Part shown: positions 1-64,000 of the stretch, in pieces | Numbering within the stretch: the stretch's first letter is position 1 | Layout of the letters: each line of letters opens with the position of its first letter | Notes under the pieces: generated by a model | Database searches by the model: none | Told to the model about the DNA's origin: nothing | The model's input: only the letters and a program-made list of their open reading frames with translations | DNA from: Bilabrum cf. latius | Taxonomy: Eukaryota | Direction of reading: 5' to 3' | DNA: 64,000 bases | NCBI GenBank assembly: GCA_965178125.1 | Contig: OZ237747.1 | Span: 1,054,001 to 1,118,000, forward strand | Program-made: the position numbers and the translations under genes

Positions 1-260
1 CTGCCACCTGCTGCACCTGCATTGTGCTGCCGAAGCCTGTGGCCACAGAGGCATCGACTTTCTGAAATGCAATTTACGCAATGCTGATTGCATTCTCTAC
101 ACTTCCAGCGGACTTGCATCGCTGCGAGCCGCTATGCCCTCTGCCTCGCCGACAATGGTTTGGCAGATTTTCCTGGCATGCCCACGGGTCGTCTGGAGCT
201 GGGCGCATATCCAGTTGTAGAATGACTTGTTCGGCCACTAGCCCCACCCGATGCTGCCAT
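1..260 (-). CDS. FAM221-like Cys/His-rich protein, 5' part (runs off the window start)
   Basis: ATG at 260-258 gives MAASGGASGR...RQRA(TAG 134-132)RLAAMQVRWKCRECNQHCVNCISESRCLCGHRLRQH. The W.C...C...SRC.CGH.L..H pattern resembles FAM221A/B. Absent from the ORF track because of the TAG. Confidence 0.5.
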
Positions 261-399
261 ATGGAGGTATTTTGTGCCAGAAGTTCACGCTTGCAACGGA
301 CGTGAAAGGAACGTTCCATGTTCCAACGAAGGTCTATTTTCAACGGCCGCGTGAGAAGCAAAATAGATACTAATTCCACTGTTCAGGTACCAGCATCAT

Positions 400-1881
400 T
401 TACCTCCTTCCACCCGTTGCAGTACCGTCGGCGGCATTGATTTCGGAATGCAGAATGCCAGCTAGCAGCGCAGCCACCTCCCTCGGACGCTCTGCATGCA
501 GCCAGTGCCCCGCTGCAATGGAATGCAGCCTGCAGCTACCCGTGCTAAGAGAATAGGATTCGACAGAAGCTTTGTTCAGCGTAGACACAGCTGATCCACC
601 GCCGTCACCGCCACTATCAGACACCCCGTCCGGAGCACTTGCTCTGGAGCGAGCATGGTCAAGAGACAGCCCTGAAGGGTCCAACGCCCGAGGCAGAGGC
701 GCAGGCGATGCAGGTGAGAGCACGCCTGCGGAACCAGACGGACCATCGCGGCGCCGCGCATCCTGCGCCTCGAGCACGCCCTGCAGCCTTGCGACCACTT
801 TGGGCACTCCCCAGCGAGCCCCCCGAGTGCCGAGCACGAAATCGATCGCGGCGCCGCGCGGGGGGTTCCGCAGCAGGTCCCACGAGTCGATATCAGCCAG
901 GTCATGGTAAGCGTTCAATGCCTCGACTGGATCAAACGTCCACACAAACCCATCACTGCCACCATGGTCGTCAGCATGGTCGCGCCCGCTCAGTGGCACC
1001 CCGCGCTCGTCACACGCTGCTTCCGTCACGTTCGTCGTCATCCACTGAGAGAGCGATTTGCTGAAACCCAGCTGCGAAAAATACTCACCCGCCGCGCGGC
1101 GGCTGGGAAACGGAAGCGGCGCAGCACGCACCGCCTCGAGCACGACCTGCACACCATCCTGGTCCCGCCGAGCCTTATGCGGTGTGACGAGTGGATTTCC
1201 TGTTTGTGTTCCCTATGATTGCGAAGGGTGCGTTCTCCACCTTCCCGGGTACGTGTCCAGCACCACGAGGCGTCGCCGGCGGTGCTTCGCGCTGGTGTTG
1301 CTGCTGGGGCTGCTACTGCTGGTGGCAGTGCTCGGCCCGCCCTGCGAATGCAAAATTACTTTGCCGCCCATGGAGTGCCCGATCACCACGTTGATCGGAG
1401 TGGGGGATAGTGTCGGCAATGATGCTTCGTCCAGTCGAACCGCTGACGGCGGAACAGCCGAGTGTGGTCTGTGAAGAGCCGTCCCCGCTGGCACGTCCAG
1501 AGCATGCAAACCAGTCGTGCCCTCGATCTCAATCTCAGACAACAGGCTATTTAATTTCGCTGCGCACCTTTTTACAGATACTGGACGCACGTCGCTGTGC
1601 AGTGATCCAGCGTGAGATGGTAAATCGACGAGGACCGCTGCCCATCGGTTGGCCTCCCGCTCGCCCACTCTGTCCTTTAAGGCACGAAGTACTAGCCTTG
1701 CCACGGACCGCCAATTCTTGCCTGCACCCATCAGTCCATGCACGACAGCGAAAGCTTTGGTTGGGCTTCTTGCTCCCGGGAGAGCTACAAGCTAATGGGC
1801 CAGGGATGACGCATGCCGCCGCGACACAACGACTTCTTGAGCTTTCAAGCACTTTTTCACAAATCTGCGACTAGATCTCAT
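400..1881 (-). CDS. Alpha/beta hydrolase, ABHD11/YbfF-like, 493 aa with 2 in-frame TAG read as Gln; basic N-terminus could be a mitochondrial presequence
   Basis: Motifs VHGLMGAGKNW, GHSMGGK (nucleophile elbow), LVVLDTYP and AGHWLHAERP. ORFs 1213-1743 and 400-1152 are in one frame, separated only by TAG at 1215-1213. A second TAG lies upstream in LAH*LV. ATG at 1881, TAA stop at 402-400. Confidence 0.85.
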
Positions 1882-2019
1882 GCAGCACACCTGATCCAAC
1901 CAGCTAAACTTTGGCTGTCCGGATTTGGGTGGAACGAACGTTCGAAAGTGGCCGCCGGAAGAGGTTCGTTCCTCGGTGCGGAGTTTATCCGCGGCATCCG
2001 TGTGTACTCAAAGAAGCGC

Positions 2020-5000
2020 ATGTCGAGCCATCGGCAAGAGTCCTTTGCCGATCGATTCGAGATTTTACGTAAAGCCGCACGGTCTGGCCCCGGCCGCCGC
2101 CTGAAGGAGGTGCTGAACAAGATACCCTCATCGTTCATTCGTGTTGCATTTGATCATCCCCCAGCGTCCTATTTGGTAGAAGTTGGCCAGAATGGTGACC
2201 TGTCTGTGCAATCATCAACATCATAGAGCTTGTTCTTGGAACCTTCCGAAACAGCTGCGTCTTTTCGGAGCTTCTCGGTCCGGTACAAAGATGTGGCTAC
2301 GTGGCGGCGCATTTAGGAGCGCACGATGAATCCAATGCAAGCATACTTCCAGGGATTGATACAGTTTGAAGGAGATAGATCACTCGGGATGTATATGCGT
2401 TCGATGGTGGAAAGTGCTAGGTCCACGGGTAAAGCCGACCTGACCGAACGTGCCATCGCCGCACGCCCAGTCGTGGCCGGAGCCAAACGACTAGACGCAC
2501 CCCAGGCCCCGGCATCGTATGCACTGCAAATTGCACCAAGAGAACTGCGAGAGATTCGGCAGCTCCTTGCGGAGCGCGAAGAAGAAGAGACGAAACGCCT
2601 CAGCGCAGAGGCCCGAGCAGAGGAGACGGCCGCCGACCTCAGGAAGCTGCAGGACGTGCAGGCCGAAATATTCGCCGCTGATCTGAACGCAAGGGCGCAG
2701 TAGAGCCACTGGATCTCTCTGGCATTGCTCGCGTGGTTGGCGTGGACGTACACGGGCTGGAGCGCTGCCCTGCTGGGAGGCCCCGTGCGCTGGGCCTCAG
2801 TGACGTGGCAGCTCGGAGCTGCTGTGGTGGCGGGCACAGATCAAAGGGGCTCTGCAGTAGACTGTTCAACCACTAAAATCGCCAACTAGTCCGACCACGG
2901 AGCCTCGGCAGAGGCAGGAACGATTTGGACAACAGGGTCCGCGGACTTGATCCTGTTGTTCCTTGGCTGGTGCGCCGCGTGCGCCCCGCTGCTGCCGCTT
3001 TTCGCCTACTGTGCGGGCTGGTGGGTCTTCGTGAAGGTTCCTTAGAGCAGCTTCAGCCGGAGGTTACGGGTGGCCTTCGCGGCAGGCAGCCTCCTCCTTG
3101 GTTTGCGGTGGGCGAGGCGACACGCCGAGAGTATCACGGACGAGGAGGAGAAAGAGGCGTTCTGGGACGTGAGGCTGAGGGGGTACGCCAGGTTTGCCTA
3201 CGAGCACATCGCCAGGCTGAAGGGGTTCTGGTGCAAGGTGGGGCAATACCTTTCCAGCAGGGCCGATGTGCTGCCCAGGCCATTCGTGCGGGAGCTGGGC
3301 AAGGTGCAGGACTCGATGCCGAGCACTGCATTCAAGGAAATCAAGCGGATCGTGGAGGAGCAGTCGGGTGCCAGTTTGGAGCAGCTCTTCTCTTCCTTTG
3401 AAGAGAAGCCCCTCGCCTCCGCCTCCATCGCACAGGTGCACAAGGCCACCCTCAAGCCAGAAGCCGCCAGGGAGCTCCCGCAGTCTGGTGTACTGCTCAA
3501 GCGGCAGGCAGCGAGAGCGGCACACGCCACGGGCAGCGCCAGCAAAGGAGCCGCGGGCGCCGCGTCCACCTCTCGGCAGCGCGGCCTCGACGTCGTGGTC
3601 AAGGTGCAGCACCCGAACATCGACCGCATCATGCGCGACGATCTATTTAACCTCGATCTCCTCGTGAGAGTAGTGGCCTACTTCGAGCCCGAGTTCGACT
3701 TCCGGCCGGTACTGGACGAGTGGTCTGCAGAGGCGGAGAAGGAGCTGGATTTCTCAAGGGAAGGCAGGATCACTAGGAGGGTGGGGCGGGCGCTGCGGGC
3801 GGCCGGCACCTTCGTGAGGACTCCCGAGGTGCTGGATGTGCTGGCGGCCGTGCGAGGGCTCGGCCTGGGGCACAAACAAGAGGGGAAGCAGACAGCGGGT
3901 GGGAATAAACAGCCTGAAGGGTCGCCGACATCTTCCACCACCGGTGGATTGCTCCCGGGGCAGTGCCCTCCCGTGGAGGGAGGCGCCAGGGCTGGCGTGC
4001 CCTCGCTGCGAGCTGCCGTGCCTCCATCCGGAACCGTACCGGACGTGTACGACGGCGGTGACGCGGATGGCAAGGCGCTCGACGGCGCGAGCGGGGGTGC
4101 CCCCAGCCGGATCTTGATGCTAGAATTTGTGGAAGGGTTCAAGATCACGGACAGGGAGAAGCTGAGGGAGACGGGGGCCGATCCCACGCAGCTGCTGCTC
4201 GGAGTTTGCGAGGCGTTCGGCGTGCAGATGCACCTTCTCGGCCTTTTCAACGGCGACCCGCACCCCGGCAACATTCTGGTAGAGAAGGTAGCAGAGGGCG
4301 AGGAGAACTGGGCCAGAGAAAGCGGCCCCGACGGGGGGCCCGCAGGAGGCAGCGGGCCGAGCTTCGACCAGGACCCTGCCGCGGGGTCTCTGCGCCCTGT
4401 CCTGCTAGACTTTGGACTCGCCAAGCTGCTGCCAGAGAGCTCCAGGATCGCCTTCTGCGAGATGGTGCAGGCGTCCTTCCTGAACGACTTTGCCACGCTC
4501 TACGACGCCTTCGAGAGGATGGGCGTGCAGCTCACGAGGGAGCAGCCCATGGACGACATGGTCGCTGTGAGGTACCTACTGCGCGACGTCGAGCCGCCTG
4601 CCAAAGCAAGGGCCAGGATGCTGAGGCAGAGGAAATGGATGCAGGCGAAGCGGAAGGAGAGGCTGGCGGCCAAGCAGCGCAGGCCGGTCGAGGCGTTCCC
4701 CGGCGACTTGCTCTTCTACCTTCGCACGTCGGAGCTGCTGCACGGGCTGGGGTCGGCACTCGGCGCCGAGCTGCCCTACCTTACGGTCGTGGCTGGGTAC
4801 GGGCGGCTTGCCACGCGCGCGTTCTACGCCGGCACGGACCCGCTCTTCGATGGGAATCGAGGGGATGAGGCTGCCACTGCTTTGGATGCAGACGCGCTGG
4901 ATGGCGGGCTCGTTGGAGGATCTGCTGCGGCTGGTAGGGGCAGCATCTGCGACTCGAACGAAGTCCTGCCGATGCTTGCGGCACCGAGTCGGCATTCTGG

Positions 5001-7509
5001 CTTTGTGGACGATGCCGCCAGCGCTTCGGGTTCGTCGCAGGCTGACGCCGGGCCGGAGTCGACGGTGGTTTAGCTTGCTCGGTCTATCCAGGAAGAGGGC
5101 GGTGCCTGGGCCCCGTCTGCCAGGGCACACCTCGCGGTCGAGGGCCTCCTTGCTGGGGAACAAGCGGAGGTGCGGGCGGGCAGGGCGGCGCAAGATGCCA
5201 AGTCCAAGGCGAAGCAGGGTCCTACGCGAGCGGAAGGCAGGGGATCTCCGCTCCTGCACAAGACACGGACTAGCGCAGGCGGGATGCAGGCAGCGGCTTC
5301 CTCAGCGCAAGCCAGGCAGCCGCACAGATCTCGCCTGACTCACTCTGCGACCGCCGCGGCTGGGTCGATGAGACCGTCTCAGTCTCCCTCCAGCGTGGGC
5401 AGCGCCCCCATCGTGAGGCTGTTCCCCAACAGAAGCGAAGAAGAAGAGGAAGAAAAGGCGGGAGCAGCGGGGTCTCGGTACGGCTACGGCGCGCTTGCCG
5501 CGGCCATGCCGATCCCACCTTCCGTGCGCCGCTTGCGTCCGTTTGTGTCATCCCTGGAGGAGCAGGTGCATCGCATGATGGTGGAGATGGTGCGGGCTGG
5601 AGACGCCGTGGGCATGCAGGTGGCAGTGTACCGGCGGGGCGAGCTGGTGGTGGACGTGGCCGGCGGGGAGCTGGGCATGGACGACCCGAGGCAGGTGCAG
5701 TCCGACACTCTGTTTAACGTGTTTTCTGCCAGCAAGGGCGTGCTTGCTGCTGGCCTGCATGTGCTGCTGGAGGACGCCCATGCAATGAAGAGACAGGAGG
5801 ACGCTATGCTGAGAGGTGGTCACGCGGGCGGAGCTGAAGCTGCTTCTAGTACGCTGGATGCCACACTCACTGAGCTAGGCTACGGTGACAGGATCGGAAA
5901 CGTGTGGCCCAAATTTGCAACGAACGGTAAGGAGGATGCTACGGTGGCAGACGCGTTGACTCACTCCACGGGGCTGGCACACCACCTGCCGAAAGGCGTG
6001 ACCGCAGCGACGATGTGCGATCACAACAAGATGGAGAACTACCTTGCGCACTGCAAACCCATGCACCCTGTGGGCCAGCGGGTGGCGTATCACTACTACA
6101 ACTACGGCTGGATCGTTGGGGGTGTGTTGCGGCGGCTGTATGCAAAGTCACAGCCGGGCCGATTCTTCGACGATCGAGGGCAGCCCAGCGCAGCGGCTCC
6201 CACTGCCGGTGGCATCCTGAAGGAGGTGCTGCTTAGTCGAGTGGGCGGGCATGCTCTCAATGGTGAGCTGCACCTTGGGGTGCCCGAGGAGCTCGTGAGT
6301 GGCAGCGCGCCCCGTCTAGCTCGGCTGTGCGGCGACTTCGGTGTCACCAGCCGGGCGGTGGGCGAGTCGTCCGATGACGCAGCCGGCGGAGCGAAGGCAC
6401 CGGCGGGTGCTGGCGCCGGTGCAGACGATGCAAGCGGGTCTGGTGGCCCAGACAATAATGAGTCAGGTGGGGACATGCCCGCCGCGGGCTTGTTTGGCGG
6501 CAGCGGTGGGGGCGGCTCAGGAGGTGGAGGGCCGCAGGGTGGCATGGGCCGTCTGATGGGCCTGGTGCAGATGGCGTCCAACGTGGGGGACGATGACGAG
6601 GACAAGGAAGGGTACTCGATGGATGGTGGTGAGGACACAGATTCTACCCATGGTGCTGCGGGGTCTACCGGTGGGCAGGGTGGCAAAACAGGGGATGGCC
6701 ACAGTGGCAAGGACGGAGGCGTTCTATCGGCCATTGATGCGGCTGCTGGCAGGCCGCCCCGTCCGGCGCCGGCTGGAGACGCATCCCGGACAGAGATGCT
6801 GGGAATGTTGCGTGCAGTCAAGAGGGTCCGAGGGCGGGAATACCTGATCGACCCGCGGCTCTTCAACCGCGCCCCCCTCCGCCGTGCAGAAATCCCCGCA
6901 GCCAACATGCACTGCAGCGCCCGCGCACTGGCTCGGGTCTACGCGTGTATGCGGCCCATGGACTCGCCTGCAGCTCATGCGCCAGGCAATGGCTCGGGTC
7001 GTGACGGCCAAGCTAATGTGCATAGCAGGCCGCGAGGCTTGCTGTCAGAGGATAGATCCCAGGCGATCAGAACGGTTGCGGGGAGGCAGGAGTCCTCCCA
7101 GCTGCAGAGCTTGTTCGCTCCAGGGGAGGGGCAGGGGGCCGCAGCGAAGGGGGCTGGAAGCGGGGGCAAGTCGTTCCTATACTGGGGCCTGGGCTACCGC
7201 CTGTACCTTCCTTCTGGCGGGGGAAGAGCGGGAGGAGCAGGCGCGGCTGTGGGTGCGAGCGGTTCCAGGGCTTGGTCGGGCAGCGAGGGGTACACGCAAG
7301 GTGGGATGCGAGCTGCATCGTCTCCGCCAGTCGTATCTCCCGCGTTCGGGCACACTGGTGTGGGCGGATCCATCGGGCTGTACGACGCAAGCAGCGATAC
7401 TGCTGTGGCCATCACGGTGAACAAGCTGGACTTCTCAATGCGGCCCACAAGGCACCTGCTCGAGATGCTCGCGTTCGAGATGCGCCTGCCGCACCTGAGG
7501 CTGCACTGA
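2020..7509 (+). CDS. Fusion protein: SCP2-like sterol-carrier domain, hydrophobic/TM segment, ABC1 (UbiB/ADCK) atypical kinase and serine beta-lactamase-like domain; 1829 aa with 6 in-frame TAG
   Basis: One frame from ATG 2020 to TGA 7509 with TAG at 2224, 2314, 2701, 2887, 3043 and 5071, and no TAA/TGA. SCP2-like MNPMQAYFQGLIQFEGD. ABC1 motifs KVGQYLSSRAD, PLASASIAQVHKA, VKVQHP, ELDF, NGDPHPGN, LLDFG. Beta-lactamase motifs FSASKG (SxxK), YYN and GHTG. Confidence 0.88.
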
Positions 7510-7871
7510 TTTGGAACAGTGAAAGTGGCCAAGTTGAGGTCGATATCCAAGATCAAAGCAAGCTTTGAAATGCAACTTGGACCAAGCTGTACATGGGACG
7601 AAATACAAGCGCCGAACTCAATTTATTTAGATCTACTTAAACCTCCAAACCGTGGAACCTAAATAATGAACAACCATAACTCCAATCTTGAGCTCTTTAT
7701 TGGCTCAAATGGCGGATATTTAGGCCTATGGTTAGCATTCCGGACAAGTTCGTTTGATAACGTGCTGTTGTTATAACTCAGACTGGATCCAGATCCGATC
7801 CGGATTGCAGCGTCACCACACATTTACCATTCACTTTCCCGCTCCGAAAACGAACTCATCGCTTGTAAGGC

Positions 7872-8804
7872 ATGGCAAGAGTATCAAACTTTGATTGCTG
7901 CGACCGCTCGTTCTCGTCGGAAGCCGCCATGGAGCAGCACCAGCGCGACACCGGCTGCCAGGATGAGGATGAATTCGAGTGCTGTGGCCGCTCATTCTCG
8001 TCGGAAGCCGCCATGGAGCAGCACCAGCGCGACACCGGCTGCCAGGATGAGGATGAATTCGAGTGCTGTGGCCGCTCATTCTCGTCGGAAGCCGCCATGG
8101 AGCAGCACCAGCGCGACACTGGCTGCCAGGATGAGGATGAATTCGAGTGCTGTGGCCGCTCATTCTCGTCGGAAGCCGCCATGGAGCAGCACCAGCGCGA
8201 CACCGGCTGCCAGGATGAGGATGAATTCGAGTGCTGTGGCCGCTCATTCTCGTCGGAAGCCGCCATGGAGCAGCACCAGCGCGACACCGGCTGCCAGGAT
8301 GAGGATGAATTCGAGTGCTGTGGCCGCTCATTCTCGTCGGAAGCCGCCATGGAGCAGCACCAGCGCGACACCGGCTGCCAGGATGAGGATGAATTCGAGT
8401 GCTGTGGCCGCTCATTCTCGTCGGAAGCCGCCATGGAGCAGCACCAGCGCGACACTGGTTGCAGGCAAGATCCATTCGCTCCATTCAAAGGGGCAGATGG
8501 CGAGATGATCACTCCTGAGGAAGCGCTGACGACAAGCTTGAAGAAGTTCTACGGGGTGTTTAGATGCGCTCCATGCGACCGAGAGTGGCCTAGCGCGTTC
8601 GTCCGACCCATCGACCAGAAGGGACAACAGCGTGCGAGATTTGGGAAGCAGAAATGCAACAAGTGCGAGTAGATGCGCACCGTGGATCGCATCTGGAGGT
8701 GGGATGCACTAGCCGAGCGGGCAGCGGCGGGCAGCACGAGGAGCGGCAAGGAGCACGACCGGGCTAGGTGCGAGCTGTGCCTACGTGGCGACAGGTGTCT
8801 CTGA
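7872..8804 (+). CDS. Protein with 7 C2H2-like zinc-finger repeats and a C-terminal 3CxxC-type (ZAR1/RTP-like) zinc-binding domain; 310 aa, 1 TAG
   Basis: Repeats of CCGRSFSSEAAMEQHQRDTGC, then FYGVFRCAPCDREWPS...QKCNKCE(TAG 8670)MRT...KEHDRARCELCLRGDRCL-TGA. The H...CxxC half of the 3CxxC domain lies after the TAG. Confidence 0.75.
7896..8462 (+). repeat. Near-perfect 84-bp coding tandem repeat, about 7 copies (28-aa unit)
   Basis: Directly visible repeat of tgctgtggccgctcattctcgtcggaagccgccatggagcagcaccagcgcgacaccggctgccaggatgaggatgaattcgag with very few substitutions. Confidence 0.97.
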
Positions 8805-9692
8805 GCGCGGGTCATCACCGGCCCTGAAATTGGACCAAACTTGACCGGGATCATGTTGAGTAGGTGGAAGAGCAGCGACTCCCTTCACTGATGATGATCG
8901 GTGTGGCGCTCAATAGCACCTGACCAGTGCCTGCACAGTTGTGCAGCCAGAGGTCAATATCGCTGGCAACACCACTAACGGGTGCCAATGATAGGCAACA
9001 TAGAGCTTGCAAGCGACCAAGAGTCGGCGGGTGTGCATACGACAATGAGTCGGTGCGTGCGCGTGCGAGCCCACACTGGCACCCCCAACCCTAAATGGTT
9101 GGGCAGTGGGCAGCCACGTGATTCGTGGCTGCCGGTGCCAAGCAACCTCAGCTGAAGCATTCGATATGCCTCTCAGCATCGACAGGTCCAGAGATGGACC
9201 GGTACTAGTAGTACTACTAGTAGTCGCGGTTGCATCACCCGGTGGAAGCGCTTTTGCGCTGTCCCGCCTGGTGTGCCCTCGGAAGCCCCGAGCTATGACT
9301 TGAGGCTTGAGGTGGTTCCCTATTGAAGGGGGCCCATGATTCCATGGGGCGGAGCCCGTGTTAGTGTGCACGGTTTCTATCCCTCGTCAATGCTTTCCTC
9401 ACCCCAATACTGGTGTGAGCAGGCAGCCGACCGGGATACTCGATCAGAGATGATACTTCTAGTCGCATGCATTGCATCAACGACATGCATACTCCCACAC
9501 ATAGTGATCCAACGCAGAAACCGGCGTGGTAGTAGGTTATGACTTGCTATATAGGCCTAGTGCGTTGCGTTTAGCCATCCCGAGTCCGGACCGGTCCTCG
9601 CATGTTCCGCAACATTAGCGCGGCGCCTACTCGCTGCCGTTTGCAAAAGGAAATTTAAATAGCCAGCAAACAGACATTCTAAGCCCTTTCAA

Positions 9693-12600
9693 ATGTCAGA
9701 AGTACCTAAGCGATATAAACCACTCGCAAGCATACCGTCGAATCGGGTGCGCATGCCTGGAAGTAAGATAGGCGAGACCCAGGACACGATGCTGTCATTC
9801 ACCGAGCAAGCCAAGAGAGCCCTGAAGGCGGCTGGCATTGGACCAGCTCGGAGGCGATATCATTCTGTTTCAAATTAGCCATAGTAGGGCACATCAAAAG
9901 CGAGAAGTACGGTCGCATTGCCAGCGGGGAGAGGCAATCGCTCTGAATCAGCGAGAAGCAAGCACAGGCACCCCCGACGGAAGGTCTCCAGGAATCATCG
10001 TGCCCACGCTGTTGTAGTGCTGAGATCAGGCGTGCCTATAGAGGCGCATAGCGCGCGGAACTCTTCGAGACGTGCAAAGCGATCCTCGCAAGCCGCGCAA
10101 CTGCTGGCATCGGAGCAAATCGGAGCCCCTGCTGACTACCTTGGAGCCAATCATCGAAGCCCGCTTGAAGCAGCCAGACAGCTTGCAAGAGAAGCCGTTG
10201 CCCGCAGGCCTGCCCCTCTTTTTGAGCCCGCCAAGCGCGCAAGCGAGCAAGAACCTGCCAGAGAGCAGCCAAGCCTGCGAGCCTCCCTATCGCGACTGGC
10301 AGCCAAGCAGGTCACAAGGAAGCAGCCATCAGGAAGCGTTCAACCCGATCAAGCCGTACTTCCCTCAGTTGGACAGTCTCCAATTGAGACTTTCGGTGTT
10401 CCTCGCGCCACTGCTGGCCCGCCAGCCACGAGCAGCCCAAGCACCGGCCACCTCTGGAAGGAGGGCAGAGAAGCAGACCGCGTCGATGGCATTGGTACGC
10501 ACGGGCCCTCGGGCGCCGGGGCAATAAGTGAAGATGATGATGATGCCGAACTCAGCGTGAGCGTGTCGTCATCCGAGGCTGGCAGCGAACTGTCGCCAGG
10601 GAGACCCGGCGCACAGCCTAACTCAGGCTCAACCCCCCCGCGTAGTGAAGGCTAGCATGAGGCCACCGGGCTGGGCCTGCCAACGAATCCGGCCACGGGT
10701 TCGGTGCACTAGCTCTAGTAGCATGGTGCAAGCAAGACAAGGGCAGAGCAAGGAATGGATCAGGGCTTGGATGCTGGACATCAGCCTGGGCTTGCTAATC
10801 CGGCCGAATCGTTGTTTGAACGTGGTGGTGCGAATAGAAGCAGCGAAATGATGGATCCATTGAAGGCAGAAGGAGGCAGCGCTGCTGGCGGAAAGGACCC
10901 TTTGAAGCCGCCAGAGCTGCCCAATCGCGCACTGGCTGCCAGCCAAGCATCCAGCACCGAACCGTCGCTCAGGGCAAGCGGCACAGCAGATGCAGCTGGG
11001 AACGAAGCTATATGGCATGGCCAGCGTGCTCCAGCTGTCCATCCACTGGCAATCTCTGACAAGACATAGGCGGACACTGTCAGCGACTCGCCCGCACCCG
11101 CATCATGCCAAGTGCTGCCAGCTGCGCCCCCAGCCGAGCCTGGCACCGGCCGCGCAACCACTGCACGAGACAAGGTCGATGAGGGTCACGGAGAGGAGGA
11201 AGGCGAAGGCAGGGACGTGATGGCCGAGGCGATCCGATCTGTGAGCTAGCAAGCCGCTGCAACTGAAGGACCTGCCTGTGATAGTCATCGGATGGCGGGT
11301 AAATCCGGCGGTGTTGGTGGCAAGCAAGGTGGCGGCGATGACGGCAGGGGGCATGTTGCAGCCCGATTGCTCAACTCCAGGAGCCAGCGGATGGCTGCCA
11401 CAATGAGAGACGATCTGAGGCGATTCGCAAAGCTGCTTGCGGCAGGAAGCGGTGCGAGGCGGAGCTAGAGCTAGGCCAACCGAAGTGGAAGCAGGGAGGC
11501 TGGTGGCGCTAGCAGTGACGGCAGCTCATCACAAGCTGCAGCAGCAGCTAAGGGCAGGCCTCTCGTGTGCACTGAAGGACGAGGGAGAGACGGTCTGGAG
11601 GGTGCTCCTGTCGGTGGCACTGAGTCAGGGTCGGAGGATGACGAGGAAACGATGGACAGCAGCTGGTGCAGAGCTAGCATCTTGGAACAGGCCAGGAAAG
11701 ATGAAGCACAAGAGGAATCGACAGGTCGTGATGGATCACCCCCATAGTCAGGCAAGCCAGCCAACCCGACAGCATCCTCTGCGCCGGGATCGCTTTCATC
11801 GACAAGGTTGAAGCAGCTGGTGCGAGACGCCATGGCGAGCAGCAGCGGCAACACAGGAGGCGGGCAGCCAGTTGGGGCAGCACCAGGCTACGATGCATAG
11901 CAGGCTCGACTGGTACGAGTGGGCTCGTTGAAGCGGATGGTGATGGGCGCGACAGCCGCGCCCCACTCTAGAGCCAGCTCCTCGTAGACCTCCAAGCCGA
12001 AGAGTCAGGGAGCATGGACCGCTAGCGGCGAGATGCCAGAAGCGGCCGCTAGTGCGTGGCTCGAACGGGGCCGGCGGGCCATGAGCGAACACCCTGCCAG
12101 GACCAGACTACAGGGTGCTCGTCACACCAGCAGTAGCGACAGGTCCGTTCCAGTACGCGCACCCGCTCTCGATAGCATCTCTACAGGTGCAAGTTCACGT
12201 GTCGATGTAGCGCCTGCATCCGGTGACCTTGCAGCGTCAGACCCGCAGCCAGCGGACCTTAGCCTGGATCGGAGCGACGCGATGACGGTGCGATCCACCC
12301 GCTCCACTTCAACCTCTTGTTCCCTGGTGAGTCCCGGTGTCGGCTCTCTGAAGAGGCTTCCAAAGCTAGTGCGGCAGCTGGGCCTTAGCCCGGGCCGGCG
12401 AAAGCGGTCGGGTGATGGGCCGGCCAGGAGGCAGGTGCCATCGCCTCCCTCATGCACGACTGCGAGCGATTCTAGTCGATTGTAGGCCCCCCTAGACAGC
12501 ACAAGGCCATCGAGGTCGAGCACAGGCAGCCTCTCTGCAGCACGCTCTGGTGTGGCGGCAGCAGCAGCGGTTGGTGATGCTGCAACAGATGCGTCGATTC

Positions 12601-14210
12601 GGGCACCCAAGACACACAACAGCTCACTGGCAGCATCAGCTCATGACCTGCCCGCGTCGCCCCAGCAACGGCGCAGTGCAGTGCATCCGTCCAGCATGCT
12701 TGCCGTCGGTGGTAGCTAGGGCGACACGAGCAGTCGAAGCCCAATGAGACAGACCGGCCAGAGCCCGCTGTCTGCCTATCTGAACAGGGTGTTTGGAGAT
12801 GGGCCCGTGCCAAAGGGCAGAGAAAGCTCGCCTCGCGGTGTTGACGATGCAGGCAACTTAGGGCAAGAATAGTCTGGCACGTCGAGCACCTCCACCAGCG
12901 GTGACTGGGGCCGGCAGGAGGCACGAGGTGCAGTCAACGACAGTGCACCGAGGAATCCCGATGCCAGGTCTGCTGCACATGCTCCTGCTGGTGCTGATGC
13001 TCCTGCTGCTGGTGTCAACCTTCAGGGCAGCACTGCCGTTGAGCGAGCCATGGCCTCCATGCAGCAAGAGCTGCAGCTTCGGAGGCAAAGGCTGGCCATG
13101 AGCAGGACTGCCAGGACTGCGGGGAATCAACACTCTCCGGCCCGATCGTCGCTATGCACCGAAAGCAAGCACGAATTATCGCGCGATGGCGTTGATGTCG
13201 ATGCTGGCAATATGGATAGCCAAGGCAGCGAAGGCGACGCGGCATCAACCACAGGCGGGGGGTAGGTCGTGCACGAGACGAGCATTTTCAGGAAGGCGGC
13301 AGCGGAGGCCGTGCGGTAGCTCAGGGCAGGTACCAGGCCCAGGGAACAATCCTCCGTGGTGCAGGACGAGTGGGGCGTGCGGAGCTCCTGGTTGGAGGAG
13401 TCTCGCGCGTCTGCTGCCTCCGGCGGTGCTCGCTCGCGAGGAGCAAGTGCTCCGTCCCCGTCTGCTCCCTCCTCCATTGGACTACCCAGCGCCCCCTGCA
13501 GCAGGCAGACATCCCCACAGAGGACTGGGGGAAGCAAGGAGCCGAAATGCAGCTCTGGCATCCAGCAGGCTCCCGGGCCGAGTGCTCCAGCTCAGAATAA
13601 TCAGGATGGCCCACCAGGACAGAAGCGGCCATGTGCATGGTAGGACGCCTCCGATTCGTCCAGTGAGGATGGAAACAATCCAACTGCAGAAGGGAATAAA
13701 ATCAGGAGCTCATCTCGCCCTCGTGCCGAGGATGGATGGAGACACACGTATGGTGTTCCGCCGTCCCGTCCTCTCTTGCGCGAGAGCACACGAGAGGGCG
13801 AGCACAACTTGGAGCTAGGCGATGCCGTGGCGAAATTGCTGGCATGGGAGCGCGAACAAGAAGCGCCGCGTCGAGCTGCCACGTCGGCGAAAGGGTATCG
13901 CAGCGCCATGCCTGGGGGTCCTGGTGCGGCGAGCATCGGAATGCTCGGCGCGGAGCAGTTGCCCGTGCTCCGCGTTCGCAGCCGGCAGACTAGCCCTGCT
14001 GGCTCTGTTACCGGGACCAGCGAGGCAAGTATCTTTAAGCGTGGTTCTGCAGGAGCGCAGAAGCTTGCATCGCATTGCGATCAATCGGCGATCTCCGTGG
14101 AAAGGGGGGACGAGGTTGACGACTTGCAGGCGATCAGCTCGCTGTTGAATGACAGAGCCGTGTGCGATGCGGTCGGAGCTGATCGGATGTGGCTGGATGG
14201 TAGCAGTTGA
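9693..14210 (+). CDS. Large low-complexity (S/A/G/R/P-rich), probably disordered protein of unknown function; 1505 aa, 20 in-frame TAG
   Basis: Track ORFs starting at 9693, 9918, 10755, 11565, 12033, 13050, 13356 and 13776 are all in one frame. Reading the gaps by eye shows only TAG (20 counted) and no TAA/TGA until TGA 14208-14210. Confidence 0.75.
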
Positions 14211-14691
14211 TGGGTTTGTGCGATTGTTGTGTTGTTGGTAGCACTCATTGAAGGCTAGTCGTGGGCAGGCTCCCGGTCATGGGGTGGTCAGGGACTATAC
14301 CATTTTCTGCACGTTACCAATAGCAGTCGCGCGCCGGCAGGGGACCCTGATGTGGGACTGGACCGCGCTTTGTGCCGGGCACATGCTCCGCACCTGTATG
14401 CTTTCTCCCTGTGAAGGCATCAGGCTGAGGGCTTGTGGGGGACCACATTGATGGCGAATAAAGGGGACTCGGCGGTGTAGGCTGAGATTGGGGGGCCTTT
14501 GGCCTGAAAGGGTCGGGGGTCTTGTAGTCCTTGTTTGAGGACTCCTCTGGATTCAGGTGATCACTCGAACTCCTTCGGGGGCAACGGTGCATCTGGGTGC
14601 TTGTGGAATCTTTACCCAACAATGTATTTCTGTATTTCTGTATTTCTGCGCCTCGCTAATCCGTATCCACCCTCATATCAACTCAAATAGC

Positions 14692-17600
14692 ATGGCTGCG
14701 GTAGCAGGTGCTGGCACGCAGAAAGCAGAAGAAGTGTTTGCCAATGTAGAGGTGGAAGAAGGTGAGCTGATCGCAAATTTTGTGCTTGGAGTCCGGTTGG
14801 GATGCCTCAGGAATGAGCCTCGGAACTACCTGTTGTTCTCGCTGATTGTGTCTTGGAGTGCATGTTTACATTAGACCTTGTCATATTTATGTGACAGATC
14901 TCTTATTGGAAGGTAATTTAGCGGGGATTTGTTGCTGGGCTGCCGATTGGCTTCGTGCAGACAAGTGGCAGGGCGCCAGAACAGTGTCGCCCACTGGGTC
15001 CAAATCATTGTGAACTGGCCAAGTAGTCAGACCAGCTGAAATGAAGACTGTGTTTGAAAAAGTATGGCATAGTGACACTCGGATGTTGCTATAGTTGAGT
15101 GGAATCGTTGCCAGCTGCTACCCTTTGGGGTGGATCCTTGGTTTGCCGGTCATTTAATGTAAGACCACAAAAGATGTTACCCTATTGTAACAAATTTTGC
15201 ATTGTGTATATATCCAATTGACTTGTTGCAGGCACCAAGATCTGGCGGGTGAACAAGTTCGAGCTGGAGGAGATCCCGGAGGCTGATCACGGCTCATTCT
15301 ACGAGGGCGACTCGTATATCGTGCTTCACATGCACCCTGGCCCCGGTGGCGACTCGTCACCGGACAAACTTGAGATGGATATTCATTTCTGGCTGGGGAA
15401 GGAGTCCTCCTAGGACGAGTAGGGCGCTGCGGCGCTCCTCTCGGTCGCCCTGGATCAGGCGTTCGGCGACCGTCCCGTGCAGCACCGCGAGGTGCACGGG
15501 GAAGAATCCCCGGAATTCTAGTCCATTTTTCGCAAGAACGGAGGTCTAATGTACCTGTCCGGCGGCGTGGACAGCGGGTTCTCTCACGTGGATCCGGACG
15601 CCGAGATGAAGGCTCTTTCCGAATCTCCCCGCCTATTCCACGTCAAGGGATCCAAGAATCCCACGGCCGAAGAAGTGGAAGCCAAAGCCACCAGTCTCAA
15701 TGAGGGAGATTGTTTCGTTCTGGACGCGGGCAACGAGCTGTTCCTGTGGTCAGGAAGCAGCTGCAACCGCAAGGAGAAGGCCACCGCCACCAAGCTCATG
15801 TTCCGCTTGTACGACGCGCGCGGCGCCGCGCCGGAGCGGGTGCTGATGAACGAGGAACCCGAGCACGAGGGCTTCTGGGGCCGCCTCGGCGGCGACGCCT
15901 CCGACGTGCAGCCCGCCTCCGCAGCGGGTTCGGACAAGGCCGCCGACGCCGCCACGGAGCTGTACCGCGTGACCGAGGCCGGGGACGACGAGGGCGAGGG
16001 CTTCGCCGCGGACAAGGTGGAGGGCTCGGGCGTGGAAGGGGCGCCTACCAAGGAGGACCTCGAGAAGGACGGGGTGTACGTGCTGGTCGCAGGGAACAAA
16101 GTCTTCGTGTGGTTCGGCCAGAAGAGCGAGCGTGCGCTGCGGAAGCAGTACGTGCAGGTCGGCGAGAGGCTGCTTGCATCTATCGGCCGCGGGGACGACA
16201 CCAGGAGCGTGGGCATTTCCCAGGTCAAGCAGCACATGGAGAGCGCGGTCTTCAAGGGGTATTTTGTTCCCTGGGAGAAGCCCCGCCTGTTCGACTACAC
16301 GTCGGCGCCCGCGTCTGGAGCTGGGGCCGACGAGGAGGAGGAGGCGGACGCCAAGGAGCTCCTGGCGCAGGCCGCCAAGCGCGCCGAGAGGTCCAAGGCC
16401 GCTGCACGGGGCGGCGACTTCGAGGTGGAGAGTCTCGAGGTGCTGCGTGTGAAGGGCACGGAGAAGGAGGAGGTGCCCGAGGAACAGATCGGGGAGTTCT
16501 ACTCCGGAGACTCGTACATCGTCAAGGCGAAAGGGGCGGGTGGCCGCGGCCGGCTGTACTTCTGGCTGGGCCAGGATTCGGAGCAGATCGAGCAGGGTGC
16601 TGCCGCCCGCATGTCCGTTGACGAGGCGGCTTCCATGGGCTCCGGGACCCCCCAGATCAGGCTGCTTTAGGGGAAGGAGCCCCCGCATTTCTGCGCGCTG
16701 TTCGGCGCCAAGATGGTCGTGCACGAAGGAGGGCACGCGGACGAGCCCGAGGCCCCCACGGCGGAGAAGCCCCACCTGTACCACGTCAAGGGCCAGGAGC
16801 CCTCCACCTCAAAGGCGGTGCAGGTAGAGGCGAAGGCTGCCAACCTCAACTCCGGGGATGCCTTCGTGCTTGTGGGGCCCGAGTCTGTGACGGTGTGGTG
16901 CGGCAGCAAGTGCTCCGAGGAGGAAACCGAGGTTGCAACCGCTGTGGCGCAGCGGCTGGGGAACAAGCTCGAGGTGGAGGGCCTCGAGGTCGAGTCGGTG
17001 GCCGAGGGAGAGGAGCCCGACGCCTTCTGGGAGTCGCTCGGCGGAAAGGAGGAGTACACCACGGAGGTGCCTGACGAGGAGGCAGGCCAGCCCCCGCGCA
17101 TGCTGCACGTGAGCACCAACACGGGCAAGCTGAGGGTGGAGGAAGTGCCTCAGTATTCGCAGGAGGACCTGGAGGCTGACGACGTCATGCTGCTGGACGC
17201 GTGGTCCCAGGTGTTCGTGTGGGTGGGTCCCAGCGCCGACGAGGAGGAGAAAGAGGGTGCCCTCAAGATCGTGGACGATTACGTCGCCGCGAGCGGGACC
17301 GACAGGACTGGCGTACCGACGGTGGTGGAGCACGCCGGCAGCGAGAGTGCCATGTTCAAGGCCCTGTTCCACGCGTGGGAGGACAAGGCTGAGGAAGCCT
17401 TCGTGGATCCATACGAGGCGAGACTGGCCGCGATGCGGGAGGAGAAGGAGGCCAAGAGGGCGGCGCTGGAGGCGGAGGAAGAGGCCGAGCAGGCGGCTGC
17501 GGCTGCCGCGGCGGCCAGGGAAGAGGCGGAGGCAGCCGCTGCCGCTGCGGAAGCGGCAGATGACGACGACCGAGAGGCAGCCGAGGCCGCCGCGGCGGAA

Positions 17601-17969
17601 GCAGCCGCTGCTGCAGACACCGCCGCCGCTGCTTCGGAGCAGGCTCAGGCAGCCGTGGTGGAGGCCCACGAGCAGTTTGACAAGGAAACCAAGGAGCGGC
17701 TGGCCAAGGCCCAGGCCGAGAAGGAGGCGCTCATCGCCAGCATGAGCGGCAAGAAGGCCGCTGCCGTGCAGCCCGGGGATGCAACCTACTCGGTGGATGA
17801 GCTTAAGGAGGCCAAGGCCGGCGGCGACCTGGACATCGAGTTCTCGCGGAAGGAGGAGTACCTCTCAGATGCGGATTTCGCCGAGGTGTTCGGGATGTCG
17901 AGGGAGGAGTTCGCCGACAAAAAGCCGTGGAAGCAGGCACAGCTCAAGCGAAGCCTCGGTCTGTTCTGA
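14692..17969 (+). CDS. Villin/gelsolin-family actin-binding protein with C-terminal headpiece; exons 14692-14761 and 15232-17969; ~935 aa, 4 in-frame TAG
   Basis: Phase-1 intron 14762 (gtgagc) to 15231 (ttgcag). IWRVNKFEL...[10 protein letters not shown]...[16 protein letters not shown]...[11 protein letters not shown], further gelsolin repeats, IRLL*GKEPPHF, and headpiece [21 protein letters not shown]...[19 protein letters not shown] at 15411, 15420, 15519 and 16668. Confidence 0.93.
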
Positions 17970-18519
17970 GGAGTCTTTTGTGTATGGAACGTGGGGATCA
18001 ATCATCGTATATCAATCACATTGTTCTAGTAGGTTCTGGCCAGTTTGGCTCCATCTGTTCTTGGCATACATAAGAATAGCCGGCGCCGTGAAAGGTCGGA
18101 TTTGGCCGACCGACCGGTATCGCCGATATCGGTACCTTCAATTTACCTTACCGATTCTCGCGTACCATTCAAGTAATCCTAAAATAATATCAAGATATTG
18201 AAAATTGTATAAGTTAACTATCGACTGCGAGTGATACTCATTGATAAACTTGCGACAATAGTATACTTGGTGGTCATGAAACCAAACGCTCGATTTTCAG
18301 GAAGGGCTACTTTGATACTGCAGAAGTTTGTCCAAGCAGGCATGCTTGCAAAATAAACAAGCTTTTTTGAATTAATCGGTGGTTATATTATATATAAGTC
18401 TTAGCGCAAAAAAGTTACCGAACGGTTTACAAGATATTGAATCGAATGTGGACCTGCCATGAATTACGTGCTTCGTGACCCGATTCTTGTGCATCCATCT
18501 ACTTGGCATTTATATCAAC

Positions 18520-21050
18520 TTAATCTACATCACAGCCAAATCCTGTTTCCAGATGATACAGAGATTCTTTACAATCCCCACAAATGAACTTGCAGCAGCG
18601 TGAACACACTTTATAGGAAGAAACCGACTAATGATGCTGCCGCTTGCTGCATCTGGAGCCCTTGCACTTGGCGCTGCACCCCCCTCGACGGCTCTTTGAT
18701 CGTCCGTTACTGAGAAAATTAATCAGTCCTGCTTGTAACTACTCCTTTCCAATCAAATGGAGCGAGCCCAGCAGCGTAGCTACCACGTGCTGCTTTCTAC
18801 ATCCAAGGTTCCCGGGGGTCGCCTCCGCACGCATCCCAGCTGAGGTTGCAGCACCGCGAGTTCCTGCACGTGCATGTCGGTAAGGACGCATCAATTCGTC
18901 ATACAACAGCTGCACAAACATACCACGAGCCTGTCGATGCCGCACCATGTGCTAAACCTGTTCCTGAACGGATTTGCTGCTAGCTCCAGCAGCTTGCCGA
19001 CGAGTGGGTCCGTGGCGTAGCAGTCGACGTGCCTCCAAGTTGACCCAGATGATGTACGTATTGACGATAACTTGCTCCATTAAACCTTCCCACACTCTTA
19101 AGTATGCCCTAGTCTCTCCCTGGAATGAATTTTTTTTAGCGAAAGTTGCGTCCGGAACTTGTCAGCTAGATCCACACCCCCCATGTACTTGTTGTAGAGG
19201 ACGGACACGAGGGGCGCGTTCACCACACTCAGGTCGCCACCATCTCTCCGTAGCGTCTTTACCAAGCAAACAAAGTACTTCGTAGGAATGTTAGAAGCCA
19301 TAAGAAATGGTGCGCGGTCACAGTATCCAAAAACTTGCATCCCATAAGCTGAATCATCTGGCGAGTCAAAGGCTACTGTCTGGCCAGGGCTCAACAGGCC
19401 CCGACTGCCAAGGTCCTCTTCGGCCAGCAGCGATCCCGCAGGAAGCTCACTCGCATCAAAAACATCACCAGCTGTTACATTACATAAAGATACTTTGCTG
19501 GACCCAAGAAGAGCGCGCTTCACAGCCTGCCCGCGTTCGCCTGGGGTTCGTCTGTTCAGCTAGCCAATCGCGTGGTACAGCTCACCGCTCACTTTGCCTT
19601 GGCGAAGCGTGCCAACAACCCGAAGGCCTTTGCTGGTGGCCCAATCACACAGTGGAGCCGATGTAAAGTAGTTATCCACCGCTAGGAGGCCCCCGTTCAA
19701 GTTTTTGCCCATTGCCTTCGACGCAACAGCTGCTGTTTGCAGGTCCATCCGGGTCAGCTACCCGGCAGCGGTGCCGCTGCCGGTTGCTACCTTATACGAG
19801 TACTCAGCCTTCCCTCTGTACTATCGTGTATCATCGGCAACAGATGTTGCTAGATCCAAATGGTACACATACCCGTCTTTTCGTGCAGCTGCCCATAGCT
19901 TAAAGCCATGCGATGTGGGCTTGTTCGGCATGATGACACATGCCCGATTTCGGCCGTACGCCATCACCATCATCTCATCGACGGCGATGCTCTTTGGGCT
20001 CAAAGTAGCCGCACGAAAGTACTCTGAAACTGCATCTAGCATGCCTGGTGGATATTCTATGAGTACCCGCTCGCGAGGACTGCCCACACTCCCTAGCCTC
20101 ATTGTGGCGCGCTCCTCCGCCAGCAGGGGTGCCGGAGCCTCCTGCAACCTCCCGGCGAAAGACAAGTTTCGATGGAACCGATTCCAGTCTTGCACTACGA
20201 TATCGTCTTTCATGCGCACCAGGAACTACTTTGATTGCAGCAATTCTAAAGGTATCCGGGGTCGAATGAGAGACCGAGTCAATACCACGGCCAGGAACAT
20301 CATGGCAACTGGCATGTCCATTGGTTGGTCGCTGCCGGCTGGCCGGCTGCCTGGCCAGCTACCTCTGCCGCTGCAGTGCCTCGCCACGAAAATGCAATAT
20401 CGAGAGGCACCAGCGAGCACAGAATGCGTATTGGAGATATTGGTTGTTCATGATGAGCCGTCATCCAGCCTTTGACATACTCAGTAGCAGCCACATGAGT
20501 AGCCGCTGTGCGAGCGATCGGGAATCGATTCGGGATCCCATCACCGCCAATCACAACCCGGTCATTCAAGAAGTACCAATATTCAGGCTCATCAACCAAC
20601 GATGCAATTTTGTCCATAGGAAACATACTTTCATATTGCTCTATTCTGCGCCGCTTTGCTTGGTGAGCCTACTGCCTCCTACGATGCTGCACCGGAGGCC
20701 GGCTCAAAGTTGCAGACCGACTGGATACCGGCTCGTCCTCGTCTGAATCGCCGACATAGTCCATATCATCATCGCTGGCCTATGCTTCGCCCAACAAATC
20801 ACGTAAATCATCATCTTTTGTCGATTTATTTGCATTGTCCTCTTGCCGTTTACGCTTGGACCCAGCGCGTCGGCTCGAACTGGCCGCATGGGACGGGCTG
20901 CTTCTTGACTACTTGCTAGCAACCGAAACGCTAGATATAGGTTTACAAGACTCCAATGAGAATTTTGGGATTGACTGAGATGCTTCTGCGAAGGCTAAGC
21001 ACAAATAAGCGATGAAGGCTGATATCAGTGGCCTTGCAGCAACACCGTGC
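18520..21050 (-). mobile_element. piggyBac-superfamily (PGBD-like) DDD transposase gene, probably degenerate (two frameshifts); element ends not identified
   Basis: Acidic N-terminus, IAVDEMMV...IMPNKPTSHGFKLW, LAVDNYFTS...VVGTLR, YNKYMGGVDLAD, VWEGLMEQVIVNTYII, and a Cys-rich C-terminal domain (CSAKC...CSRCCKFICGDC...H) ending at TAA 18522-18520. Frameshifts near 20390 and at an A8 run near 19130-19137. About ten in-frame TAGs. The 5' end is uncertain, with a possible upstream exon near 21300-21480. Confidence 0.8.
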
Positions 21051-23381
21051 ATGGCCAATTCTGCACAGGACGCAAGCCCGATTGTGGCCCTATTATACCT
21101 CTGTATAAATATTTAAGCTCGTCCACATCACCATGGAATGATTATTCAACCAACACCTCGTCAAGCATACCACGGATGCATGGATACTGTCAATGAGTGC
21201 CACATTCGTGGCTTCCGGTGCCTCTGCGGCAGATTGTACGGTACCCCGAAAATAGCCGGCTACAGCCCATGCAATTCCATCAACCATAACAATACCGTAC
21301 TCACTTTGATCGATGAGCCTGAGTTTGGCGGATTTCTGCTCGTGACGCCGAGACGAGGCACTCCCACCAGGGGCACTTGCACCCCGAGACCCAACTTCGG
21401 ACGCGCCGCTGGAGCCACTTTATCGCGTCCCACTCGTTCTTCTCGCAAACTTAGACGGAATCCTCCACACGATATTGCATTCAATACCCTTGTATCTCAA
21501 CAGTAGTGCCAGTGTGTCAAAAGTCTATTGCGCTAAGGTATAAATGCCCTGCAAATTTTGGAACCGTTTGAACCGACGTGTGTTGGAATGGCAGCCAAAT
21601 TTCGCTGGATTGCTAATGAATGAGCCTGGCAACCTGATAACATGTTGTCAAGTATGTTTTTAACTACTAAGTACCAACAAAAACCAAAGAAAAGCTTTTT
21701 TGGCGGCACACGGTGCGTGCATCTGGCACCCCTCGCCAGCGAGTAAAATCTTGGGCTGGGGGTGGTCGCCAAAAATGGTGGTCGCAAGCACGACTCGTTT
21801 TCAGTCTAATGCTGCGAATTGCATGGCTCCGTTGGGACTGCATTACATTTAAATGTTACATTAGATATTTTTGCAATGTAAATTTACCCAAGAAATTGGT
21901 CCAGTTCTCAGCAATGGGAGCCTAAAGGCACGATGGTCGCGATTTTGGGACTCGGAATGCCAATAATGGCGGACCTTTCACGGCGCCGGATAGGAGGATC
22001 CGGGATCGTTTGGTGCGCACGGCAGCTTCGCCACTTCTGCGACCACTTGCGACCTAATTCGGAGCCAATGCAGCGGAGTCCCCACTTTCGAAGATATCAC
22101 GCTACAGTACTTAGCCACCACGCTCAACTATCAGCCCACGTGCGGTTGTCTGCTGCAGCCCGCGACTCTACTGATCTTGTGCACCGGCGAGCAGGGCTTG
22201 GCCTGGACTCTGGAGCAAGTGCCAAGGGGGTAGTTGTGGGATCCAAGCTATCCAGGTGCACTTCGATAGTTTCCCAAGAGATTGGTATTGTGTCATTCGT
22301 CTAGGCGTGGGCAGGCTTCCTCGGCATAATTCTAGGCCTATATTTGTGCGTGCGGGGCTTGCGCCTCCAAGGCTGAGGTCGCGCGCTGGACAGCGCTCGG
22401 GCGAGTCGAAAAGTCATGTGGCGTGAGCTTGTTCTCCAAGGTGTATGTTCGGTATTAATTAGCCTGTATTCTGGACGTGAATGTCCAAATCAGCGCGGAT
22501 CCGGAATCCGGACCCATAGACTCGGAGTCTGATAGATCTAGGCCTTTTGAGTGTCTTGACACAAAAAAGGCTGAAATGAAATCAAGTGTAGACAGTACTA
22601 CCCGGATGCATACAACAGAAGCAAGTAAGTTGATTGTTTGCTAATTTTTGAATGGCATACTGCGTACGAGACGATCAGGCACCATCGATTTTATCGTCCT
22701 GCTGTGACCACAGGACCTTCCGAACGGAAACCTAGACTATTTGCAGCGCATAGTGTAGAATCTTATTGCAAAAGATTCTCTTTTCAATACTGCAGAGAAG
22801 TGGCGGGGCCTCGTCAGCCATCGAACAACTGCGTCACAACGCGGGAATCCTCTTGTTCGAGAACCACGTGACCAATTCGGCAGTTCTCGAGTTCGTGACT
22901 CCGTGCCATCCAGGCGTAGGCCTATTGAGTAGGCTGCACATGAACCTAGCCCACCTCCTTGTAAGACAATTTTTGTTGTTTTGACCGATGCAGACGCCAA
23001 GAATTTGTCCATGTGTGCCAGAGTAGCACATGGTGTGCCAATTTAGCCACTGGCCATAGCAGGCTGCAAATCAACGCCTTCACAGTACAGTTCCAGGGCG
23101 ATCGATCTTGTATGGCTCACTTCATCGGCATTTGTTCTTTTTTAGGATATTAGTTAGAGGAACTGGCTCGCAGATACCTCCCGGGATGTGAGTGAACAAA
23201 GGTCAATCGGGCGAGCACCGGCTACCAGGTGTGAGAGAGTATCCGAAGCTAGGCATCTTAAGAGAGAAGCTAAACTGATTCAGCTTTAATATGGAAGTCG
23301 CTAACTAGTTGGTGTGCGTTCGCAGTATGTAGCAAAGGAGAAGCGGAAATAAAGCGTGCGACCTTCGCTGGTAGCGGTGGC

Positions 23382-26314
23382 ATGGGAAGAGGTGTAGCCG
23401 CAGCTGCCGCATGCGGCATTCGTGGAACTACGGCAGGCTATTGTGATACTGAGTCATGCTATGAGGCCGGTACTGGGAAAAGTATGCCAGCTGGGCCGTA
23501 TGAGTTCTCCAGAACACCGATGGCCTCTGCGCCGCCAGCCGACGCGGTTGCGGCAGCCATACCGTACATATTCGCCAAAAGCCCGAAAGATCTTGTCTCT
23601 AGGATAGAAACAGTGGTAAGAGGCACGTCAACAGAGGTGCTCGTCACGATTCCCGTGTATAACGAAGACAAAGAGAGGTGCATGGAAACAATTTATGGCA
23701 TATGTGACAGCCTTGAGCGAGGGCTGCCTCCCGCCACCGAGGATGATCCCAGTGGGCGAGCAGTGCAAGCCGGCGGTTCACCGGTTAACGTTCAAGATGG
23801 AGTTGCTGCCGCCGCCGCCGCTGCTACTGCTGATCCTGTAAATGGAGCTCAGGCTGCCGCCCCATCCGGCGCCAATCTCAGCGCCTAGACTTTCTCGTCC
23901 GGCACAAGGTACCGTGATCAACTAAGAGCCAGCGATGTGAGGGTATGCATGACTTACGATGGACATGATAGGATTGATGACACAGTCAAGGAAGAAATGC
24001 TGACAACAGACAAATATTTCAGTGAGCGCATCATTGATCCGGCCTACTTTGATGTGAAGAAGCGCGAAGGCGACGGTGTCCACGTTTTCCACAAACGGGT
24101 TTACGTTCGAAAACGCGGAAGCACTTTATATCCCCACGTGAGACCGCTGAAGATATATTAGCGTTTGAATGTCGTGGACTATGCTGTACCTGTGCAGTTT
24201 GAGTCGCTTTGTCCCCCGTTGCCACCGACCCAATCCCACCCACGCAGCGCATCCATCTCATCGTGTGCATCAAACTGAAGAACGCTGGAAAACACGTATC
24301 TCAGCTATGGTAGTTTCAAGGGATTGCGCGTGCGCTGCAGCCCCGGTATATTGTACTAGTTGACGCTGGCACACGACCACTAGGCGACGCAGTGCTTCGG
24401 TTGTGCGATGCGATGCACGCCAATCCCCAGCTCGGGGGCGTTTGCGGCAGAATCAAGCCGCCCAAAGCCCCTGCCATCTGGGAAGGCATATCATACGTGC
24501 AGACGTTTGAGTATGCTGCATCGCACTACCTTGACAAGGTATTTGATTCATTGACTGGGTGAGTTGCATTTGCAGTGTCCAAGCACGGCTCCACTGGCTC
24601 GGCGCAGGCTGGATACACTGCTTGAATTCTGAACAGACCAATTTGTCAAGCATTTGCATCAATTCTCCGCGCAGCTTTATTCCGGTGCTTCCTGGTGCGT
24701 TCTCCGCGTATTCATACAAGGCCATTGAGGGAGCGCCGCTGGACAAGTACTTCGAGTTGCTCGCAGTTGATAAGACTAAACTGACTGCATTCCAAATGAA
24801 TGCACTGCTCGCAGAGGACCGCAAGCTTGCCATGTATATGGTTGGAAAGGCAGGGTCTAGCTATCTCGTAAGTAAAAGGAAAACTTCTGTGGGTGCGGTG
24901 CGTCGCCAATGACTCGAAGCTCCCGCTGTCGTGCATTTCAAATGCTGAGCTACTCGCAGGCCAGCTACTGCTACGACGCACTTGCCGAGACCGATGTTCC
25001 AACAACGGTGACGCGATTGGTTGTACAACGACGCCGCTGGACCAATGGTTCCTTCTACGTCTTCATTGAGCTCGTGATGAGCGGGATGCAGTGAGTCCCG
25101 AGATAGAAGCCCAAATTTGCATGAAAACATTAGCTTCCACGGCCCACAAGTCCGCACTACCATGAATACGCGCATGTTTGGCAATTTCTGCTCCACTTAA
25201 TCTTCTTTGCAGTCGCATCTTATGTCGGTCAGGCCACAGCACGTCCAGGCGAATCGTGCTGCTGCTCAATTTCGTGTGGCATATGCTGCATGAGGCCATG
25301 AACTTCTTCAGTCTAGCCTTCGTGTTCCTGATATACTTTGCTACTATATCGTAGATCGCGGATCGCGCCGGTCTAGGGGACTGGTTTGTGTACACTCTCA
25401 TCATCGGCCTGCTACTGTGCGTGGTGGCCAGCATGCTCATTGCGTAGCGAGCACACTACACGTCGTACGGCCACTGGTACCATGCAATATGCTTGTACTT
25501 AGCAGTACTTAACATCGTAGCAGTAGTGGGGGCTGCTGGGTTATTGTTTGAACAGGGAGACGATCCCGGGACTAGCTGGTTGCCTACATCAGTCCGGTTC
25601 AATTTGCTGATGGCTGTGCTTGGCGGCGCGACGGTACTTGCCTACACGCATGGAGTTCTAGCTGAGACTGCTTGTGGTGCGCCATACTACTTCTTCTTCC
25701 TGCCTTCTACAATTGTGCTGTCAGATCTGACGGCGAAGATGCAGCAGCACCACTTCAGCTGGGCCGAGCCCGCGGCGGCCAACAAGACTGTGAGTGAGCA
25801 GCATAAGCAAAGGCAAGTAGAGCTTGACCATTTTGGCATGGTTTGGGGCCTTTTTGGAATTTCTAGCAACATCGTTGTTGGGTGTGCCCTGGCCGCCTTC
25901 AACCCCCGGCTTGACCTAGTGATGGCCTTCCTCTTCATATTCATGATTTTCAGTCTAGGGGTGCGGATTATCGCATCGGCTCTATACTTGATCGAGCCAT
26001 GGTACAAGAAAGCCGGCGATGCACTTGCAGATGGGACTGACCGCTGTATGTCGAACCTGGGCTGCGGATGTTGCTTGGAATGGCTGCAGCCAGCGGCCTG
26101 TCTGCCTTGCTGCTGCCCGTGGCGGTGGACAGCTGCAAGGCTTGCGGTTGACGACTCTCAGCCTCGGCGCCGGACTGCAGCCGATATTGCTGACCCACAA
26201 CGATTGCAGCATGACGAGCAGCCCGGGCCATACTTGGAATGTGCGTAGCAGTCGAAGCGCCCTGCGCAATGGCCACGCATGCTGAATGCAGGGCATTCTC
26301 ACGAGCCACCGTGA
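23382..26314 (+). CDS. Chitin synthase (GT2), paralogue 1; multi-exon, true 5' end probably further upstream
   Basis: [55 protein letters not shown], then TM helices. Introns at 24138-24247 and near 24558, 24868 and 25092. In-frame TAGs include 24311 and 26246. Ends TGA 26312-26314. Confidence 0.88.
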
Positions 26315-27098
26315 CAAGATTCAATCATTGCGAGGGCGGTACCAAGTGATGCTCACTTTGGCTTTGAATCATATATTTGTACAGATGACAGAGGAAAAAA
26401 ACAGAAATGAAAAAGTATCGTCGCTCGATTTTGCTAACAGAACAAGAACTCGGGGGCGCAGCCTCTCAGCGGCCAGGTAATCTGTCCCGCCTATTGCGGT
26501 GGCTGCTGACCAGTCCGCAGAGTCGACAGGGGTACCGCTCCGTAGCCAAACTTACTGTACTGCGTGACCAATATGCAAATGACTGCTGCTGCCCCTGCAC
26601 AACCTCAAACTCATAGAGACTCGCCTGTAGCACACAACTACTACGTGCTCCACCCGTGCACATGGATCTGCTCTAGTCCCGCACTGCTTGCGTCTTTGAT
26701 TCTAGAACACATGCACAAGCCAGAGCTCATGCGGAGTAACGACACGTCTGAGTAGCGACACTACATAGAGCTCGGTGCCACTATCAAGGCGGTGACGCAC
26801 TTGAGTCTCGCTGCGTTCTGTGGCAGTGCAAACGGCAACCTCGGAGGTGGCCGAGGGATCACGGTCATGTATCTTCCACCGTTGCGATCGCAACAGGACA
26901 GCAAATTAGGTCATTTCTCGTGATTGCTCGAACTCTTTTAATTTGTTCTTAATTTAGATACAATACGGATTTTACGGGCAGTTTGCTTTTTTCAGATGCC
27001 ACATCCGGTCCGGATCTGGCGCAGTCACCACCGCCCATAGGTGAACTCAGGGTCATTCGAAGGACCTATTGAGCACCGCTCGAAGAAGTATACCAACG

Positions 27099-30000
27099 TT
27101 AGTCACACATTGGTGCTAGAGGACTGGCCTAACGCGAAGTAGACACCTTGGCGGAGTTCTGAGAAGCTCCAGCTGACGGGGGCTGGGCGCTTCCGCCAGC
27201 AAGGACAACGGAGCCTTGCTCAGCCTGTGCGGCATGATCTGTCGTCTCCGCGTGGACCTGACAATGTTTCTAGGACCCACATACCTAGCTGCCAATGTGG
27301 CATTCAGAGCCGCGTAGGCGACTCATGCTGCTTAGAACAAGTGATTTAGAAGCCGATGGCCTGCGGGGGCGACGAGGCCTGCCCGCTGCTGCCTCCTTGG
27401 CTGCAGATCGCGCCTCCCAATTGTTGTCCGGATTAAGACCAAACACAAACTCCTCAGATTTGTTACGCGTGAGCCGTCGTCGTGCGCCAAGAAGCATATT
27501 CCGCCTATTTCCCCGCCATGGGCACAGCAAGCTCCACGACCACCATCCCTCGCAACTCTCCGGCAGCACACATGTGCTCCGAATCCAAGCCCTCCAGGTC
27601 TGGGGGCAGCAGCAGTAGCAACGACATGTGAGCCTGGCCAGCCACTCAGCTGCGTATATCAGGGCGTTGCACGCGCCCTTGTAGGGCTTCTCAAGAAGGT
27701 AGATGAAAGAGAAGAGAATCCGAACTGAAAGGCTGAAGGTGCCGGCGTAGAAGAGGGACCACATGGTTGCTTCCCCCGTCGTGTCGTAGACAACAACAAT
27801 CAGCCCAAGAAGCAGATTGAAAAACAGCACGAACATCACAATGCAGTCACGAAAGGACTTTAGTTCGCTTTTCAGGTGCTGCTCCTTTGCTTCAGCTTCT
27901 TTCCTCATGGCTGCTTTCGAAACGCACTGACCGTCAGCAGCATCCTCCAACCTGTCCTTGTCCACGCCTGTATTCGATTCGGTTTGCGCCGATTTCAGTG
28001 CTCGCGAATGGTATTTCCGAATACCATCGCTAGTACGCGATTGTCGTGACCAGACTGGAGGCTGGCCTGGTCCTCCAGCGCCGTCACCACGTCGCTGAGG
28101 CGGGGTAAGTGCTGGTACCGGCTGGCCTTGCCCGGAGTGCAGTGGGGGTCCCGTTGAAGTCCGAGGAGGTCGAATGTGACGCGCGCCCTTGAGGATGTTG
28201 GTATCGGATTTGAAGTGAGGCGTAAGCGTGATCTTGTCCGCTGCAGCCGGCTCCCCCTATTGACTGTCGTTGTCACAATCCTAGATCTGGTCGCCAGCAA
28301 GCTTTGAGGCAGCCGCGGCACCAGACCCGGATCCCTTCTATTCGCTTGCATTGCATGCCCCCTACGCTTTAGCATCCGTCAGGCCCGTCCATTCCTCTGC
28401 ATGATCGCCAGGCAATTGTTCGTAGGGAACAATGCGTCGAGTCCCATCGCCGTGTTGTTGATGTTGGTGAACCTGGTGTCCTGCGGAACGGCGAGCCGGC
28501 TGCGATGCACGCTAGGGCTGCTCAGCGGTCGGGTCATCCTGCTTGGTCGGTGAAGACCACGTCACTTCGTGGAGCCTAAGGAGGGCAATCTGGAAGATCA
28601 GCATGACCGTAGTTGGCATGAAAGCCACAAAGGCAGGGGAGGTCCATACGAATGTGATGAAGTGCCCGTGAAGCAGAGCTGCGAGTGCCATACCAGAGAG
28701 AGTACCTACGCCAACCCACCTAGCGATAACGATGTCAAATACGAATGGAGCGGCCATCGTGGAGTTTCTGGCCAAAGTGTCGTTGAGCAGCATCACTGAC
28801 TCGTTGATGGCGGGAGCCGTAGCGTTGACCAGGTCCATGGATACATTTACTACGTCCGCAGTGGCGTTCTGGTGAAGTGTCCCGATGTCTAACATGGTAC
28901 TGTTCGCAGTCACCGTGGAGTTTGGGTCAGCCATGAGAGCGCGCTGGGCAGCTCCTGCTCCAAGTTCAGACTCGTAAGTTGGTGCAATGTCGTCGTCAAG
29001 AACCCCAGACAAGCTTGCAAGGGAGTATACTGATGCCCCAACAGCAGCAATGCTGAGGACACCCAGGTACAGCATCATTGTGTTGTAAACTGAGCTGTAC
29101 CGTTGGTAATCTGCATCAGGCGCCATGATGAGGATGTACAGCACGATCAAGACAAGGCCAAAGATTCCGGTGTAGGCTATAAGGTCACCTGCCTGTCCAA
29201 GGAACTGCGCCAGCTGAAACAGCATCACGCTGTAGGTGACGACAAGCAGCGTTGGAGAAACGACCTGCGGCACAAAGTGCATCGTTGTCCAGCACACATG
29301 CATGCCAATCGCAGTTTTGCGGCCACAGCTGTGGCCGGACTTGTGCATCAAGTCCCTGCGAGATGTAGGCAATTAGGCAAGTGGGCAAGTTAACACTGGT
29401 TGACAAATGTCAAAGCAGTATTTTGTTGCGTAAAAAGAAACGTATGGCTCACCGGGAGTTTTTGGCAATGTATAGACTCAGCGTAGCCAGGGTTCCATTG
29501 AGCCACCGCCTCCTCTACTTGATCAGGGCCATCAGCGTTTCGGGTGGATCCGTCGTGGCCACAGCATCGCTGACGTATTTGACCTGCGAGTTCAAGATAG
29601 GTCGAATGCTTTGTATTCATATAGAAGAAGCAATTATTTTGTGAGTTGTTCACTTTCCCTGCATACGCATCGCCTTAGTCAGGTGCTAGGATGATGCAAC
29701 ACCCCCGTGTAGTACGTCTAGCACTCACCGTCCAGCACTCGTCGATCTTTGCAACAAGGTACATCACCAGCAGGCGGTCCTCCGCAAGCATAGCATTCAA
29801 CCAGAACGGAGCTAGCTCTGTCTTGGGCGTGTCCACCTTCTCGAAGTATTGCTCCAGTGGCTTGCCCTTGAGAGCCTCCCACCTGAAAGCAGAGAAACAG
29901 CCTGGCAAGACCGGAATGAACCTGCAACCATAAGGTGAAAGGAGTCCACCGCTGCCTTGAGGTTCTACTGATAGACAAAAATAAGAGGATGATGTCGTAA

Positions 30001-31696
30001 CCCGAGCGTAGTGCGCCGGGGCTTCAACTCACCCAGTCATGGAGTCCAGGGTCTTGTCGAGGTAGTGAGCCGCGCTGTACTCGAAGTGTTGCGCGCACAG
30101 CACTAAGTTGTTCCAGGCGAATCCGGACGGCTGAATAGTGCCACAGTTACCAGCAAGCTGCGGGTTGACTTCCATCGCATCCAGAAGCTTGTAGATGGCC
30201 CCGGCTTTCGGCTTGGTTCCGGCATCCACGAGCATGAAGTACTTGGGGTTGATTCGTGTAGCGGCACCCATGAGCTGCCATTTCTGGGACTTGTGCTTGC
30301 CTCCATTCTTGCCCTTGATGCAGACAATGACAAGTACGGGCTGCGATGTGTATGGCTAGAAGATGTGGGGCCTGAACTCGCTTCAAGCTGGCGGTGGGTA
30401 GGTGAGCAACGCATGTAGCACGACGTCTGCAAACTCACTGTATTTTGGAAGAAATGCGGGTCCCCATCAAGGTTAGATCGCACTCTGACCCAGCGCTAGA
30501 ACATGTACATGTATGGCGAATTGCCAGACCTCTCATGCTGCTAAATGTACTGCGGATCGATGACTGGGTGCTCAAAAAGCCTCTTGCTGCTGCCATCTAT
30601 GCCTTTCAGCGTGCCATCAAGCAGCTGCACTGTTGATTTGTTCATCTTGTCCCAGCCGTCGAAAGTAAACATGATGATTGGCTGCCCTGCGAAGAGTCCC
30701 TTTATCGACTCACGGTCTGGCTCGGCCTGAGGCACCGCAGCTGGACCTTGCCCTGCCTCAAGATCTACACCGGAGACATCTAGATCCACAGCGTGTGCAG
30801 AGGGAGCTCTAGTAGGTGCCAATTGTGTTACTTTGGGCAACCGTGCAGGTTTCGCCTGCCCTGGTGCTGGAACTGGAGCCGGTGCGACTTGTGTTGCTTT
30901 GGGCGATGGCGCAGATTCTGCGTGTCCTGGTTCGAGTGATGAGGCCGACGCGGCCGTAGCTGCTCCGCCGTCGGGCTGCGGCGATGCTGCTGGTCCGTCT
31001 GCTGGTACTGCATCCCTCGACTATGCAGTGTTTTCAGTGGTCTATTCACTGTCATTTGGGTAGCACTGTAGCAATGCGCCGCAACACGAGCCGCAACTGC
31101 AAGCCTGCTAGCAAGAGCACAGCTTGTCGCAGCAGCACTCGCAATCCTCTGCGTCATCCTCGTGTGCCTCACATTGTCGCTCTGGCGGGTCGCTAACAGG
31201 CTGAATCGTCCGTAAGTCTTGAACGCTTGCCATGATTCCCTGGACGGTGTCCTGTATTTGCTTGGGTGCTTCTGAGTACCCGGCCACTGAAATTAGGGTG
31301 GATACCCCTTCCTCGTAGGCACCGAAGGGGTCGTGCAAATCCCACCCATCTGGGGAGCAACACAAGATGAACTGCTTGTGTAGCTCAGCAGAAGGAGTGG
31401 CGCTGTCGCAGTCTTCGTCAGATTCATGATCTGTGGGCTAGATCTACTGCCAGGTAGCCTCATCTGAGAATGCGTGTCGCCTGCCGGTCTGAGACGCCGA
31501 CCCCGTTGCCACGCTTAGCCGCGGAGTGTTATCTATCGAACCTCTTGGGCTGAACATCCTGCCATGGCCAGCAGTTCGCTTGTCCTGTGGAGCCTTGCTT
31601 CGCTTGTGAGCTCTGGGCTCCTTGTCCTGTTGCTGCGAGGAGGTGCGCGCCAGAGCCTGAGCGTCTGATGCAGTGCTTGCTGCCGGTCCAGTATCT
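27099..31696 (-). CDS. Chitin synthase (GT2), paralogue 2; multi-exon, 5' exon(s) upstream of ~31700 not resolved
   Basis: VAGYSE, FTFDG, LVDAGT, QHFEY, LPGCFSAF, MLAEDR, TDPP and (TAG)RRRWLNGT, then TM helices with a long hydrophilic insert (27965-28512) interrupted only by TAGs. Ends TAA 27101-27099. Confidence 0.88.
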
Positions 31697-33671
31697 GCGA
31701 CATATGGGAACGTTATGCGCTTAATTTGTTTCTGTGGCTAAGATGCTTCACGTGGAAAAGCTTTGGGGCGGGCTGGTTGTGATTGCTCTGTTCAGCGATG
31801 CAGGCTCGTTGTTGCCGACGGGCTGGAACATAGGCTATAAATCCAGACATATCAGCGTGTGCGTGGTGGAATGCAAGCTAAACATGAAGCAATATTCAAT
31901 AGTTTATCACATACAAAAGTAGAAGCTCCAGAATGTCTCCACGTTTGCACCGAATGGCTGCAACAATCCTATGGTCAAAGTGACAACTACATCAGAACAC
32001 AGAAACACAGCACGCGCAAGACTCCGTGGTGCCAGATATACCGCAAAACAAAAGCAGTACATGTTTAGGCCGGCGGGCCAATCGAATGGATCGGAGTCCA
32101 GCGAATTCTCACCTTTGCTGTTTGATACTGCCTTGCCACCGAGCGGTGGTTCGCGGCTCTGCATTCGTATCAATAGAGAGTGCCAAGTCCAAGCTCTACG
32201 CTCCCAATTGACCAGTTCTGTACCTTCGCCTATTTCAATTTCTGTACGAATTCTGGTCTCCTGAGAATGAACAGGAAGTGCGGTCGTCTGCCTGCGTGGC
32301 TACAGTAGCACTCCCATACCGGAACAACCATATTGTCGGGAAGTCTAGAATTGCAAGCCAGCTGGTCCGCGTAATGATAATTTGCCTATATCAATCCATA
32401 TGCAAGCGCTGGAGTGTTTGTGTGTTTTAAAAGTCCTCATACAGCACGAGGGGCGCACAGATTGCTCACACCTGACCGCGCCGGAGTGCCAAGCAAGGTG
32501 ACGTATTTTGGATACCGTGTACCCAGTCGCTTTACAAGCCCTGGCTCACGACTTAACTGGTGAATTCATATTCATTGTGTGGAATTCAGCCGTGTAGATA
32601 GCTGCTCCTGTTGTGAAAACCGTTTTGTCCGTGTTGTCAAGGGTCCAATGACATCAGTATCGCGCGGTGCACGCAGAGTCCATTATTTGCAAAGAAAGAC
32701 ATTTCCAGACATTCTGTATCGTGAACAATTTATATTCGTTTAATAATTGGATTTTGCGCCCCTTGGTTGGCGACCGCAAGATGGCCACATGTGGTCGCAA
32801 CCATGATTTGACTCCGGATTGTGGGCGTGCAGGCGTGCTCCGCTCATTATCGCGTTCCAACTGGCGCCATCAAATAATTGCCGCCAGCTACCTACAAGAA
32901 GATATTGTTCAAGACAAGACTGGCCTGCGATCCAGTCTTGCTTCAAGGCGGTGAAAATACATAGATCTATATTGGATATTTGTGTATGACATGATGCCAG
33001 AGTGTACGCGCAACCTAGTCTCGTTAACAATCAGACATGGCAAGACCTGACAAAGCTGTGCCTGTGCGCGACCCTTGACCAGACTGACCGGGGCTGGGAA
33101 GAGCACGTGCACTACTCCGCCGAGGAGGAGGGGGTTGGGAGGGTGGGCAAAAATTACCCAATCTCCGCCCCTCTCCTGAACACAGAGAGGGTATGCGCGT
33201 CATCGCAAGCAATCCGTTGGCTTGGTCGCACCTTCCGGTCGCAACCGCCATCGGAACCCAACGAGATGTTCACGCGCTCCTACTCTGGCATCAACACCGA
33301 ACCCCATGCGGTGTTGGGATCATCATGCAGTGCACAGGACTGATGTTGGCTCCTCATTTGTAGCGGAGCTGGCAACGCTTCTACTATCACCCTGGTGACC
33401 TCCTAGGCCCCAAGTTCACTTTCAAAGTGATGAGTTATAACGGAAGACGCTAGGTAGCCGATTAAAACTGAATTCCACAGAATCAGACTGTGGAATGCTC
33501 TTGTTTCCCTGAAACCGGAACACAGGCAGAGCGTTGGACCATCTTTCACGCATCGACTCACATTCACGCATCGAGGTCAAAACTAAAATAGGAACTTTCT
33601 TAAGGTTGCGCTCTATCCCGTAATAATTCGATTAATTTCTAAAGCTTGGCTTCAACTAGCTGCCAAACAGC

Positions 33672-36600
33672 ATGGCATCAGCACCCCATTTAGAAGAACA
33701 GCATGTCCAAACACACCGACGGCCAAACTCGGCCGCTTCCAGCTCGAGTCACGGTAAGAGATCAAACAGAGACGGGTATATGACGCAAAGCTAATGTTGA
33801 ATGTATCGTATTATGCCGTAGTAGCCGGCTGATCGCATAAATATGCTGGTGGTTGCAGTGTTGCTGGGAGGCTGTAGTGCTACTGAGCTTCCAAAGTCCC
33901 AGGCAGTCATCAATTTAACCCAAATGCTGCGATAATTGAAGCTCGCAGGAGGAATAACGCTTGAAACAGCTGGTCATAGCGCCATAGGACAGAGTAGTGG
34001 GACGATGGAAAGGCTATCTAGCACGACAACAAGGCAATGCACTCCCGTTGAAGGCGCGGGATGCGAAGGGAGGCCGCCCTGGCACAACTACTACGCAGCG
34101 AAGCCGGCAAATTGCAAGAAGCTGTTGTCAAGACATCCGATGACTCGTTTACTCGCTGTAATTTCGGCACACAAGGAGAAAGGTGCAGCCATTACGCGGT
34201 CCATCCAAGGTGTGCGCACGTCACTTGCAGCCCTCGGAGAAGCCAAGGAAAGCGCATGTTGTTCTTAGCCGCTAGAAAGAACTTTGAGCTCCCCATCAGT
34301 GCGGCCAGAGGGTCAAGTTATATCATAGATTTCTTCGGCACCGGCCCCGCAGACTTTCAGAGAGCAGCTGAATGCATCAGAACTGACCGTGTGCATAACG
34401 TTCGACGGGCTCAGAGCTGTGCTTGGACCGAAAAGGAACATGGACGTTCCGCAGGATGGAAGCGACACGGCGATGGACCTTCTCACCAATAAAGATCAAA
34501 TGTACTTTGACCAAGCTCTTATCCCAACGGGTGTCATCCCCTCAGACGAGCTATCGTAGAACGCGATGTCATCACAGGCCGGCGCCGTAGTGTTCGAGTC
34601 AACGGCGAGGATTCGTCGCCCTGGAGCGCCATTGCAAGGCCATGGAGAAGACCGTTACTACCCCGAGGTGAGATATCACCGGAAACTCGCCGACTTCTGC
34701 AGGCGTATGATGGCCGCAGACTCATCGCATCCACTATTCTCGTGTACACTTCTGCTGCAGGAAATTCACTTCATCGTGTGCATTAAACTAAAGAATGAAG
34801 GCAAGTACGTGTCCCAGTTCTGGTAGCTTCAGGGTGTAGCAAAGTGCTTGGATCCAACGTATGTGGCCCTCATCGATGCTGGCACTCAGCCACTGGACGA
34901 CGCAGTGATTGAGCTGGCCGACTTCATGCATGCCAACCCGCAGCTGGGTGGAGCCTGCGGTAGGCTTGGCACTCAATCCAGCCAGAAAATGAACGAATGC
35001 TTCATCAACTTGCTACAGCAGGGTGAATATGCAGCATCCCATGTTCTTGACAAGCCTCTTGAGTCCTTGGTCGGGTGAGCACGTCCGTATATCGTGCGCC
35101 AAATGCGATAACACTACTGTGACTCGCACATCAGATGCTTGCCCCTTTTGATAGCCTCCAGCTTTTACAACGCTAGCCTTCCATTTTCAGGTACATTGCT
35201 GTGCTTCCAGGCGCATTTTCGATGTACTCTTGGGAGTGCATATCGGAGCAGGGTCAGAAGTTCGATCCCGACTCTCCGCTGGACCTGTATTTCGTGGCGA
35301 TGGGAGAGAAGCTCCCCGAGGGTGACCCGCACAGGATCAAGCTCACACCTCTTCAGCTGAACTCTAAGCTCGCTGAAGACCGATAGTTGGTCGTATGGGT
35401 CGTAGGCAAGATTAACGGCAAGTGGACGGTGAGCAAAAGTTCATTGACGTCACTGCAACGCGTAGCCGCTGTGCCTGCATCGACCTTGAAGCAGCATCAT
35501 ACCACTAGTATCGCAGGTTGGCTATTGCTATACAGCTGTCGCCGAGACTGATACCCCAAAGTCGATCACGGACATTATTAAGCAACGCCGCCGGTGGAAT
35601 GTCGGCTCGTTCTCGGCGTTCGTCAACACGTACCTCATGGATGGACTATGGTAAGCGATTTGCTTGCAATCGGCCCCGCTTGCATGGACCTTTAGAGTGT
35701 GCGGAATAGTTGTAGACATGAAAACAACACGCATGCAGTGTTTTTGCTTCCGCCAAATTCCCAGGGTCATGATGAAGACGAAGCATCACGTCCTTCGGAA
35801 GGCGATCTTCCTCATCCAGGCCGTGTGGTACATTTCGCAATGGCTAGCCACATTCATGAGCGTCGCCCTGATGTGGATGTCATACTCTGCAGCAATAATG
35901 CACTTCGCGACATCGATTGGCGGCATCGGTGGCATTGTATTCAGCAACGCTCTACACTTCGGGCTCGGAATGACGCTCATCGCATGCATCCTTATTGCAC
36001 GTGGCAAGAGATTAGACGGTTATGAGACATGGTACACGGTATTATCCATCATTCTGTCCATGTACAACATAATGGCTATCATCGGCGCGGCGATGGTCAT
36101 CGCATCCTTGAGCACAGCTGATGCGAACCCTCTTGGGATCGACCTCGTGCCTTGGTACTACGCAATGGGGTCTGCTGTGCTCAGCACCATGGCTTTGTCG
36201 GCATGCTACGGAGTGTTCTATGCTACAATGTTTGGAGGTTTTGTTTTGTTTGTATTCCTTCTACCGTCGAGCATTGTCCTGCTCTGGCTAACCGCAATGA
36301 TGCGGACCAACGTGACGGGCTGGTCGGGTCACTCAAGCGGATCCGATGCAGAGCGCCAAGGCGAACTCGACAGTCACGGCACTCTCATGGCGATGTTTGC
36401 AGTTGTCTTGAACTGCCTCTTGGTTGTATTGTGCTCTGGGTTGGATCCGTCCTATCGGGTCGTGATGACGGTGCTCTTCCTGTTTGCGGTGGCGAGTTTG
36501 TCAGTCCGAGTGGTTGCATCAGCTCTGTACCTACTGGAGCCATGGTACAAGAGGCTTTGCGATAGTTTCGCTAACGGTGTCGATGATTTCCTCACATGCA

Positions 36601-37667
36601 TGAGTTGTGCCCGCTGCATGACGTGCCTGCCGGATTGCTGCGGCTGGTAGCTTTGCTGCCCCTGGCGCGGTGCGCGGGAAAGGCACGCACAACGGGCCGC
36701 CGCGCGGGCAAGTCTCCAGAAACAAGGCTCTACTGAATGCGGTTCTAACGGCTGTGACGAAGTGGGTCAAGATGGATCACGTGCTCCGCCCGGGACTGAC
36801 GGGATCGACAACGACCGTGGACGCGATGCCGGAAAAGGCATCGGAGGCCTTGGCGGCGGCGCTGCCGCTGCTGCTGCTGACCAGCAGAACGCGCAAGACC
36901 AAAGCATGGTTGCCCCTTCCCCGCGACGTGGCAGTAGCGAGCAGGAGTACGCTGCATAGGACCAACGTATGGCTGCCCCTTCCCCGCGACGTGGCAGTAG
37001 CGAGCAGGAGTACGCTGCATAGGACCAACGTATGGCTGCCCCTTCCCCGCGACGTGGCAGTAGCGAGCAGGAGTACGCTGCATAGGACCAACGTATGGCT
37101 GCCCCTTCCCCGCGACGTGGCAGTAGCGAGCAGGAGTACGCTGCGTAGGACCAACGTATGGCTACCCCTTCCCCGCGACGTGGCAGTAGCGAGCAGGAGT
37201 ACGCTGCGTAGGACCAACGTATGGCTACCCTTTCCCCCCGACGTGGCAGTAGCGAGCAACAGGATATAGTCAGCGGAAAGCCAGATCCCAAAGCAGTGCC
37301 CGTACGGCATGACGACAGTCGCGGCATACCGCCACCCAGGGACACAGTGAGGGCTGACGAGGCCAGTGCTGACGTGGTGACTCAGGCTGGGTAGGGACTC
37401 GCAGCAGCAGCCGGCCCAGCAAACACCGGCCTGGACATCGAGCAAGCAGGTAGCGAGGATCCTGATGACGACCAGAGCAGCCAGCACGGCTCCGTCGAGA
37501 ATGCGGAGGTCAATAGTGCAGTATGGAGACTGGCGGAGGCTGTAGCGGCTGTAGAGGCACAAGGGGCTCCAAACACTGGCTTAGGCGATGGTGCTGCTGC
37601 ACACGAAGATAGTGAGGGTGGCGGCCAAGTTGTGGAGCCAGGTGTGATCGCTGGTGGCAGCGAGTGA
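33672..37667 (+). CDS. Chitin synthase (GT2), paralogue 3, with repetitive C-terminal tail; multi-exon
   Basis: ATG 33672 (caaacagcATGgc, similar to the villin start context). Introns 33754-33948, 34668-34760, ~35076-35190, ~35429-35516 and one starting ~35651. Motifs ITFDG, LIDAGT, QQGEY, VLPGAFSMY, KLAEDR, AETDTP, QRRRWNVGS, then TM helices. Reads through TAG 36648 into the tail and ends TGA 37665-37667. Confidence 0.88.
36894..37259 (+). repeat. 63-bp coding tandem repeat, ~6 copies (QDQRMAAPSPRRGSSEQEYAA), in the tail of chitin synthase 3
   Basis: Units start at 36894 (CAA) and at 36957, 37020, 37083, 37146 and 37209 (all TAG), spaced exactly 63 bp. Confidence 0.95.
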
Positions 37668-37976
37668 GCGATAGGGGGCGGCGGGACCACCATTCAAGTT
37701 ATGCACGCGACTTCAATTGCCTAGTTCCATGATCAGTTCTATTTTGCGCTTTTTCCAGCTGAGATCTCACTCAGAGCTACCATGCTGGAATCAAGTCTGG
37801 TAGCTCTGGATCCGATCTGTATCTGATCGTGTAGCTCCTGCCGATAATGGATTTTGCACGTTGGCAATCGTACTGCACGTTCAGTCTGACCATGATCCAT
37901 GAGCGGAGCACCAAATGTGGGGCATATCTGATTTGCCGCAGCCGCTCCGATCGATCATTCCAAAATGATCCAGATT

Positions 37977-38105
37977 GAACTGAATCTCGGGGACTTTGGC
38001 TCCATGAACTAGTAGTAGAACCTTGATTCTGCTCGCTTCAAAGGCGATTTGGGGTCAGACCCTGCTGCTGCACCCGATCCCGCGTCTGTAGAAGGTGCAG
38101 ATGAT
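37977..38105 (+). repeat. Dispersed ~130-bp copy of coding sequence at 41416-41544 (orphan fragment of pseudokinase module 1)
   Basis: gaactgaatctcggggactttggctccatgaactagtagtagaaccttgattctgctcgcttcaaaggcgatttggggtcagaccctgctgctgcaccc closely matches gaacttgatctcggggaccttggatccatcaactagtagtagaaccttgattctgcttgcttcgaaggcgatttggggtcaggccctgctgctgcaccc. Confidence 0.85.
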
Positions 38106-38843
38106 TGAGATGCTGGCTTCCGTGTGGCAGCAGTTGCTTGCGAAGGTGCCATAGAGAGAAAGGATGGGGCTTTTCAATATACTGCTTGTGCGATGTGGGG
38201 TCTAGTGGTACGCAAGATTCGCAAGCCGAAGCCACAAAATCGTTTTGCTCTAGCCTAGTCCATGGACGCTTTGAGTTGGAAATGGTGAGAATGGGAAGGA
38301 CAAGCAGCCTGACGATAGTGTTGATTGAGATGGAAGTAAATAGTGGTATCAAATTACTATGTCTATGATTAAAGGAGCTAGAGGCAGATCAAAGCAACGA
38401 GTTTGCGGAGTTTCGGTAGAAACATCTGGGCGATGCTCCTGCAGATCTCTAGCACTAGCCATGGAGGCGTAAAGAATGGCAACCAAAGCGGGGTATGGGA
38501 AGCAGCAAGTTATGCATGTTGCACAATATGATAAAGTTGAAGGTTCTTCTCCAACGATGCCAAGCCGATATTGGGCGCTGTGCTCACACCAGCAGGCCTG
38601 CCTGCCACACACTGCCTTGCGTGCAGGCTACTGCAGTTCCCGCCCACGCACCCGACTGTCTCTGGCGATAGATGATTGTATCAATTAAATCCGCTTAGAT
38701 CCGGGCTAGCGTGGCGTGAGGCCCTTCGTGCAGTGCAGTTGCAGTTGGACACAACAGAAATGATGAGTAGCTCTAGAATGGATCCCCAGACCCACAACGC
38801 GTCACCCATTCAATTCTGACGATTGCGGTCAACTTTGGCATAC

Positions 38844-41800
38844 ATGGGCCTCGTTTTGGCTAGACAAGGCCGATAGCATATCATTGAACACATCGGATCT
38901 CGACAAAGCTCTACGGAAGAATATGATTTGGCTATACAAGCCGCGAAACTTGAGGCTGCCAGCTCGTTTTCGAACCTGTCATTCCTCACTGGCGTATGCA
39001 GGCGGAATGACCGCATACGAAATGGGAATGAATTGTTGAAGCTACTCAAACGGCCGACTAGCACGGGCGCTCCTCTTCATTTCAAGTCTGGATGCTTGCT
39101 ACTGCAAGCTTCTCTGCGTTCTCGGGTTGATCGGCACGAAGCAACAAGCGGCCCAGCTGCCGATACAGGCATTGACGTGCTCATAAACTTCAACTACGAC
39201 GATTCGTCAGGCCTTCTCTCAAGCGAGAGCGTCGTGGACGCGTTGACTAGAGCCCCGGCCCACCCTGGAGTGCAGCGCCTGGTTTTTGAGGCCAGCGGGG
39301 AACCGCCGCGTTGGATGCTGTTTGATGCAAGTCGAACCGGGCACGTTGCTACTGCGCCTGATGGCGATAGCGTTGCTCACTGTGTTGGACTAGAACGCCT
39401 CAGCACGACGTTCAGGAAGCGTCGCGAGCAGCGGAAGGGACGCAGATTCCGAAATGCCGAGATCATGGCCTGGTGTATTGATGTCGCTGAAGCGCAGATG
39501 CACCTGCTTGAGCATGGAGTGCAGCACCGTGCAATCAACCTCGACACGGTGATGTGGGATGTCAGCGGCAGACGCGACATGGGGAGGGCCGTCCTGAGCC
39601 GGTTCGAGCATGCGCTGGTCCTCCCCGGAAGGAGACCAGCCCAGCTGCGGCGAGACGCATCCCGAACGAGTGCGATGAACTACTACAGGCGTGCATTCAA
39701 CAGCGTGTCCTCCATCGGTCTGGGCCTAAGGGGCGGGAAGGGCGGCCCGCAGCAGGGCTTGGCACCAGAGGTGCTGGACGCCTGGCACCGGTGCGAGTCT
39801 CGGTTCGACGTGCCTATCCCGTACGGGGCGCAGCCCGAGTGGGAGCTGGGGGTCTTCATGTACCAGCTGTTGGTGGGCCAGCATCCTTTTGGGTAGTATC
39901 CGCACCAGGTGTTCAACGCGGGTAAGGACGAGATGGTGCCGGTCAGACTGGGCCACTGCGCTGAGGCCCTACTGGCCGGGACTACCTGTAGTGACTCACG
40001 GAGACACAGGTACTTTCACGAGGAGAAGCTGGCACATGTTCACCCTGTGTTCGAGCATGTAATCAGGGGGCTTCTCACTGTGGATCCGAGGCATCGCATG
40101 CGGCTGGAGTATGCTGTGGCTCTGCTTCGAAGAGCGGTGTTGGCTGGAACGTAGGGGCAGGAACCCCCAGCAGGTGCTCTGCCCCGGCAGAGATAGTCAT
40201 CTGTATCTACGACGACAGCCAGCACAGCAGGATCGCCTATGCCGTCACCATCCTTGTCACTCCAAGCGTCCTCCATCGACTTGCTACCAGCTGGCTCGGC
40301 CAGGGCCCGCAGCGGGAGCATGAATGCCGGCGCTCTGGACTGGGACAGCCTAAGGGGGGAAGACTCGAGCATGATTGACTTCTTACTAGGGGAATCAAGG
40401 TCGCAGCGCCGCGAAACTAGTGCTCTGAATCTTGAAATGCAGTTGCACGAGCCCTCGGCTAGATCTGGGTCAGCGAGCGGGGCACGTACAAGTAGCGACG
40501 ACAGCCTGTCCGACGGCAGGGCTGTTGTCGCTGTCCTTCCCAGTGATTTGACCGTTGCTACTGAGCCATTGAGAGGCATGTAGGTACCCGATGCTTCCAA
40601 GAGACCAGGCAACAGCGCAAAGCTTAGCACAGGCTTGTCCGTCTAGCGGCTTGACCTCGGCTCCAGCGCGCATTCGGCGGGTGGGGAGGCACCCGCTCAT
40701 GGCGACCGCATGCATGAAGACGATGGTGCTCACAATGCTGAGTCTGGCCTGCTACGAGTCGTGCAGGAAAGAGACCCAATGGATTCTATTAGGCGATCTG
40801 CTGCCGGTGTGGATGGTGGGCCACCTCAGGACGAGCCAGTCCATGCTGCTGGTGTGGAGGGTAGGCCTCCTCAGCTGCTTCTTGGGGGGCTGTCACAGCT
40901 ACCCTCATTGCACCAATGCCCTGATTTATTTGAGGGGAGGGAGTCTACTACGAGCCCGCCTGTCTACGACGGCTGGTGCAGGAGGGAGGACCAGGCATTT
41001 GAAGTTGCAAGCCATAGTCAGCCATTGTCGGAAGGCAGTGAAATAGGCGACCTCAGTCAGGCTCTTAGTGAGAGCAGCGCAGACACAGGCGTTTACAGCT
41101 CGCAATCCATTGGCTCGTGTGGTAGTCCACGAGCTGGTATTGCTAGGTATGATGCTGGCACCAGCGACGAGCGGCTGCGGTCACACAGCGCAGCCTCTCT
41201 AGGATACGCTGACCTCGCCATACCGCAGGACGCTGGTATTCGCAGTGCAACGCAACCCGGCAGACGACGTGCCGCAAGTCGCCAGTTCGAGAGATCAGCT
41301 GGCAGCGGCAGGTGCCAACAGCAACGGCCCAGCGACTCAGTGCAACACAGGGGGGTTCCCTGCACTTGGGGTTCTGGTACCAGTGCCGTAAATCGCGAGC
41401 TAGCGCAGTCTATGGAACTTGATCTCGGGGACCTTGGATCCATCAACTAGTAGTAGAACCTTGATTCTGCTTGCTTCGAAGGCGATTTGGGGTCAGGCCC
41501 TGCTGCTGCACCCCGTGCCACCGCTGCAGAAGGTGCGGGTGATGGCGAAACAGGACATAGATCTGCTAGTATGGCAGCAGTTGCATGTCAAGATGAGGAT
41601 AGTGAGGGACCTGGCTAGCTGCTGCAAGCCGGGCCAGCCACTTGTACGTTGTGGGCTCGAGCATAGGAGGCTGCGGCGAATGATTTGCGGGCCGGTACCA
41701 ACTACCAGTCATAGTGGTGGAGCTTGATGGTGGCAACTAATGGCGGGGTGACTGGGGTTGGCGATGGCAATGATGCGGGTTGGGATGAGCCGAGCGGAGA

Positions 41801-42137
41801 TGGTGACGAAAGTGATAGCGACAGTGATGAGATGGGTGGGGACGAGCCAAATGCTGACAGTGATGAGATGGGTGGGGACGAGCCGAATGGTGACAGTGAT
41901 GAGGTGGGTGGGGACGATGAACAGCTTTGCGACGGCAGCGATAGTCATGGCGGCGTGGACGGCAACGATGCACGGACTCAAGCCATGCAACCGGTGGCAA
42001 AGCAACCAGAAGCGGACGAAATTGCCGAGCTTGAGAGGCTTAGGGAGCGGCAGTTAGGCGATGCTCCGGAAGGTGCGGCCGTCCCAGATGTTCGCGATGG
42101 ATCCGTGGACAGTGACAACCACTGCACGGTCAATTAA
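38844..42137 (+). CDS. Pseudokinase module 1: PINK1-like kinase fold lacking HRD/DFG, plus long low-complexity tail
   Basis: HLLEHGVQHRAINLDTV (HRD changed to HRA), VLSRFEHA (DFG changed to RFE), GGPQQGLAPEV, QPEWELGVFMYQLLVGQHPFG*YP, VIRGLLTVDPRHRM. One frame over ~3.3 kb with only TAGs. Ends at TAA 42135, or splices just before it (tgc acg|gt). Confidence 0.7.
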
Positions 42138-42357
42138 GGCGCGGACATGATTTCGTCTTGTAGCACGCGGCAAAAACGTTTCATAGCTCCTGGTAGGCCC
42201 AGTACAGCCTCGCGATACGTGAGACGGACCCGTGAACATTTTCATACGCTACTTCGAGTTGAGCTAAATCTGATTCCCAGGACCTTTCCGATGGACACCG
42301 CAAAACAAAAATCTTAAATCACTGGAAATTGCGCTCAGATAACAAACGTGCATATAA

Positions 42358-45300
42358 ATGAAAGCAAGGGCTGCCATTTTTGGGGCCCATTTGTCTGCCC
42401 CTGACAGAGGCTCGGACAGCAGTCGGGCACGGTAGCACTTGTAGAATTTCGACCATGCAATCATACATGCTGACCTGGCAGCAACTAGTGGGCTGCGGTC
42501 ATTTATGTGTGCATCTAAATTTGCTATGATTAAGCTAGGCCGCTCAGGAAAAGACTCTGATGACTCTGGGCAACGGATAGGAATGCGCCTATTATGCTTA
42601 GATGGCACGGCACAGTCTCAAGCCGAAAGGTCCTGGATGGCAAATGGTATACATATACTGGAACGGGTGCCGTGTCATCCAACCTTGCCGCGTCCAGTTT
42701 TGAACGAAGTTCTTGGAGCTGACGTATTGCGTAGTGCTACTGGATTAAGCCTAGCACGAGCCTTCCCGCACTTCTTTGCAAGATTAAGGACTACTACAAA
42801 AGAAATAATGTGTACTGCTGTGCAATATCCGGGTATTCCGCTTCGAAAATTATTATAGAAACTACTCTCTGACCGTGGGCTCATCAAGGTCTGCTACAGC
42901 ATTGTTGAAGCGGTCTGGAACTTGCTGCAAAACGGTGTGGTATGCACAGACGTGTCTACTGCCACGATTCAATGGAATCGCACACACTAGCAGGCTGTTC
43001 TTACACAGCTTGGGCGGGCAATTACGGTTGGCCCCGTATTCCCGGGACAGCCAAGCTTGGACCAGCTGAGCCTGACCCGAGAGCAGGACGCTACAAGCAC
43101 CGCGGATTCTATCCCATGCAGCGACGTCAGGCAATACCTGATGGGAGAAGACGAATCCGTAGCCGTAGATCGATTTCCTCCAGAGTCTCGGGAAGCCATG
43201 GGTGCAGTCGTTGATGGGTCTGCCCGGCTCGGCGGCATCCTCGCCCACCAGCTCGGGACGGTCATCTTCGAGCTCGCGACGGGCACCCCTTTCGCTGCTG
43301 CTCTGTAGCAGGTGGAATCAGGAGCGGACAAGACCAGAGCGGTGTGCGAGGGGATCACCGTTCCTGAGTTGGTCGCACTGCAGCTGGATAGGAGGCCGGC
43401 TGCGATGCAACAGCTCGTGCGTGGGCTGCTTGACAGGCGACCATCGAGTCGGCTGAAAGTGAGCGATGCAGTGTAGAAGCTGCAACAAATGAGCAAAGAC
43501 TGTCTTGGTGCAAACAACTTGCCTGGCGCAGGCTTGAGAAGCGGAAAGGCCCGAGGCCCCGGGAGACCCCGTGCAGTTGGCAGCGTGCAATTCCAAGACT
43601 CCTGCCTTGCTGTGCCAGAGACAGACGAAAACTCGTTTATTTCTGGGGGATTCTTCTCTGCTGATGGTACAGAAGACGGCTCGTAGTTACACAGGCGACG
43701 CTAGGATCGCCCTCCATCAGACACTGTTGGGACGCAGCCGTGGAGGATTGGGCCAATGTCTGGAGCTGGTGGCGATTTCACGCATGCAGCTGGAGCCCCG
43801 CTCTAGTCGGGGCATATTGGGACGCCAGACACTACCAGTGCTGGAGACTCCCCAAAATTGTTGCGTTTCGGGGACAATGCTATCATGCCACCAGCAGCGA
43901 GCCCTGAAGAACTTGGTACTTTGGCCAGCACGCACGGGAGTCTGAGATGGACGCAAGCCGCTCGGAATCGCCCCCCTGTGCCGTCAATGGACTTGAGGAG
44001 CGTCTATAGAGATGATAGTGATGCGTCGCACTCGGTGCTCGGACAAGATGCCTGCGCCAGCACAGCATCACCGCGGGAGGCACGTCAATCAGTGGACACC
44101 GCGGGCTGGCATTCACCACTAGCTAGAGTACACGCCCGAAGACTAACGTCTGTGTCGCAGGTATCGCAAGATTTTCCTGCAGGTATGAGCCCAATAGTCA
44201 CAGTAGGTCAGGGCCCAACGTCCGAGGGTGATTCGTTCGGTGCTTGCGAAGAAGGCGTTGCCGTGGCGTTCGTGAATCACACGCAAACGAGCCGCGCCAA
44301 TGTTGATGCTGACAGCAGTACCAATGAGGAAGTACAAGAGTTGGTGCGGCCTCGGGCACAAGCCTTTGCGGCCGACGATGGGAGCGAAATGGCAGCAGCA
44401 CTGGAACACTCCTTGCAAAGCATCGGCATTATGGCTTGCCAACACTGTGCTCCGCTTCGCCGAATGCAACAGAGGCATATGACGAACTGCGTCGCAGTCC
44501 CAAATATTACGTCCGTAGGCGTATCATGGAGTGACCAGGCTGAATGCGAACCGTGTACGTTTGACGTTTCTAGCATGACCGAGGCAGGACGGGGGCCAGC
44601 GGGCGCAGAGAAACCCGAGCCTGGGCTGCATGAAGCGGGCACGGGACAGAAGGGCCGATAGGCTACCCTATTGACACGAGTTCCTCCTCACTTAATGAAA
44701 CGACTGCCTAGGCGGCGACAACAGATGATGGTACCATACCGACTGCCATGGTAGCAAGACGGAGACACTTTGAGGGGTACAAGAGCCGGATCGTCGCAGG
44801 ATCATCTGACAGAGGGTGCCCACTTGGCACATATATCCAAGTAGTCCGCTGAGACCCATCGTTGTGACTTGGCACGACCCCACTCTATTGATGAAGGCCT
44901 TGAATATGAACAAAATGGAAGCAGTGCAGCTTTAGCAGTTGGCAGTTGTGACGTTGAGCTGAATCGTGAACCCCAAGCAAATCCCAGTAGAGAAGGGTGT
45001 AGCCGCGTTGCCCCAACGGAACGTGGCAAAGTAGCCCCCGCAATCCAGCCATACCCGAACGCTTTAGTAGACGAAGCGAGCGCAGTTCCTGTTGAGCAAG
45101 CAGCTGGCCACACTGACAGCGCGCCCGCATTGAGCAACAGGAATCATGTTGGCAGTAACGACGTTTCGTGGCCGCAGTCCCTTCCAGATATCGATGACGG
45201 CATGGGTGGACGAACCTCCATTCAAAGAAATGAATAGGGTGAGGACAGCGGCCTGCTCGTCGGATTTGAGGCTAGTTCATGGCCGGCTCGCCAGATTGAT

Positions 45301-46380
45301 GCTGAAAGCGAAGGCTACACATTTTCGTGGACACATCGCCAAGTCAATCCTGATGTCTCAGATGAGACATCTTCGTAGTCGTCAGGGTAGCAAACGGAGA
45401 GTGCTTGCTCTGGTGAGTGTTGCAACAATTCAGCGGTATGGTATTACGGATAGACAAGTGCACTAACGCAATCAGAGCAAGGGTTGGGGGCAGTGGGGCA
45501 AGCTTTCAATGCATACGGGGGCTATAAGTCCTCATCACTGAGTCAAGCACGCCGAGGCCTGCCATCTCACAGGTCCGGAGATTCTATCCGGAGGGTGGAT
45601 CTCAGTCCGCCTTCGCCAAAAAACAGATCCCCTGGCTAGAGTTTAGTGCACCGCGACTTTTCACAAAGTAGCATCCAATGTATGCAAGACTCGGGGTGCG
45701 CAGGCATGTACGCAACCCTAAGCGCTGCAACAAACACAGCTGCAGACGCACTCCGAGACAGCGAATGGCAAGAAGCGGAGAGAGCTATGGGCACAAGGTG
45801 GGCCTAGGCTTAGTTCTCCAGTGATGTACCGAGGCACATCAGAGTAGCTTTGGCTGAGTCGGATCAAGCCTGGCATGTTTCATCGGCAACCTTTGAACTG
45901 CCGGCTGCTTCGTCTGCATCAGTCGGTGTCGAAGGTCCATGGTGTGCAGGTCAAGCATCTGTGCCAGAGGCGGACACCATAGGCATTCCCAGTATCGGCG
46001 CTGCAGCCAGATCAAGGCAGCCACAGGTCGAGGCTGCGAGCGGAGCAGGACATGGCTGGGGACACCACGTTGACACAGATGGATCCGGGCCGACAGAGAC
46101 TCAGACCATCCGCAAGGAGCTGCTGCAGTTACACTAGCGGATTCTTGCAATGAGGTCGACTAGTAGTGATGATCCGGGTCAAGCACGATATTAGGATCTA
46201 GGAGAGTGGGGGGAGAGCACCCTGGCTGCAGTCCCGGAGCAAGCCGATGACGATCGCCGGGGAACTCCCGACCCCAGTCCAGAGGAAGAGGAATGTGATA
46301 GTCCCAGCCAGGCCGTAGCCGGTACAGATTGCAACAAGGACGATCGACCGAGAACCCAGTCGATCATGGACCGGTGCACC
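42358..46380 (+). CDS. Pseudokinase module 2 plus low-complexity tail (probably an exon of a larger gene)
   Basis: LERVPCHPTLPR, AVWNLLQNGVVCTDVSTATIQW, FPPES, LAHQLGTVIFELATG, LVRGLLDRRPSSRL. One frame over ~4 kb with only TAGs, up to a donor-like tgc acc|gtgagc at 46381. Confidence 0.62.
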
Positions 46381-46744
46381 GTGAGCTGAACTGATTTGAA
46401 TTAGGACTGTCTGCACCCCCGCTCGCCAACAGGCCCCATGCACGTGCGATCAGGTCTAGCCCAGAGAGACGATACCTGTGAGCATGGGTTGGGCCTGCTG
46501 GTATGCAGCGTAACTTTGGTGGTTACATGCTGGACATTGCACGTTCTCAATGCTTTCATTCATGTGCCTTCTAACCTCACGCGTGGGTATGCTTCTCCTG
46601 CTCACTGGATCGAAGAAGAAGCGGAAAATTCAACAATGCGCAGTTTTTCTCGCCTGGCAGCCGTTTAAGGAGAGGTTCAGCTCAATTTCAATTCATCTTA
46701 TTCTTTTTATATTTGTTATTAAAACAAGTGACTAACCCGGGCAA

Positions 46745-49700
46745 ATGTTGAGGCTGTCGAGACGGTAGAGTGTTGCCGGTGCCCCTGTGACGCGCTGGAG
46801 CGCTAAAGTCGCAGAAAATGCAATGCAGCATTGGAAAGTGGAGAAGGAAACACCTTTCCGTAAATATCTGCAGCACGGCTTCAAGTTGAGTCTCGACTGG
46901 ACCGAAGGGTTGCACGAGGGGTTCTCGAACCCGAAGCAGCTGTATGTTAGAGTATCCAATGAGAGCGTTAAGGACCAACAACACCAGGATCGGGTCATGA
47001 TTAATGAACTAGACATTGTAAAAGTGCTGTCTGCTCTCCCGATCATCCCAGATCTACTGTTTGTGGGTAGCATGGGCAACGCTTCAATGGAAAAGACGGT
47101 GGTAAATGCATTCAAATCAGGCTGCTGTACCCAAGAAGGAATTAAGTTTGGCCGTAGTGATAAGTCCATTATATCAATAGTGGATGGAACGGGGAGGCCT
47201 CTCCGGAGTCTCGGCCTACATGCCGAAAATGCCAAACGTGCACTTCATGGAGCATTCGTGCTATGCTTTGGCGTCAGAGAGCTGCTACTACATGGAGTTA
47301 TTCCTACTAATTTGTCTCCCGACACTGTGTTGTGGCACCCAATCAAGCGGCAGTTTGTGTTTCTTGGGCTCGGGTAGGCAATCTACGTTGGATCTCGCCA
47401 CGAGCAGACTCCCTGTTCGGTATCAGTCTATTTGAAGGCAGTGCAAGAAGCTGCCAATGACTTGCCCATGCAGAGCTTGTTAGATCTTGGTGTTGCTCTA
47501 CCTCATGGCAGCTTGCCACCCAGCTTCGCCCCTGAGGTACGAAGTGCACATGCAGCTGCCATGCGAGAAAACCGCATCCAGACCGGGTCGTGTCTGGGAA
47601 GGAACGTAGCCTACCAGCTGGGTGGATTGCTCTACTTCGTCGCGACAGGCATGGAATTCTTTACAACGGAGTCTCTCGTGACGTCATCAGGTGGATCTGG
47701 AAGAGCTCAAGCAGCCGCTGGCGCTTCCACCAGAGCGGCAGCAACGCCGGGTATCGCAGCACTAGCCCTCGATCGGGCGCCGAGGGTGGTGCGCGGGCTT
47801 ATTGAAGGCTTGCTACATCCCGACCCCAAGAAAAGGACGGATGTTCTCGAGGCGACTGATTTCCTTGGAAACTTACTTTGGCAGAAGCACCGCGGAAACG
47901 GCAACGGTCATGACCGCCCATTCGCGCGAGTCTGGTCCTTCAGCCAGGGCAAGAGCCAGCCTGCGAAAGGGGCTTCGACGGCAGTTAGTCAGCCCATGAG
48001 CTGTCCGGCTCAATTCAGGCTACCTGATCGCAACCTAGGCGCGCGCGAGTCTAAATTAGGGAGAGGCTCGCTTCTTACCAGTTGTGCTGGTGCCGGCGCC
48101 GGCCCCCTGGCGTGCACCGGCAAGTCATCCACCCCTGTGGCCCGTGGCCCGAGTGGTGCGCGAGCAGCAATCGATGCCGTAGCTGGAGCTTCCGCCACTG
48201 AAAGCAGTACAGGTCGCTGTATCCGACGGCCAAGCAGCGGTGCAGGCGATGACGTCGTCGTGTCACAGCTGCATCAAGCCTCACGTCACGGCGGTGGACC
48301 CGGCGCTTCAAGGATGCCAACCGAGCCGGACGAAGCGCCGATTATGGTACGGGGTGTCTCTCAGTTGTCAGTCTCCACTGTAGCAGATGACACCGCCGGA
48401 AGCAGTACAGACCTGATCCACGAAGCATCGATCGATGCCGTCCATAGGCCTAGATCAGGATCGCTCCCTAGCGCATCAGAGCTCCACGCCTTGAGAGAGC
48501 GCACACAGAGACGGACTTCCGGCCGTCTTCCTGTCCTGAGTCTCTCAACAGGGTCGGAAAACGCTGACTTTGATGCGCACGTGACGATGCAATCTGACAT
48601 CCGGACCAGGGCATCAACATTGCTATCTCAGGACCGTGGAGATATCCACTAGTAGCCTGAGTCGCCGGGTCTCTCCACTGGAAGCCCGAGGCACCGTACA
48701 CTGCACCAGGCGGCGACGCTGGCGTCTACTCTTGGTGATGGAAGGAGTGATTCAAGCCACGGGCCGGCTCCATAGGATGGTGTATACGCTGGGGCCCTCA
48801 CTGATTCCAAGTACCCCGTTGGAGTGGGTATTGGGGGTGCTCATGGGCACCTGCACGCCCTCGAGGGGAAGGACGAGCTGCCCGCTGCGGGCAAAGCAGT
48901 CGGCGCGAGCGAGGGGCCAAAATAGCCAACTGCGTCTGCTAGATCCACTTCAGGTATCCGCGCAAGTCAAACAGGTAGTATTGCGACTCAATTGAAGCAG
49001 GAGAGTTGGAGTTATCTCACCAGTGCTTCCAGCAGCTGCCAGCCTACGGGCGATTCGACAAATGCTGTTTCAGACGTGTCTAGACCGCAAGACGCTACAT
49101 GTGCGATGCTGACGGAAGGATGGGAGCCAATTGGCACTACTGGCAGCGCTCCTGACAGCACGCTGGACGCAAGTGAAGCGGTCATCGCAGGTCATCAGGC
49201 TATCAAGCCGCTCTCGCCCTCTCGTGCGAGTGCCCTGGAGTCGCATACTCCTGACAAAAGGGGGAAGCTACTTGCCGAGAGACGCATCCTAAAGGATATG
49301 CTCGAAACCCTCGAATGGGAGCGCGTTGGTATGACAGCAGGGTCAAGCTTAGCACCTGCTCATCGACTTGAGGCTGACTCACAGTCTGTTGGGGCCATCG
49401 CGACAGATTCACCCACTGCTGAGGAACCTTAGCGGCTCACTGGAACCAATGACGCTGGCAGACTTCCGGACGACAACAGTAGCTTGCATGCCGGTTCCAC
49501 TTCGGCGGCTGGCTTGCCTACGACCGGTGCTGGCTAGGCAACCTGGGGTGATACGACTTGGGATGGCTTGGGCGCTCCGACAGGTGATGAGGCTGAATTG
49601 GCACCAAGCTGGCCGCGCAGCGCTTTGCGTCATGACCACCCTCAAGCTGTAGCTATTCAAAGTATCCTTACTGGAGCAACCCGTCAGTCGAGTTAGCATC

Positions 49701-51070
49701 CACAAGATGATGATTCAGTACGCCATCGGACGGATCCAGCCCCAGTTGCGGACTCGTCACCTGTTGAGCTTGAGGAAGATGGGTTGCCTCGTTTACCAAC
49801 TCTCGTCCGCGCAGACAGCGGCTTTCTTGGAGCCGAAGCAACCGGCGACAACCCGGGCTTGTTGGTGTCTGCGGCGGCATGGATAGCACCAGGACTCGGC
49901 ATTGGCATCGGCCCTCGTCGAACAAACTCATGGTCTTTGGCTGGCAGTGGGTCCGAGGTTGGATTCGCTGCAACAAGCACAGTCGATCTTCACAGCCCCG
50001 TGGCGTCCCAGACAGGAGAGGTTGCTCCCACTCCACGCGCAGACTCCCCTGGTAGCGGCTTGAGAATTCGAGCAAACCACTGCCAACCTCAACACTCTAC
50101 TCGCCGTTAGCTGAGTCCGCGTGCTGAGCTACTGTATGCAGGCGTATTGCGAGAAATACGCCACTAGAAGCAGAGCAAGCGTCCTGAAGCCTCGTAGACT
50201 GCATTGCACGGTGATTCTGGTGCCGGTCCTCAGGCTACGCACGAGGCTGCGGGGTCACCTGCACCACAGTCAAGTCCCAGGCGTAGCGCTGTTGGAAGCG
50301 TTGCCGTCGGAACGTCTACATCTGGGACCAGCTCAGGGAGCGATGCAAGGAGTAAGCGGAAGTCTGGCAGCAGAAATGGTCATGCAAGCCAACAAAGAGA
50401 CCTTCTTGACCCAGTAGACCCATCAAGGCAGATCAGCACCGGAGCCGCTCCCTCCGGCTGTACGTCGGGTCGAAATGGTGGTCAAAGCGGACCGCCGCGC
50501 AGGGTCACTAGTGGTCAAAGTGGACCGCTGCGCAGTGTCACTAGCCGACTAAGTCCACGACGAGCAGCCTCGCACATGAATTGTCGGTCTGAGCCAGAGC
50601 CGGAGCCGGAGTCCCGAGCCGAGAGCGGTAGCCAGGGTGGGAACCATCCTTTGACCGTTGATGCGTTCTTGGGTCCCTCTCACCACGGTCTACTGTCGCC
50701 CAGGGAGGCTCCTGCGCAGTCACATGTACCGCCCCAGTCGCAGTTGCCTGGGCCGGAGTTGTCCATCTCTGTGCCAGGCCAGGCACGTGCCTTTGGTGCC
50801 GCGCCTGGGCCGGAGTTGTCCATCTCTGTGCCAGGCCAGGCTCGTGCCTTGGGTGCTGCGCCTGGGGCAGCAGGGTAGGTCTAGTCGCAAAGCGGCGGAA
50901 ATGATGCAGATGCTGATGCGTAGGAGTGGGATGCCATCGACGCAGGCTAGGACGATGCGCTTGTTGTGCTGCCTGGTCGCATTCTAGCACAGCTGTTGGA
51001 AGCTCCAGGCAGTGAGTCAAGCGACATTGAGGATAGCAGCGAGGCAATCGACGACTTCGAAAGAGAGTGA
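46745..51070 (+). CDS. Pseudokinase module 3 plus low-complexity tail
   Basis: GVRELLLHGVIPTNLSPDTVLW, FLGLG*A, FAPEV, VAYQLGGLLYFVATG, LIEGLLHPDPKKR. One frame with only TAGs until TGA 51068-51070. Confidence 0.65.
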
Positions 51071-51899
51071 TATGACGCATTCTCGATGGTCCCATGGCAC
51101 ATTGCCTCAGACATTCCTATGACCATGCGTGGCTGGCCTCGCTGATGTGTGCAAACACGGACTTGCTGTTCCAGTTCCGAAGAGATAATGGGCGTCCATG
51201 ACCGGCTCGTGGAGTCCAGCCTGCCTGAATCCGGGACGATTCATGCTCTGATACCGCGGAGGAAAGCACCACCTTCTTCGTGCACAGTACTCCGGCCCAG
51301 ACAGCGCGTACGCAGGACTCCATGCCTCGCCAGACCACTTTGGCCGGTCTGCTCACAGGACATGTGTTTGTGCTGGTCAAAGCCAGCCTTCGCTGCGACA
51401 GCAGACTATTTGCTCGTGCGACCAGCCCCCCTTCGGAAGAACGCGACCTGCGAGCACGGGTTGGGGCCAGCTGGCCGATAGAGTGGAGCGGAGCGGGTTG
51501 GGACTTTCTTGGCGGCACCAACTTCAGAACGGCGAAGGGGGTGGGGCGTCGGGAGCCGCTGCCGAGGATTGGCGCCTGCGTGGATACGTGGGGTGCCATG
51601 GTACTATTTAGTAAACGCTATAATTTTTGCTCCGTCAATGGTCTCTGGTGACTGCTGGCGACCACTTCATTCACACATCGATCGCTGTTGCGACCACAGA
51701 CGTGACGATTACGATGGATAATCAGTGTGAAGATGCGGTGCAGTTGCACTTCGATTGCTGCGCTTTCCAACACCGTGCCCATCACAAGCTGGTACTGCCT
51801 GAGTAAATTCCACCAAATAAAAGTTAAATTCACATATCGATTCGATTGGACCTATCAATAGCAATGTTTAGGTCATTCCAATGCCCACGGCTGCTAGTT

Positions 51900-54800
51900 G
51901 CGATTGGCTGGGTACCTGGACGAGGCAGCAGACGGTTGATCATTTGAAGGGCTTCCGGATTTCACCTGAATTTTATTCATTTCAATGCCACACGTAGGGA
52001 GTTCTTGCTGCACATGGATCGCGCATTTTGCCTCCCAGTGGGACGTCTGTGCCACCGTTCGTTCAGCTTCGCCTGTTTCCATTCACTGATTAGTCTCAGT
52101 CCAAAGTAGAAGCCAGGATTTAGTAGCAGGAATTCGATAAACAGAACGAAATTAATGGGCATACTGATGCATCGAACGTGTAGGATGTGATATATGCCGG
52201 GCTCATGAGCAGATCGCTGGTTGTCTCTGTGCCAACTGTGGCTAAGGCAATCGATACTGGGTTGTGCGGAAGCATGATGAAGGCAGCATCCCTCAACAAC
52301 GACGTAGTATTCGCAGTTCTCGATGACTCTGGAGTCCCACTGCGAAGGATGGGTCTAAGCGGCAGTTCAGACGGGTGGTCATGCATTTTGGTGTTCGAAA
52401 GGGTGTGCTTAATGAAGTATACCCCACCAATTTATCACACACGACAGTGCTTTGGTATTGCGATAAAAGAGACATTGTGTTAACATGCCTGGGCCAGGCC
52501 ACACAGGAAGCTAGGGACGTTCAACTTGAGTTCTTAGAAGATGAGGGCTACGACAGTGAGTCGCCGCCCGTCGCACAGCTCCGATAGGAAGATGCAAAAG
52601 TAACAGCTGGACCGGGTCTGGCTCCACCACCCGCGTCTACGCCGACGCGAAGCCTGCCCTGTGGGCGACTAGGACTCATGAGACGGTCAGATGCCTTGTA
52701 GATCCTTATTTGTGGCCTGATAGATCAAAATTCGGCTAGAAGACTCAGCGTATGCCGAGCCACGAGGCAGCTGGAGCGACTGCTCAAGCAGTATGAGAAG
52801 TGCCTCTTTGACCCGTGCGGGCTCCTCTTAGCCCCCCCGACGCATTCAATTCGCGTCAGAGGTCGCAGACCCCAGGACAAAAGTGCAGGTAGAAAGCGAA
52901 GGGATGGCAAGAGTGCCGACGCATGCATGCCGGGGAAGAGCCCGGCAGCCAGCGGGGCTAGAGACAGCTTATCGAATCCAAGCATAAATGCTAGTAGAGG
53001 AAGGCAAAGTGCATTATCTTCAATGGGCATCCCTCAACAGCGCTTGAGATAGCACATCGTCCCTGACGTAGGCCACCAACGTGCGGCGCTGCACAGGTCT
53101 TTGTCGGCTACTGCGTGGCCTGGTGAGGCTCAACGTGTGGCGCTGCGACCTGCCATCCAGGGAGACGGATCTTAGCTGGCTACAGCCAGGTCGTTCAATC
53201 GGGCAGGTAGGTCAAGAAGGCCATTACTCAGTTTTCGACACGAAGCACGCAGGTCACAAACCCCGTTTCCTGAAGGCGGGTCCAGCTTCGGAGAGGTTGC
53301 AAGGGAAGATGGCAGCGAAAGCGGTGGACGGTTTGCTAGCGACTTGGATAGAATGGCGGTTGGTGGCAGCTCGGTGGCATGCTTTGATGCTTTAACAATT
53401 GACATGCCAGAGTGCCGTCAACAAGCAGTGTTGCTGAACGGCCTTCTTTCGCTGCACGGTGACAACGTGCCACAAGCCAGCCCTGACAATATTGGCAGCC
53501 CGATCGAAGACATTTGGTCTGGTAGCGAGTCAAACTCTGACCAGGAGGACGTTTAGACATCAATTGAGAGGCGATGCACCGTTCAAGTCTCTGAGGACGG
53601 GCCTAGAATGCCCACCAAGCTCCAGACCTGCCCTACGCGCAGCTAGCCGGACAGGGATTCACCTATGGCTCCGGATGTCAGCTGCGGCACGATCGAGGGG
53701 ACAAGCACCAGTCCATCGTATTTGCGCGGGCATGATGTGTTGGTAGTATCCGATGTGGACTGGGTAGGAGGCCTCCAAGGTGAAGCAACACCGGGTTCGT
53801 ATGTTGGAACCGGACCGCCGGATGACGCGAACTGCGAAGTGTCAGGCCGTGCAGGTGCTGATGCCCAGGGTGACCTGTACCGCGATACCGCACAACGGTA
53901 GCAAGGAATGCCAACTAATGGCCAGCTAGATGACTAGGTATTCTAGCAGGTGCATGGGCCAGTGCCAGTGTCCTGGTATGTCAAATAGACCCGAGCACAG
54001 GGGTGCTGTAAGGGCGAGGCATCATTGATGGCACTACCTCAGTTCAAAAGGATTCCAATGCCTATTACCGGCCAGCGCAAACACCACAACTATAAAAAGA
54101 GCAGTCAAGACCAAAAAATGCTGATTAAAATGCAGGAAAGGTATTGCTGGTTGAGTCAGCGATGGGAGCATCCGTCCGGCGGGAGGGTCGAGTCCCCTGG
54201 ATCTAGCTCGGGAACTGGCTGCAACGGGTTGGCCGGGCAAGCTAGTGACGGTGCTGATACTAGGGGTGTAAATGATAGTGCGACGTCAAAAGTAGCAGCT
54301 ACAGGCAAAAACACGGGTCCTTTTCATGCAATAGCTGCGGGAATAGATGAAGAGAATGACTAGGATCATTGGCCTGACGATGTGCTTGATGGTGTACCTA
54401 TCGTGTCCGAAACAGACGGTGAGCTTTTCGGTAGGCATTTTGATTCAAGCAATTCCAGCAATACAGAATGGACATGTGTGTCCATACCAGGCACGGAGCT
54501 TGTCCGACTTGCGCAAAGAATGCCGATGGCGCTGCTGAGTGTGGAGCGTGTAGATGGTCAGGTAGGCCCATACGAGTTGCCCGACTTGGGTGATCCGTTG
54601 GAGCACGCCGATCCAATTGCGTCAGGCTTCCTTGACTCAAGCTAGTAGACTGACGCTGGCTACACCGACTTTGTGGCATGGCCTGTGAGCGGGGCGGTTT
54701 AGCTCGGTGTACAGCTCGTGGGAGGGCCGCCGCCCATCGCCAGGCAATACACTGGGAACTCAGACGACAGCCACGGGTCGAACAGCTACCCAGCTAGCAC

Positions 54801-55838
54801 CGTTTTGGATCTGTCTGTTTTAGAGCCACCGGAACGGGGTCCATGGAGAAGCCGCCCCGCAGAACTCGCAGCCATGTGGCAATTGGGGCAGCCACAAAAC
54901 CCCTCTGCTCAGAATGCCCAGGAAAGCGAGCCTTCGTTTGGGCAGTTGTGTCGCTAGCGGATGCGCCGCAATGCCTCACTGCTATCTGTGGGTGCTAAGT
55001 TGCTGCCATGGGCACTCAAAGCGAGCTCGGACTCTGGGTCAGAGACCCGACCAGAATCAGGCACGCTGCAAGGGTTGGCACCCAGTACTAGGCCTAGGTC
55101 GGGATCAGGATCGACGTCAGGGTCAGAATCTAGCAGAGGTAGCTGGTTTCACGAAGGTGGTGCGTTATAGCCCCAGCAGCTATCCTGGACAGCGCTGCAA
55201 ATGGCGAGGATTAGCGTCCCAACGAATATACAGGACTGTCCATGGCCGCGCCAGGGATGCCCATATGGTCTCACGATCAACAGGATGGAGCTGCTTGGTA
55301 CGATCCCGATGATCGACACGGTGGTAGTGGTATAAGCACCACTGATGGACTTAGAACCGGCGTTGAGCTAGCGGGCGGCGCGGCAAGGGGTGGGACAGGT
55401 AGCGCACGGACTCTCGAGGCACGGGAAGTAGATCACCATGTGGGGCACAATGAGGCTGGCATATCCTGCAATGAAGATGCAAGAGCTGCCTTTCTGGGAC
55501 CTTAGTCGCATGGCATCTTGTCCCCTCGGTGGGATCCACAGGAACTGCTCCCAGCTGCTGCCAGTGGCGACGCAATCGAGCAGGCCGGCAGGAGCGAGTC
55601 AGCAAGCCGGCAGGCTGATAGTGTGCGCGGAGATTGCGACGCTTGCAGCATGCCGCTGCATGCGGCGCTCACTATGCTACTGGCACAACTCGAACCGGCA
55701 AGCAGTGAGGTACATTTGAGCACTGAAAGCACTGCACGCTCCGATGCGTCTGGTGACGGCACTTAGTCGGAGCCAGGCAGCGGTGGCGACTCTGGGCCTA
55801 GTAGTCGAGGCGGCAACTCAGGACCGAGCGACAGAACG
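51900..55838 (+). pseudogene. Degenerate pseudokinase module 4 (positional paralogue of module 2)
   Basis: GVRKGVLNEVYPTNLSHTTVLW, LTCLGQA, L*ILICGLIDQNSARRL. Frameshifts near 52370 and 55200. The APE-QLG segment appears deleted. Confidence 0.5.
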
Positions 55839-56039
55839 TGAATTATGTATATTGAAGTGAAGACGATGTGCCCCCGCGCGCCAACAGGCCCCATGTACGT
55901 GCGACCAGGTCTCGTCCAGAGAGACGATACCTGCGAGCATGGGTTGGGCCTGCTGGCGCGCAATTGTGGCAGCAAATTACTCGATTGATGTTGCTGGAAT
56001 GATTGGCTTATATGAACCAATACTAGTTTAACATTTTAC

Positions 56040-59000
56040 TGGGCAGCCGCTTCGAAGTATGCGAGGAAGTGGACTGGATGCGAAGTATGCTCTGATGGCC
56101 GCGCAAGTGCTAGCCCTCGGGGTTGAAAAGTTGGTGCTGCATGGGGTCCTTCCAACAAAATTATCATCTGACACCGTATTTTGGCATTCATTTCATCGAT
56201 AGTTTGTGTAAAGTTACACTGTAAACTGGGCTTGGGCAGGCACTTTGTGTTGAGTCAAGCACTCCGTGGCTCCCAAAGCAGAGGCCTGGTCGCATTGCCG
56301 ACATTCAACCCTATCTGAAGGCTGTTCATGCAGAAGCAAACCGCGTCACACTTTCTTGGTTGCTAGAACATGGTATTGTCGCGCGGCACGGCAAATTGCC
56401 TTCGAGCTTTGCCCCCGAGGTTAGGGAAGCGCACGCAGCTGCTAACGGTGTTGTTTCAGTGTCTCTATCGGCTGTATCCTCTCGACTGGGAAAGAACTTG
56501 GCTTATTAATTGGGACGATTGCTCTTTTTCATTGCTACGGGTGTGGAACTTGGCGATGAAAAGCCTCACGGATCCAAGCTGGGACCTGAACCTGCAGGCA
56601 CACGCGCAAGCGCAGGTGCGGCTGGGCAAGTGGCGGTGGGGACGAATCTTCAAGCCGAAAGGCCCCCCCCGGGCCATCAACAAAAGCTGCTGGATCCACA
56701 GCCACGGCAGCCCACGGCCCTGTCGCCGACCTAAAGCGTGGACCAAAGAAAGTGCAATGGCTCATCGCTGGGTTGCTGCGTGCCGACCCACGCAACAGGA
56801 CAAATGTGCTGGAGGCAACTCAAGTACTCGAAGATATCATTCAGACAGAGCCAAGGGTCAATCATTAGACTCCTCTCTTTCGATCATTTTCATTAGTCCA
56901 TGACGCGGCCAATCCGAGCATAGGCATTCCAAAGCTAGGGAGTGAGCCTAGCAGCTGCCCTGCCCGGATCGGTCCCCTGGATCGCCTTAATCGCTTGTGC
57001 GACAAAGATACGGCGCCATTTCGATCACCAATCCCTGATCTAGTGGTAGGACTAGCACGACCATCTTCCCCCGTGGCTAAAGGCCCAAGTGCGGTCGGCC
57101 TTGTAAAGCAGGCAGTCACCGGACCTCGCTCCGAAGCGGACCCCATGGACTGGGCGGTGGCTGCATCGTCAGCGCCACGAAGTTTCCCAAGCAGTGGCGC
57201 GGGCGACTTGGGTGAGCAAATGCTCGGACGGGGAAGCGGTCGCTCAACTGCGAGGCACTCCACTGAGACAGCGGCAGCGCCGGACATGGCGCGGGGTACA
57301 TTGGTCCTATCGGACAGCACCGCTGAGGGACCCGCCGACGCAGTAGAGCGCATCAGATTCGACCTGCAGCTCGAAGCTGTGACCAGCACGATTCCGAGGA
57401 CGCGGTCAGGATCGCTCCCGCTTCAGGCAGGGCTTCGAGTATTGAGGGCGAGCAGGCGGGGGCAGGGATCTGGCCTGCCTCCCTCCAGCGCTGGGGACTC
57501 CGCCTAGCCCGGAGATCACGGCTCTCGACGAGCACGTGAGGTTGCATTCTGGCGCCCGAAAGTTAGGCTCGACGATCGATGATCGGAACAAAGAAGTACC
57601 ATCTGGCGCGTCTTCTCATCCTGATTCCCCTTGTGTCTCGATCGGCAGCCCGTAGGGCACACCAAAGCAACCACTCATGACCCCGAGATTGAGCTTTACT
57701 CGCAGTGAGGGCGGCCCTGCTCCCATGGGAGGATAGTTGCACCGAGAGACGAGCTGGAGGCACGGTGATCGTGCTGTTGATACAGCAGATAGGATTGAAG
57801 AAGAGGGCGGTGAGGACGGCGAGGAGGACGGAGTCGATCGAAGCGTTCTGGTTCCACAACCAGATCAGTCTGATAGATATCCTCAATCTATCCAGTGAAA
57901 CGCCGGTGATTCCCACCATGTAACTACAAGTAGGAGTTCTTTGTCCTCTCATGTCTAGGCTGTAGTTCCCGCTGGTGGTGTCCGTGCGGCAGGTTCGCCC
58001 TCAAGCGATGGGACCGGACAGCTACTAGCGAGCATAGCTCGGCCTACCTTAGACATAGGAGCGGCGTAGTCTTCGACGGTGCTGGATTGGGCATGCAGTG
58101 GCCTGCACCGTGAACACCCGCAAGCTGCTGCTATTCGAGACATCCTTGGCGGCTTTTGCCGCGGTGTTCGTCCTGGGGATTTGCAGGCCAAAGTGCAGCA
58201 GGATTTGGTCTCAGCCGTAGACAGATGGCCCCGGCTGCCGACCCTTGTCTTCGTAGAAACATTTTGAGTTATTTTGGCCAGGACTTAGCAACTGGAGGAG
58301 CTGACCATGGTAGTAGCGGCCATGCGGACCTGTCAGTATCGGCGGCAGCTTGGGCTCCTGTTGGACGACGAGCAGTCAATCGTGCTTCGTTGGCAAGCAT
58401 TACATCTATGCTAGGCCGAGGAGCTGCAAGCACAGTAGACACTGGCAGCCCAGTTGTGTCACGTGGGGGAGGTGTGAGCCCCACTCCGCGCGCTCATTCC
58501 CCGGAGAACATCTTGAGAAACCACTCTTCGGGGTCGCGTCACTCCAGCGCCTGAGGACATCTGAGCCCACGCGTGGTATTTCAGCAGGCGAGCGTGGTGG
58601 ACGAAGTCAGGCATTCGCATCGACGATCGTCACGGCAAATCTCTTTCTTCTAGACTTCGTTACGGGAGGCCCCTGTCTCGCGAGCTGGCCCGTCGTCACC
58701 GCTGCGTGCACAGTGCGGCAGCGCCGGTGGAACAGCCGGTCTTGCGTCTGGTCAGAGACACCACCAGACGCATGTCGGAGGCTTTACCGGGTAGTAGCGC
58801 CGGATAGCGCCTGCGGACCGTGAGCCGCCCAGCAGCCTTGCCCCTATCAACCCTGCAAGGGAGATCAGTATCGGTGGAGGCTCTTCTGCTGGTGCACAGG
58901 GTTAGGCTGTGCAGCTCAGTCAAGGTTGCATCGACACTCCCAGTACCCGAAATGGGCCAGGTGGGCCACTGCCAGCGCAAGGCAGTCACATTGCAAGCAG

Positions 59001-59330
59001 CGCCCAACGCCAAACCGCCGACTCGACCCCGAGCCCTTCCAGCCCCGGGATATTGTCGCCTCGGTGGCCGCCAGCACAGCAGCATGCTCCCATGCATTCA
59101 GCGGTAAAACCGAGTATGGACGTGCCAGTGCCACGTCTTGGGGAAGACAATGCAGACACTGCTGCGGGCCCATCACACGCGGTGTAGGCCTAGCAGGGGC
59201 GTGGCAATCGCGATGATGCAGAGGCCAGCGCGGAGGAATGGCGCGTTGCTGCTGAGAGCTTGGAGGCCCCTGCCAGTGCTTGCATCCTGCCTGACGCTGT
59301 GTTAGCGCAGCTGTTGCCATGGAGGACGGA
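56040..59330 (+). pseudogene. Degenerate pseudokinase module 5 (paralogue of module 3)
   Basis: GVEKLVLHGVLPTKLSSDTVFW, FAPEVRE, NLAY(TAA)LGRLLFFIATG, LIAGLLRADPRNR. N-lobe missing, small insertion at ~56207-56227, TAA at 56507, frameshift at a C8 run near 56663-56670. Confidence 0.58.
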
Positions 59331-60281
59331 TAGCGAGACGGGCAATTATAGTGAAGATGAGGATACCGGTCATGCTTGATGACCCCTTAATCTCCAAAAC
59401 CCCTGCGTGGATCTACCGAGTTCCTCGATTACGACATCTGCATGGAGGGAAACGTATACTCTATTGGAATCTTTTCACCCGTCAGGGTCAAGCGCCATCC
59501 GGATTCCGGATTGCGTTACAGGAGCCCAATTTGGATCCCGATCCGGATAAGGGGTATCTACTGGATTTTATACCGAGCAACGATCTCATGGAAAGCATTG
59601 GAATACTGATCACCTTGATATTACGGGCGTTCATACTACTCTTTCCTAAGCAAAACCTTTCGAATCGTCGGTGAACCATCCGGTTACTTTGGCCATACAG
59701 TCACAACTTGCAACTCTAAGCCTACCATACAATAGTATGCATACCACCCTGGCTTCTATGGTCGCTAGCATTGTATGCTACCACTCGCTGACCTTGCTGC
59801 CCCCTGTTTCGGGTCCTTAGTGATCAACAAAGAGGCTTCTTACCACATGTTGTACACAGCACCACGGAGACCTAGTTTTCGAGCCCGCTGCCAGTGTCTC
59901 TATCACCCTCAACCAGCCAATGAAGGGCTTCTCAATACCTTTGAAGTTCGAAGTGAGCGCACAGAAGCATCTGATCGTACATGTCGTGTCGATCCTGCCA
60001 TCAGGTGGATCTTGGTAGCTTGCGGAACTTCCGTGATATTGTGCGCGGCGACAAGCCGCACAATTCTTTGCAGGCGAGACTGCAGCATAGTTGATCAGCT
60101 GAAGCGTTCAAAGGCCTCACTAGTGTTTTATCTTGTATTGACATTTCACGCAGATTTAGTAGTGTGCAGTCAGCCGGTTTGCTGCTAATCATCGCTTTTA
60201 CAGAGTAGTCGTTCGACTGTCTCCTGCAGTAATCCGCGCAAGGGCTCTTACAAAGATCGAGATCACAGCTCATTCATTTAA

Positions 60282-63200
60282 GTCGGTGATTCTCGGTTTG
60301 AAGACACGGATATAGTTCGTAGGTTGATTCAACAGCTCGGGACAACAGCTCGATTCTACGACTGTAGTGCTACTGTAATGACCAGAGCAACAAAAAGCGA
60401 ACCTGGATACGCAGTGCGAGTGATTTGCTTTTTGGCAATCATATTAGCCGTGTTCTCGGTAATATCACTACCGAGCCAAGGATTGATCGTGCAAAAATCT
60501 CAGTAGGATACACTGCAGACTTTCTGCGTTCCCGGAATCAAGAGATGGTTGGTCATGAAAACTAGCCACAGTAACGCAACCTGGCACCTACGTTTCGTAG
60601 AGAGAACTGACTTTGGGTTCTTGTTTGCGAGAGCCCTGGTGAATTCAAGCGCTGAGGCGCATCGCTTGGTCAGGGATTCATCGAGCAGCCTTGCCGAGCA
60701 CGTATACCGTGCTACAGGTGGCAACATCAATATATATGGTTCAGAACTTGGAAATCTATCTGTGTGGATATATCCGGTACCTCAGTATGACGGAGAGCAC
60801 GTGTCTATTGTGGGTAGCGAAGCAGGACAGCTGAGATGCGAAGAGCTGCCAGTGTGCTTAAATTATGACCGCATCGAGACTTGCTCCGAAGTAAAAGGTG
60901 CCCGTGAAAATAGTTGGGTAGAAACGTCGGGCATGATGCGTACTTTAGCCGTAGGCGCTGCACTCTAGTCGATTCCAACGCTGCTCGGTGTTCTCGTTGC
61001 GCTGGCAGCACACCGCCGCAGTAATTCTTGCAGGGCGAATGCAACGTCCTGCGAAACTCGTTGCGAGTATGCAGTGGTATTTGTCCTTCATATATGTGCC
61101 ATGAGTGGTGTTGTATGGTCGTACGCACATGTGCCTCGTCTTTGGACCCGCAACCATGCTGTGGCATGGTAGCATATGTCCTTTATTGAGTTCCAATGGC
61201 TACTCGCCAGCGCTACCCCCGATCTCCACGTCAATTTGTTCCTGTTTTTGTTCCAACGGACCGGCATGCTCGCAACGACACCAGTGCAGGTGGCATTACT
61301 GCTGTACTCATTGGGCCCATGCATGCAAGGCAGTAGCTGCTATTCTAGCATTCGCGCAAGTTGCGAGGACAATGAGGAGACTAGTGCGCAGCATCCATGT
61401 GCCAGCATTAGCAGCATGAAGCGCGAGCTTAGCAGCGAACTCTAGACCCCACTGCTACACACGTAGTACGCAACACTGCCAAACGCTCGGCTTGGTGCGT
61501 CCTGTCCGTCCACTGCAGAGATGGGATCCAAATCGCGGCGGCACGGTGCTTAGGCCCGCACATGGGATACACGGCTGCGTGGCTATGATATAGAGCAAGG
61601 TAAATAGGGCTATAGCATTTGCCACGTCCAAATATATGGAGATGAACAGCGTGGCGCTGCCGGTGTACCTAACCTTGTGACAAACCAGACAGCAGAGCGA
61701 GGCCGGATCAACGGTGTGTCGTTCAGTGGAGAATCTCGCAGTTGGTTTGGATCTATTTTCTCAGATGCTACTTTATTTGACTGTCGTTCGGATGAAACTG
61801 ACTCCGCTTCAGATTTGGATTCTTTGACATCCTTTGCGGAGCTGGAGCTGGAGCCGGATGCGGCGCGGTGGATGCGGCCTAGAGCGGCTACAATCAATCC
61901 GCAAACACGGAAAAGAGCAGATTACTACTCAAGCTAGTAGGCGCATACTCAATCTGATTGTAATAGACCCGTAGCAGGTCAGCTACCAGGAAGGAGCTCC
62001 TCATGCTTGGACGGACGCATTTGCTCACTACTCGATGAGCTGCCAAGCACGGCACCAACGCCAGGATAGCGACTAGCTGCACAAGATTCGGATGAAATTG
62101 ACGTTGAATCAAGGTATTTCACATACTTACAAGCGTCGAGTCCCCTTCCGTCGCTTCTACTTGCCGAATCACAACCCACAGATGAGTCAGACGACGAGAT
62201 GCCTCAGTGGGAAAGGCTCCCAGAGGACCACCCCGACAACGACATCCCGCTGGATGCATGGATACCCCAGCTGGGGATGGCTGTGGGTCAGCGCCAGGAG
62301 GTCGGGGAGGCCACCTGGGGCAATACCGAGTCAGACGGAGATGGCACCGTCACTGTGGTCGACTCCGAGTGCTCTGAGCGAGCATCCGAATTGCTTGGCC
62401 GGGATATACCGCCGCAGAAACCTAGCAAGCCACACACAAGGCCTCGCTCCGCCGAAGTTCTAGATTGGTGCACTCCCCGTGGCAAAGGCATGAATACACG
62501 GCGAGTACGCTACTCGAGCTCCCCTGACCTCGAAGCCGGCGTCGACGGCATGGCCCACGACAGCAGTATCTGCGACGACAGCTCTGTGTTGTCGTTCGGT
62601 AAGGCCCAGCTTCGCAGCGAATGGGACGTCGCTCGAATGGATCCCACCGTGGGTGACCTGCCGCCGGACATATTCGAGCAGGCCTACCGGCATCATGACG
62701 ACCTGCGCGCCTCTGCTGAGAGAGTGACGGACCCTGAAGAAGAGCTGGAGACCCCTGCTGGCAGCATGGCTGAGCAGGGGTGGCTGTTGCGAGAGGACGC
62801 CATGCCGCTGCCTGACGCGCGCGATGTGGGGCCCTCAGCCGCGCTTTCTGCTCATGAGGATATTGCGCATCAGCTTGCGTCTCAGCTAGGACGCGGTATG
62901 TCGCTGGGGGACGACGAGCACGATGATTGGGACGATGATTTCGAAGACGAGTTCGGAATGTCGCCGTGGGCGCTCGACAGGACGCACCTGGCGCATCGTC
63001 CCACTGGCACGCACTCTGGCGCAGTCTCTTCGGCACCTCCCGCAAGGTGGCGAGACTGGCAATCGCAACCAACGAGTGATTCACCTACTACTAGTAGCGG
63101 CGAGGAATTGGTGCAAGATTCGGCCCTGCCATCTCTGCCGGGCTTGTCCGGGAGAGCTGCACTGAGGCCAGCAGAGCACTTCCTGCGTGCCTCCCTCCCG

Positions 63201-63377
63201 TCTGGTTTAGCGACAACAGAGCAGAGCAGAGAGAGAGAGCCAGGAGTGCACCCGTAGTAGCAGCGGAGCAGGAGGGATTCCGTTGACTCCGTGCTTGAGT
63301 GGGCAGGGGTTGCAGGCGGGGGGACTGCTCGTGGTGGCGAGTCTGAGCGTGAATCTAGTGGGCAATACGACAACTGA
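60282..63377 (+). CDS. Uncharacterised membrane protein with acidic low-complexity C-terminus (last exon; upstream exons likely around 59740-60250)
   Basis: Track ORFs at 60324, 60549, 61176, 61677 and 62199 are in one frame joined only by TAGs, ending TGA 63375-63377. Hydrophobic segments VICFLAIILAVFSVISL, LAVGAAL*SIPTLLGVLVALAA and NLFLFLF. No family recognised. Confidence 0.55.
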
Positions 63378-64000
63378 CCTGGTGGACCTAGCTGCCGCGA
63401 TGGAGCGGCAGCTTTTCCTAGCCGCTCCCCACTAGGACTCCCCATCGGCCATTACTAAAATCGTCGGTGGAACGAACAAGTGTTGAGTCAAACAGGTCAC
63501 ACATACAGCCCGGAAATGACGCGTTGAACCCGCACAAAGCGTAATGAAATGATATCGCGGTCAGTGCTATCGAATCTGTATTGACGCAGCATCGGCCCGA
63601 GATAGGGTGTACTTTGGTTGCCTGGCTAAACGCACGGGCCCGGTGTGCACCAACGTGCGTCCCACTCGAATAATGTTCGACCAGCGATCGCACGTTTTGT
63701 TTTGGCCTTGGTTACTTTATGCGCTATTCTTTCTGATTGTGTGTATCATGATTTGTCATGACTACCATTAGCACTTCAAAACCCATTTGATTGAACCAGT
63801 AGCACTAGACACAAGTTGCGTGGTTGGATTTCAGCGGAAATTGAAAGTGTGGAGACGATTGGAAGAGCAAATTTGGGAGCCTAAATTGATCGAACGGTAT
63901 GATGGAGGGCTGTCGTATGCTGAAGCTCTTGCAGGAAGTAGCAAGGATGCTCATGAGATGATCAGGTCGAATACTATTAGTCTTTGTGATCACATTAAAA

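Follow-up and report, generated by a model that had tools for sequence, protein, structure and literature searches.

In the window analysed here, the whole stretch of 64,000 nucleotides (positions 1..64000, unstranded; GC 0.52-0.63), UAG is very probably read as glutamine, UAA and UGA are still used as stops, and the nuclear DNA probably comes from a stramenopile related to Cafeteria. The UAG = Gln code variant, a rare departure from the standard code, is itself already known, from Iotanema and some ciliates. The eukaryotic, nuclear nature of this protist DNA, where TAG codes for an amino acid, is supported by a GT..AG intron and three chitin synthase copies, and the preliminary description, made from the letters alone, had rightly seen an intron-containing eukaryote that encodes chitin synthase.

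Reading frames and stop codons

Under the standard stops, the maximum frame length in the 64-kb window is 811 codons, and open reading frames (ORFs) of at least 300 aa total 5,120 aa. Reading TAG as sense raises this total to 20,585 aa and produces 7 frames of at least 1000 codons, the longest having 1899. Treating TAA as sense gives 6,443 aa, and treating TGA as sense gives 17,198 aa with a maximum of 912 codons, and neither yields a frame of at least 1000 codons. The large total for TGA is due to the abundance of this triplet, which outnumbers each of the other two stops in the window. If TAA plus TGA occurred at their off-frame rate of 0.025 per codon, the chance of finding neither in a frame of 1000 codons would be about 8e-12.

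Codons were counted in 16 frames bounded by TAA or TGA, which contain 13,932 codons. TAG occurs 143 times in frame versus 132 and 152 times in the two other frames, and is therefore not avoided. In-frame TAA and TGA are both 0, versus 43 and 69 for TAA and 218 and 373 for TGA in the two other frames. The frames end in TGA (12/16) or TAA (4/16), an outcome that follows from their construction. A noncircular check was based on the 7 frames of at least 1000 codons that are delimited by TGA alone, in which none of the 10 in-frame TAA is farther than 221 codons from an end and the 111 TAG are distributed along the whole length. Conversely, when TAA alone is used to delimit frames, TGA in the real ones is confined to the margins. 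These observations support the action of UAA and UGA as stops, with window-scale evidence for UAA, as had been proposed earlier. The code in which both UAA and UAG specify Gln (NCBI table 6) was rejected, with 0 TAA among 13,932 codons and only marginal TAA in the TGA-bounded frames.

An alpha/beta-hydrolase frame (400..2007, reverse strand; Pfam Abhydrolase_6, E 1e-05) contains 2 TAG, and a piggyBac-like transposase frame (19098..20447, reverse strand; DDE_Tnp_1_7) contains 4, and both end in TAA. A C2H2 zinc-finger repeat frame (7869..8804, forward strand), built from an 84-nt unit repeated 6.8 times, has 1 TAG and a TGA end. The low-complexity long frame at 9693..14210 (forward strand, no Pfam family, TGA end) has 20 TAG in 1506 codons, as first described, and the full frame (9543-14210) has 23, since 3 more lie before codon 51 (= 9693). 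A tandem family of large paralogous genes, whose likeness to protein kinases is sub-threshold only, extends over 38820..59379 on the forward strand. Its members at 38820-42137, 42358-46389, 46736-51070, 52327-55335, 56590-57582, and 58555-59379 have 12, 21, 16, 16, 2, and 6 TAG, respectively, and the first three give numbers to the many TAGs previously noticed in 38844-51070. The same impression for 60282..63377 (forward strand, 1031 codons, no Pfam family, TGA end) corresponds to 12 TAG. In the 64-kb window, 0 tRNA genes and no rRNA were found, and it does not contain eRF1.

The statement that traceable genes end only in TGA or TAA agrees with all 16 frames, by construction, and independently with villin, the sole gene whose end is fixed by homology and which stops at TGA. 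This end also bears on a dual use of UAG, as Gln inside genes and as a context-dependent stop at some gene ends. Context-dependent stop/sense codes exist in Condylostoma, karyorelicts, and Blastocrithidia, and in four frames of the window the last TAG precedes the bounding TAA or TGA by 9 to 39 codons (codons 748/757, 361/382, 992-993/1031, and 1405/1444). However, near-end TAGs match chance at about 1% TAG per codon, every one of the 16 frames reaches TGA or TAA, and TAG is equally frequent in and out of frame, with no sign of avoidance. A dual use, though compatible with everything seen in the window, is judged unlikely. With UAG read simply as Gln, TAG accounts for about 1% of codons and for 20% of those that putatively specify Gln.

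TAG codons in putative transcripts

The villin gene (forward strand) consists of exon 1 (14692..14761, with ATG at 14692), an intron of 470 nt with GT..AG borders (14762..15231), and exon 2 (15232..17969), which encodes six gelsolin repeats and a villin headpiece. The exon joint, seen in contigs of runs X6 and X7, runs from 14759 to 15230 with the cut set at +2, and exon 1 was delimited by the splice-frame reading. The TGA stop comes after the C terminus defined by homology, a headpiece whose last residues are GLF. Exon 2 contains 4 TAG (first bases 15411, 15420, 15519, and 16668), and the intron-spanning contigs of X6 and X7, which are treated as RNA by software guess only, match 15230-17669 with 0 differences and retain all four. 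A contig of run X1 (14619-17669) reads straight through the intron.

The gene for an ABC1 atypical kinase with a beta-lactamase-like region (2020..7509, forward strand; Pfam ABC1 3.7e-46, Beta-lactamase 3.1e-26) is a single frame of 1829 codons plus TGA. It has 6 TAG (first bases 2224, 2314, 2701, 2887, 3043, and 5071), and the recount thus agrees with the 6 TAG in 1830 codons reported before. Contigs of runs X6 (2007-7120) and X8 (2007-7572) show 0 differences from the gene and keep all six TAGs. Splicing-out or editing of the TAGs, a possibility raised in the preliminary description, is not seen in the contigs of the putative RNA runs, where 4 TAG in villin and 6 in ABC1 are unchanged; the presence of UAG in putative mature mRNA, neither spliced out nor edited, is therefore supported.

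An unchanged code, with the TAGs produced by sequencing errors, pseudogenes, splicing, RNA editing, or leaky stops, is accordingly very improbable, and no evidence in its support was found. The letters at the TAGs are identical in contigs of four runs (15230-17669 and 2007-7120, 0 differences), and a spliced-looking contig retains its TAGs. Pseudogenes would gather TAA and TGA too, yet there are 0 in the cores of frames of 1000-1899 codons. With up to 23 TAG per gene, low-rate read-through of leaky stops would give no full-length protein. In addition, the same TAG pattern is found in an ABC1 orthologue of another organism, the metagenomic contig L001 (4072 nt, GC 0.60), which forms a single 1357-codon frame containing 5 TAG, 0 TAA, and 0 TGA.

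The amino acid at TAG sites

Comparisons with homologues, paralogues, and an orthologue support Gln as the probable meaning of TAG. In chitin synthase copy 2 (27099..31791, reverse strand, several exons), alignments place a TAG (29515..29517, reverse strand) at the Q of the QRRRW motif. This site is Q in 97/97 aligned homologues and also in Phytophthora sojae Chs1, for which a structure is solved (7wjm), and it is CAA in chitin synthase copies 1 and 3. Copy 1 (23274..26314, forward strand), with several exons in different frames, has a TAG at 24311 after the W of an SQxW stretch, and copy 3 (33936..37667, forward strand) has TAGs at 34824 and 35384. In the tail of copy 3, a 63-nt unit is repeated in tandem 5.7 times (36897-37258), and five consecutive units each carry an in-frame TAG. 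The chitin synthase assignments are backed by Pfam or PDB matches.

In villin, three of the 4 TAG columns have Q in 91/119, 53/119, and 80/119 homologues. Since Q-majority columns make up 27/767 of the well-filled villin columns, the agreement between TAG and Q has P = 1.5e-4. Log-odds summed over 7 independent sites are +10.0 bits for Q, 0.0 for M, -13.7 for I, and -19.5 for L. Together with the QRRRW site, these data uphold the earlier statement that TAG sits at conserved Gln positions.

Four homologous sites, comprising 5 TAG codons, are exceptions, lying opposite L, F, I/V, or I. The column of villin TAG 100 is L in 61/117 homologues and Q in 4/117. The TAG site common to chitin synthase copies 1 and 3 is F in 102/150 homologues and Q in 2/150, although the closest relatives are among the two Q homologues and CAG occupies the site in copy 2. 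The TAG at 35384 in copy 3 is opposite I or V in 88/88 homologues, and the paralogues have K and L. Such hydrophobic residues in distant homologues could be taken to mean that UAG encodes a different residue, for example Leu (its meaning in rhizarian exLh), Met, or Glu, and M is the runner-up for villin alone (8.4 bits versus 11.2 for Q). However, the invariant Q of QRRRW and the summed log-odds leave these residues scarcely credible.

The orthologue comparison also favors Gln. The aligned ABC1 TAGs of the window are opposite CAA, CAG, CAG, and ATT in L001, and the TAGs of L001 are opposite CAG, GAG, GCC, and AAC in the window, plus one gap. The single GAG would fit Glu, but 4 of the 8 aligned partners are Gln codons (P = 3.7e-4 at 5% Q), and Leu and Met codons are absent among the eight.

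The claimed exchange of TAG with CAG/CAA among paralogues holds only in part. An exon-level comparison of the three chitin synthase copies found CAG/CAA in a paralogue at 3/6 homologous TAG sites, and in the long-ORF paralogues (25-34% identical) Q is opposite TAG in only 1/23 partners.

Lineage and relation to known variant codes

The lineage was placed by one gene tree and best hits. A single-gene tree of villin recovers the window as the sister of Cafeteria roenbergensis and one JGI protein (support 0.995), and the window and Cafeteria fall inside a group with oomycetes (support 0.933). The closest named ABC1 homologues are from the ochrophyte Phaeothamnion and then a diatom. Judged from these sequences, the organism most likely belongs to the stramenopiles, as a relative of the bicosoecid Cafeteria, and since its villin groups with that of C. 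roenbergensis it is not a ciliate, in line with the earlier impression.

No report of UAG reassignment was found for the Cafeteria group, and the published list, as excerpted from PMC11687900, gives only ciliates and the fornicate Iotanema as lineages with UAG alone reassigned to Gln. The lineage thus looks new for this code. The villin tree, the best hits, and that list suggest an independent origin. Relatives of the ABC1 protein occur in public data at 92%, 77%, and 66% identity, and the frame of L001 contains the sequence of a relative at about 76-77% protein identity. Because these relatives exist and L001 has in-frame TAGs of its own, the balance tips slightly toward a change made by a clade of GC-rich Cafeteria relatives, and not by a single strain, independently of ciliates and fornicates. 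If true, this clade would offer a new system, perhaps amenable to culture, that has UAG uncoupled from UAA under a single eRF1.

The assignments of NCBI table 15 are the same as those of the Iotanema spirale code. In the nuclear code of this fornicate, UAG is Gln and UAA and UGA are stops (Panek et al. 2017, PMC5304391). Iotanema thus resembles the window in that UAG alone is reassigned, to Gln, and UAA and UGA end genes in both. In contrast, Iotanema is an anaerobic metamonad, whereas the genes of the window point to a GC-rich, stramenopile-like organism. In the present organism, UAG may be decoded by a tRNA-Gln(CUA), whose anticodon is one base from that of tRNA-Gln(CUG). Pairing of CUA with UAG but not UAA is described in PMC5304391, and by wobble rules it would presumably apply here. 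The N-terminal domain of eRF1 would be expected to bind UAG poorly while keeping its binding of UAA and UGA; the eRF1 change in Iotanema is T32G in the GTS motif (PMC5304391). The UAG change itself may have occurred independently of the ciliate and fornicate cases.

UAG alone is also Gln in two phyllopharyngean ciliate lineages and in Protocruzia tuzeti (McGowan et al. 2024, PMC11687900), which have the same code variant as the window; the variant has arisen more than once. Unlike in ciliates, the villin, ABC1, and chitin synthase genes of the window have stramenopiles as their nearest named relatives. Both UAA and UAG are Gln in many ciliates, Dasycladales, hexamitid diplomonads, Streblomastix, and Amoeboaphelidium (PMC11687900). 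These codes (NCBI table 6) share with the window the reading of a UAR stop as Gln, but TAA is not sense in the window. The rhizarian exLh code, in which UAG is Leu (PMC5304391), likewise splits UAG from UAA, but Leu is rejected in the window by the log-odds given above. In phage code 15, TAG is Gln in crAss-like and other phages (PMC9523058), and the codon assignment is identical to that of the window. In contrast to these phages, the window consists of DNA from a eukaryotic cell: it encodes villin and a piggyBac-like transposase, has a spliceosomal intron, and contains genes 1000-1900 codons long.

Stop triplets and long reading frames

Read with the standard stops, the 64-kb window has a longest stop-to-stop frame of 811 codons, and treating TAG as a sense codon yields long frames on both strands. 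In total, seven frames of at least 1,000 codons are obtained with TAG as sense, compared with none under the standard code, with TAA as sense, or with TGA as sense. The summed lengths of open reading frames (ORFs) of at least 300 amino acids (aa) are near each other for TAG as sense and TGA as sense (20,585 versus 17,198 aa), since no stop triplet is more common than TGA in the GC-rich DNA of the window; the sum alone is therefore a weak test, and the count of very long frames is a better one. The preliminary description of the sequence had reported 6 TAG in 1,830 codons at positions 2020 to 7509 (+ strand), where Pfam places a fusion of an ABC1 atypical kinase with a beta-lactamase-like domain, and 20 TAG in 1,506 codons at 9693 to 14210, together with many TAG at 38844 to 51070 and 60282 to 63377. 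The recount agrees with the first two numbers and gives 12, 21, and 16 TAG for the third region (taken from 38820) and 12 for the fourth.

Triplets were counted in 16 long coding frames bounded by TAA or TGA (13,932 codons) and in the two other frames of the same DNA. TAG occurs 143 times in frame and 132 and 152 times in the other frames, TAA occurs 0 times in frame and 43 and 69 times in the others, and the corresponding numbers for TGA are 0, 218, and 373. At the off-frame rate of TAA plus TGA, the chance of 1,000 codons containing neither is about 8e-12. As a noncircular control, frames were re-bounded by TGA alone or by TAA alone. With TGA-only bounds, the seven frames of at least 1,000 codons contain 10 TAA, all located at most 221 codons from an end, and 111 TAG distributed throughout. 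With TAA-only bounds, the real frames show the same pattern for TGA, which occurs in the ABC1 frame only at codons 43 and 1943 of 1993. The 16 frames end in TGA (12 frames) or TAA (4 frames), partly by construction, and this matches the earlier statement that gene ends are only TGA or TAA. One gene end is fixed by homology. In the villin gene (exon 2 at 15232 to 17969, + strand; six gelsolin repeats and a headpiece in Pfam), the headpiece reaches the last profile position and is directly followed by TGA.

Amino acids at TAG positions

The meaning of TAG was examined in three independent comparisons, with villin homologues, chitin synthase homologues and paralogues, and an ABC1 orthologue. Among 119 villin homologues (P0003 to P0121), Q occupies 91, 53, and 80 of the 119 sequences at three TAG columns, and the fourth column is led by L (61), with Q in 4. 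Columns with a Q majority number 27 of the 767 well-filled columns of this alignment, and matches at three of four TAGs have a P value of 1.5e-4. The catalogue protein P0002, which is 98% identical to the window villin, carries Q at each of the four TAG sites and was excluded from the counts because the code used by its gene caller is not evident.

The ABC1 orthologue is encoded on a JGI metagenome contig, L001 (4,072 nt; GC, 0.60), and its protein is 76% identical to that of the window over the best segment. Positions 1 to 4071 of the contig form a single frame of 1,357 codons with five TAG, no TAA, and no TGA. In the codon alignment, four window TAGs are opposite CAA, CAG, CAG, and ATT, and the five contig TAGs are opposite CAG, GAG, GCC, AAC, and a gap. 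Gln codons thus make up four of the eight aligned partners (P = 3.7e-4 at 5% Q). None of the nine sites has TAG in both sequences, which fits a free interchange of TAG and CAG through a single transition.

Three chitin synthase genes were recognized at 22.5 to 38 kb from Pfam pieces, an all-frame reading, and PDB matches. The copies lie side by side at 23274 to 37667 on the +, -, and + strands, each with several exons in different frames, and exons of all three match solved chitin synthases in PDB searches. Identity among them is 40 to 59% for the catalytic exons and approximately 30% for the membrane tails, and each copy terminates with a Cys-rich CCPWR stretch. A word-based search for homologues of one chitin synthase fragment gave no match, and homologues were retrieved in a full HMMER search that used a profile built from the three paralogous exons; the best full-length homologue was P0244, a EukProt transcript. 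In copy 2, the TAG at 29515 to 29517 (- strand) takes the place of the Q of the QRRRW motif, which is encoded by CAA in copies 1 and 3; all 97 aligned homologues have Q there, and so does Phytophthora sojae Chs1 (7wjm). A TAG common to copies 1 and 3 (24311 and 34824) is CAG in copy 2. The two nearest catalogue relatives have Q at this site, but F predominates in the full set (102 of 150 homologues). At the TAG at 35384, all 88 homologues have I or V, and the paralogues have K and L. P0243, a catalogue protein 95% identical to the copy 1 exon, has Q at the TAG site and, like P0002, was not counted, as the code used in its gene calling is not evident.

The tail of copy 3 contains a 63-nt tandem repeat (36897 to 37258; 5.7 copies with 97% matches). 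An in-frame TAG is present in five consecutive units (36957, 37020, 37083, 37146, and 37209), which indicates that a TAG-bearing unit was amplified within the coding frame.

The log-odds from seven independent homologous sites add up to +10.0 bits for Q, 0.0 for M, -13.7 for I, and -19.5 for L. Of 12 TAG codons of the window that were compared, 5, representing four homologous sites, have non-Q partners (L, F, I/V, or I); these five lie in variable columns or in columns where the paralogues of this lineage already have polar residues. A comparison of long-ORF paralogues, in which Q is the partner of 1 of 23 TAGs, is uninformative at the identity involved (25 to 34%). Judged from these alignments, Gln is the sole single meaning of TAG that fits. 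The assignment of UAG to Gln made in the preliminary description is supported by both the log-odds and the invariant Q of QRRRW, and a code with UAG as Gln and with UAA and UGA as stops is very probable.

TAG in presumed transcripts and its decoding

Four sequencing runs were compared with positions 1 to 20000, and the reading is limited to the covered parts. Three of the runs (X6 to X8) are presumed to be RNA, and no run among the 20 listed for the villin region is recorded as RNA. Contigs of X6 and X7 (2,518 nt each) join 14759 to 15230, skipping 470 nt with GT..AG ends, and a 3,051-nt contig of X1 is continuous through the same stretch, so that the pair has the appearance of a spliced transcript next to genomic DNA. 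The splice brings the ATG at 14692, in exon 1 (14692 to 14761), into frame with exon 2. The joined contigs show no differences from the window over 15230 to 17669, and therefore the villin TAGs at 15411, 15420, 15519, and 16668 are neither spliced out nor altered in these presumed RNA sequences. Likewise, a contig of X6 over 2007 to 7120 and one of X8 over 2007 to 7572, both presumed to be RNA, are identical to the window and include all six ABC1 TAGs.

Besides a villin 3' end identical to that of the window, contigs of X6, X7, and X8 contain another form of it, which differs at 29 positions in 330 nt (17640 to 17969) and has differing sequence past the stop. This form could come from a second allele, a paralogue, or a second strain.

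The decoding of UAG as Gln is efficient; low-rate read-through of UAG was rejected, since a gene with up to 23 TAGs could not give a full-length protein in this way. A tRNA-Gln with a CUA anticodon would decode UAG and not UAA, and a UUA anticodon would pair with both by wobble (established knowledge and PMC5304391); UAG could be freed alone because CUA reads only UAG, while UUA wobbles to both. The single eukaryotic eRF1 would have lost affinity for UAG and kept that for UAA and UGA. In Iotanema, the substitution T32G in the GTS motif of eRF1 was proposed to have this effect (PMC5304391).

Source lineage, known codes, and gene content

The best named homologue of the window villin is that of Cafeteria roenbergensis (43% identity; E value, 7e-208), with oomycetes next and well behind. 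In a FastTree phylogeny of 57 villins, the window sequence branches with P0002, and their sister group consists of C. roenbergensis and one JGI protein (support, 0.995); together they fall within a larger group that includes oomycetes (0.933). Phaeothamnion and a diatom have the nearest named ABC1-domain proteins, and one of the closest chitin synthase homologues is from a cercozoan bin. On the basis of one gene tree and the best hits, the best reading is that the source would be a stramenopile near the bicosoecids. A ciliate source is clearly ruled out, as the nearest named villin and ABC1 relatives are stramenopile, and the earlier impression that the sequence does not look like that of a ciliate holds.

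Relatives of the ABC1 protein in public catalogues are 92%, 77%, and 66% identical. P0124 (77%) is a piece of the L001 gene that begins past one TAG and stops at the next, and P0123 (92%) stops just before the window TAG at 5071. These truncations, together with the TAGs of L001, indicate that the code is common to at least one relative and that standard gene calling fragments genes of this clade. Assemblies and metagenome bins of the clade would therefore be badly annotated, with completeness underestimated, until NCBI table 15 is applied.

According to the variant-code cases compiled in PMC11687900, UAG alone encodes Gln in Iotanema spirale, Protocruzia tuzeti, and two phyllopharyngean ciliate lineages, Leu in an uncultured rhizarian, and Ser in Scotinosphaera, and UAR encodes Gln in many ciliates, ulvophytes, Hexamita, Streblomastix, and Amoeboaphelidium. 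Stramenopiles are absent from the cases named in the Discussion of that paper. Iotanema has the same code as the window (UAG as Gln, UAA and UGA as stops), but the window belongs to an apparently different major lineage. The code is one already known, the table 15 or Iotanema-type code, in an apparently new major lineage. A search of titles and abstracts, with few subscription journals and no supplements, found no report of a stramenopile with a variant nuclear code, which leaves absence from print unproven; within the same limits, the code literature on stramenopiles, bicosoecids, and labyrinthulomycetes yielded only organellar codes or unrelated work. We lean slightly toward an unreported, independent stramenopile origin of the code. 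Codes that separate UAG from UAA are few (PMC11687900), and each further independent case tests whether a CUA-anticodon tRNA suffices to free UAG from UAA and whether particular positions of eRF1 (the GTS motif, for example) are what allows a single release factor to drop UAG alone (PMC5304391). A stramenopile case, if true, would add another major eukaryotic group with split UAG and UAA.

The GC content along the window is 52 to 63%. ARAGORN found no tRNA genes in the 64 kb, and Rfam gave no matches there, with no rRNA. Other Pfam-identified genes are an alpha/beta hydrolase (400 to 2007, - strand), a C2H2 zinc-finger repeat protein (7869 to 8804, + strand), and a piggyBac-like transposase (19098 to 20447, - strand; DDE_Tnp_1_7; E value, 7.7e-11). 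The transposase frame contains four in-frame TAGs and ends in TAA, and it is either a mobile element adapted to the host code or a decaying copy. A tandem family of six large paralogues with 25 to 34% mutual identity and long low-complexity tails occupies 38820 to 59379 (+ strand). Pfam gave no match above threshold for this family, the best being a subthreshold Pkinase (E value, 0.006 to 0.012) that reflects a likeness to the protein kinase C-lobe. The C2H2 gene contains an 84-nt unit repeated 6.8 times with 98% identity (7896 to 8462), encoding near-identical zinc-finger modules, and the opposite strand of this repeat is likewise open and gives spurious Pfam matches.

Follow-up and report, generated by a model that had tools for sequence, protein, structure and literature searches.

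Evidence for a nuclear genetic code with UAG as glutamine and UAA and UGA as stops in a stramenopile flagellate

RESULTS

Genes and open frames in the window

The window, that is, the whole 64-kb stretch of DNA that was analyzed, opens with an alpha/beta hydrolase frame on the minus strand (positions 400 to 2007; 535 codons, two TAG; PF12697, E 1e-5). This frame closes with TAA at 402-400, 20 codons beyond its last conserved motif; the end carries no anchoring terminal motif, and the next in-frame TGA lies at 342-340. A contig of one run, X1, stops at position 356, 44 bases beyond the TAA and ahead of that TGA, a single-run observation that we do not count as evidence. On the plus strand, positions 2020 to 7509 encode a fusion of an ABC1 kinase and a beta-lactamase-fold domain (PF03109 and PF00144) with six TAG and a terminal TGA, and contigs of X1 (2007-7572) and X3 (2007-7120) run across these TAGs with no differing letter and no gap. 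Two contigs of run X5 (8427-11115 and 11086-14347) likewise show no differing letters over a low-complexity frame (9543 to 14210, plus strand; 1,555 codons, 23 TAG, ending in TGA) that has no Pfam match. The last exon of a villin/gelsolin gene (15222 to 17969, plus strand; four TAG) contains six PF00626 matches and a headpiece domain (PF02209, 1-36 of 36, at residues 880 to 915), directly followed by TGA. Its GT..AG joint at 14759-15230 is present in X2 and X3 and missing in X5, and the contigs show no differing letters over 15230-17669; X1 to X3 are taken as RNA runs by guess, which this one spliced joint backs for X2 and X3.

A DDE transposase, presumably of the piggyBac type (18520 to 21112, minus strand), is split over three frames, each piece with TAG; PF13843 matches the middle piece (E 7.7e-11), and the Cys-rich tail is followed by TAA at 18522-18520. 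A chitin-synthase-like gene has its membrane-spanning 3' frame at 27099 to 29372 (minus strand; eight TAG), ending with TAA at 27101-27099. Itself without a Pfam match and with a low-complexity tail, this frame owes its label to a resemblance, judged by eye, to a chitin synthase paralogue at 33936 to 37667 (plus strand), which comprises frames at 33936-35078 (four TAG; PF01644, E 6.6e-12; PF03142, E 3e-4) and 35655-37667 (seven TAG). Four long plus-strand frames between 38820 and 55335 (1,105, 1,343, 1,444, and 1,002 codons with 12, 21, 16, and 16 TAG) end in TAA, TGA, TGA, and TAA, and another at 60282 to 63377 (plus strand; 1,031 codons, 12 TAG) ends in TGA; none of them has a Pfam match.

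With TAA and TGA as stops, the window holds eight frames of at least 900 codons, the longest of 1,899. There are none when all three codons, or TAG and TGA, terminate, and none in 20 Markov-simulated windows, in which the longest frame had 502 codons. Ten long frames (11,516 codons) contain 120 TAG in frame, compared with 91 TAA when the two alternative frames are read, a count that is partly circular because TAA delimits the frames. A first-pass annotation of this DNA had cited the ends of the hydrolase, the transposase, and the chitin-synthase-like frame (its "CHS2") as evidence that UAA still terminates genes. These three minus-strand TAA codons are real but weak as proof of termination, because the hydrolase end is unanchored, the transposase is split, and "CHS2" has a low-complexity tail and no Pfam match; the proof comes from anchored ends elsewhere in the genome.

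Codon meaning and gene ends in the genome

In 58,127 homology-aligned codons of 19 dynein heavy chains from this genome, we counted 216 TAG, no TAA, and no TGA. The presence of in-frame TAG without in-frame TAA, first noticed in the window, thus extends genome-wide, and in-frame TAA at conserved Gln sites is absent from these genes. Gln made up 39/89 of the conserved columns aligned to TAG, compared with 50/118 for CAA and 424/899 for CAG; at 90% conservation the shares were 32/54, 40/67, and 355/573. The log-score of TAG was -7.7 for Gln and -239 for the runner-up, Glu, and Tyr accounted for one of the 89 conserved TAG columns. All 61 sense codons agree with the standard code, discordant ones being absent at both 70% and 90% conservation. 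The conserved profile of TAG is that of CAA and CAG, and no pyrrolysine-type use, with a special residue in few enzymes, was encountered. Across the 19 genes, the TAG fraction of Gln codons correlates with GC3 (rho, -0.86) and with the CAA share (rho, 0.85); the highest number in a single dynein gene is 60 TAG.

Pfam matches read through all stops contained 20 TAG, 0 TAA, and 0 TGA for dynein AAA_6 (28 matches), 6, 0, and 0 for the proteasome (19 matches), and 48, 1, and 2 for Ras (65 matches). The lone TAA is intronic, and one of the two TGA is the first codon of its match. At 8 of 30 Ras loci, the Gln of the DxxGQ motif is encoded by TAG.

None of 35 motif-anchored gene ends is TAG; 27 are TGA and 8 are TAA. 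The count takes in 13 dynein termini (10 TGA, 3 TAA) and 20 prenylation-motif ends at Ras loci (16 TGA, 4 TAA), together with the eRF1 gene, which ends at TAA in register with the end of Cafeteria eRF1, and the villin gene of the window, with its TGA. Six of the 19 dyneins had no anchored end (four ran off the fetched DNA, one ended early, and one has a divergent end), 10 of the 30 Ras loci lacked a prenylation motif or were exon fragments, and proteasome C termini, having no terminal motif and in several cases having been read in the wrong direction, were excluded. Absent from the aligned dynein codons and found at anchored ends, UGA and UAA are both stops and not sense codons; on these gene sequences, UGA is shown to be the main stop and UAA the minor one. 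The claim that UAA still terminates genes therefore stands, with TGA nevertheless the dominant stop. In the count of in-frame and terminal codons that the first-pass annotation had suggested, which we ran on dyneins, proteasome, Ras, and eRF1, TAG occurs inside genes and at no anchored end, and the anchored ends are TAA or TGA.

A tRNA with a CUA anticodon

A CUA-anticodon tRNA had been predicted, and the genome contains a gene for one. This gene (G000:C23), the sole one detected and the only true match in three pattern searches, has the top score among nuclear matches to RF00005 (69.8 bits), a cloverleaf as its minimum-energy fold, and a T run downstream; its label "Pyl" from ARAGORN reflects the anticodon alone. 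The tRNA inventory comprises 63 scored candidates out of 780, and the patterns miss atypical genes. The encoded tRNA would decode UAG only, because C34 cannot pair with A, and UAA would be left to eRF1.

The CUA tRNA shares 20 of 24 acceptor and anticodon stem bases with the tRNA-Tyr of the same genome and 12 with the next best isotype, a likeness reached by none of 556 cross-isotype pairs, in a comparison picked post hoc. Over all four stems, Tyr again comes first (29/42 versus 23), with 7 of the 556 pairs equally good, and over the entire gene the identities to Tyr (50) and Gln-UUG (49) are almost equal. The acceptor stem matches Tyr at 12 of 14 bases and the two Gln genes at 6 and 2, and the anticodon stem matches Tyr at 8 of 10 and the Gln genes at 6 and 4. 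A five-base variable loop and C1-G72 are common to the CUA tRNA and tRNA-Tyr, whereas both Gln genes have four bases and G1-C72; where the stems depart from Tyr, at two places, both partners of the pair have been swapped. With tRNA-Gln(UUG), the CUA tRNA shares the D stem (8/8), the T loop (7/7), and G73, but the D stem is equally 8/8 to Arg-CCU, so that this likeness is not specific. The 80 metagenome loci yielded no eukaryotic Tyr or Gln tRNAs for outside comparison. Of the eukaryotic tRNA-Tyr determinants A73, C1-G72, G34, and U35, given in the portion of PMC9976931 used here, C1-G72 and U35 are kept and A73 and G34 are gone. The same portion lists a bacterial and not a eukaryotic tRNA-Gln set; G73, G2-C71, G10, U35, and A37 of that set are present and U1-A72, G3-C70, G36, and U38 absent.

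eRF1 and GlnRS

The single eRF1 of the genome is divergent, with a long branch (0.47) in the eRF1 tree, and its own gene holds two UAG codons, with UAG at Q44, a position that is Gln in 82 of 86 homologues. GTS, NIKS, T32, E55, S70, Y125, C127, and F131 are unchanged. The protein departs from its homologues at the near-invariant sites G29 (84/86), I35 (85/86), S60 (83/86), F117 (84/86), and N129 (84/86); the last change, N129S in the YxCxxxF motif, is also seen in 2 of the 86, and Gln69 is shared with 4. Position 129 is known to influence UAG decoding, although the effect of N129A and N129D was a uniform reduction across all stops and N129P lowered UAG by just about 20% (PMC3632111), and a UAG-decoding screen enriched for yeast N126S, the same change as N129S (PMC12440015). 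Published tests of S60V and N30A found both changes neutral.

GlnRS was compared with 118 of 120 matches, the two closest being left out. In the alignment, E. coli Arg402, a residue that takes part in reading G36, corresponds to Gly here as in 117 of the 118 homologues, and this site therefore shows no special adaptation. Lineage-specific changes are A567V (0/118 homologues) and R399K (1/118).

Organism, relatives, and viral sequences

A dynein tree (FastTree; 26 of 120 matches) places the genome within a clade of support 99 whose named members are all stramenopiles. The top named eRF1 match is Cafeteria, to which the eRF1 tree makes this lineage sister (support, 96/76) on a long branch, with Bicosoecida sp. 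CB-2014 outside that clade. Mitochondrial TGA occurs in frame, together with a UCA tRNA, as in Cafeteria and Cafileria, a trait not unique to them. By these comparisons, the single-celled flagellate is a stramenopile, probably a bicosoecid and apparently a relative of Cafeteria. In a metagenomic relative, L127 (92% identical), TAG stands where this genome has a Gln codon, and its eRF1 ends with TGA at the place where ours ends with TAA. Two further metagenome-search loci, L183 and L187, have one internal stop each in eRF1. Two CUA-tRNA patterns had no match in viral contigs, eRF1 gave only a weak 14-residue match to viral sequences, and an NCLDV capsid search of this genome gave no match, in a search whose positive control matched nowhere either.

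DISCUSSION

Because of the dynein codon counts, the Gln shares at conserved columns, and the 35 anchored ends, we believe with high confidence that the nuclear code is NCBI table 15, with a complete and context-independent assignment of UAG to Gln and with UAA and UGA as stops, and not table 6. A table 6 code in which TAA is just rare in a GC-rich genome is suggested by the frequency of that code (no nuclear variant is more common than UAR=Gln, according to the part of PMC11687900 cited here) and by the scarcity of A-ending codons (CAA/CAG, 0.18). Nonetheless, A/G-ending codon ratios predict 32 to 37 TAA in the aligned dynein codons, or 48 to 88 in whole frames, against the zero observed; TAA directly follows eight anchored C termini, and a UUA tRNA was not found in the genome pattern searches. 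Table 6 retains practically no chance, as the first-pass annotation had argued. We give equally little credence to the TAGs being artefacts, whether C-to-T sequencing errors, pseudogenes, or codons edited back to CAG in the RNA. One transition turns CAG into TAG, and the transposase of the window is broken, but the same processes would yield TAA from CAA and TGA from CGA, neither of which occurs in frame in the dyneins. Moreover, TAG lies inside genes for eRF1, the proteasome, and Rab proteins, the same letters appear across TAGs in contigs from other runs, of which two are spliced, L127 is a different organism with TAG at a Gln site, and a matching tRNA exists. Very unlikely, too, is a dual meaning of UAG, Gln within genes and stop at their ends, as reported for ciliates and trypanosomatids in the same portion of PMC11687900. 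A Condylostoma- or Blastocrithidia-type code was rejected, given that TAG is neither found at anchored ends nor clearly depleted near them (within the final 100 codons, 13 dyneins use TAG for 3/40 Gln codons, versus 197/2,679 elsewhere, a small sample).

How UAG escapes termination is a matter for eRF1 and the tRNA. An eRF1 that is still omnipotent and is outcompeted at UAG by the CUA tRNA would fit the intact GTS, NIKS, E55, S70, Y125, C127, and F131 and the neutrality of single changes at positions 60 and 30. We consider this unlikely in view of the five altered N-domain sites, the long branch, and up to 60 TAG in a gene against one tRNA gene found; with 60 TAG, read-through must exceed 98.8% per codon for half the chains to reach full length. 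Probably, then, eRF1 has lost most UAG recognition, and the case that it ignores UAG is strong. N129S is the best single candidate for this loss, an attribution we hold far less firmly, and probably acts with other changes. As to the decoder, we favor as likely a CUA tRNA that is charged by GlnRS and most probably derived from tRNA-Tyr(GUA) by G34C, replacement of the Tyr discriminator A73 by G73, and acquisition of a Gln-type D stem. Conceivably, a tRNA-Tyr turned amber suppressor would later have been rerouted to GlnRS, possibly through a UAG=Tyr stage. Descent from tRNA-Gln, as predicted for another lineage in the cited part of PMC5304391, would make the Tyr likeness chance or partial conversion. 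CUG to CUA is likewise a single change, and the D stem, T loop, G73, and near-equal whole-gene identity agree with such a descent; the acceptor and anticodon stems, the variable loop, C1-G72, and the paired nature of the Tyr differences do not, so that we regard it as doubtful but worth keeping in view. The CUA gene might also be silent or Tyr-charged, with an undetected tRNA or near-cognate tRNA-Gln(CUG) reading UAG. Although the incomplete inventory and the retained C1-G72 leave room for this, it appears quite unlikely, considering that all four stems still pair after many paired changes, that no nuclear gene scores better against RF00005, that two of four Tyr determinants are lost, and that Tyr is nearly absent from conserved TAG columns.

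Classic E. coli tRNA-Tyr (supF) mutants with G73 are Gln-inserting suppressors. Similarly, E. coli amber suppressors from Trp, fMet, Asn, and Lys A73G tRNAs combine a non-Gln body with Gln charging, the CUA anticodon supplying U35 and G73 favoring GlnRS, as described in parts of PMC9976931 and PMC2965240; those are bacterial laboratory mutants, in contrast to the natural eukaryotic gene here. The code type itself is already known from other lineages (PMC5304391, PMC11687900; cited, like PMC9161772, for the portions concerned). The fornicate Iotanema spirale has the same codon meanings, with UAA and UAG decoupled (PMC5304391, PMC9161772), but its dominant stop is UAA, its eRF1 carries T32G whereas GTS is intact here, and its UAG tRNA was predicted to come from tRNA-Gln CUG and, in those portions, not found. 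The phyllopharyngean ciliates Hartmannula sinica and Trochilia petrani also use table 15 without dual meaning, as does Protocruzia tuzeti as cited in PMC11687900. In the first two, UAA closes 87 to 98% of genes, a dominance that the authors give as the reason for its fixation, and the suppressor tRNA was not found in their genomes according to the same portion of that paper. There, UAG alone is reassigned to other amino acids in the rhizarian exLh and TARA phyllopharyngeans (Leu) and in Scotinosphaera (Ser). Two TARA phyllopharyngean genomes contain a CUA tRNA, as here, and exLh eRF1 is also altered at position 69, but the exLh and TARA tRNAs stem from the tRNA of the inserted amino acid, whereas ours apparently comes from another isotype. 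With table 6 organisms (Tetrahymena, ulvophytes, and hexamitids), UAG=Gln is shared and the role of UAA is not.

In the literature searched, we found no stramenopile case of this code. Few lineages are known in which the nuclear code treats UAG and UAA differently, most of them from transcriptomes or incomplete genomes, and a UAG-only Gln tRNA had, in the portions cited, been predicted or sought without success. Given that the tRNA, eRF1, and GlnRS genes are all present in a 48.6-Mb assembly, the dropping of UAG by an eRF1 that keeps UAA and UGA becomes directly testable; a natural UAG-blind eRF1 is a goal of amber-free yeast engineering, as stated in part of PMC12440015. The retention of UAA as a minority stop argues against its surviving merely through dominance. 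A Tyr-derived decoder, if true, would depart from the expected pattern in which a suppressor descends from the tRNA for the amino acid it inserts. Annotation under the standard code would misread this genome and its relatives.

Taken together, these parts suggest a joint reading that we offer tentatively, at somewhat short of even confidence. This would be the first stramenopile nuclear code change, in which a tRNA-Tyr turned amber suppressor may have switched to GlnRS identity, a natural replay of the bacterial Gln-mischarging suppressors and possibly by way of UAG=Tyr, alongside an eRF1 resembling bacterial RF2 in its specificity for UAA and UGA with its GTS loop untouched and UAA as a minority stop. 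As a widespread bacterivorous flagellate, the organism would then represent a candidate type of host for those giant viruses with TAG=Gln that have no host assigned.

The code inside and at the ends of genes

With TAA and TGA taken as stops, the window, which spans C13:1054001-1118000 of a eukaryotic assembly of 48.6 Mb in 111 contigs (Bilabrum cf. latius, GCA_965178125.1, here G000), holds eight frames of at least 900 codons. There are none when TAG is counted as a stop, and 20 simulated windows contained none. Ten long window frames (11,516 codons) carry 120 internal TAG; that they lack TAA is partly circular, since TAA delimits them. The first-pass annotation had also pointed to the ends of the hydrolase, the transposase, and "CHS2." All three codons are indeed TAA on the minus strand, but they are weak witnesses of termination, because no terminal motif anchors the hydrolase end, the transposase gene lies in pieces in three frames, and Pfam gives no match for the "CHS2" frame. 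The claim was therefore tested elsewhere in the genome.

Whole frames of 19 dynein heavy-chain loci were translated with each of the three stops written as X, and the 120 best homologues served for the alignment. Aligned residues from at least 30 homologues are available for 58,127 codons, and in these TAG, TAA, and TGA occur 216, 0, and 0 times. This bears out the earlier impression of dozens of TAG without in-frame TAA, and likewise the exclusion of table 6 (UAA and UAG both Gln), which would predict 32 to 37 TAA in these codons. The consensus residue is Gln for 39 of 89 TAG, 50 of 118 CAA, and 424 of 899 CAG in alignment columns with at least 70% conservation, and for 32 of 54, 40 of 67, and 355 of 573, respectively, at 90%; the modest percentages arise because paralogues are compared with one subfamily, and the control codons CAA and CAG behave alike. 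The log-score at TAG is -7.7 for Gln and -239 for the next residue, Glu, Tyr is the consensus in 1 of the 89 columns conserved to at least 70%, and none of the 61 sense codons departs from the standard code. Across the 19 genes, TAG use increases with CAA use (rho, 0.85) and decreases with GC3 (rho, -0.86), as expected of a synonymous codon. When stops were read through, Pfam matches gave TAG/TAA/TGA counts of 20/0/0 (28 dynein AAA_6 matches), 6/0/0 (19 proteasome matches), and 48/1/2 (65 Ras matches), where the lone TAA is intronic and one of the two TGA lies at a match edge. In 8 of 30 Ras-family loci, TAG stands at the Gln of the DxxGQ motif. Most of the dynein genes (L052-L089) are single uninterrupted frames of 4,300 to 5,700 codons, unlike short genes such as those for eRF1 and the Rabs, which carry introns.

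Gene ends were counted only where a terminal motif fixes them (n = 35). The conserved C terminus is reached in 13 of the 19 dyneins (3 TAA, 10 TGA), and in two of those ending in TAA, the median position at which 111 and 109 homologues place the stop is exactly the TAA. A prenylation motif closes 20 of 30 Ras-family loci (4 TAA, 16 TGA), the TAA of the eRF1 gene is in register with the end of Cafeteria eRF1, and villin in the window has TGA directly past its headpiece. With 8 TAA, 27 TGA, and no TAG, these ends uphold the claim that UAA still terminates genes, and UGA is the dominant stop. No depletion of TAG is seen toward gene ends: it accounts for 3 of 40 Gln codons within the final 100 codons and for 197 of 2,679 elsewhere. 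We regard it as close to certain that UAG means Gln and that UAA and UGA are the stops.

Were the TAGs sequencing errors or mutations, TAA and TGA should have been produced too. Moreover, contigs of four public runs, none recorded as RNA, were compared over window positions 1-19600, and no other letter appears in the X2 and X3 contigs over 15230-17669 (4 TAG), in the X3 contig 2007-7120 and the X1 contig 2007-7572 (6 TAG), or in the X5 contigs 1-6875, 8427-11115, and 11086-14347. A GT..AG joint at 14759-15230 is present in X2 and X3, from two studies, and absent from X5. In a relative represented by a metagenomic contig (L127; last eRF1 exon 92% identical), TAG occupies the position of a G000 Gln codon, and TGA stands in place of the G000 TAA stop. 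Judged from this single TAG on a 1.3-kb contig, the code is common to both organisms. TAA and TGA are interchangeable at this one orthologous stop. Two further metagenome contigs matching the last eRF1 exon (L183 and L187), with one internal stop each, would come from other variant-code eukaryotes, probably ciliates.

Other features of the window

The DDE transposase (18520-21112, minus strand) uses TAG in frame; X5 depth over it is 2.5 to 4 times that of flanking genes, so further copies exist. Positions 14330-14650, where X5 depth reaches about 6,000 versus about 100, are a high-copy repeat between two genes. Three chitin-synthase-like genes cluster on both strands at 23274-37667, one frame matching PF01644/PF03142. 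A tandem array of related long frames (38820-59379, plus strand) has N-terminal parts that look kinase-like by eye and low-complexity tails; its frames had no Pfam matches.

The probable decoding tRNA

Of 780 candidates, 63 were scored, yielding 48 matches to the RF00005 profile. The highest-scoring of these in the nuclear genome (G000:C23:907607-907679, minus strand; 69.8 bits) has the anticodon CUA and is thus the tRNA that the first-pass annotation had expected. It folds into a full cloverleaf, has a T run after it, and lies beside genes that contain TAG; three pattern searches (7, 86, and 2 matches, the 86 judged by eye) found no second CUA or real UUA gene. It is highly likely to be the Gln decoder of UAG.

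An arm-by-arm comparison took in 35 further distinct nuclear tRNA genes (three more were unparsable). The CUA gene agrees with tRNA-Tyr(GUA) at 12 of 14 bases of the acceptor stem and 8 of 10 of the anticodon stem, each of the two stem differences being a paired swap, and the two genes have C1-G72 and a 5-base variable loop in common. The two tRNA-Gln types score 6 + 6 and 2 + 4 in these stems. None of 556 cross-isotype pairs is as alike as 20 of 24, on a subset of arms selected once the data had been seen; with all four stems counted, Tyr scores 29 versus 23, which 7 of the 556 pairs equal, and whole-gene identity is 50 to Tyr and 49 to Gln-UUG. The D stem (8/8), T loop (7/7), and G73 are those of tRNA-Gln(UUG), the D stem also being that of Arg-CCU. 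Two of four eukaryotic Tyr determinants are missing (A73 and G34), and 5 of 9 bacterial Gln determinants are present (Table 1 of PMC9976931). Gln-inserting amber suppressors are described from Trp, fMet, Asn, and Lys(A73G) tRNAs (PMC9976931, PMC2965240). We consider a Tyr origin reasonably likely, in which a tRNA-Tyr would have become an amber suppressor and then been re-identified as a Gln acceptor. A 40-base copy of the tRNA-Tyr 3' half (G000:C1:271855-271894, L259), about 160 bases upstream of the tRNA-Tyr gene, is a trace of past duplication at that locus.

Eukaryotes do not usually have G34 in the Ile and Val boxes. Here GAU is the anticodon of nuclear tRNA-Ile genes at C32:91173-91245 and C4:952092-952164 (L011, L044), and GAC that of a tRNA-Val at C9:632620-632800 (L210); A34 forms are present for Ala, Pro, Thr, and Arg, and the incomplete nuclear set holds no Ile-AAU or Val-AAC gene. 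A Met-like family of near-identical copies (C5:282086, C7:1154419, C3:1096994, C3:1133102, C9:698618, and C25:323122), in which the CAU loop of three copies ends in UA and the acceptor stem is that of tRNA-Pro(UGG), is possibly a tRNA-derived repeat.

The release factor

PF03463 matched one eRF1 locus (contig C35) and a second gene (C20) whose translation reads as Pelota. In the four-exon eRF1 gene, TAG occurs in frame twice, at human positions 44 and 69, so that synthesis of the factor itself requires UAG to be read. Among 86 full-length homologues of 120 matches, position 44 is Gln in 82, and position 69 is Leu in 82 and Gln in 4. GTS, NIKS, E55, S70, Y125, C127, and F131 are unchanged; departures from strong consensus are G29A, N30D, I35V, S60V, F117P, L126M, N129S, and K130H. 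According to PMC3632111, UAG decoding is governed by positions 55, 125, and partly 129, N129P lowers it by only about 20%, N129A/D affect all stops, and changes at position 60 are neutral. The rise in read-through reported for L69A was slightly greater at UAG, and N30A was neutral (PMC4381064); a screen for UAG decoding in yeast enriched N126S, equivalent to N129S (PMC12440015). No single eRF1 residue explains the code, and the GlnRS sequence showed no telling change. One dynein carries 60 TAG, and half-yield needs more than 98.8% read-through at each; from this load we infer that eRF1 is likely blind to UAG, in support of the release factor specificity proposed earlier.

Lineage and mitochondrion

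The best named eRF1 match is Cafeteria roenbergensis (69%). In an eRF1 tree of 45 rows, G000 and a relative are sister to the Cafeteria-containing clade (96/76, long branch), with Bicosoecida sp. CB-2014 placed elsewhere; a dynein tree of 27 rows puts G000 in a clade of support 99 whose named members are all stramenopiles. The organism is very probably a stramenopile and probably a bicosoecid. Of two unlike 18S rRNA types (77 to 83% alike), one forms a 1,700-base tandem array (C12:948771-1029808) and the other is a single 1,802-base copy (C95:6099-7900, L050) on an 18-kb contig, probably from a second eukaryote in the assembly.

The mitochondrial contig (C111:1-38401, L229-L232; 38.4 kb, 24% GC) has TGA in frame and a UCA tRNA, and its TGA reads as Trp, as in the Cafileria and Cafeteria mitochondrial code (PMC6723347, PMC6972860). 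TAA closes all 23 long frames of the contig, and TAG closes none. Only 10 tRNA genes were called, implying heavy tRNA import; one might speculate that import of the CUA tRNA selects against TAG stops there, but AT-richness explains their lack as well.

Relation to known codes

The code type is already known from other lineages: reassignment of UAG only is described in Iotanema (Gln) and the rhizarian exLh (Leu) (PMC5304391), among Iotanema relatives as confined to Iotanema (PMC9161772), and in phyllopharyngean ciliates, with UAG as Leu or, in Hartmannula and Trochilia, Gln; Scotinosphaera and Protocruzia are also cited (PMC11687900). G000 is set apart by lineage, by an intact eRF1 GTS loop, by an identified CUA tRNA that does not appear Gln-derived, and by UGA as dominant stop, versus UAA in Iotanema, exLh, and ciliates as these sources describe them. 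A literature search that omitted most subscription journals found neither a stramenopile or bicosoecid nuclear code change nor a Tyr-derived decoder of UAG, and PMC11412368 and PMC10120064 yielded no pertinent statement; on balance, we lean toward this nuclear code being previously unreported. No link between the flagellate and giant viruses was found in viral contigs and G000. All isolated giant viruses are stated to come from standard-code hosts (PMC13524828), and this flagellate is a candidate host type for any giant viruses that read TAG as Gln.

Follow-up and report, generated by a model that had tools for sequence, protein, structure and literature searches.

The window analysed here, a stretch of 64,000 nucleotides from Bilabrum cf. 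latius, a bacteria-eating marine flagellate, carries three paralogous genes, CHS1, CHS2 and CHS3. With their DAGT, EDR and QRRRW motifs and a Pfam match (PF01644/PF03142) they are putative chitin synthases. When TAG is read as sense, each gene splices via four GT-AG introns at positions common to all three, and the spliced frames of 866, 1413 and 1106 codons contain no internal TAA or TGA. CHS1 (23274..26314, forward strand; PF01644, PF03142) consists of exons 23274-24137, 24248-24558, 24675-24867, 24960-25090 and 25213-26314, where 23274 is the start of the stop-free frame and the ATG is not fixed; it includes five TAG codons and ends in TGA. CHS2 (27099..31791, reverse strand; exons 31791-30439, 30340-30033, 29921-29729, 29583-29453 and 29355-27099, 5' end not fixed) includes 17 TAG codons and ends in TAA. 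CHS3 (33672..37667, forward strand) is modelled with an extra upstream exon (33672-33753) followed by exons 33949-34667, 34761-35074, 35191-35428, 35517-35650 and 35765-37667; it includes 12 TAG codons and ends in TGA. In-frame TAG codons are also present in an ABC1 kinase/beta-lactamase-like frame (1810..7509, forward strand; six), in the main exon of a villin/gelsolin gene (15222..17969, forward strand; four, at 15411, 15420, 15519 and 16668, with TGA directly after the headpiece) and in a DDE transposase frame (PF13843; 19098..20447, reverse strand; four).

A first-pass annotation of this DNA had described a TAG/CAG swap at a homologous codon of the three paralogues, and the coordinates hold. 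In a single alignment column, termed here SQxW, TAG in CHS1 (24311..24313) and CHS3 (34824..34826) stands opposite CAG in CHS2 (30277-30275). The reversed pattern at QRRRW is equally real, TAG in CHS2 (29517-29515) facing CAA in CHS1 (25026..25028) and, by paralogue alignment, in CHS3 (35583..35585). The annotation had concluded that TAG is a synonymous Gln codon under purifying selection. As to selection, QRRRW agrees with it, since 89 of 92 aligned outside homologues have Gln there. SQxW does not: outside chitin synthases have Phe in 94 of 147 cases and otherwise Ala or Leu, so that Gln in this column is particular to the lineage. A 96%-identical relative, P0368, has Gln at the CHS1 position of this column. 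Both P0001 and P0368 have Gln at 5/5 TAG sites checked, which bears little weight as it depends on the code behind those protein calls.

That the paralogues need no external database was an overstatement. Their ungapped catalytic core (209 columns) holds three TAG columns out of the 34 TAGs in CHS1-3. Two face Gln only, and the third, a CHS3 TAG directly 3' of AEDR (35384..35386), faces Lys and Leu; the rough chance probability is 0.0014, in a slightly circular test. Among all aligned TAG pairings, 5/45 are with Gln and 2/45 with another TAG, because most chitin synthase TAGs sit in unalignable low-complexity regions. Tabulating the residue opposite each TAG thus yields two columns in favour and one contrary, with too few alignable TAGs to decide the matter alone.

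The meaning of TAG as a Gln codon was borne out genome-wide, by dyneins, small GTPases, eRF1 and the QRRRW homologues. Ten intronless dynein heavy chains contain 137 TAG codons, which we assessed in columns at least 70% conserved among 120 homologues. In these columns TAG falls on Gln as often as CAG does (22/41 and 294/523, respectively; Fisher p = 0.75; background Gln 3.4%). It never falls on Tyr (0/41), as compared to TAC (363/532). The remaining 19 of the 41 columns (six Glu, three Arg, others) are not peculiar to TAG, as CAG behaves likewise. The log-likelihood for TAG is highest for Gln (+59), followed by Glu (-37), with Tyr at -136, and the same test returns the standard meaning for all 61 sense codons. 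DTAGQE is a small-GTPase motif; among 30 small GTPase matches with 29 TAGs inside, 8/29 lie on the Gln after (D)TAG/AG in protein letters, seven as G-TAG-E. Residue 48 of eRF1 is encoded by TAG and is Gln in 89/94 homologues. Single sites deviate: the eRF1 TAG at residue 73 is opposite Leu in 89/95 homologues, villin TAG 15519 is opposite Leu in 88/119 homologues, the column of villin 15420 is mixed, and one TAG of rhodopsin L251 is opposite Ser in a published relative (compared by eye). Of the Gln codons in dyneins about 6% are TAG, as compared to 21-27% in genes of low complexity; TAG swaps with CAG across paralogues, relatives and alleles. By these comparisons, UAG is a minor synonymous Gln codon.

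The other two stop codons, which the annotation had left aside, are retained. All ten dynein ends align within four residues of TGA (8) or TAA (2). At 19 of the 30 GTPase loci a Cys prenylation-type motif directly precedes TGA (16) or TAA (3), and 29 of 30 histone loci, many of them duplicates, end in TGA or TAA. TAA also ends eRF1, as it does CHS2. No terminal TAG was found at recognisable C-termini of about 60 loci from a few families, a sample in which rare UAG termination is possible. Reading TAA, TGA or TAA together with TAG as sense was rejected, as long frames appear with TAG alone and adding TAA lengthens them slightly. A ciliate-type code with UAR as Gln was likewise set aside, since there is no internal TAA in the three chitin synthase or ten dynein frames and TAA ends CHS2, eRF1, two dyneins and three GTPases. 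Pyrrolysine decoding does not fit TAG standing opposite Gln genome-wide, and the 'Pyl' label given by ARAGORN reflects the anticodon only.

A context-dependent stop/sense code was dropped on the count of no TAG at recognisable ends, in a limited sample. A related reading holds UAG to be ambiguous, mostly Gln within genes and stop near transcript ends in the style of Condylostoma or Blastocrithidia, or leaky via eRF1. It would accommodate the intact core motifs of eRF1 (GTS, NIKS and YxCxxxF, with T32 kept) and the scarcity of TAG in dyneins and its absence from 29 histone matches, which could reflect a cost. Since recognisable C-termini never use TAG, and one dynein carries a TAG 20 codons upstream of its conserved end, we consider this reading improbable.

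Could the TAG codons be real stops, in pseudogenes, or errors of the assembly? Under the standard code the genes do contain in-frame stops, and a Bilabrum rhodopsin has been filed in this way. Yet frames are broken by TAG only, never by TAA or TGA, and this extends to eRF1, dyneins and Rabs; moreover, contigs of run X10, which may be related to the source, match 23803-33019 and 33237-35199 with zero differences. The chance of either is negligible. U-to-C editing of UAG to CAG in mRNA under a standard code is a further option, as TAG and CAG are one transition apart and run X4, among the matches listed, has CAG at villin TAGs 15411 and 15420. However, X4 differs from this sequence at 25 of 492 bases, which makes it a diverged relative. 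A contig of run X2 lacks the first two CHS3 introns, and its splice joints indicate RNA; it retains four CHS3 TAGs, among them that of the SQxW column, with no differences and no other letters there. TAG is also present in published Bilabrum transcripts, and the genome has a cognate tRNA gene with anticodon CUA. Editing is thus already largely refuted, and we leave it a very slim chance. A search of sequencing runs listed no RNA run, and a metagenome scan with villin returned five loci, all distant (34-49%), and no DNA of a close relative.

Taken together, we consider it very probable, as judged from sequence, that UAG changed from a stop to a Gln codon in the nuclear genome of this bicosoecid stramenopile, with UAA and UGA still terminating and a CUA tRNA as decoder. 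The single tRNA(CUA) gene lies at G000:C23:907607-907679. Pattern scans, which were not exhaustive, revealed no second CUA tRNA and, among 18 hits, no UUA tRNA. The CUA tRNA would decode UAG and not UAA, and would be charged by GlnRS. The eRF1 changes lie in the flanks of the cores (G29A, N30D, S60V, L69Q, N129S and K130H, human numbering), and such N-domain changes may lower UAG recognition.

Regarding its origin, scoring covered 63 of 780 candidates, with tRNA-Leu(CAA) and tRNA-Ser(CGA) outside the comparison. The CUA tRNA shares 6/7 acceptor pairs and 4/5 anticodon-stem pairs with tRNA-Tyr (10/12 in total, including C1:G72). With tRNA-Gln(CUG) it shares 3/7 and 3/5, and this total of 6/12 does not agree with the predicted origin from that tRNA; with Gln(UUG) it shares 1/7 acceptor pairs. 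Among 266 other pairs of different isotype the ceiling is 8/12. C1:G72 is confined to the CUA tRNA and tRNA-Tyr among 25 tRNAs compared, and these two have a variable loop of 5 nt, as compared to 4 nt in both Gln tRNAs. The discriminator G73 is common to the CUA tRNA and Gln(UUG), and the D stem is identical to that of Gln(UUG) at 8/8 positions and to those of Glu and Trp at 7/8. Whole-length identity does not discriminate between donors (Tyr 50/73, Gln-UUG 49/76, Gln-CUG 46/74, Glu 46/74, Trp 46/75). The stem pairs, G73 and the D stem suggest a switch from Tyr to Gln identity and not an origin from tRNA-Gln(CUG). In its most speculative steps, G34C would have turned tRNA-Tyr(GUA) into the CUA tRNA, A73G would have abolished its Tyr identity, and a Gln-type D arm would have been gained.

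The same code could also operate with a CUA tRNA derived from tRNA-Gln (CUG or UUG), its Tyr-like stems being due to convergence or gene conversion. The Gln(UUG)-like D stem and G73 fit such a descent, overall identity to Gln(UUG) is about that to Tyr, and the tRNAs of this genome are mutually divergent. The acceptor pairs, C1:G72 and the 5-nt variable loop speak against it; we regard it as doubtful but quite possible, and it concerns the origin of the tRNA only. The Tyr-like CUA tRNA might also sometimes insert Tyr, giving a Gln/Tyr mixture. According to the available part of PMC9976931, C1:G72 belongs to the Tyr identity elements of eukaryotes, but the other Tyr determinants named there, A73 and G34, are replaced by G73 and C34. 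With Tyr opposite TAG in none of the 41 conserved dynein columns, such a mixture is highly improbable.

For a switch to Gln identity there are bacterial precedents. The G73 mutant of supF tRNA-Tyr is reported to insert Gln. Amber tRNA-Trp and tRNA-fMet of E. coli can take Gln identity via GlnRS, as described in the available parts of PMC9976931 and PMC2965240. These suppressors likewise combine the CUA anticodon with a tRNA body that is not of Gln type; they are, however, laboratory mutants, whereas the CUA tRNA here is a natural eukaryotic gene.

The code type itself is already known. In the fornicate Iotanema spirale, UAG encodes Gln, UAA and UGA are stops and UAG accounts for about 8% of Gln codons (Panek et al. 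2017, PMC5304391, in the available part), a minor share as in the dyneins here (6%). Iotanema is represented by a transcriptome only, as compared to a nuclear genome here. In the same part of that source its tRNA(CUA) is predicted to derive from tRNA-Gln(CUG) and was unseen, and its eRF1 carries T32G; here the gene is seen, both stems are Tyr-like and T32 is intact. UAG alone is also reassigned to Gln in the ciliates Hartmannula sinica, Trochilia petrani and Protocruzia tuzeti, and for the first two no suppressor tRNA was detected according to the available part of the paper (McGowan et al. 2024, PMC11687900). In Tetrahymena and hexamitids UAR encodes Gln (cited in the available part of PMC5304391); such a code also reads UAA as Gln, whereas here UAA is a stop and a UUA tRNA was not found. 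No stramenopile case is among those given in PMC11687900, where the word 'stramenopile' is absent. A search of titles and the beginnings of abstracts, with subscription journals outside its coverage, found no published report of an altered nuclear code in stramenopiles, bicosoecids included.

The closest named matches of this organism are to Cafeteria, and a one-gene tree from a quick search joins it to the Cafeteria clade as its sister (SH-aLRT 99). Together with the rhodopsins, this makes it a bicosoecid and very probably a member of the genus Bilabrum. Its rhodopsin L247 is a near-identical orthologue of the published Bilabrum B1ChR2, differing by eye at 6/248 residues from the sequence in the available part of the WiChR paper (PMC9733931). 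As far as that part goes, two B1ChR2 alleles differ by CAG (Gln) in one and TAG in the other, and it is the TAG allele, labelled 'pseudo', that the paper classes as a pseudogene with a premature stop. The words 'genetic code' are absent from the main text and four supplementary files. As in the chitin synthases, the transcript TAG lies exactly at a CAG site. From the letters, this 'pseudogene' is one of two alleles that write the same Gln as TAG or CAG; it was filed as such because the standard code was used. We tentatively propose, as a fuller account that is possible though not probable, the first nuclear code change in a stramenopile, with a Tyr-derived amber suppressor (G34C, A73G, Gln-type D arm) charged by a GlnRS lacking the Arg aligned to E. 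coli R402, where Phe-Gly stands instead of Lys401-Arg402. In this account TAG and CAG would still segregate silently as alleles, and virophage/Polinton-like elements integrated in the genome would already use the new code. The integrase of the element had no match among viral contigs.

Few known codes treat UAG and UAA differently, and they come mostly from protists that are uncultured or whose assemblies are poor. In the published Gln cases compared, the tRNA had not been found. Here the candidate machinery (tRNA, eRF1 and GlnRS) is contained in one contiguous genome, with Cafeteria as a close outgroup with sequenced genomes, so that the uncoupling of UAG from UAA becomes testable. If true, derivation of a Gln suppressor from tRNA-Tyr would add a route that has not been predicted for such codes. 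Gene calls made with the standard code truncate most proteins in this genus.

A cluster of three chitin synthase genes is found in this naked flagellate (23274-37667): CHS1 (23274-26314, +), CHS2 (27099-31791, -) and CHS3 (33672-37667, +). With TAG read as sense, the paralogues have four GT-AG introns at common positions, and their spliced frames of 866, 1413 and 1106 codons contain 5, 17 and 12 TAG, respectively, and no internal TAA or TGA. The exons of CHS1 and CHS3 match chitin synthase (Pfam); CHS2 contains long inserts. The first-pass annotation had claimed a reciprocal swap of TAG and CAG between the paralogues. Alignment confirms it: TAG 24311 (CHS1), TAG 34824 (CHS3) and CAG 30277 (CHS2) fall in one column at SQxW, and at QRRRW the pattern is reversed, with TAG 29517 of CHS2 opposite CAA 25026 (CHS1) and CAA 35583 (CHS3). 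Tabulation of every TAG column, the check proposed there, agreed in part: two of the three core columns face Gln only, one faces Lys/Leu. Covering three TAG columns within 209 ungapped core columns (rough P 0.0014, slightly circular), it would by itself be a weak test of TAG meaning. In outside homologues (149 of 150 matches, the 96%-identical one left out), the QRRRW column holds Gln in 89 of 92 and the SQxW column Phe in 94 of 147. The CHS3 tail (~36910-37260) has 5-6 tandem repeats of 63 bases, five with a terminal TAG, which supply 5 of the 12 CHS3 TAGs; between CHS2 and CHS3 (~32990-33320) lies a very high-copy short repeat, at 50-100x the depth of its flanks (run X10).

The meaning of TAG was assessed across the surrounding genome (48.6 Mb, 111 contigs). 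The best 10 of 28 dynein matches, all intronless, contain 137 TAG, 1820 CAG and 215 CAA. On comparison with 120 homologues, 104 TAGs were aligned. Of these, 41 sit at columns with conservation of 70% or more, where the residue is Gln in 22, Glu in 6, Arg in 3, another in 10 and Tyr in 0. Conserved CAG columns are Gln in 294 of 523 (Fisher p 0.75 versus TAG; background Gln 3.4%), which bears out the earlier claim that TAG is a synonymous Gln codon. A likelihood test favoured Gln (+59) over Glu (-37) and Tyr (-136); since it returns the standard meaning for all 61 standard codons, no second reassignment is apparent. Of the 29 TAGs in small GTPases (30 loci), 8 occupy the Gln position of DTAGQ, a motif with a catalytic role. 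The four TAGs of the villin/gelsolin main exon (15222-17969, +) lie at two Gln columns (81/119, 104/119), one mixed and one Leu column; the two of the release factor eRF1 lie at a Gln (89/94) and a Leu/Gln column (89/6).

No TAG was found at recognisable gene ends of dyneins, small GTPases, histones or eRF1. All ten dyneins align to within 4 residues of TGA (8) or TAA (2). In 19 of 30 small-GTPase loci a terminal Cys motif directly precedes TGA (16) or TAA (3), the remaining 11 being uninformative. Histones end in TGA or TAA in 29 of 30 loci (many duplicates), and eRF1 ends in TAA. A ciliate UAR code is rejected, as TAA ends 2 dyneins, 3 small GTPases and eRF1; context-dependent stop/sense codes are improbable, as no recognisable end in this limited sample of gene families is TAG. 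RNA editing and sequence error were also considered. A contig of run X2 (listed as possibly DNA) skips the first two CHS3 introns, is RNA-derived to judge from these splice joints, and matches the exons with 0 differences, 4 TAGs included, which makes both very improbable. Among the matches listed, X4 (~5% diverged) has C at villin 15411 and 15420, so that TAG/CAG is a difference between relatives. Very probably, then, Gln is the new meaning of UAG alone throughout this genome.

In GlnRS, Phe-Gly aligns with E. coli Lys401-Arg402. Arg402 reads G36 in the E. coli enzyme, and plants have a similar Gly at this site; any relevance of the replacement to the code would be a lead only. eRF1 keeps GTS, NIKS and YxCxxxF, beside which it carries G29A, N30D, S60V, L69Q, N129S and K130H (human numbering; 95 homologues). 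Gln at position 69 also occurs in 6 of the 95; for the rhizarian exLh, L69 has been linked to how UAG is read (PMC5304391).

A single tRNA gene with anticodon CUA was found, on a 1-Mb contig (C23:907607-907679); it adjoins a frame with 8 TAG and is followed by a T run. Pattern scans gave no second CUA tRNA (14 and 8 matches checked) and no UUA tRNA (18 matches); the Rfam tRNA search scored 63 of 780 candidates. Whole-length identity does not decide the donor. Stem pairs were compared among 25 nuclear tRNAs, a set without Leu(CAA) and Ser(CGA). The CUA tRNA has 6/7 acceptor and 4/5 anticodon-stem pairs in common with tRNA-Tyr, 3/7 and 3/5 with tRNA-Gln(CUG), and 1/7 and 2/5 with tRNA-Gln(UUG); the highest sharing between other different-isotype pairs (n=266) is 8/12. 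Within this set C1:G72 is restricted to it and tRNA-Tyr, while its D stem is that of Gln(UUG) and G73 is present. tRNA-Gln(UUG) likewise has G73, unlike both tRNA-Gln(CUG) copies (L043 and L044, contig C7), in which residue 73 is U and the acceptor stem contains an A-A mismatch. The identity table of PMC9976931 gives A73, C1-G72, G34 and U35 for eukaryotic Tyr identity and includes G73, G2-C71, G10 and U35 for bacterial Gln, its eukaryotic Gln entry being blank (see also PMC2965240, PMC3467082). Judged by this table, the CUA tRNA no longer has two of the Tyr determinants and does have several of those for Gln. We lean slightly towards descent from tRNA-Tyr followed by a change to Gln identity.

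Bilabrum is a bicosoecid. Among named sequences, dynein (60%) and eRF1 (69%) match Cafeteria best; the best named matches of villin are MMETSP1104, which is labelled Cafeteria (42%), and C. roenbergensis (40%). In a quick one-gene tree (25 rows) this organism and the Cafeteria clade are sisters (SH-aLRT 99). Besides the tandem 1700-base type on C12, the assembly contains another 18S rRNA gene of a different kind (L001, 1802 bases, on the 17.9-kb contig C95); photosynthetic-stramenopile-like by eye, it probably comes from a co-cultured organism. Rhodopsin matches number 11, two of them (L248, L249; C13) fused to long C-terminal parts (>900 codons, 4-6 TAG). By eye, L251 is near-identical to B1ChR1, and L247 differs from Bilabrum sp. 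B1ChR2 at 6 of 248 residues. In the supplement of PMC9733931, whose authors describe two positions at which a stop is variable, one B1ChR2 transcript is labelled pseudo because of a premature stop; its DNA has TAG opposite CAG of the other allele, the frame continuing to TGA. This is a trace of the same code that went unrecognised, in a close relative and segregating as alleles.

At least four long low-complexity frames run through 38820-55335 (+) and ~56590-59379; their N-terminal parts resemble degenerate protein-kinase domains by eye, with no Pfam match, and TAG makes up 21-24% of their Gln codons. A DDE transposase frame (PF13843; 19098-20447, -) in a high-copy stretch has 4 in-frame TAG. 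Two AT-rich islands (L232, C5:277001-287000; L233, C3:1092001-1102000; GC 0.29-0.47), which we take to be putative integrated virophage/Polinton-like elements, encode rve integrase, C5 DNA methylase, DUF5906 primase-helicase-like, T4-type RNA ligase and DUF285 frames. They also carry AT-rich tRNA-Met/Pro genes; similar tRNA-Met genes occur in at least four further places. With 1-12 in-frame TAG per frame, the elements seem to use the host code. On the mitochondrial contig (C111, L228-L231; GC 24.4%, tRNA-Trp(UCA)), each of the 30 frames that reach 100 codons (table 4) stops at TAA and none at TAG, and ARAGORN found 10 tRNAs, none CUA. If nuclear tRNAs are imported, this avoidance could matter.

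Stramenopile nuclear code changes are absent from the sections seen of PMC11412368, PMC13466520, PMC10553269, PMC12152300, PMC12574857, PMC6723347 (mitochondrial code only) and bioRxiv 10.1101/2021.07.16.452543; searches of the open literature gave no prior report, which may exist in subscription journals or preprint supplements. The Iotanema code works in the same way, and of its traits UAG at conserved Gln columns, termination at UAA and UGA, unedited UAG in a spliced contig, and a CUA tRNA with no UUA tRNA in the scans are present here (PMC5304391, PMC11687900). It belongs to another lineage, however, for which Panek et al. predicted a suppressor origin from tRNA-Gln(CUG) (PMC5304391), whereas here the CUA tRNA is visible and Tyr-like; neither of the two Gln cases of McGowan et al. 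yielded a suppressor (PMC11687900). UAG-only reassignment to Gln is a known code type, here in what seems to be a new supergroup, and its candidate tRNA is unexpected.

What the first reader, a model, noticed from the sequence alone, without database searches (positions are those of the whole stretch)
29503..29517. The invariant Q of the chitin synthase QRRRW motif is encoded by TAG
Minus strand reads ATC AAG TAG AGG AGG CGG TGG CTC AAT GGA, i.e. IK*RRRWLNG (TAG at 29517-29515). QRRRW is the essentially invariant processive-GT2 motif of chitin synthases. The two paralogues in this window have CAA at that position (about 25026 and 35583). The gene is otherwise intact, so this codon identifies the amino acid as Gln rather than Leu, Glu, Trp or Pyl.
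Basis: partly seen in the sequence, partly recalled or inferred. Interest (0 to 1): 0.85.

Follow-up and report, generated by a model that had tools for sequence, protein, structure and literature searches.

The report
TAG codon means glutamine here
In this organism the usual stop codon TAG is read as the amino acid glutamine, so the TAG inside the key motif of this chitin synthase gene is an ordinary codon of a working gene and not a break in it.

Summary
On the minus strand, TAG at 29517-29515 lies exactly at the Q of QRRRW in the middle of three tandem chitin synthase genes. The two paralogues have CAA there. It is not a lesion. TAG is a general sense codon in this window. Five checked gene models (6101 codons) hold 43 in-frame TAG but no in-frame TAA or TGA. 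Reading TAG as sense raises ORFs of 500 aa or more from 2 to 14. A 915-aa villin-type gene carries 4 TAG. Spliced RNA-type contigs from a second study keep 19 of the 28 TAG of two chitin synthase genes unchanged. Glutamine is the best reading: it is the commonest residue at 4 of 8 conserved columns, including 79 of 82 at QRRRW, and the likelihood favours Q. TAA and TGA remain stops. This is the rare "UAG only to Gln" code known from Iotanema and a few ciliates. The nearest named relative of one gene is the stramenopile Cafeteria. My literature searches found no stramenopile nuclear code change. No tRNA, eRF1 or peptide evidence was available, and RNA cover of this exact codon was not shown.

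The parts
29515..29517 (-). TAG codon at the Q position of the QRRRW motif of chitin synthase paralogue 2 (CHS2), codon 626 of my model
   Evidence: The column is Q in 79 of 82 occupied homologue rows. It aligns to Q of solved chitin synthase 7wjm.
29453..29583 (-). CHS2 exon 5 (43 codons plus split codons), which carries the motif
   Evidence: Acceptor ctcgcag| and donor |gtgagc were located. The best PDB matches are chitin synthases.
27099..32164 (-). CHS2 gene model: exons 32164-32113, 31694-30439, 30340-30033, 29921-29729, 29583-29453, 29355-27099. 1398 aa, 16 TAG, stop TAA. The start codon is inferred.
   Evidence: Intron 31695-32112 is seen in spliced contigs of X5 and X6. The profile of outside homologues matches at E 1.2e-91.
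23382..26314 (+). CHS1 gene model: exons 23382-24137, 24248-24558, 24675-24867, 24960-25090, 25213-26314. 830 aa, 5 TAG, stop TGA. CAA at 25026-25028 codes the QRRRW Q. The start codon is inferred.
33672..37667 (+). CHS3 gene model with five introns seen in spliced contigs (33754-33948, 34668-34760, 35075-35190, 35429-35516, 35651-35764). 1129 aa, 12 TAG, stop TGA. CAA at 35583-35585 codes the QRRRW Q.
30275..30277 (-). CAG (Gln) of CHS2 in K-W-Q-L-M-G. It aligns with TAG of CHS1 (24311-24313) and TAG of CHS3 (34824-34826).
36894..37271 (+). 63-base coding repeat in the CHS3 tail. The first unit begins with CAA, the next five begin with TAG at the same repeat position.
15222..17969 (+). Villin-type gene, main exon (acceptor near 15231; the small first exon was not found). 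915 codons open, 6 gelsolin repeats and a headpiece. In-frame TAG at 15411, 15420, 15519 and 16668. TGA follows directly after the conserved ...GLF end.
2020..7509 (+). ABC1 kinase-like plus beta-lactamase-fold gene, 1829 aa in one frame, with 6 in-frame TAG (2224, 2314, 2701, 2887, 3043, 5071). Stop TGA.

Best explanation
The organism reads UAG as glutamine throughout its nuclear genes, while UAA and UGA still end translation. This is NCBI table 15 in effect, the 'UAG only to Gln' variant. The TAG at 29517-29515 is therefore an ordinary Gln codon. It gives chitin synthase paralogue 2 the canonical QRRRW motif, and the gene is intact, spliced and transcribed. Shown here: TAG is used as a sense codon across the window, TAA and TGA are kept out of reading frames, TAG stays TAG in spliced transcripts, and Q fits best. 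Inferred from what is known of other such codes (PMC11687900 introduction, PMC5304391 abstract): a tRNA with anticodon CUA charged with Gln decodes UAG and does not read UAA, and the release factor eRF1 no longer acts on UAG. Neither molecule could be looked for, because only this window is held.
For: (1): ORFs of 500 aa or more number 2 under the standard code, 14 with TAG as sense, 2 with TAA as sense and 8 with TGA as sense. The longest ORFs are 812 and 676 aa under the standard code, and 1900, 1556, 1445, 1344, 1106, 1032 and 1003 aa with TAG as sense. This holds although TGA is the commoner triplet in all six frames. (2): in five gene models (6101 codons) the in-frame counts are TAA 0, TAG 43, TGA 0. 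In the two other frames the counts are TAA 18 and 30, TAG 47 and 34, TGA 110 and 119. (3): a villin-type gene of 915 codons with 6 gelsolin repeats and a headpiece aligns end to end with gelsolin (E 1e-111), has 4 in-frame TAG, and ends ...GLF followed by TGA. (4): contigs of runs X5 and X6 (second study) skip GT..AG introns that the DNA-type contigs of X1 and X2 retain. The listed pieces have 0 other letters and contain 13 of the 16 TAG of CHS2 and 6 of the 12 TAG of CHS3. UAG therefore stays in the mRNA. (5) Residue. Among 119 villin homologues the commonest residues at the four TAG columns are Q 91, Q 53, L 61 (Q 4) and Q 80. Among 90 chitin synthase homologues the QRRRW column is Q in 79 of 82 occupied rows, and in 86 of 88 BLAST pairs among all 150 representatives. 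The summed log-likelihood over 8 columns is Q -17.7, next M -26.7. (6) Within the window, the TAG of CHS1 and of CHS3 after the conserved W aligns with CAG in CHS2. The CHS3 repeat has CAA in unit 1 and TAG in units 2 to 6. (7) TAG makes up 43 of 279 Gln-type codons (CAA 67, CAG 169), with a similar share in each gene. (8) CHS2 is as good a chitin synthase as its paralogues. The profile from 90 outside homologues matches at E 1.2e-91, against 5.1e-97 and 3.4e-82. The QxFEY, VLPG, EDRxL, DAGT and QRRRW motifs are all present. (9) TAA as a stop: 5 of 13 long ORFs or models end in TAA and 8 in TGA. Two paralogues end ...CTVN and ...CTVS, one followed by TAA and the other by TGA.
Against: Four of the 8 conserved columns have another commonest residue: L 61 of 117, F 53 of 90, E 61 of 89 and I 57 of 84. 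In the ABC1 gene the two alignable TAG columns face E and H in all 3 homologues, which are close to one another. No tRNA gene lies in the window, and no eRF1 or peptide data were available. The QRRRW codon itself is not inside any listed RNA piece. Its bin has depth 2.28 (X5) and 1.99 (X6), which is compatible with exon cover but does not show it. The DNA-type runs that confirm the T are probably the window's own sample. The absence of TAA in frame is partly circular for the ORFs, though not for villin or the homology-built models. A dual meaning of UAG is not excluded: CHS1 and CHS2 have a TAG 21 and 9 codons before the first TGA or TAA. All of this rests on a single 64-kb window.
Confidence: 0.9

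Rival explanations
1. CHS2 is a pseudogene or a null allele. On this reading a CAG or CAA to TAG nonsense change killed one of three redundant tandem copies.
For: TAG is a stop in the standard code. Tandem paralogues often decay. The other two copies have CAA here.
Against: The gene has 16 in-frame TAG but no TGA or TAA in 1398 codons. The 772 codons after this TAG are open, with a chance of about 2e-8 to 2e-7, and still match the paralogues (E 7.8e-13). All splice sites are in place. Spliced contigs cover its 5' intron and 2 kb of its last exon. Its profile score equals that of its paralogues. Unrelated genes such as villin and ABC1 also carry in-frame TAG.
Confidence: 0.02
2. The T is an assembly or sequencing error, or the codon is edited to CAG in the RNA.
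For: A single base separates TAG from CAG. RNA cover of this codon was not listed.
Against: Contigs of X1 and X2 cover 21963-33018 with 0 other letters, and no variant row is listed at 29515-29517. Contigs drop rare variants, and these runs may be the source sample. In the spliced contigs of a second study, 19 other TAG codons of CHS2 and CHS3 remain TAG. With 43 in-frame TAG in five genes there is no need for a special event at this one.
Confidence: 0.02
3. UAG is a sense codon but not a plain Gln codon. It would stand for another residue such as Glu, Leu or Lys, or have two meanings: Gln inside genes and stop near some 3' ends.
For: Non-Q residues are commonest at 4 of 8 conserved columns. 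E and H face TAG in the ABC1 homologues. CHS1 and CHS2 have a TAG 21 and 9 codons before the first TGA or TAA. UAG to Leu, Ser and Glu codes exist elsewhere (PMC11687900, discussion passages read).
Against: No other single residue fits. The best non-Q residue (M) lies about 9 log units behind Q. The two most conserved columns are Q, at 79 of 82 and 91 of 118. The CAG and CAA equivalents inside the window point to Q. None of the 13 long ORFs or models needs TAG as its stop.
Confidence: 0.06

Closest known systems
Nuclear code of Iotanema spirale (Metamonada, Fornicata): UAG = Gln, UAA kept as terminator (Panek et al. 2017, PMC5304391; abstract and outline read)
   Same: UAG is read as Gln while UAA and UGA stay stops, so the meanings of UAG and UAA are uncoupled.
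   Different: The lineage is unrelated: here the nearest named homologue of one gene is a stramenopile. In I. spirale UAA is the primary terminator. Here 8 of 13 long ORFs end in TGA and 5 in TAA. The evidence here comes from one 64-kb window, not from a transcriptome.
Ciliates with UAG-only to Gln: Hartmannula sinica, Trochilia petrani and Protocruzia tuzeti (McGowan et al. 2024, PMC11687900; abstract, introduction and discussion passages read)
   Same: The same codon and the same amino acid, and UAA is fixed as a stop. [quoted passage not shown]
   Different: Those are ciliates. This window has ordinary GT..AG introns of about 90-420 bases and 50-66% G+C, and its villin groups with Cafeteria. 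No suppressor tRNA could be sought here.
UAR to Gln code (NCBI table 6: many ciliates, some Ulvophyceae, Hexamita, Streblomastix, Amoeboaphelidium; listed in PMC11687900 discussion and PMC2984419 abstract)
   Same: A stop codon of the UAR pair is read as Gln.
   Different: In that code UAA is sense too. Here there are 0 in-frame TAA in 6101 codons against 43 TAG, although CAA is 67 to CAG 169, and TAA ends 5 of 13 ORFs.
UAG to Leu (rhizarian exLh, some phyllopharyngean ciliates) and UAG to Ser (Scotinosphaera), as cited in PMC5304391 and PMC11687900
   Same: UAG alone is reassigned and UAA is retained as a stop.
   Different: A different amino acid. L scores about 12 log units below Q here.
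Chitin synthases with solved structures (PDB 7wjm and its group, 7stl, 7xs6; motif roles from the review PMC12653383, passages read)
   Same: The TAG exon aligns to ...DAVARTD.P..L..LISQRKRWLNG... of 7wjm with the TAG facing Q. QxFEY, VLPG, EDRxL and QRRRW are present. In the review, QRRRW lies on an interfacial helix at the channel entrance, its third Arg binds the donor diphosphate, and its Trp binds the acceptor.
   Different: Identity to outside homologues in the catalytic exon is only about 35-40%. The genes have long low-complexity ends and a Cys-rich tail. The CON2 WGT(K/R) motif was not identified. No enzyme activity has been tested.

Membership tests
Nuclear code variant 'UAG = Gln, UAA and UGA = stop' (NCBI table 15 in effect; Iotanema type) | In-frame UAG in conserved, expressed protein genes | tested here: met
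   43 TAG in 6101 codons of five models. 19 TAG lie in spliced contig pieces with 0 differences.
Nuclear code variant 'UAG = Gln, UAA and UGA = stop' (NCBI table 15 in effect; Iotanema type) | UAG positions correspond to Gln in homologues | tested here: met
   Q is the commonest residue at 4 of 8 conserved columns, and the likelihood gives Q -17.7 against the next residue at -26.7. CAG and CAA stand at the same place in paralogues and repeat units. The other 4 columns show L, F, E and I.
Nuclear code variant 'UAG = Gln, UAA and UGA = stop' (NCBI table 15 in effect; Iotanema type) | UAA is not used as a sense codon and ends genes | tested here: met
   0 in-frame TAA of 6101 codons, against 18 and 30 in the other frames. 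5 of 13 ORFs end in TAA. Paralogous C-termini are followed by TAA in one and TGA in the other. The sample is small.
Nuclear code variant 'UAG = Gln, UAA and UGA = stop' (NCBI table 15 in effect; Iotanema type) | A tRNA with anticodon CUA and Gln identity | not testable with these tools
   No tRNA gene in the window, and no whole genome is held.
Nuclear code variant 'UAG = Gln, UAA and UGA = stop' (NCBI table 15 in effect; Iotanema type) | eRF1 altered so that UAG is not recognised | not testable with these tools
   eRF1 is not in the window, and no genome is held.
UAR = Gln code (NCBI table 6) | UAA is read as Gln as well as UAG | tested here: not met
   0 in-frame TAA against 43 TAG, while CAA:CAG is 67:169. 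Making TAA sense does not lengthen ORFs.
Chitin synthase (GT2; Pfam Chitin_synth_1 / Chitin_synth_2) | Signature motifs QxxEY, EDRxL and QRRRW (named as the CHS signature in PMC12653383), plus VLPGA and D.GT | tested here: met
   CHS2 has QHFEY, VLPGC, EDRLL, (TAG)RRRW and DAGT. CHS1 and CHS3 have the same set, except QQGEY in CHS3.
Chitin synthase (GT2; Pfam Chitin_synth_1 / Chitin_synth_2) | A significant match to the family profiles | tested here: met
   A single CHS2 exon scores Chitin_synth_1 at 51.3 bits (cut-off 25), but Chitin_synth_2 at only 22.3 (cut-off 27). The spliced proteins could not be sent to the Pfam tool. Instead, a profile built from 90 outside homologues matches CHS1, CHS2 and CHS3 at E 5e-97, 1e-91 and 3e-82, and 9 of 9 of those homologues tested are above the cut-off for both Pfam families.
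Chitin synthase (GT2; Pfam Chitin_synth_1 / Chitin_synth_2) | Makes chitin (enzyme activity, product) | not testable with these tools
Pseudogene | Stops of several kinds, frameshifts, lost splice sites, decay after the lesion | tested here: not met
   Only TAG occurs in frame. The 772 codons after the TAG are open. Splice sites are intact and spliced contigs exist.

The most novel reading that the evidence does not exclude
This would be the first nuclear stop-codon reassignment in a stramenopile: a Cafeteria-related, GC-rich, intron-poor heterotroph that reads UAG as Gln but keeps UAA and UGA as stops. That would be one more independent origin of the rare code in which UAG and UAA are uncoupled, in a lineage with close standard-code relatives for comparison.
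Probability: 0.45. Interest if true: 0.75.

Novelty: new member of a known kind. Interest (0 to 1): 0.6.

Why it matters
Codes in which UAG and UAA have different meanings are rare. A 2024 paper (PMC11687900, discussion passages read) lists for UAG-only to Gln one fornicate and three ciliates, and no stramenopile. A further, unrelated lineage would give another natural test of how a CUA suppressor tRNA and a changed release factor can free UAG without touching UAA. There is also a practical point. Any annotation of this genome under the standard code will break most long genes, as shown by ORFs of 500 aa or more going from 2 to 14 in this window, and will call intact genes such as this chitin synthase pseudogenes. 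The QRRRW codon is a handy single-site marker of the reassignment.

Tried and rejected
The following steps led nowhere or gave weak results.

- Whole genome of the window: none is held, so tRNA(CUA), eRF1 and rRNA could not be sought.
- There is no tRNA gene and no Rfam family in the window.
- My first Pfam scan used the wrong frame for the TAG exon (protein 1).
- No RNA holder is listed on record for the stretch. X5 and X6 are taken as RNA-derived only because their contigs are spliced. RNA cover of 29515-29517 itself is not shown, because 400 pieces and 8 joints were cut from the output.
- The search for related loci on metagenome contigs got no answer from the machine twice. No DNA of relatives was obtained, so there is no TAG-versus-CAR comparison between strains and no dN/dS.
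- The search for homologous proteins with the CHS3 exon and 'longer' found nothing.
- The listing of cluster members gave no organism names for the chitin synthase relatives.
- The ABC1 search gave only 4 unnamed hits.
- P0001 (98% identical villin) has Q at all 4 TAG sites, and P0122 (95% to the CHS1 exon) has Q at its TAG site. The code used by that gene caller is unknown, so I did not count these as evidence.
- The paralogue-against-paralogue tally of TAG partners is noisy, because the copies are too divergent.
I redid it on cropped catalytic regions. This used 90 of the 91 homologues of 500 aa or more, out of 148 representatives P0123-P0270. One was dropped by a length filter, and those under 500 aa were dropped before the count.
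- The small first exon of the villin gene was not found.
- The careful tree did not finish, so only the quick tree is reported.
- Literature: six searches found no paper on a stramenopile nuclear code change. The library lacks most subscription journals, and supplements were not opened.
Full report
**Observation.** The minus strand at 29520-29491 reads ATC AAG TAG AGG AGG CGG TGG CTC AAT GGA. Between 23000 and 38000 only three places have the form "codon + three Arg codons + TGG". They are CAA at 25026-25028, CAA at 35583-35585 and TAG at 29517-29515.

The sequence on both sides of the TAG (…AVATTDPPETLMALIK-TAG-RRRWLNGT…) is colinear with the two paralogues and with outside chitin synthases. 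The TAG is therefore a codon inside an exon and not the end of an intron. The exon runs 29583-29453, between a cag| acceptor and a |gtgagc donor.

**What surrounds it.** The window is eukaryotic nuclear DNA with 50-66% G+C. It carries three tandem chitin synthase genes. CHS3 (plus strand, 33672-37667) has five GT..AG introns that are skipped in contigs of runs X5 and X6 but kept in the DNA-type contigs of X1 and X2. From these introns and from homology I built three models:
- CHS1: 23382-26314, 830 aa.
- CHS2: minus strand, 32164-27099, 1398 aa.
- CHS3: 33672-37667, 1129 aa.

One CHS2 intron (31695-32112) is also seen spliced in X5 and X6. The start codons are inferred. The three models match a profile built only from 90 outside homologues at E 5e-97, 1e-91 and 3e-82. 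Nine of nine of those homologues tested exceed the Pfam cut-offs of Chitin_synth_1 and Chitin_synth_2.

CHS2 keeps DAGT, QHFEY, VLPGC, EDRLL and (TAG)RRRW. A review names QxxEY, EDRxL and QRRRW as the chitin synthase signature. It places QRRRW on an interfacial helix at the entrance of the translocation channel (PMC12653383, passages read).

**TAG is a sense codon throughout the window.**
- ORF lengths: ORFs of 500 aa or more rise from 2 under the standard code to 14 when TAG is read as sense. They stay at 2 when TAA is sense and reach 8 when TGA is sense. The longest go from 812 aa to 1900, 1556, 1445 and 1344 aa.
- Frame counts: in five gene models (a villin-type gene, an ABC1 plus beta-lactamase-fold gene, and CHS1-3) the reading frame holds 0 TAA, 43 TAG and 0 TGA in 6101 codons. 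The other two frames hold 18 and 30 TAA, 47 and 34 TAG, and 110 and 119 TGA.
- Villin-type gene: it is open for 915 codons and has six gelsolin repeats and a headpiece. It aligns along its length with gelsolin (E 1e-111), has four in-frame TAG, and ends …GLF followed by TGA.
- CHS2: it has 16 TAG. The 772 codons after the motif TAG are free of TGA and TAA (chance about 2e-8 to 2e-7) and still resemble the paralogues. The pseudogene reading is therefore rejected.

**RNA.** The listed pieces of the spliced contigs have no differences from the window. They contain 13 of the 16 TAG of CHS2 and 6 of the 12 TAG of CHS3. UAG is thus present in the mRNA, and editing is not needed to explain these codons.

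The motif codon itself is not inside a listed piece. Its bin has depth 2.28 (X5) and 1.99 (X6), but most pieces were cut from the output, so cover of that codon is not shown. The type of runs X5 and X6 is not on record, and I call them RNA-derived only because of the splicing. Contigs of X1 and X2 confirm the T (21963-33018, 0 other letters), but these runs may be the source sample.

**Which amino acid.**
- Villin: across 119 homologues (the 98%-identical P0001 left out), the four TAG columns have Q 91, Q 53, L 61 (Q 4) and Q 80.
- Chitin synthase: across 90 homologues, the QRRRW column is Q in 79 of 82 occupied rows. The other three conserved TAG columns have F 53, E 61 (Q 5) and I 57.
- BLAST pairs: among all 150 representatives, Q faces the motif TAG in 86 of 88 pairs.
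- Likelihood: the summed log-likelihood over the 8 columns is -17.7 for Q and -26.7 for the next residue, M.
- Inside the window: the TAG that follows a conserved W in CHS1 and CHS3 faces CAG in CHS2. In the 63-base repeat of CHS3, unit 1 starts with CAA and units 2 to 6 start with TAG.
- Against Q: the four non-Q columns above, and E and H facing two TAG in three mutually similar ABC1 homologues.
- Share of Gln codons: TAG is 43 of 279 Gln-type codons.

**TAA and TGA.** Neither occurs in frame in the five models, although CAA is 67 against CAG 169. Of 13 long ORFs or models, 8 end in TGA and 5 in TAA. Two paralogues end …CTVN and …CTVS, followed by TAA and TGA respectively.

The code is thus UAG = Gln with UAA and UGA as stops. 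A dual meaning of UAG near 3' ends cannot be excluded: CHS1 and CHS2 have a TAG 21 and 9 codons before the first TGA or TAA.

**Mechanism.** Shown: sense use of UAG, its persistence in mRNA, and the best fit to Gln. Inferred from the literature: a CUA-anticodon tRNA charged with Gln reads UAG but not UAA, and eRF1 no longer acts on UAG (PMC11687900 introduction; PMC5304391 abstract). No tRNA lies in the window and no genome is held, so neither could be tested.

**Lineage.** The best named homologue of the villin-type protein is from Cafeteria roenbergensis (43% identity, 711 bits). Oomycetes follow at about 480 bits. In a quick single-gene tree the window groups with Cafeteria plus an unnamed protein (SH-aLRT 99). 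The tool warns of unusual composition in these rows, and the careful search did not finish. The best solved-structure match of the TAG exon is chitin synthase 7wjm; that this entry is the oomycete enzyme is recalled, not given by the call. I read the organism as a stramenopile, perhaps near the bicosoecids. This rests on one gene.

**Comparison and novelty.** UAG-only to Gln is known from Iotanema spirale (PMC5304391) and from the ciliates Hartmannula, Trochilia and Protocruzia (PMC11687900). That paper's discussion names no stramenopile. Six searches of the paper library found no stramenopile nuclear code change. The library is incomplete, and the sequence data are public, so the code may already be known to its producers. 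I file the finding as a new member of a known kind.

**Verdict.** The TAG is a Gln codon of an intact, transcribed chitin synthase gene in an organism that has reassigned UAG alone.

Noticed in passing
window 32840-33406: A high-copy repeat lies between CHS2 and CHS3. Summed contig depth is about 2580 (X1) and 8020 (X2), against about 20-64 in the flanks. Contigs break here, with many loose ends and variants. There is no Rfam match.
   Followed up: no
window 38820-63377 (+): A one-directional array of large paralogous genes (38820-42137, 42358-46389, 46736-51070, 52327-55335, perhaps 56590-57582). Each is 1000-1450 codons with 12-21 in-frame TAG. They are low in complexity and have no Pfam match. 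A neighbouring ORF of similar size, 60282-63377 (12 TAG, no Pfam match), did not match any of them.
   Followed up: partly
window 19098-20447 (-): A piggyBac-type transposase ORF (Pfam DDE_Tnp_1_7, E 1.8e-10) with 4 in-frame TAG, ending in TAA. The mobile element seems to use the host's code.
   Followed up: no
window 2020-7509 (+): A single 1829-aa gene joins an ABC1 kinase-like domain to a beta-lactamase-fold domain. Three unnamed proteins of about 1500 aa share this architecture at about 40% identity.
   Followed up: partly
window 7869-8804 (+): A gene with seven near-identical 29-aa C2H2 zinc-finger-like units followed by a 3CxxC zinc-ribbon domain, with one in-frame TAG.
   Followed up: no
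window 27300-27700, 26100-26250, 36560-36660: All three chitin synthases share a Cys-rich tail (…CC.P..WR…) after the last membrane segments. I found no named domain for it.
   Followed up: no
CHS2 about 31700-31600; CHS3 about 34000: Outside homologues have the consensus T-m-Y-N-E-d near the start of the catalytic region. There CHS1 has VYNED, but CHS2 reads AGYSE and CHS3 SAHKE (my reading of the models). The two longer paralogues may bind the nucleotide sugar differently.
   Followed up: partly
proteins P0001, P0121, P0122: Public assemblies hold proteins 98% (villin), 86% (CHS3 exon) and 95% (CHS1 exon) identical to the window's. A close relative therefore exists whose DNA could show TAG-to-CAR exchanges.
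   Followed up: partly
window 1-18000 versus 18000-36000: G+C falls from 58-66% in the first 18 kb to about 50-55% over the chitin synthase cluster.
   Followed up: no
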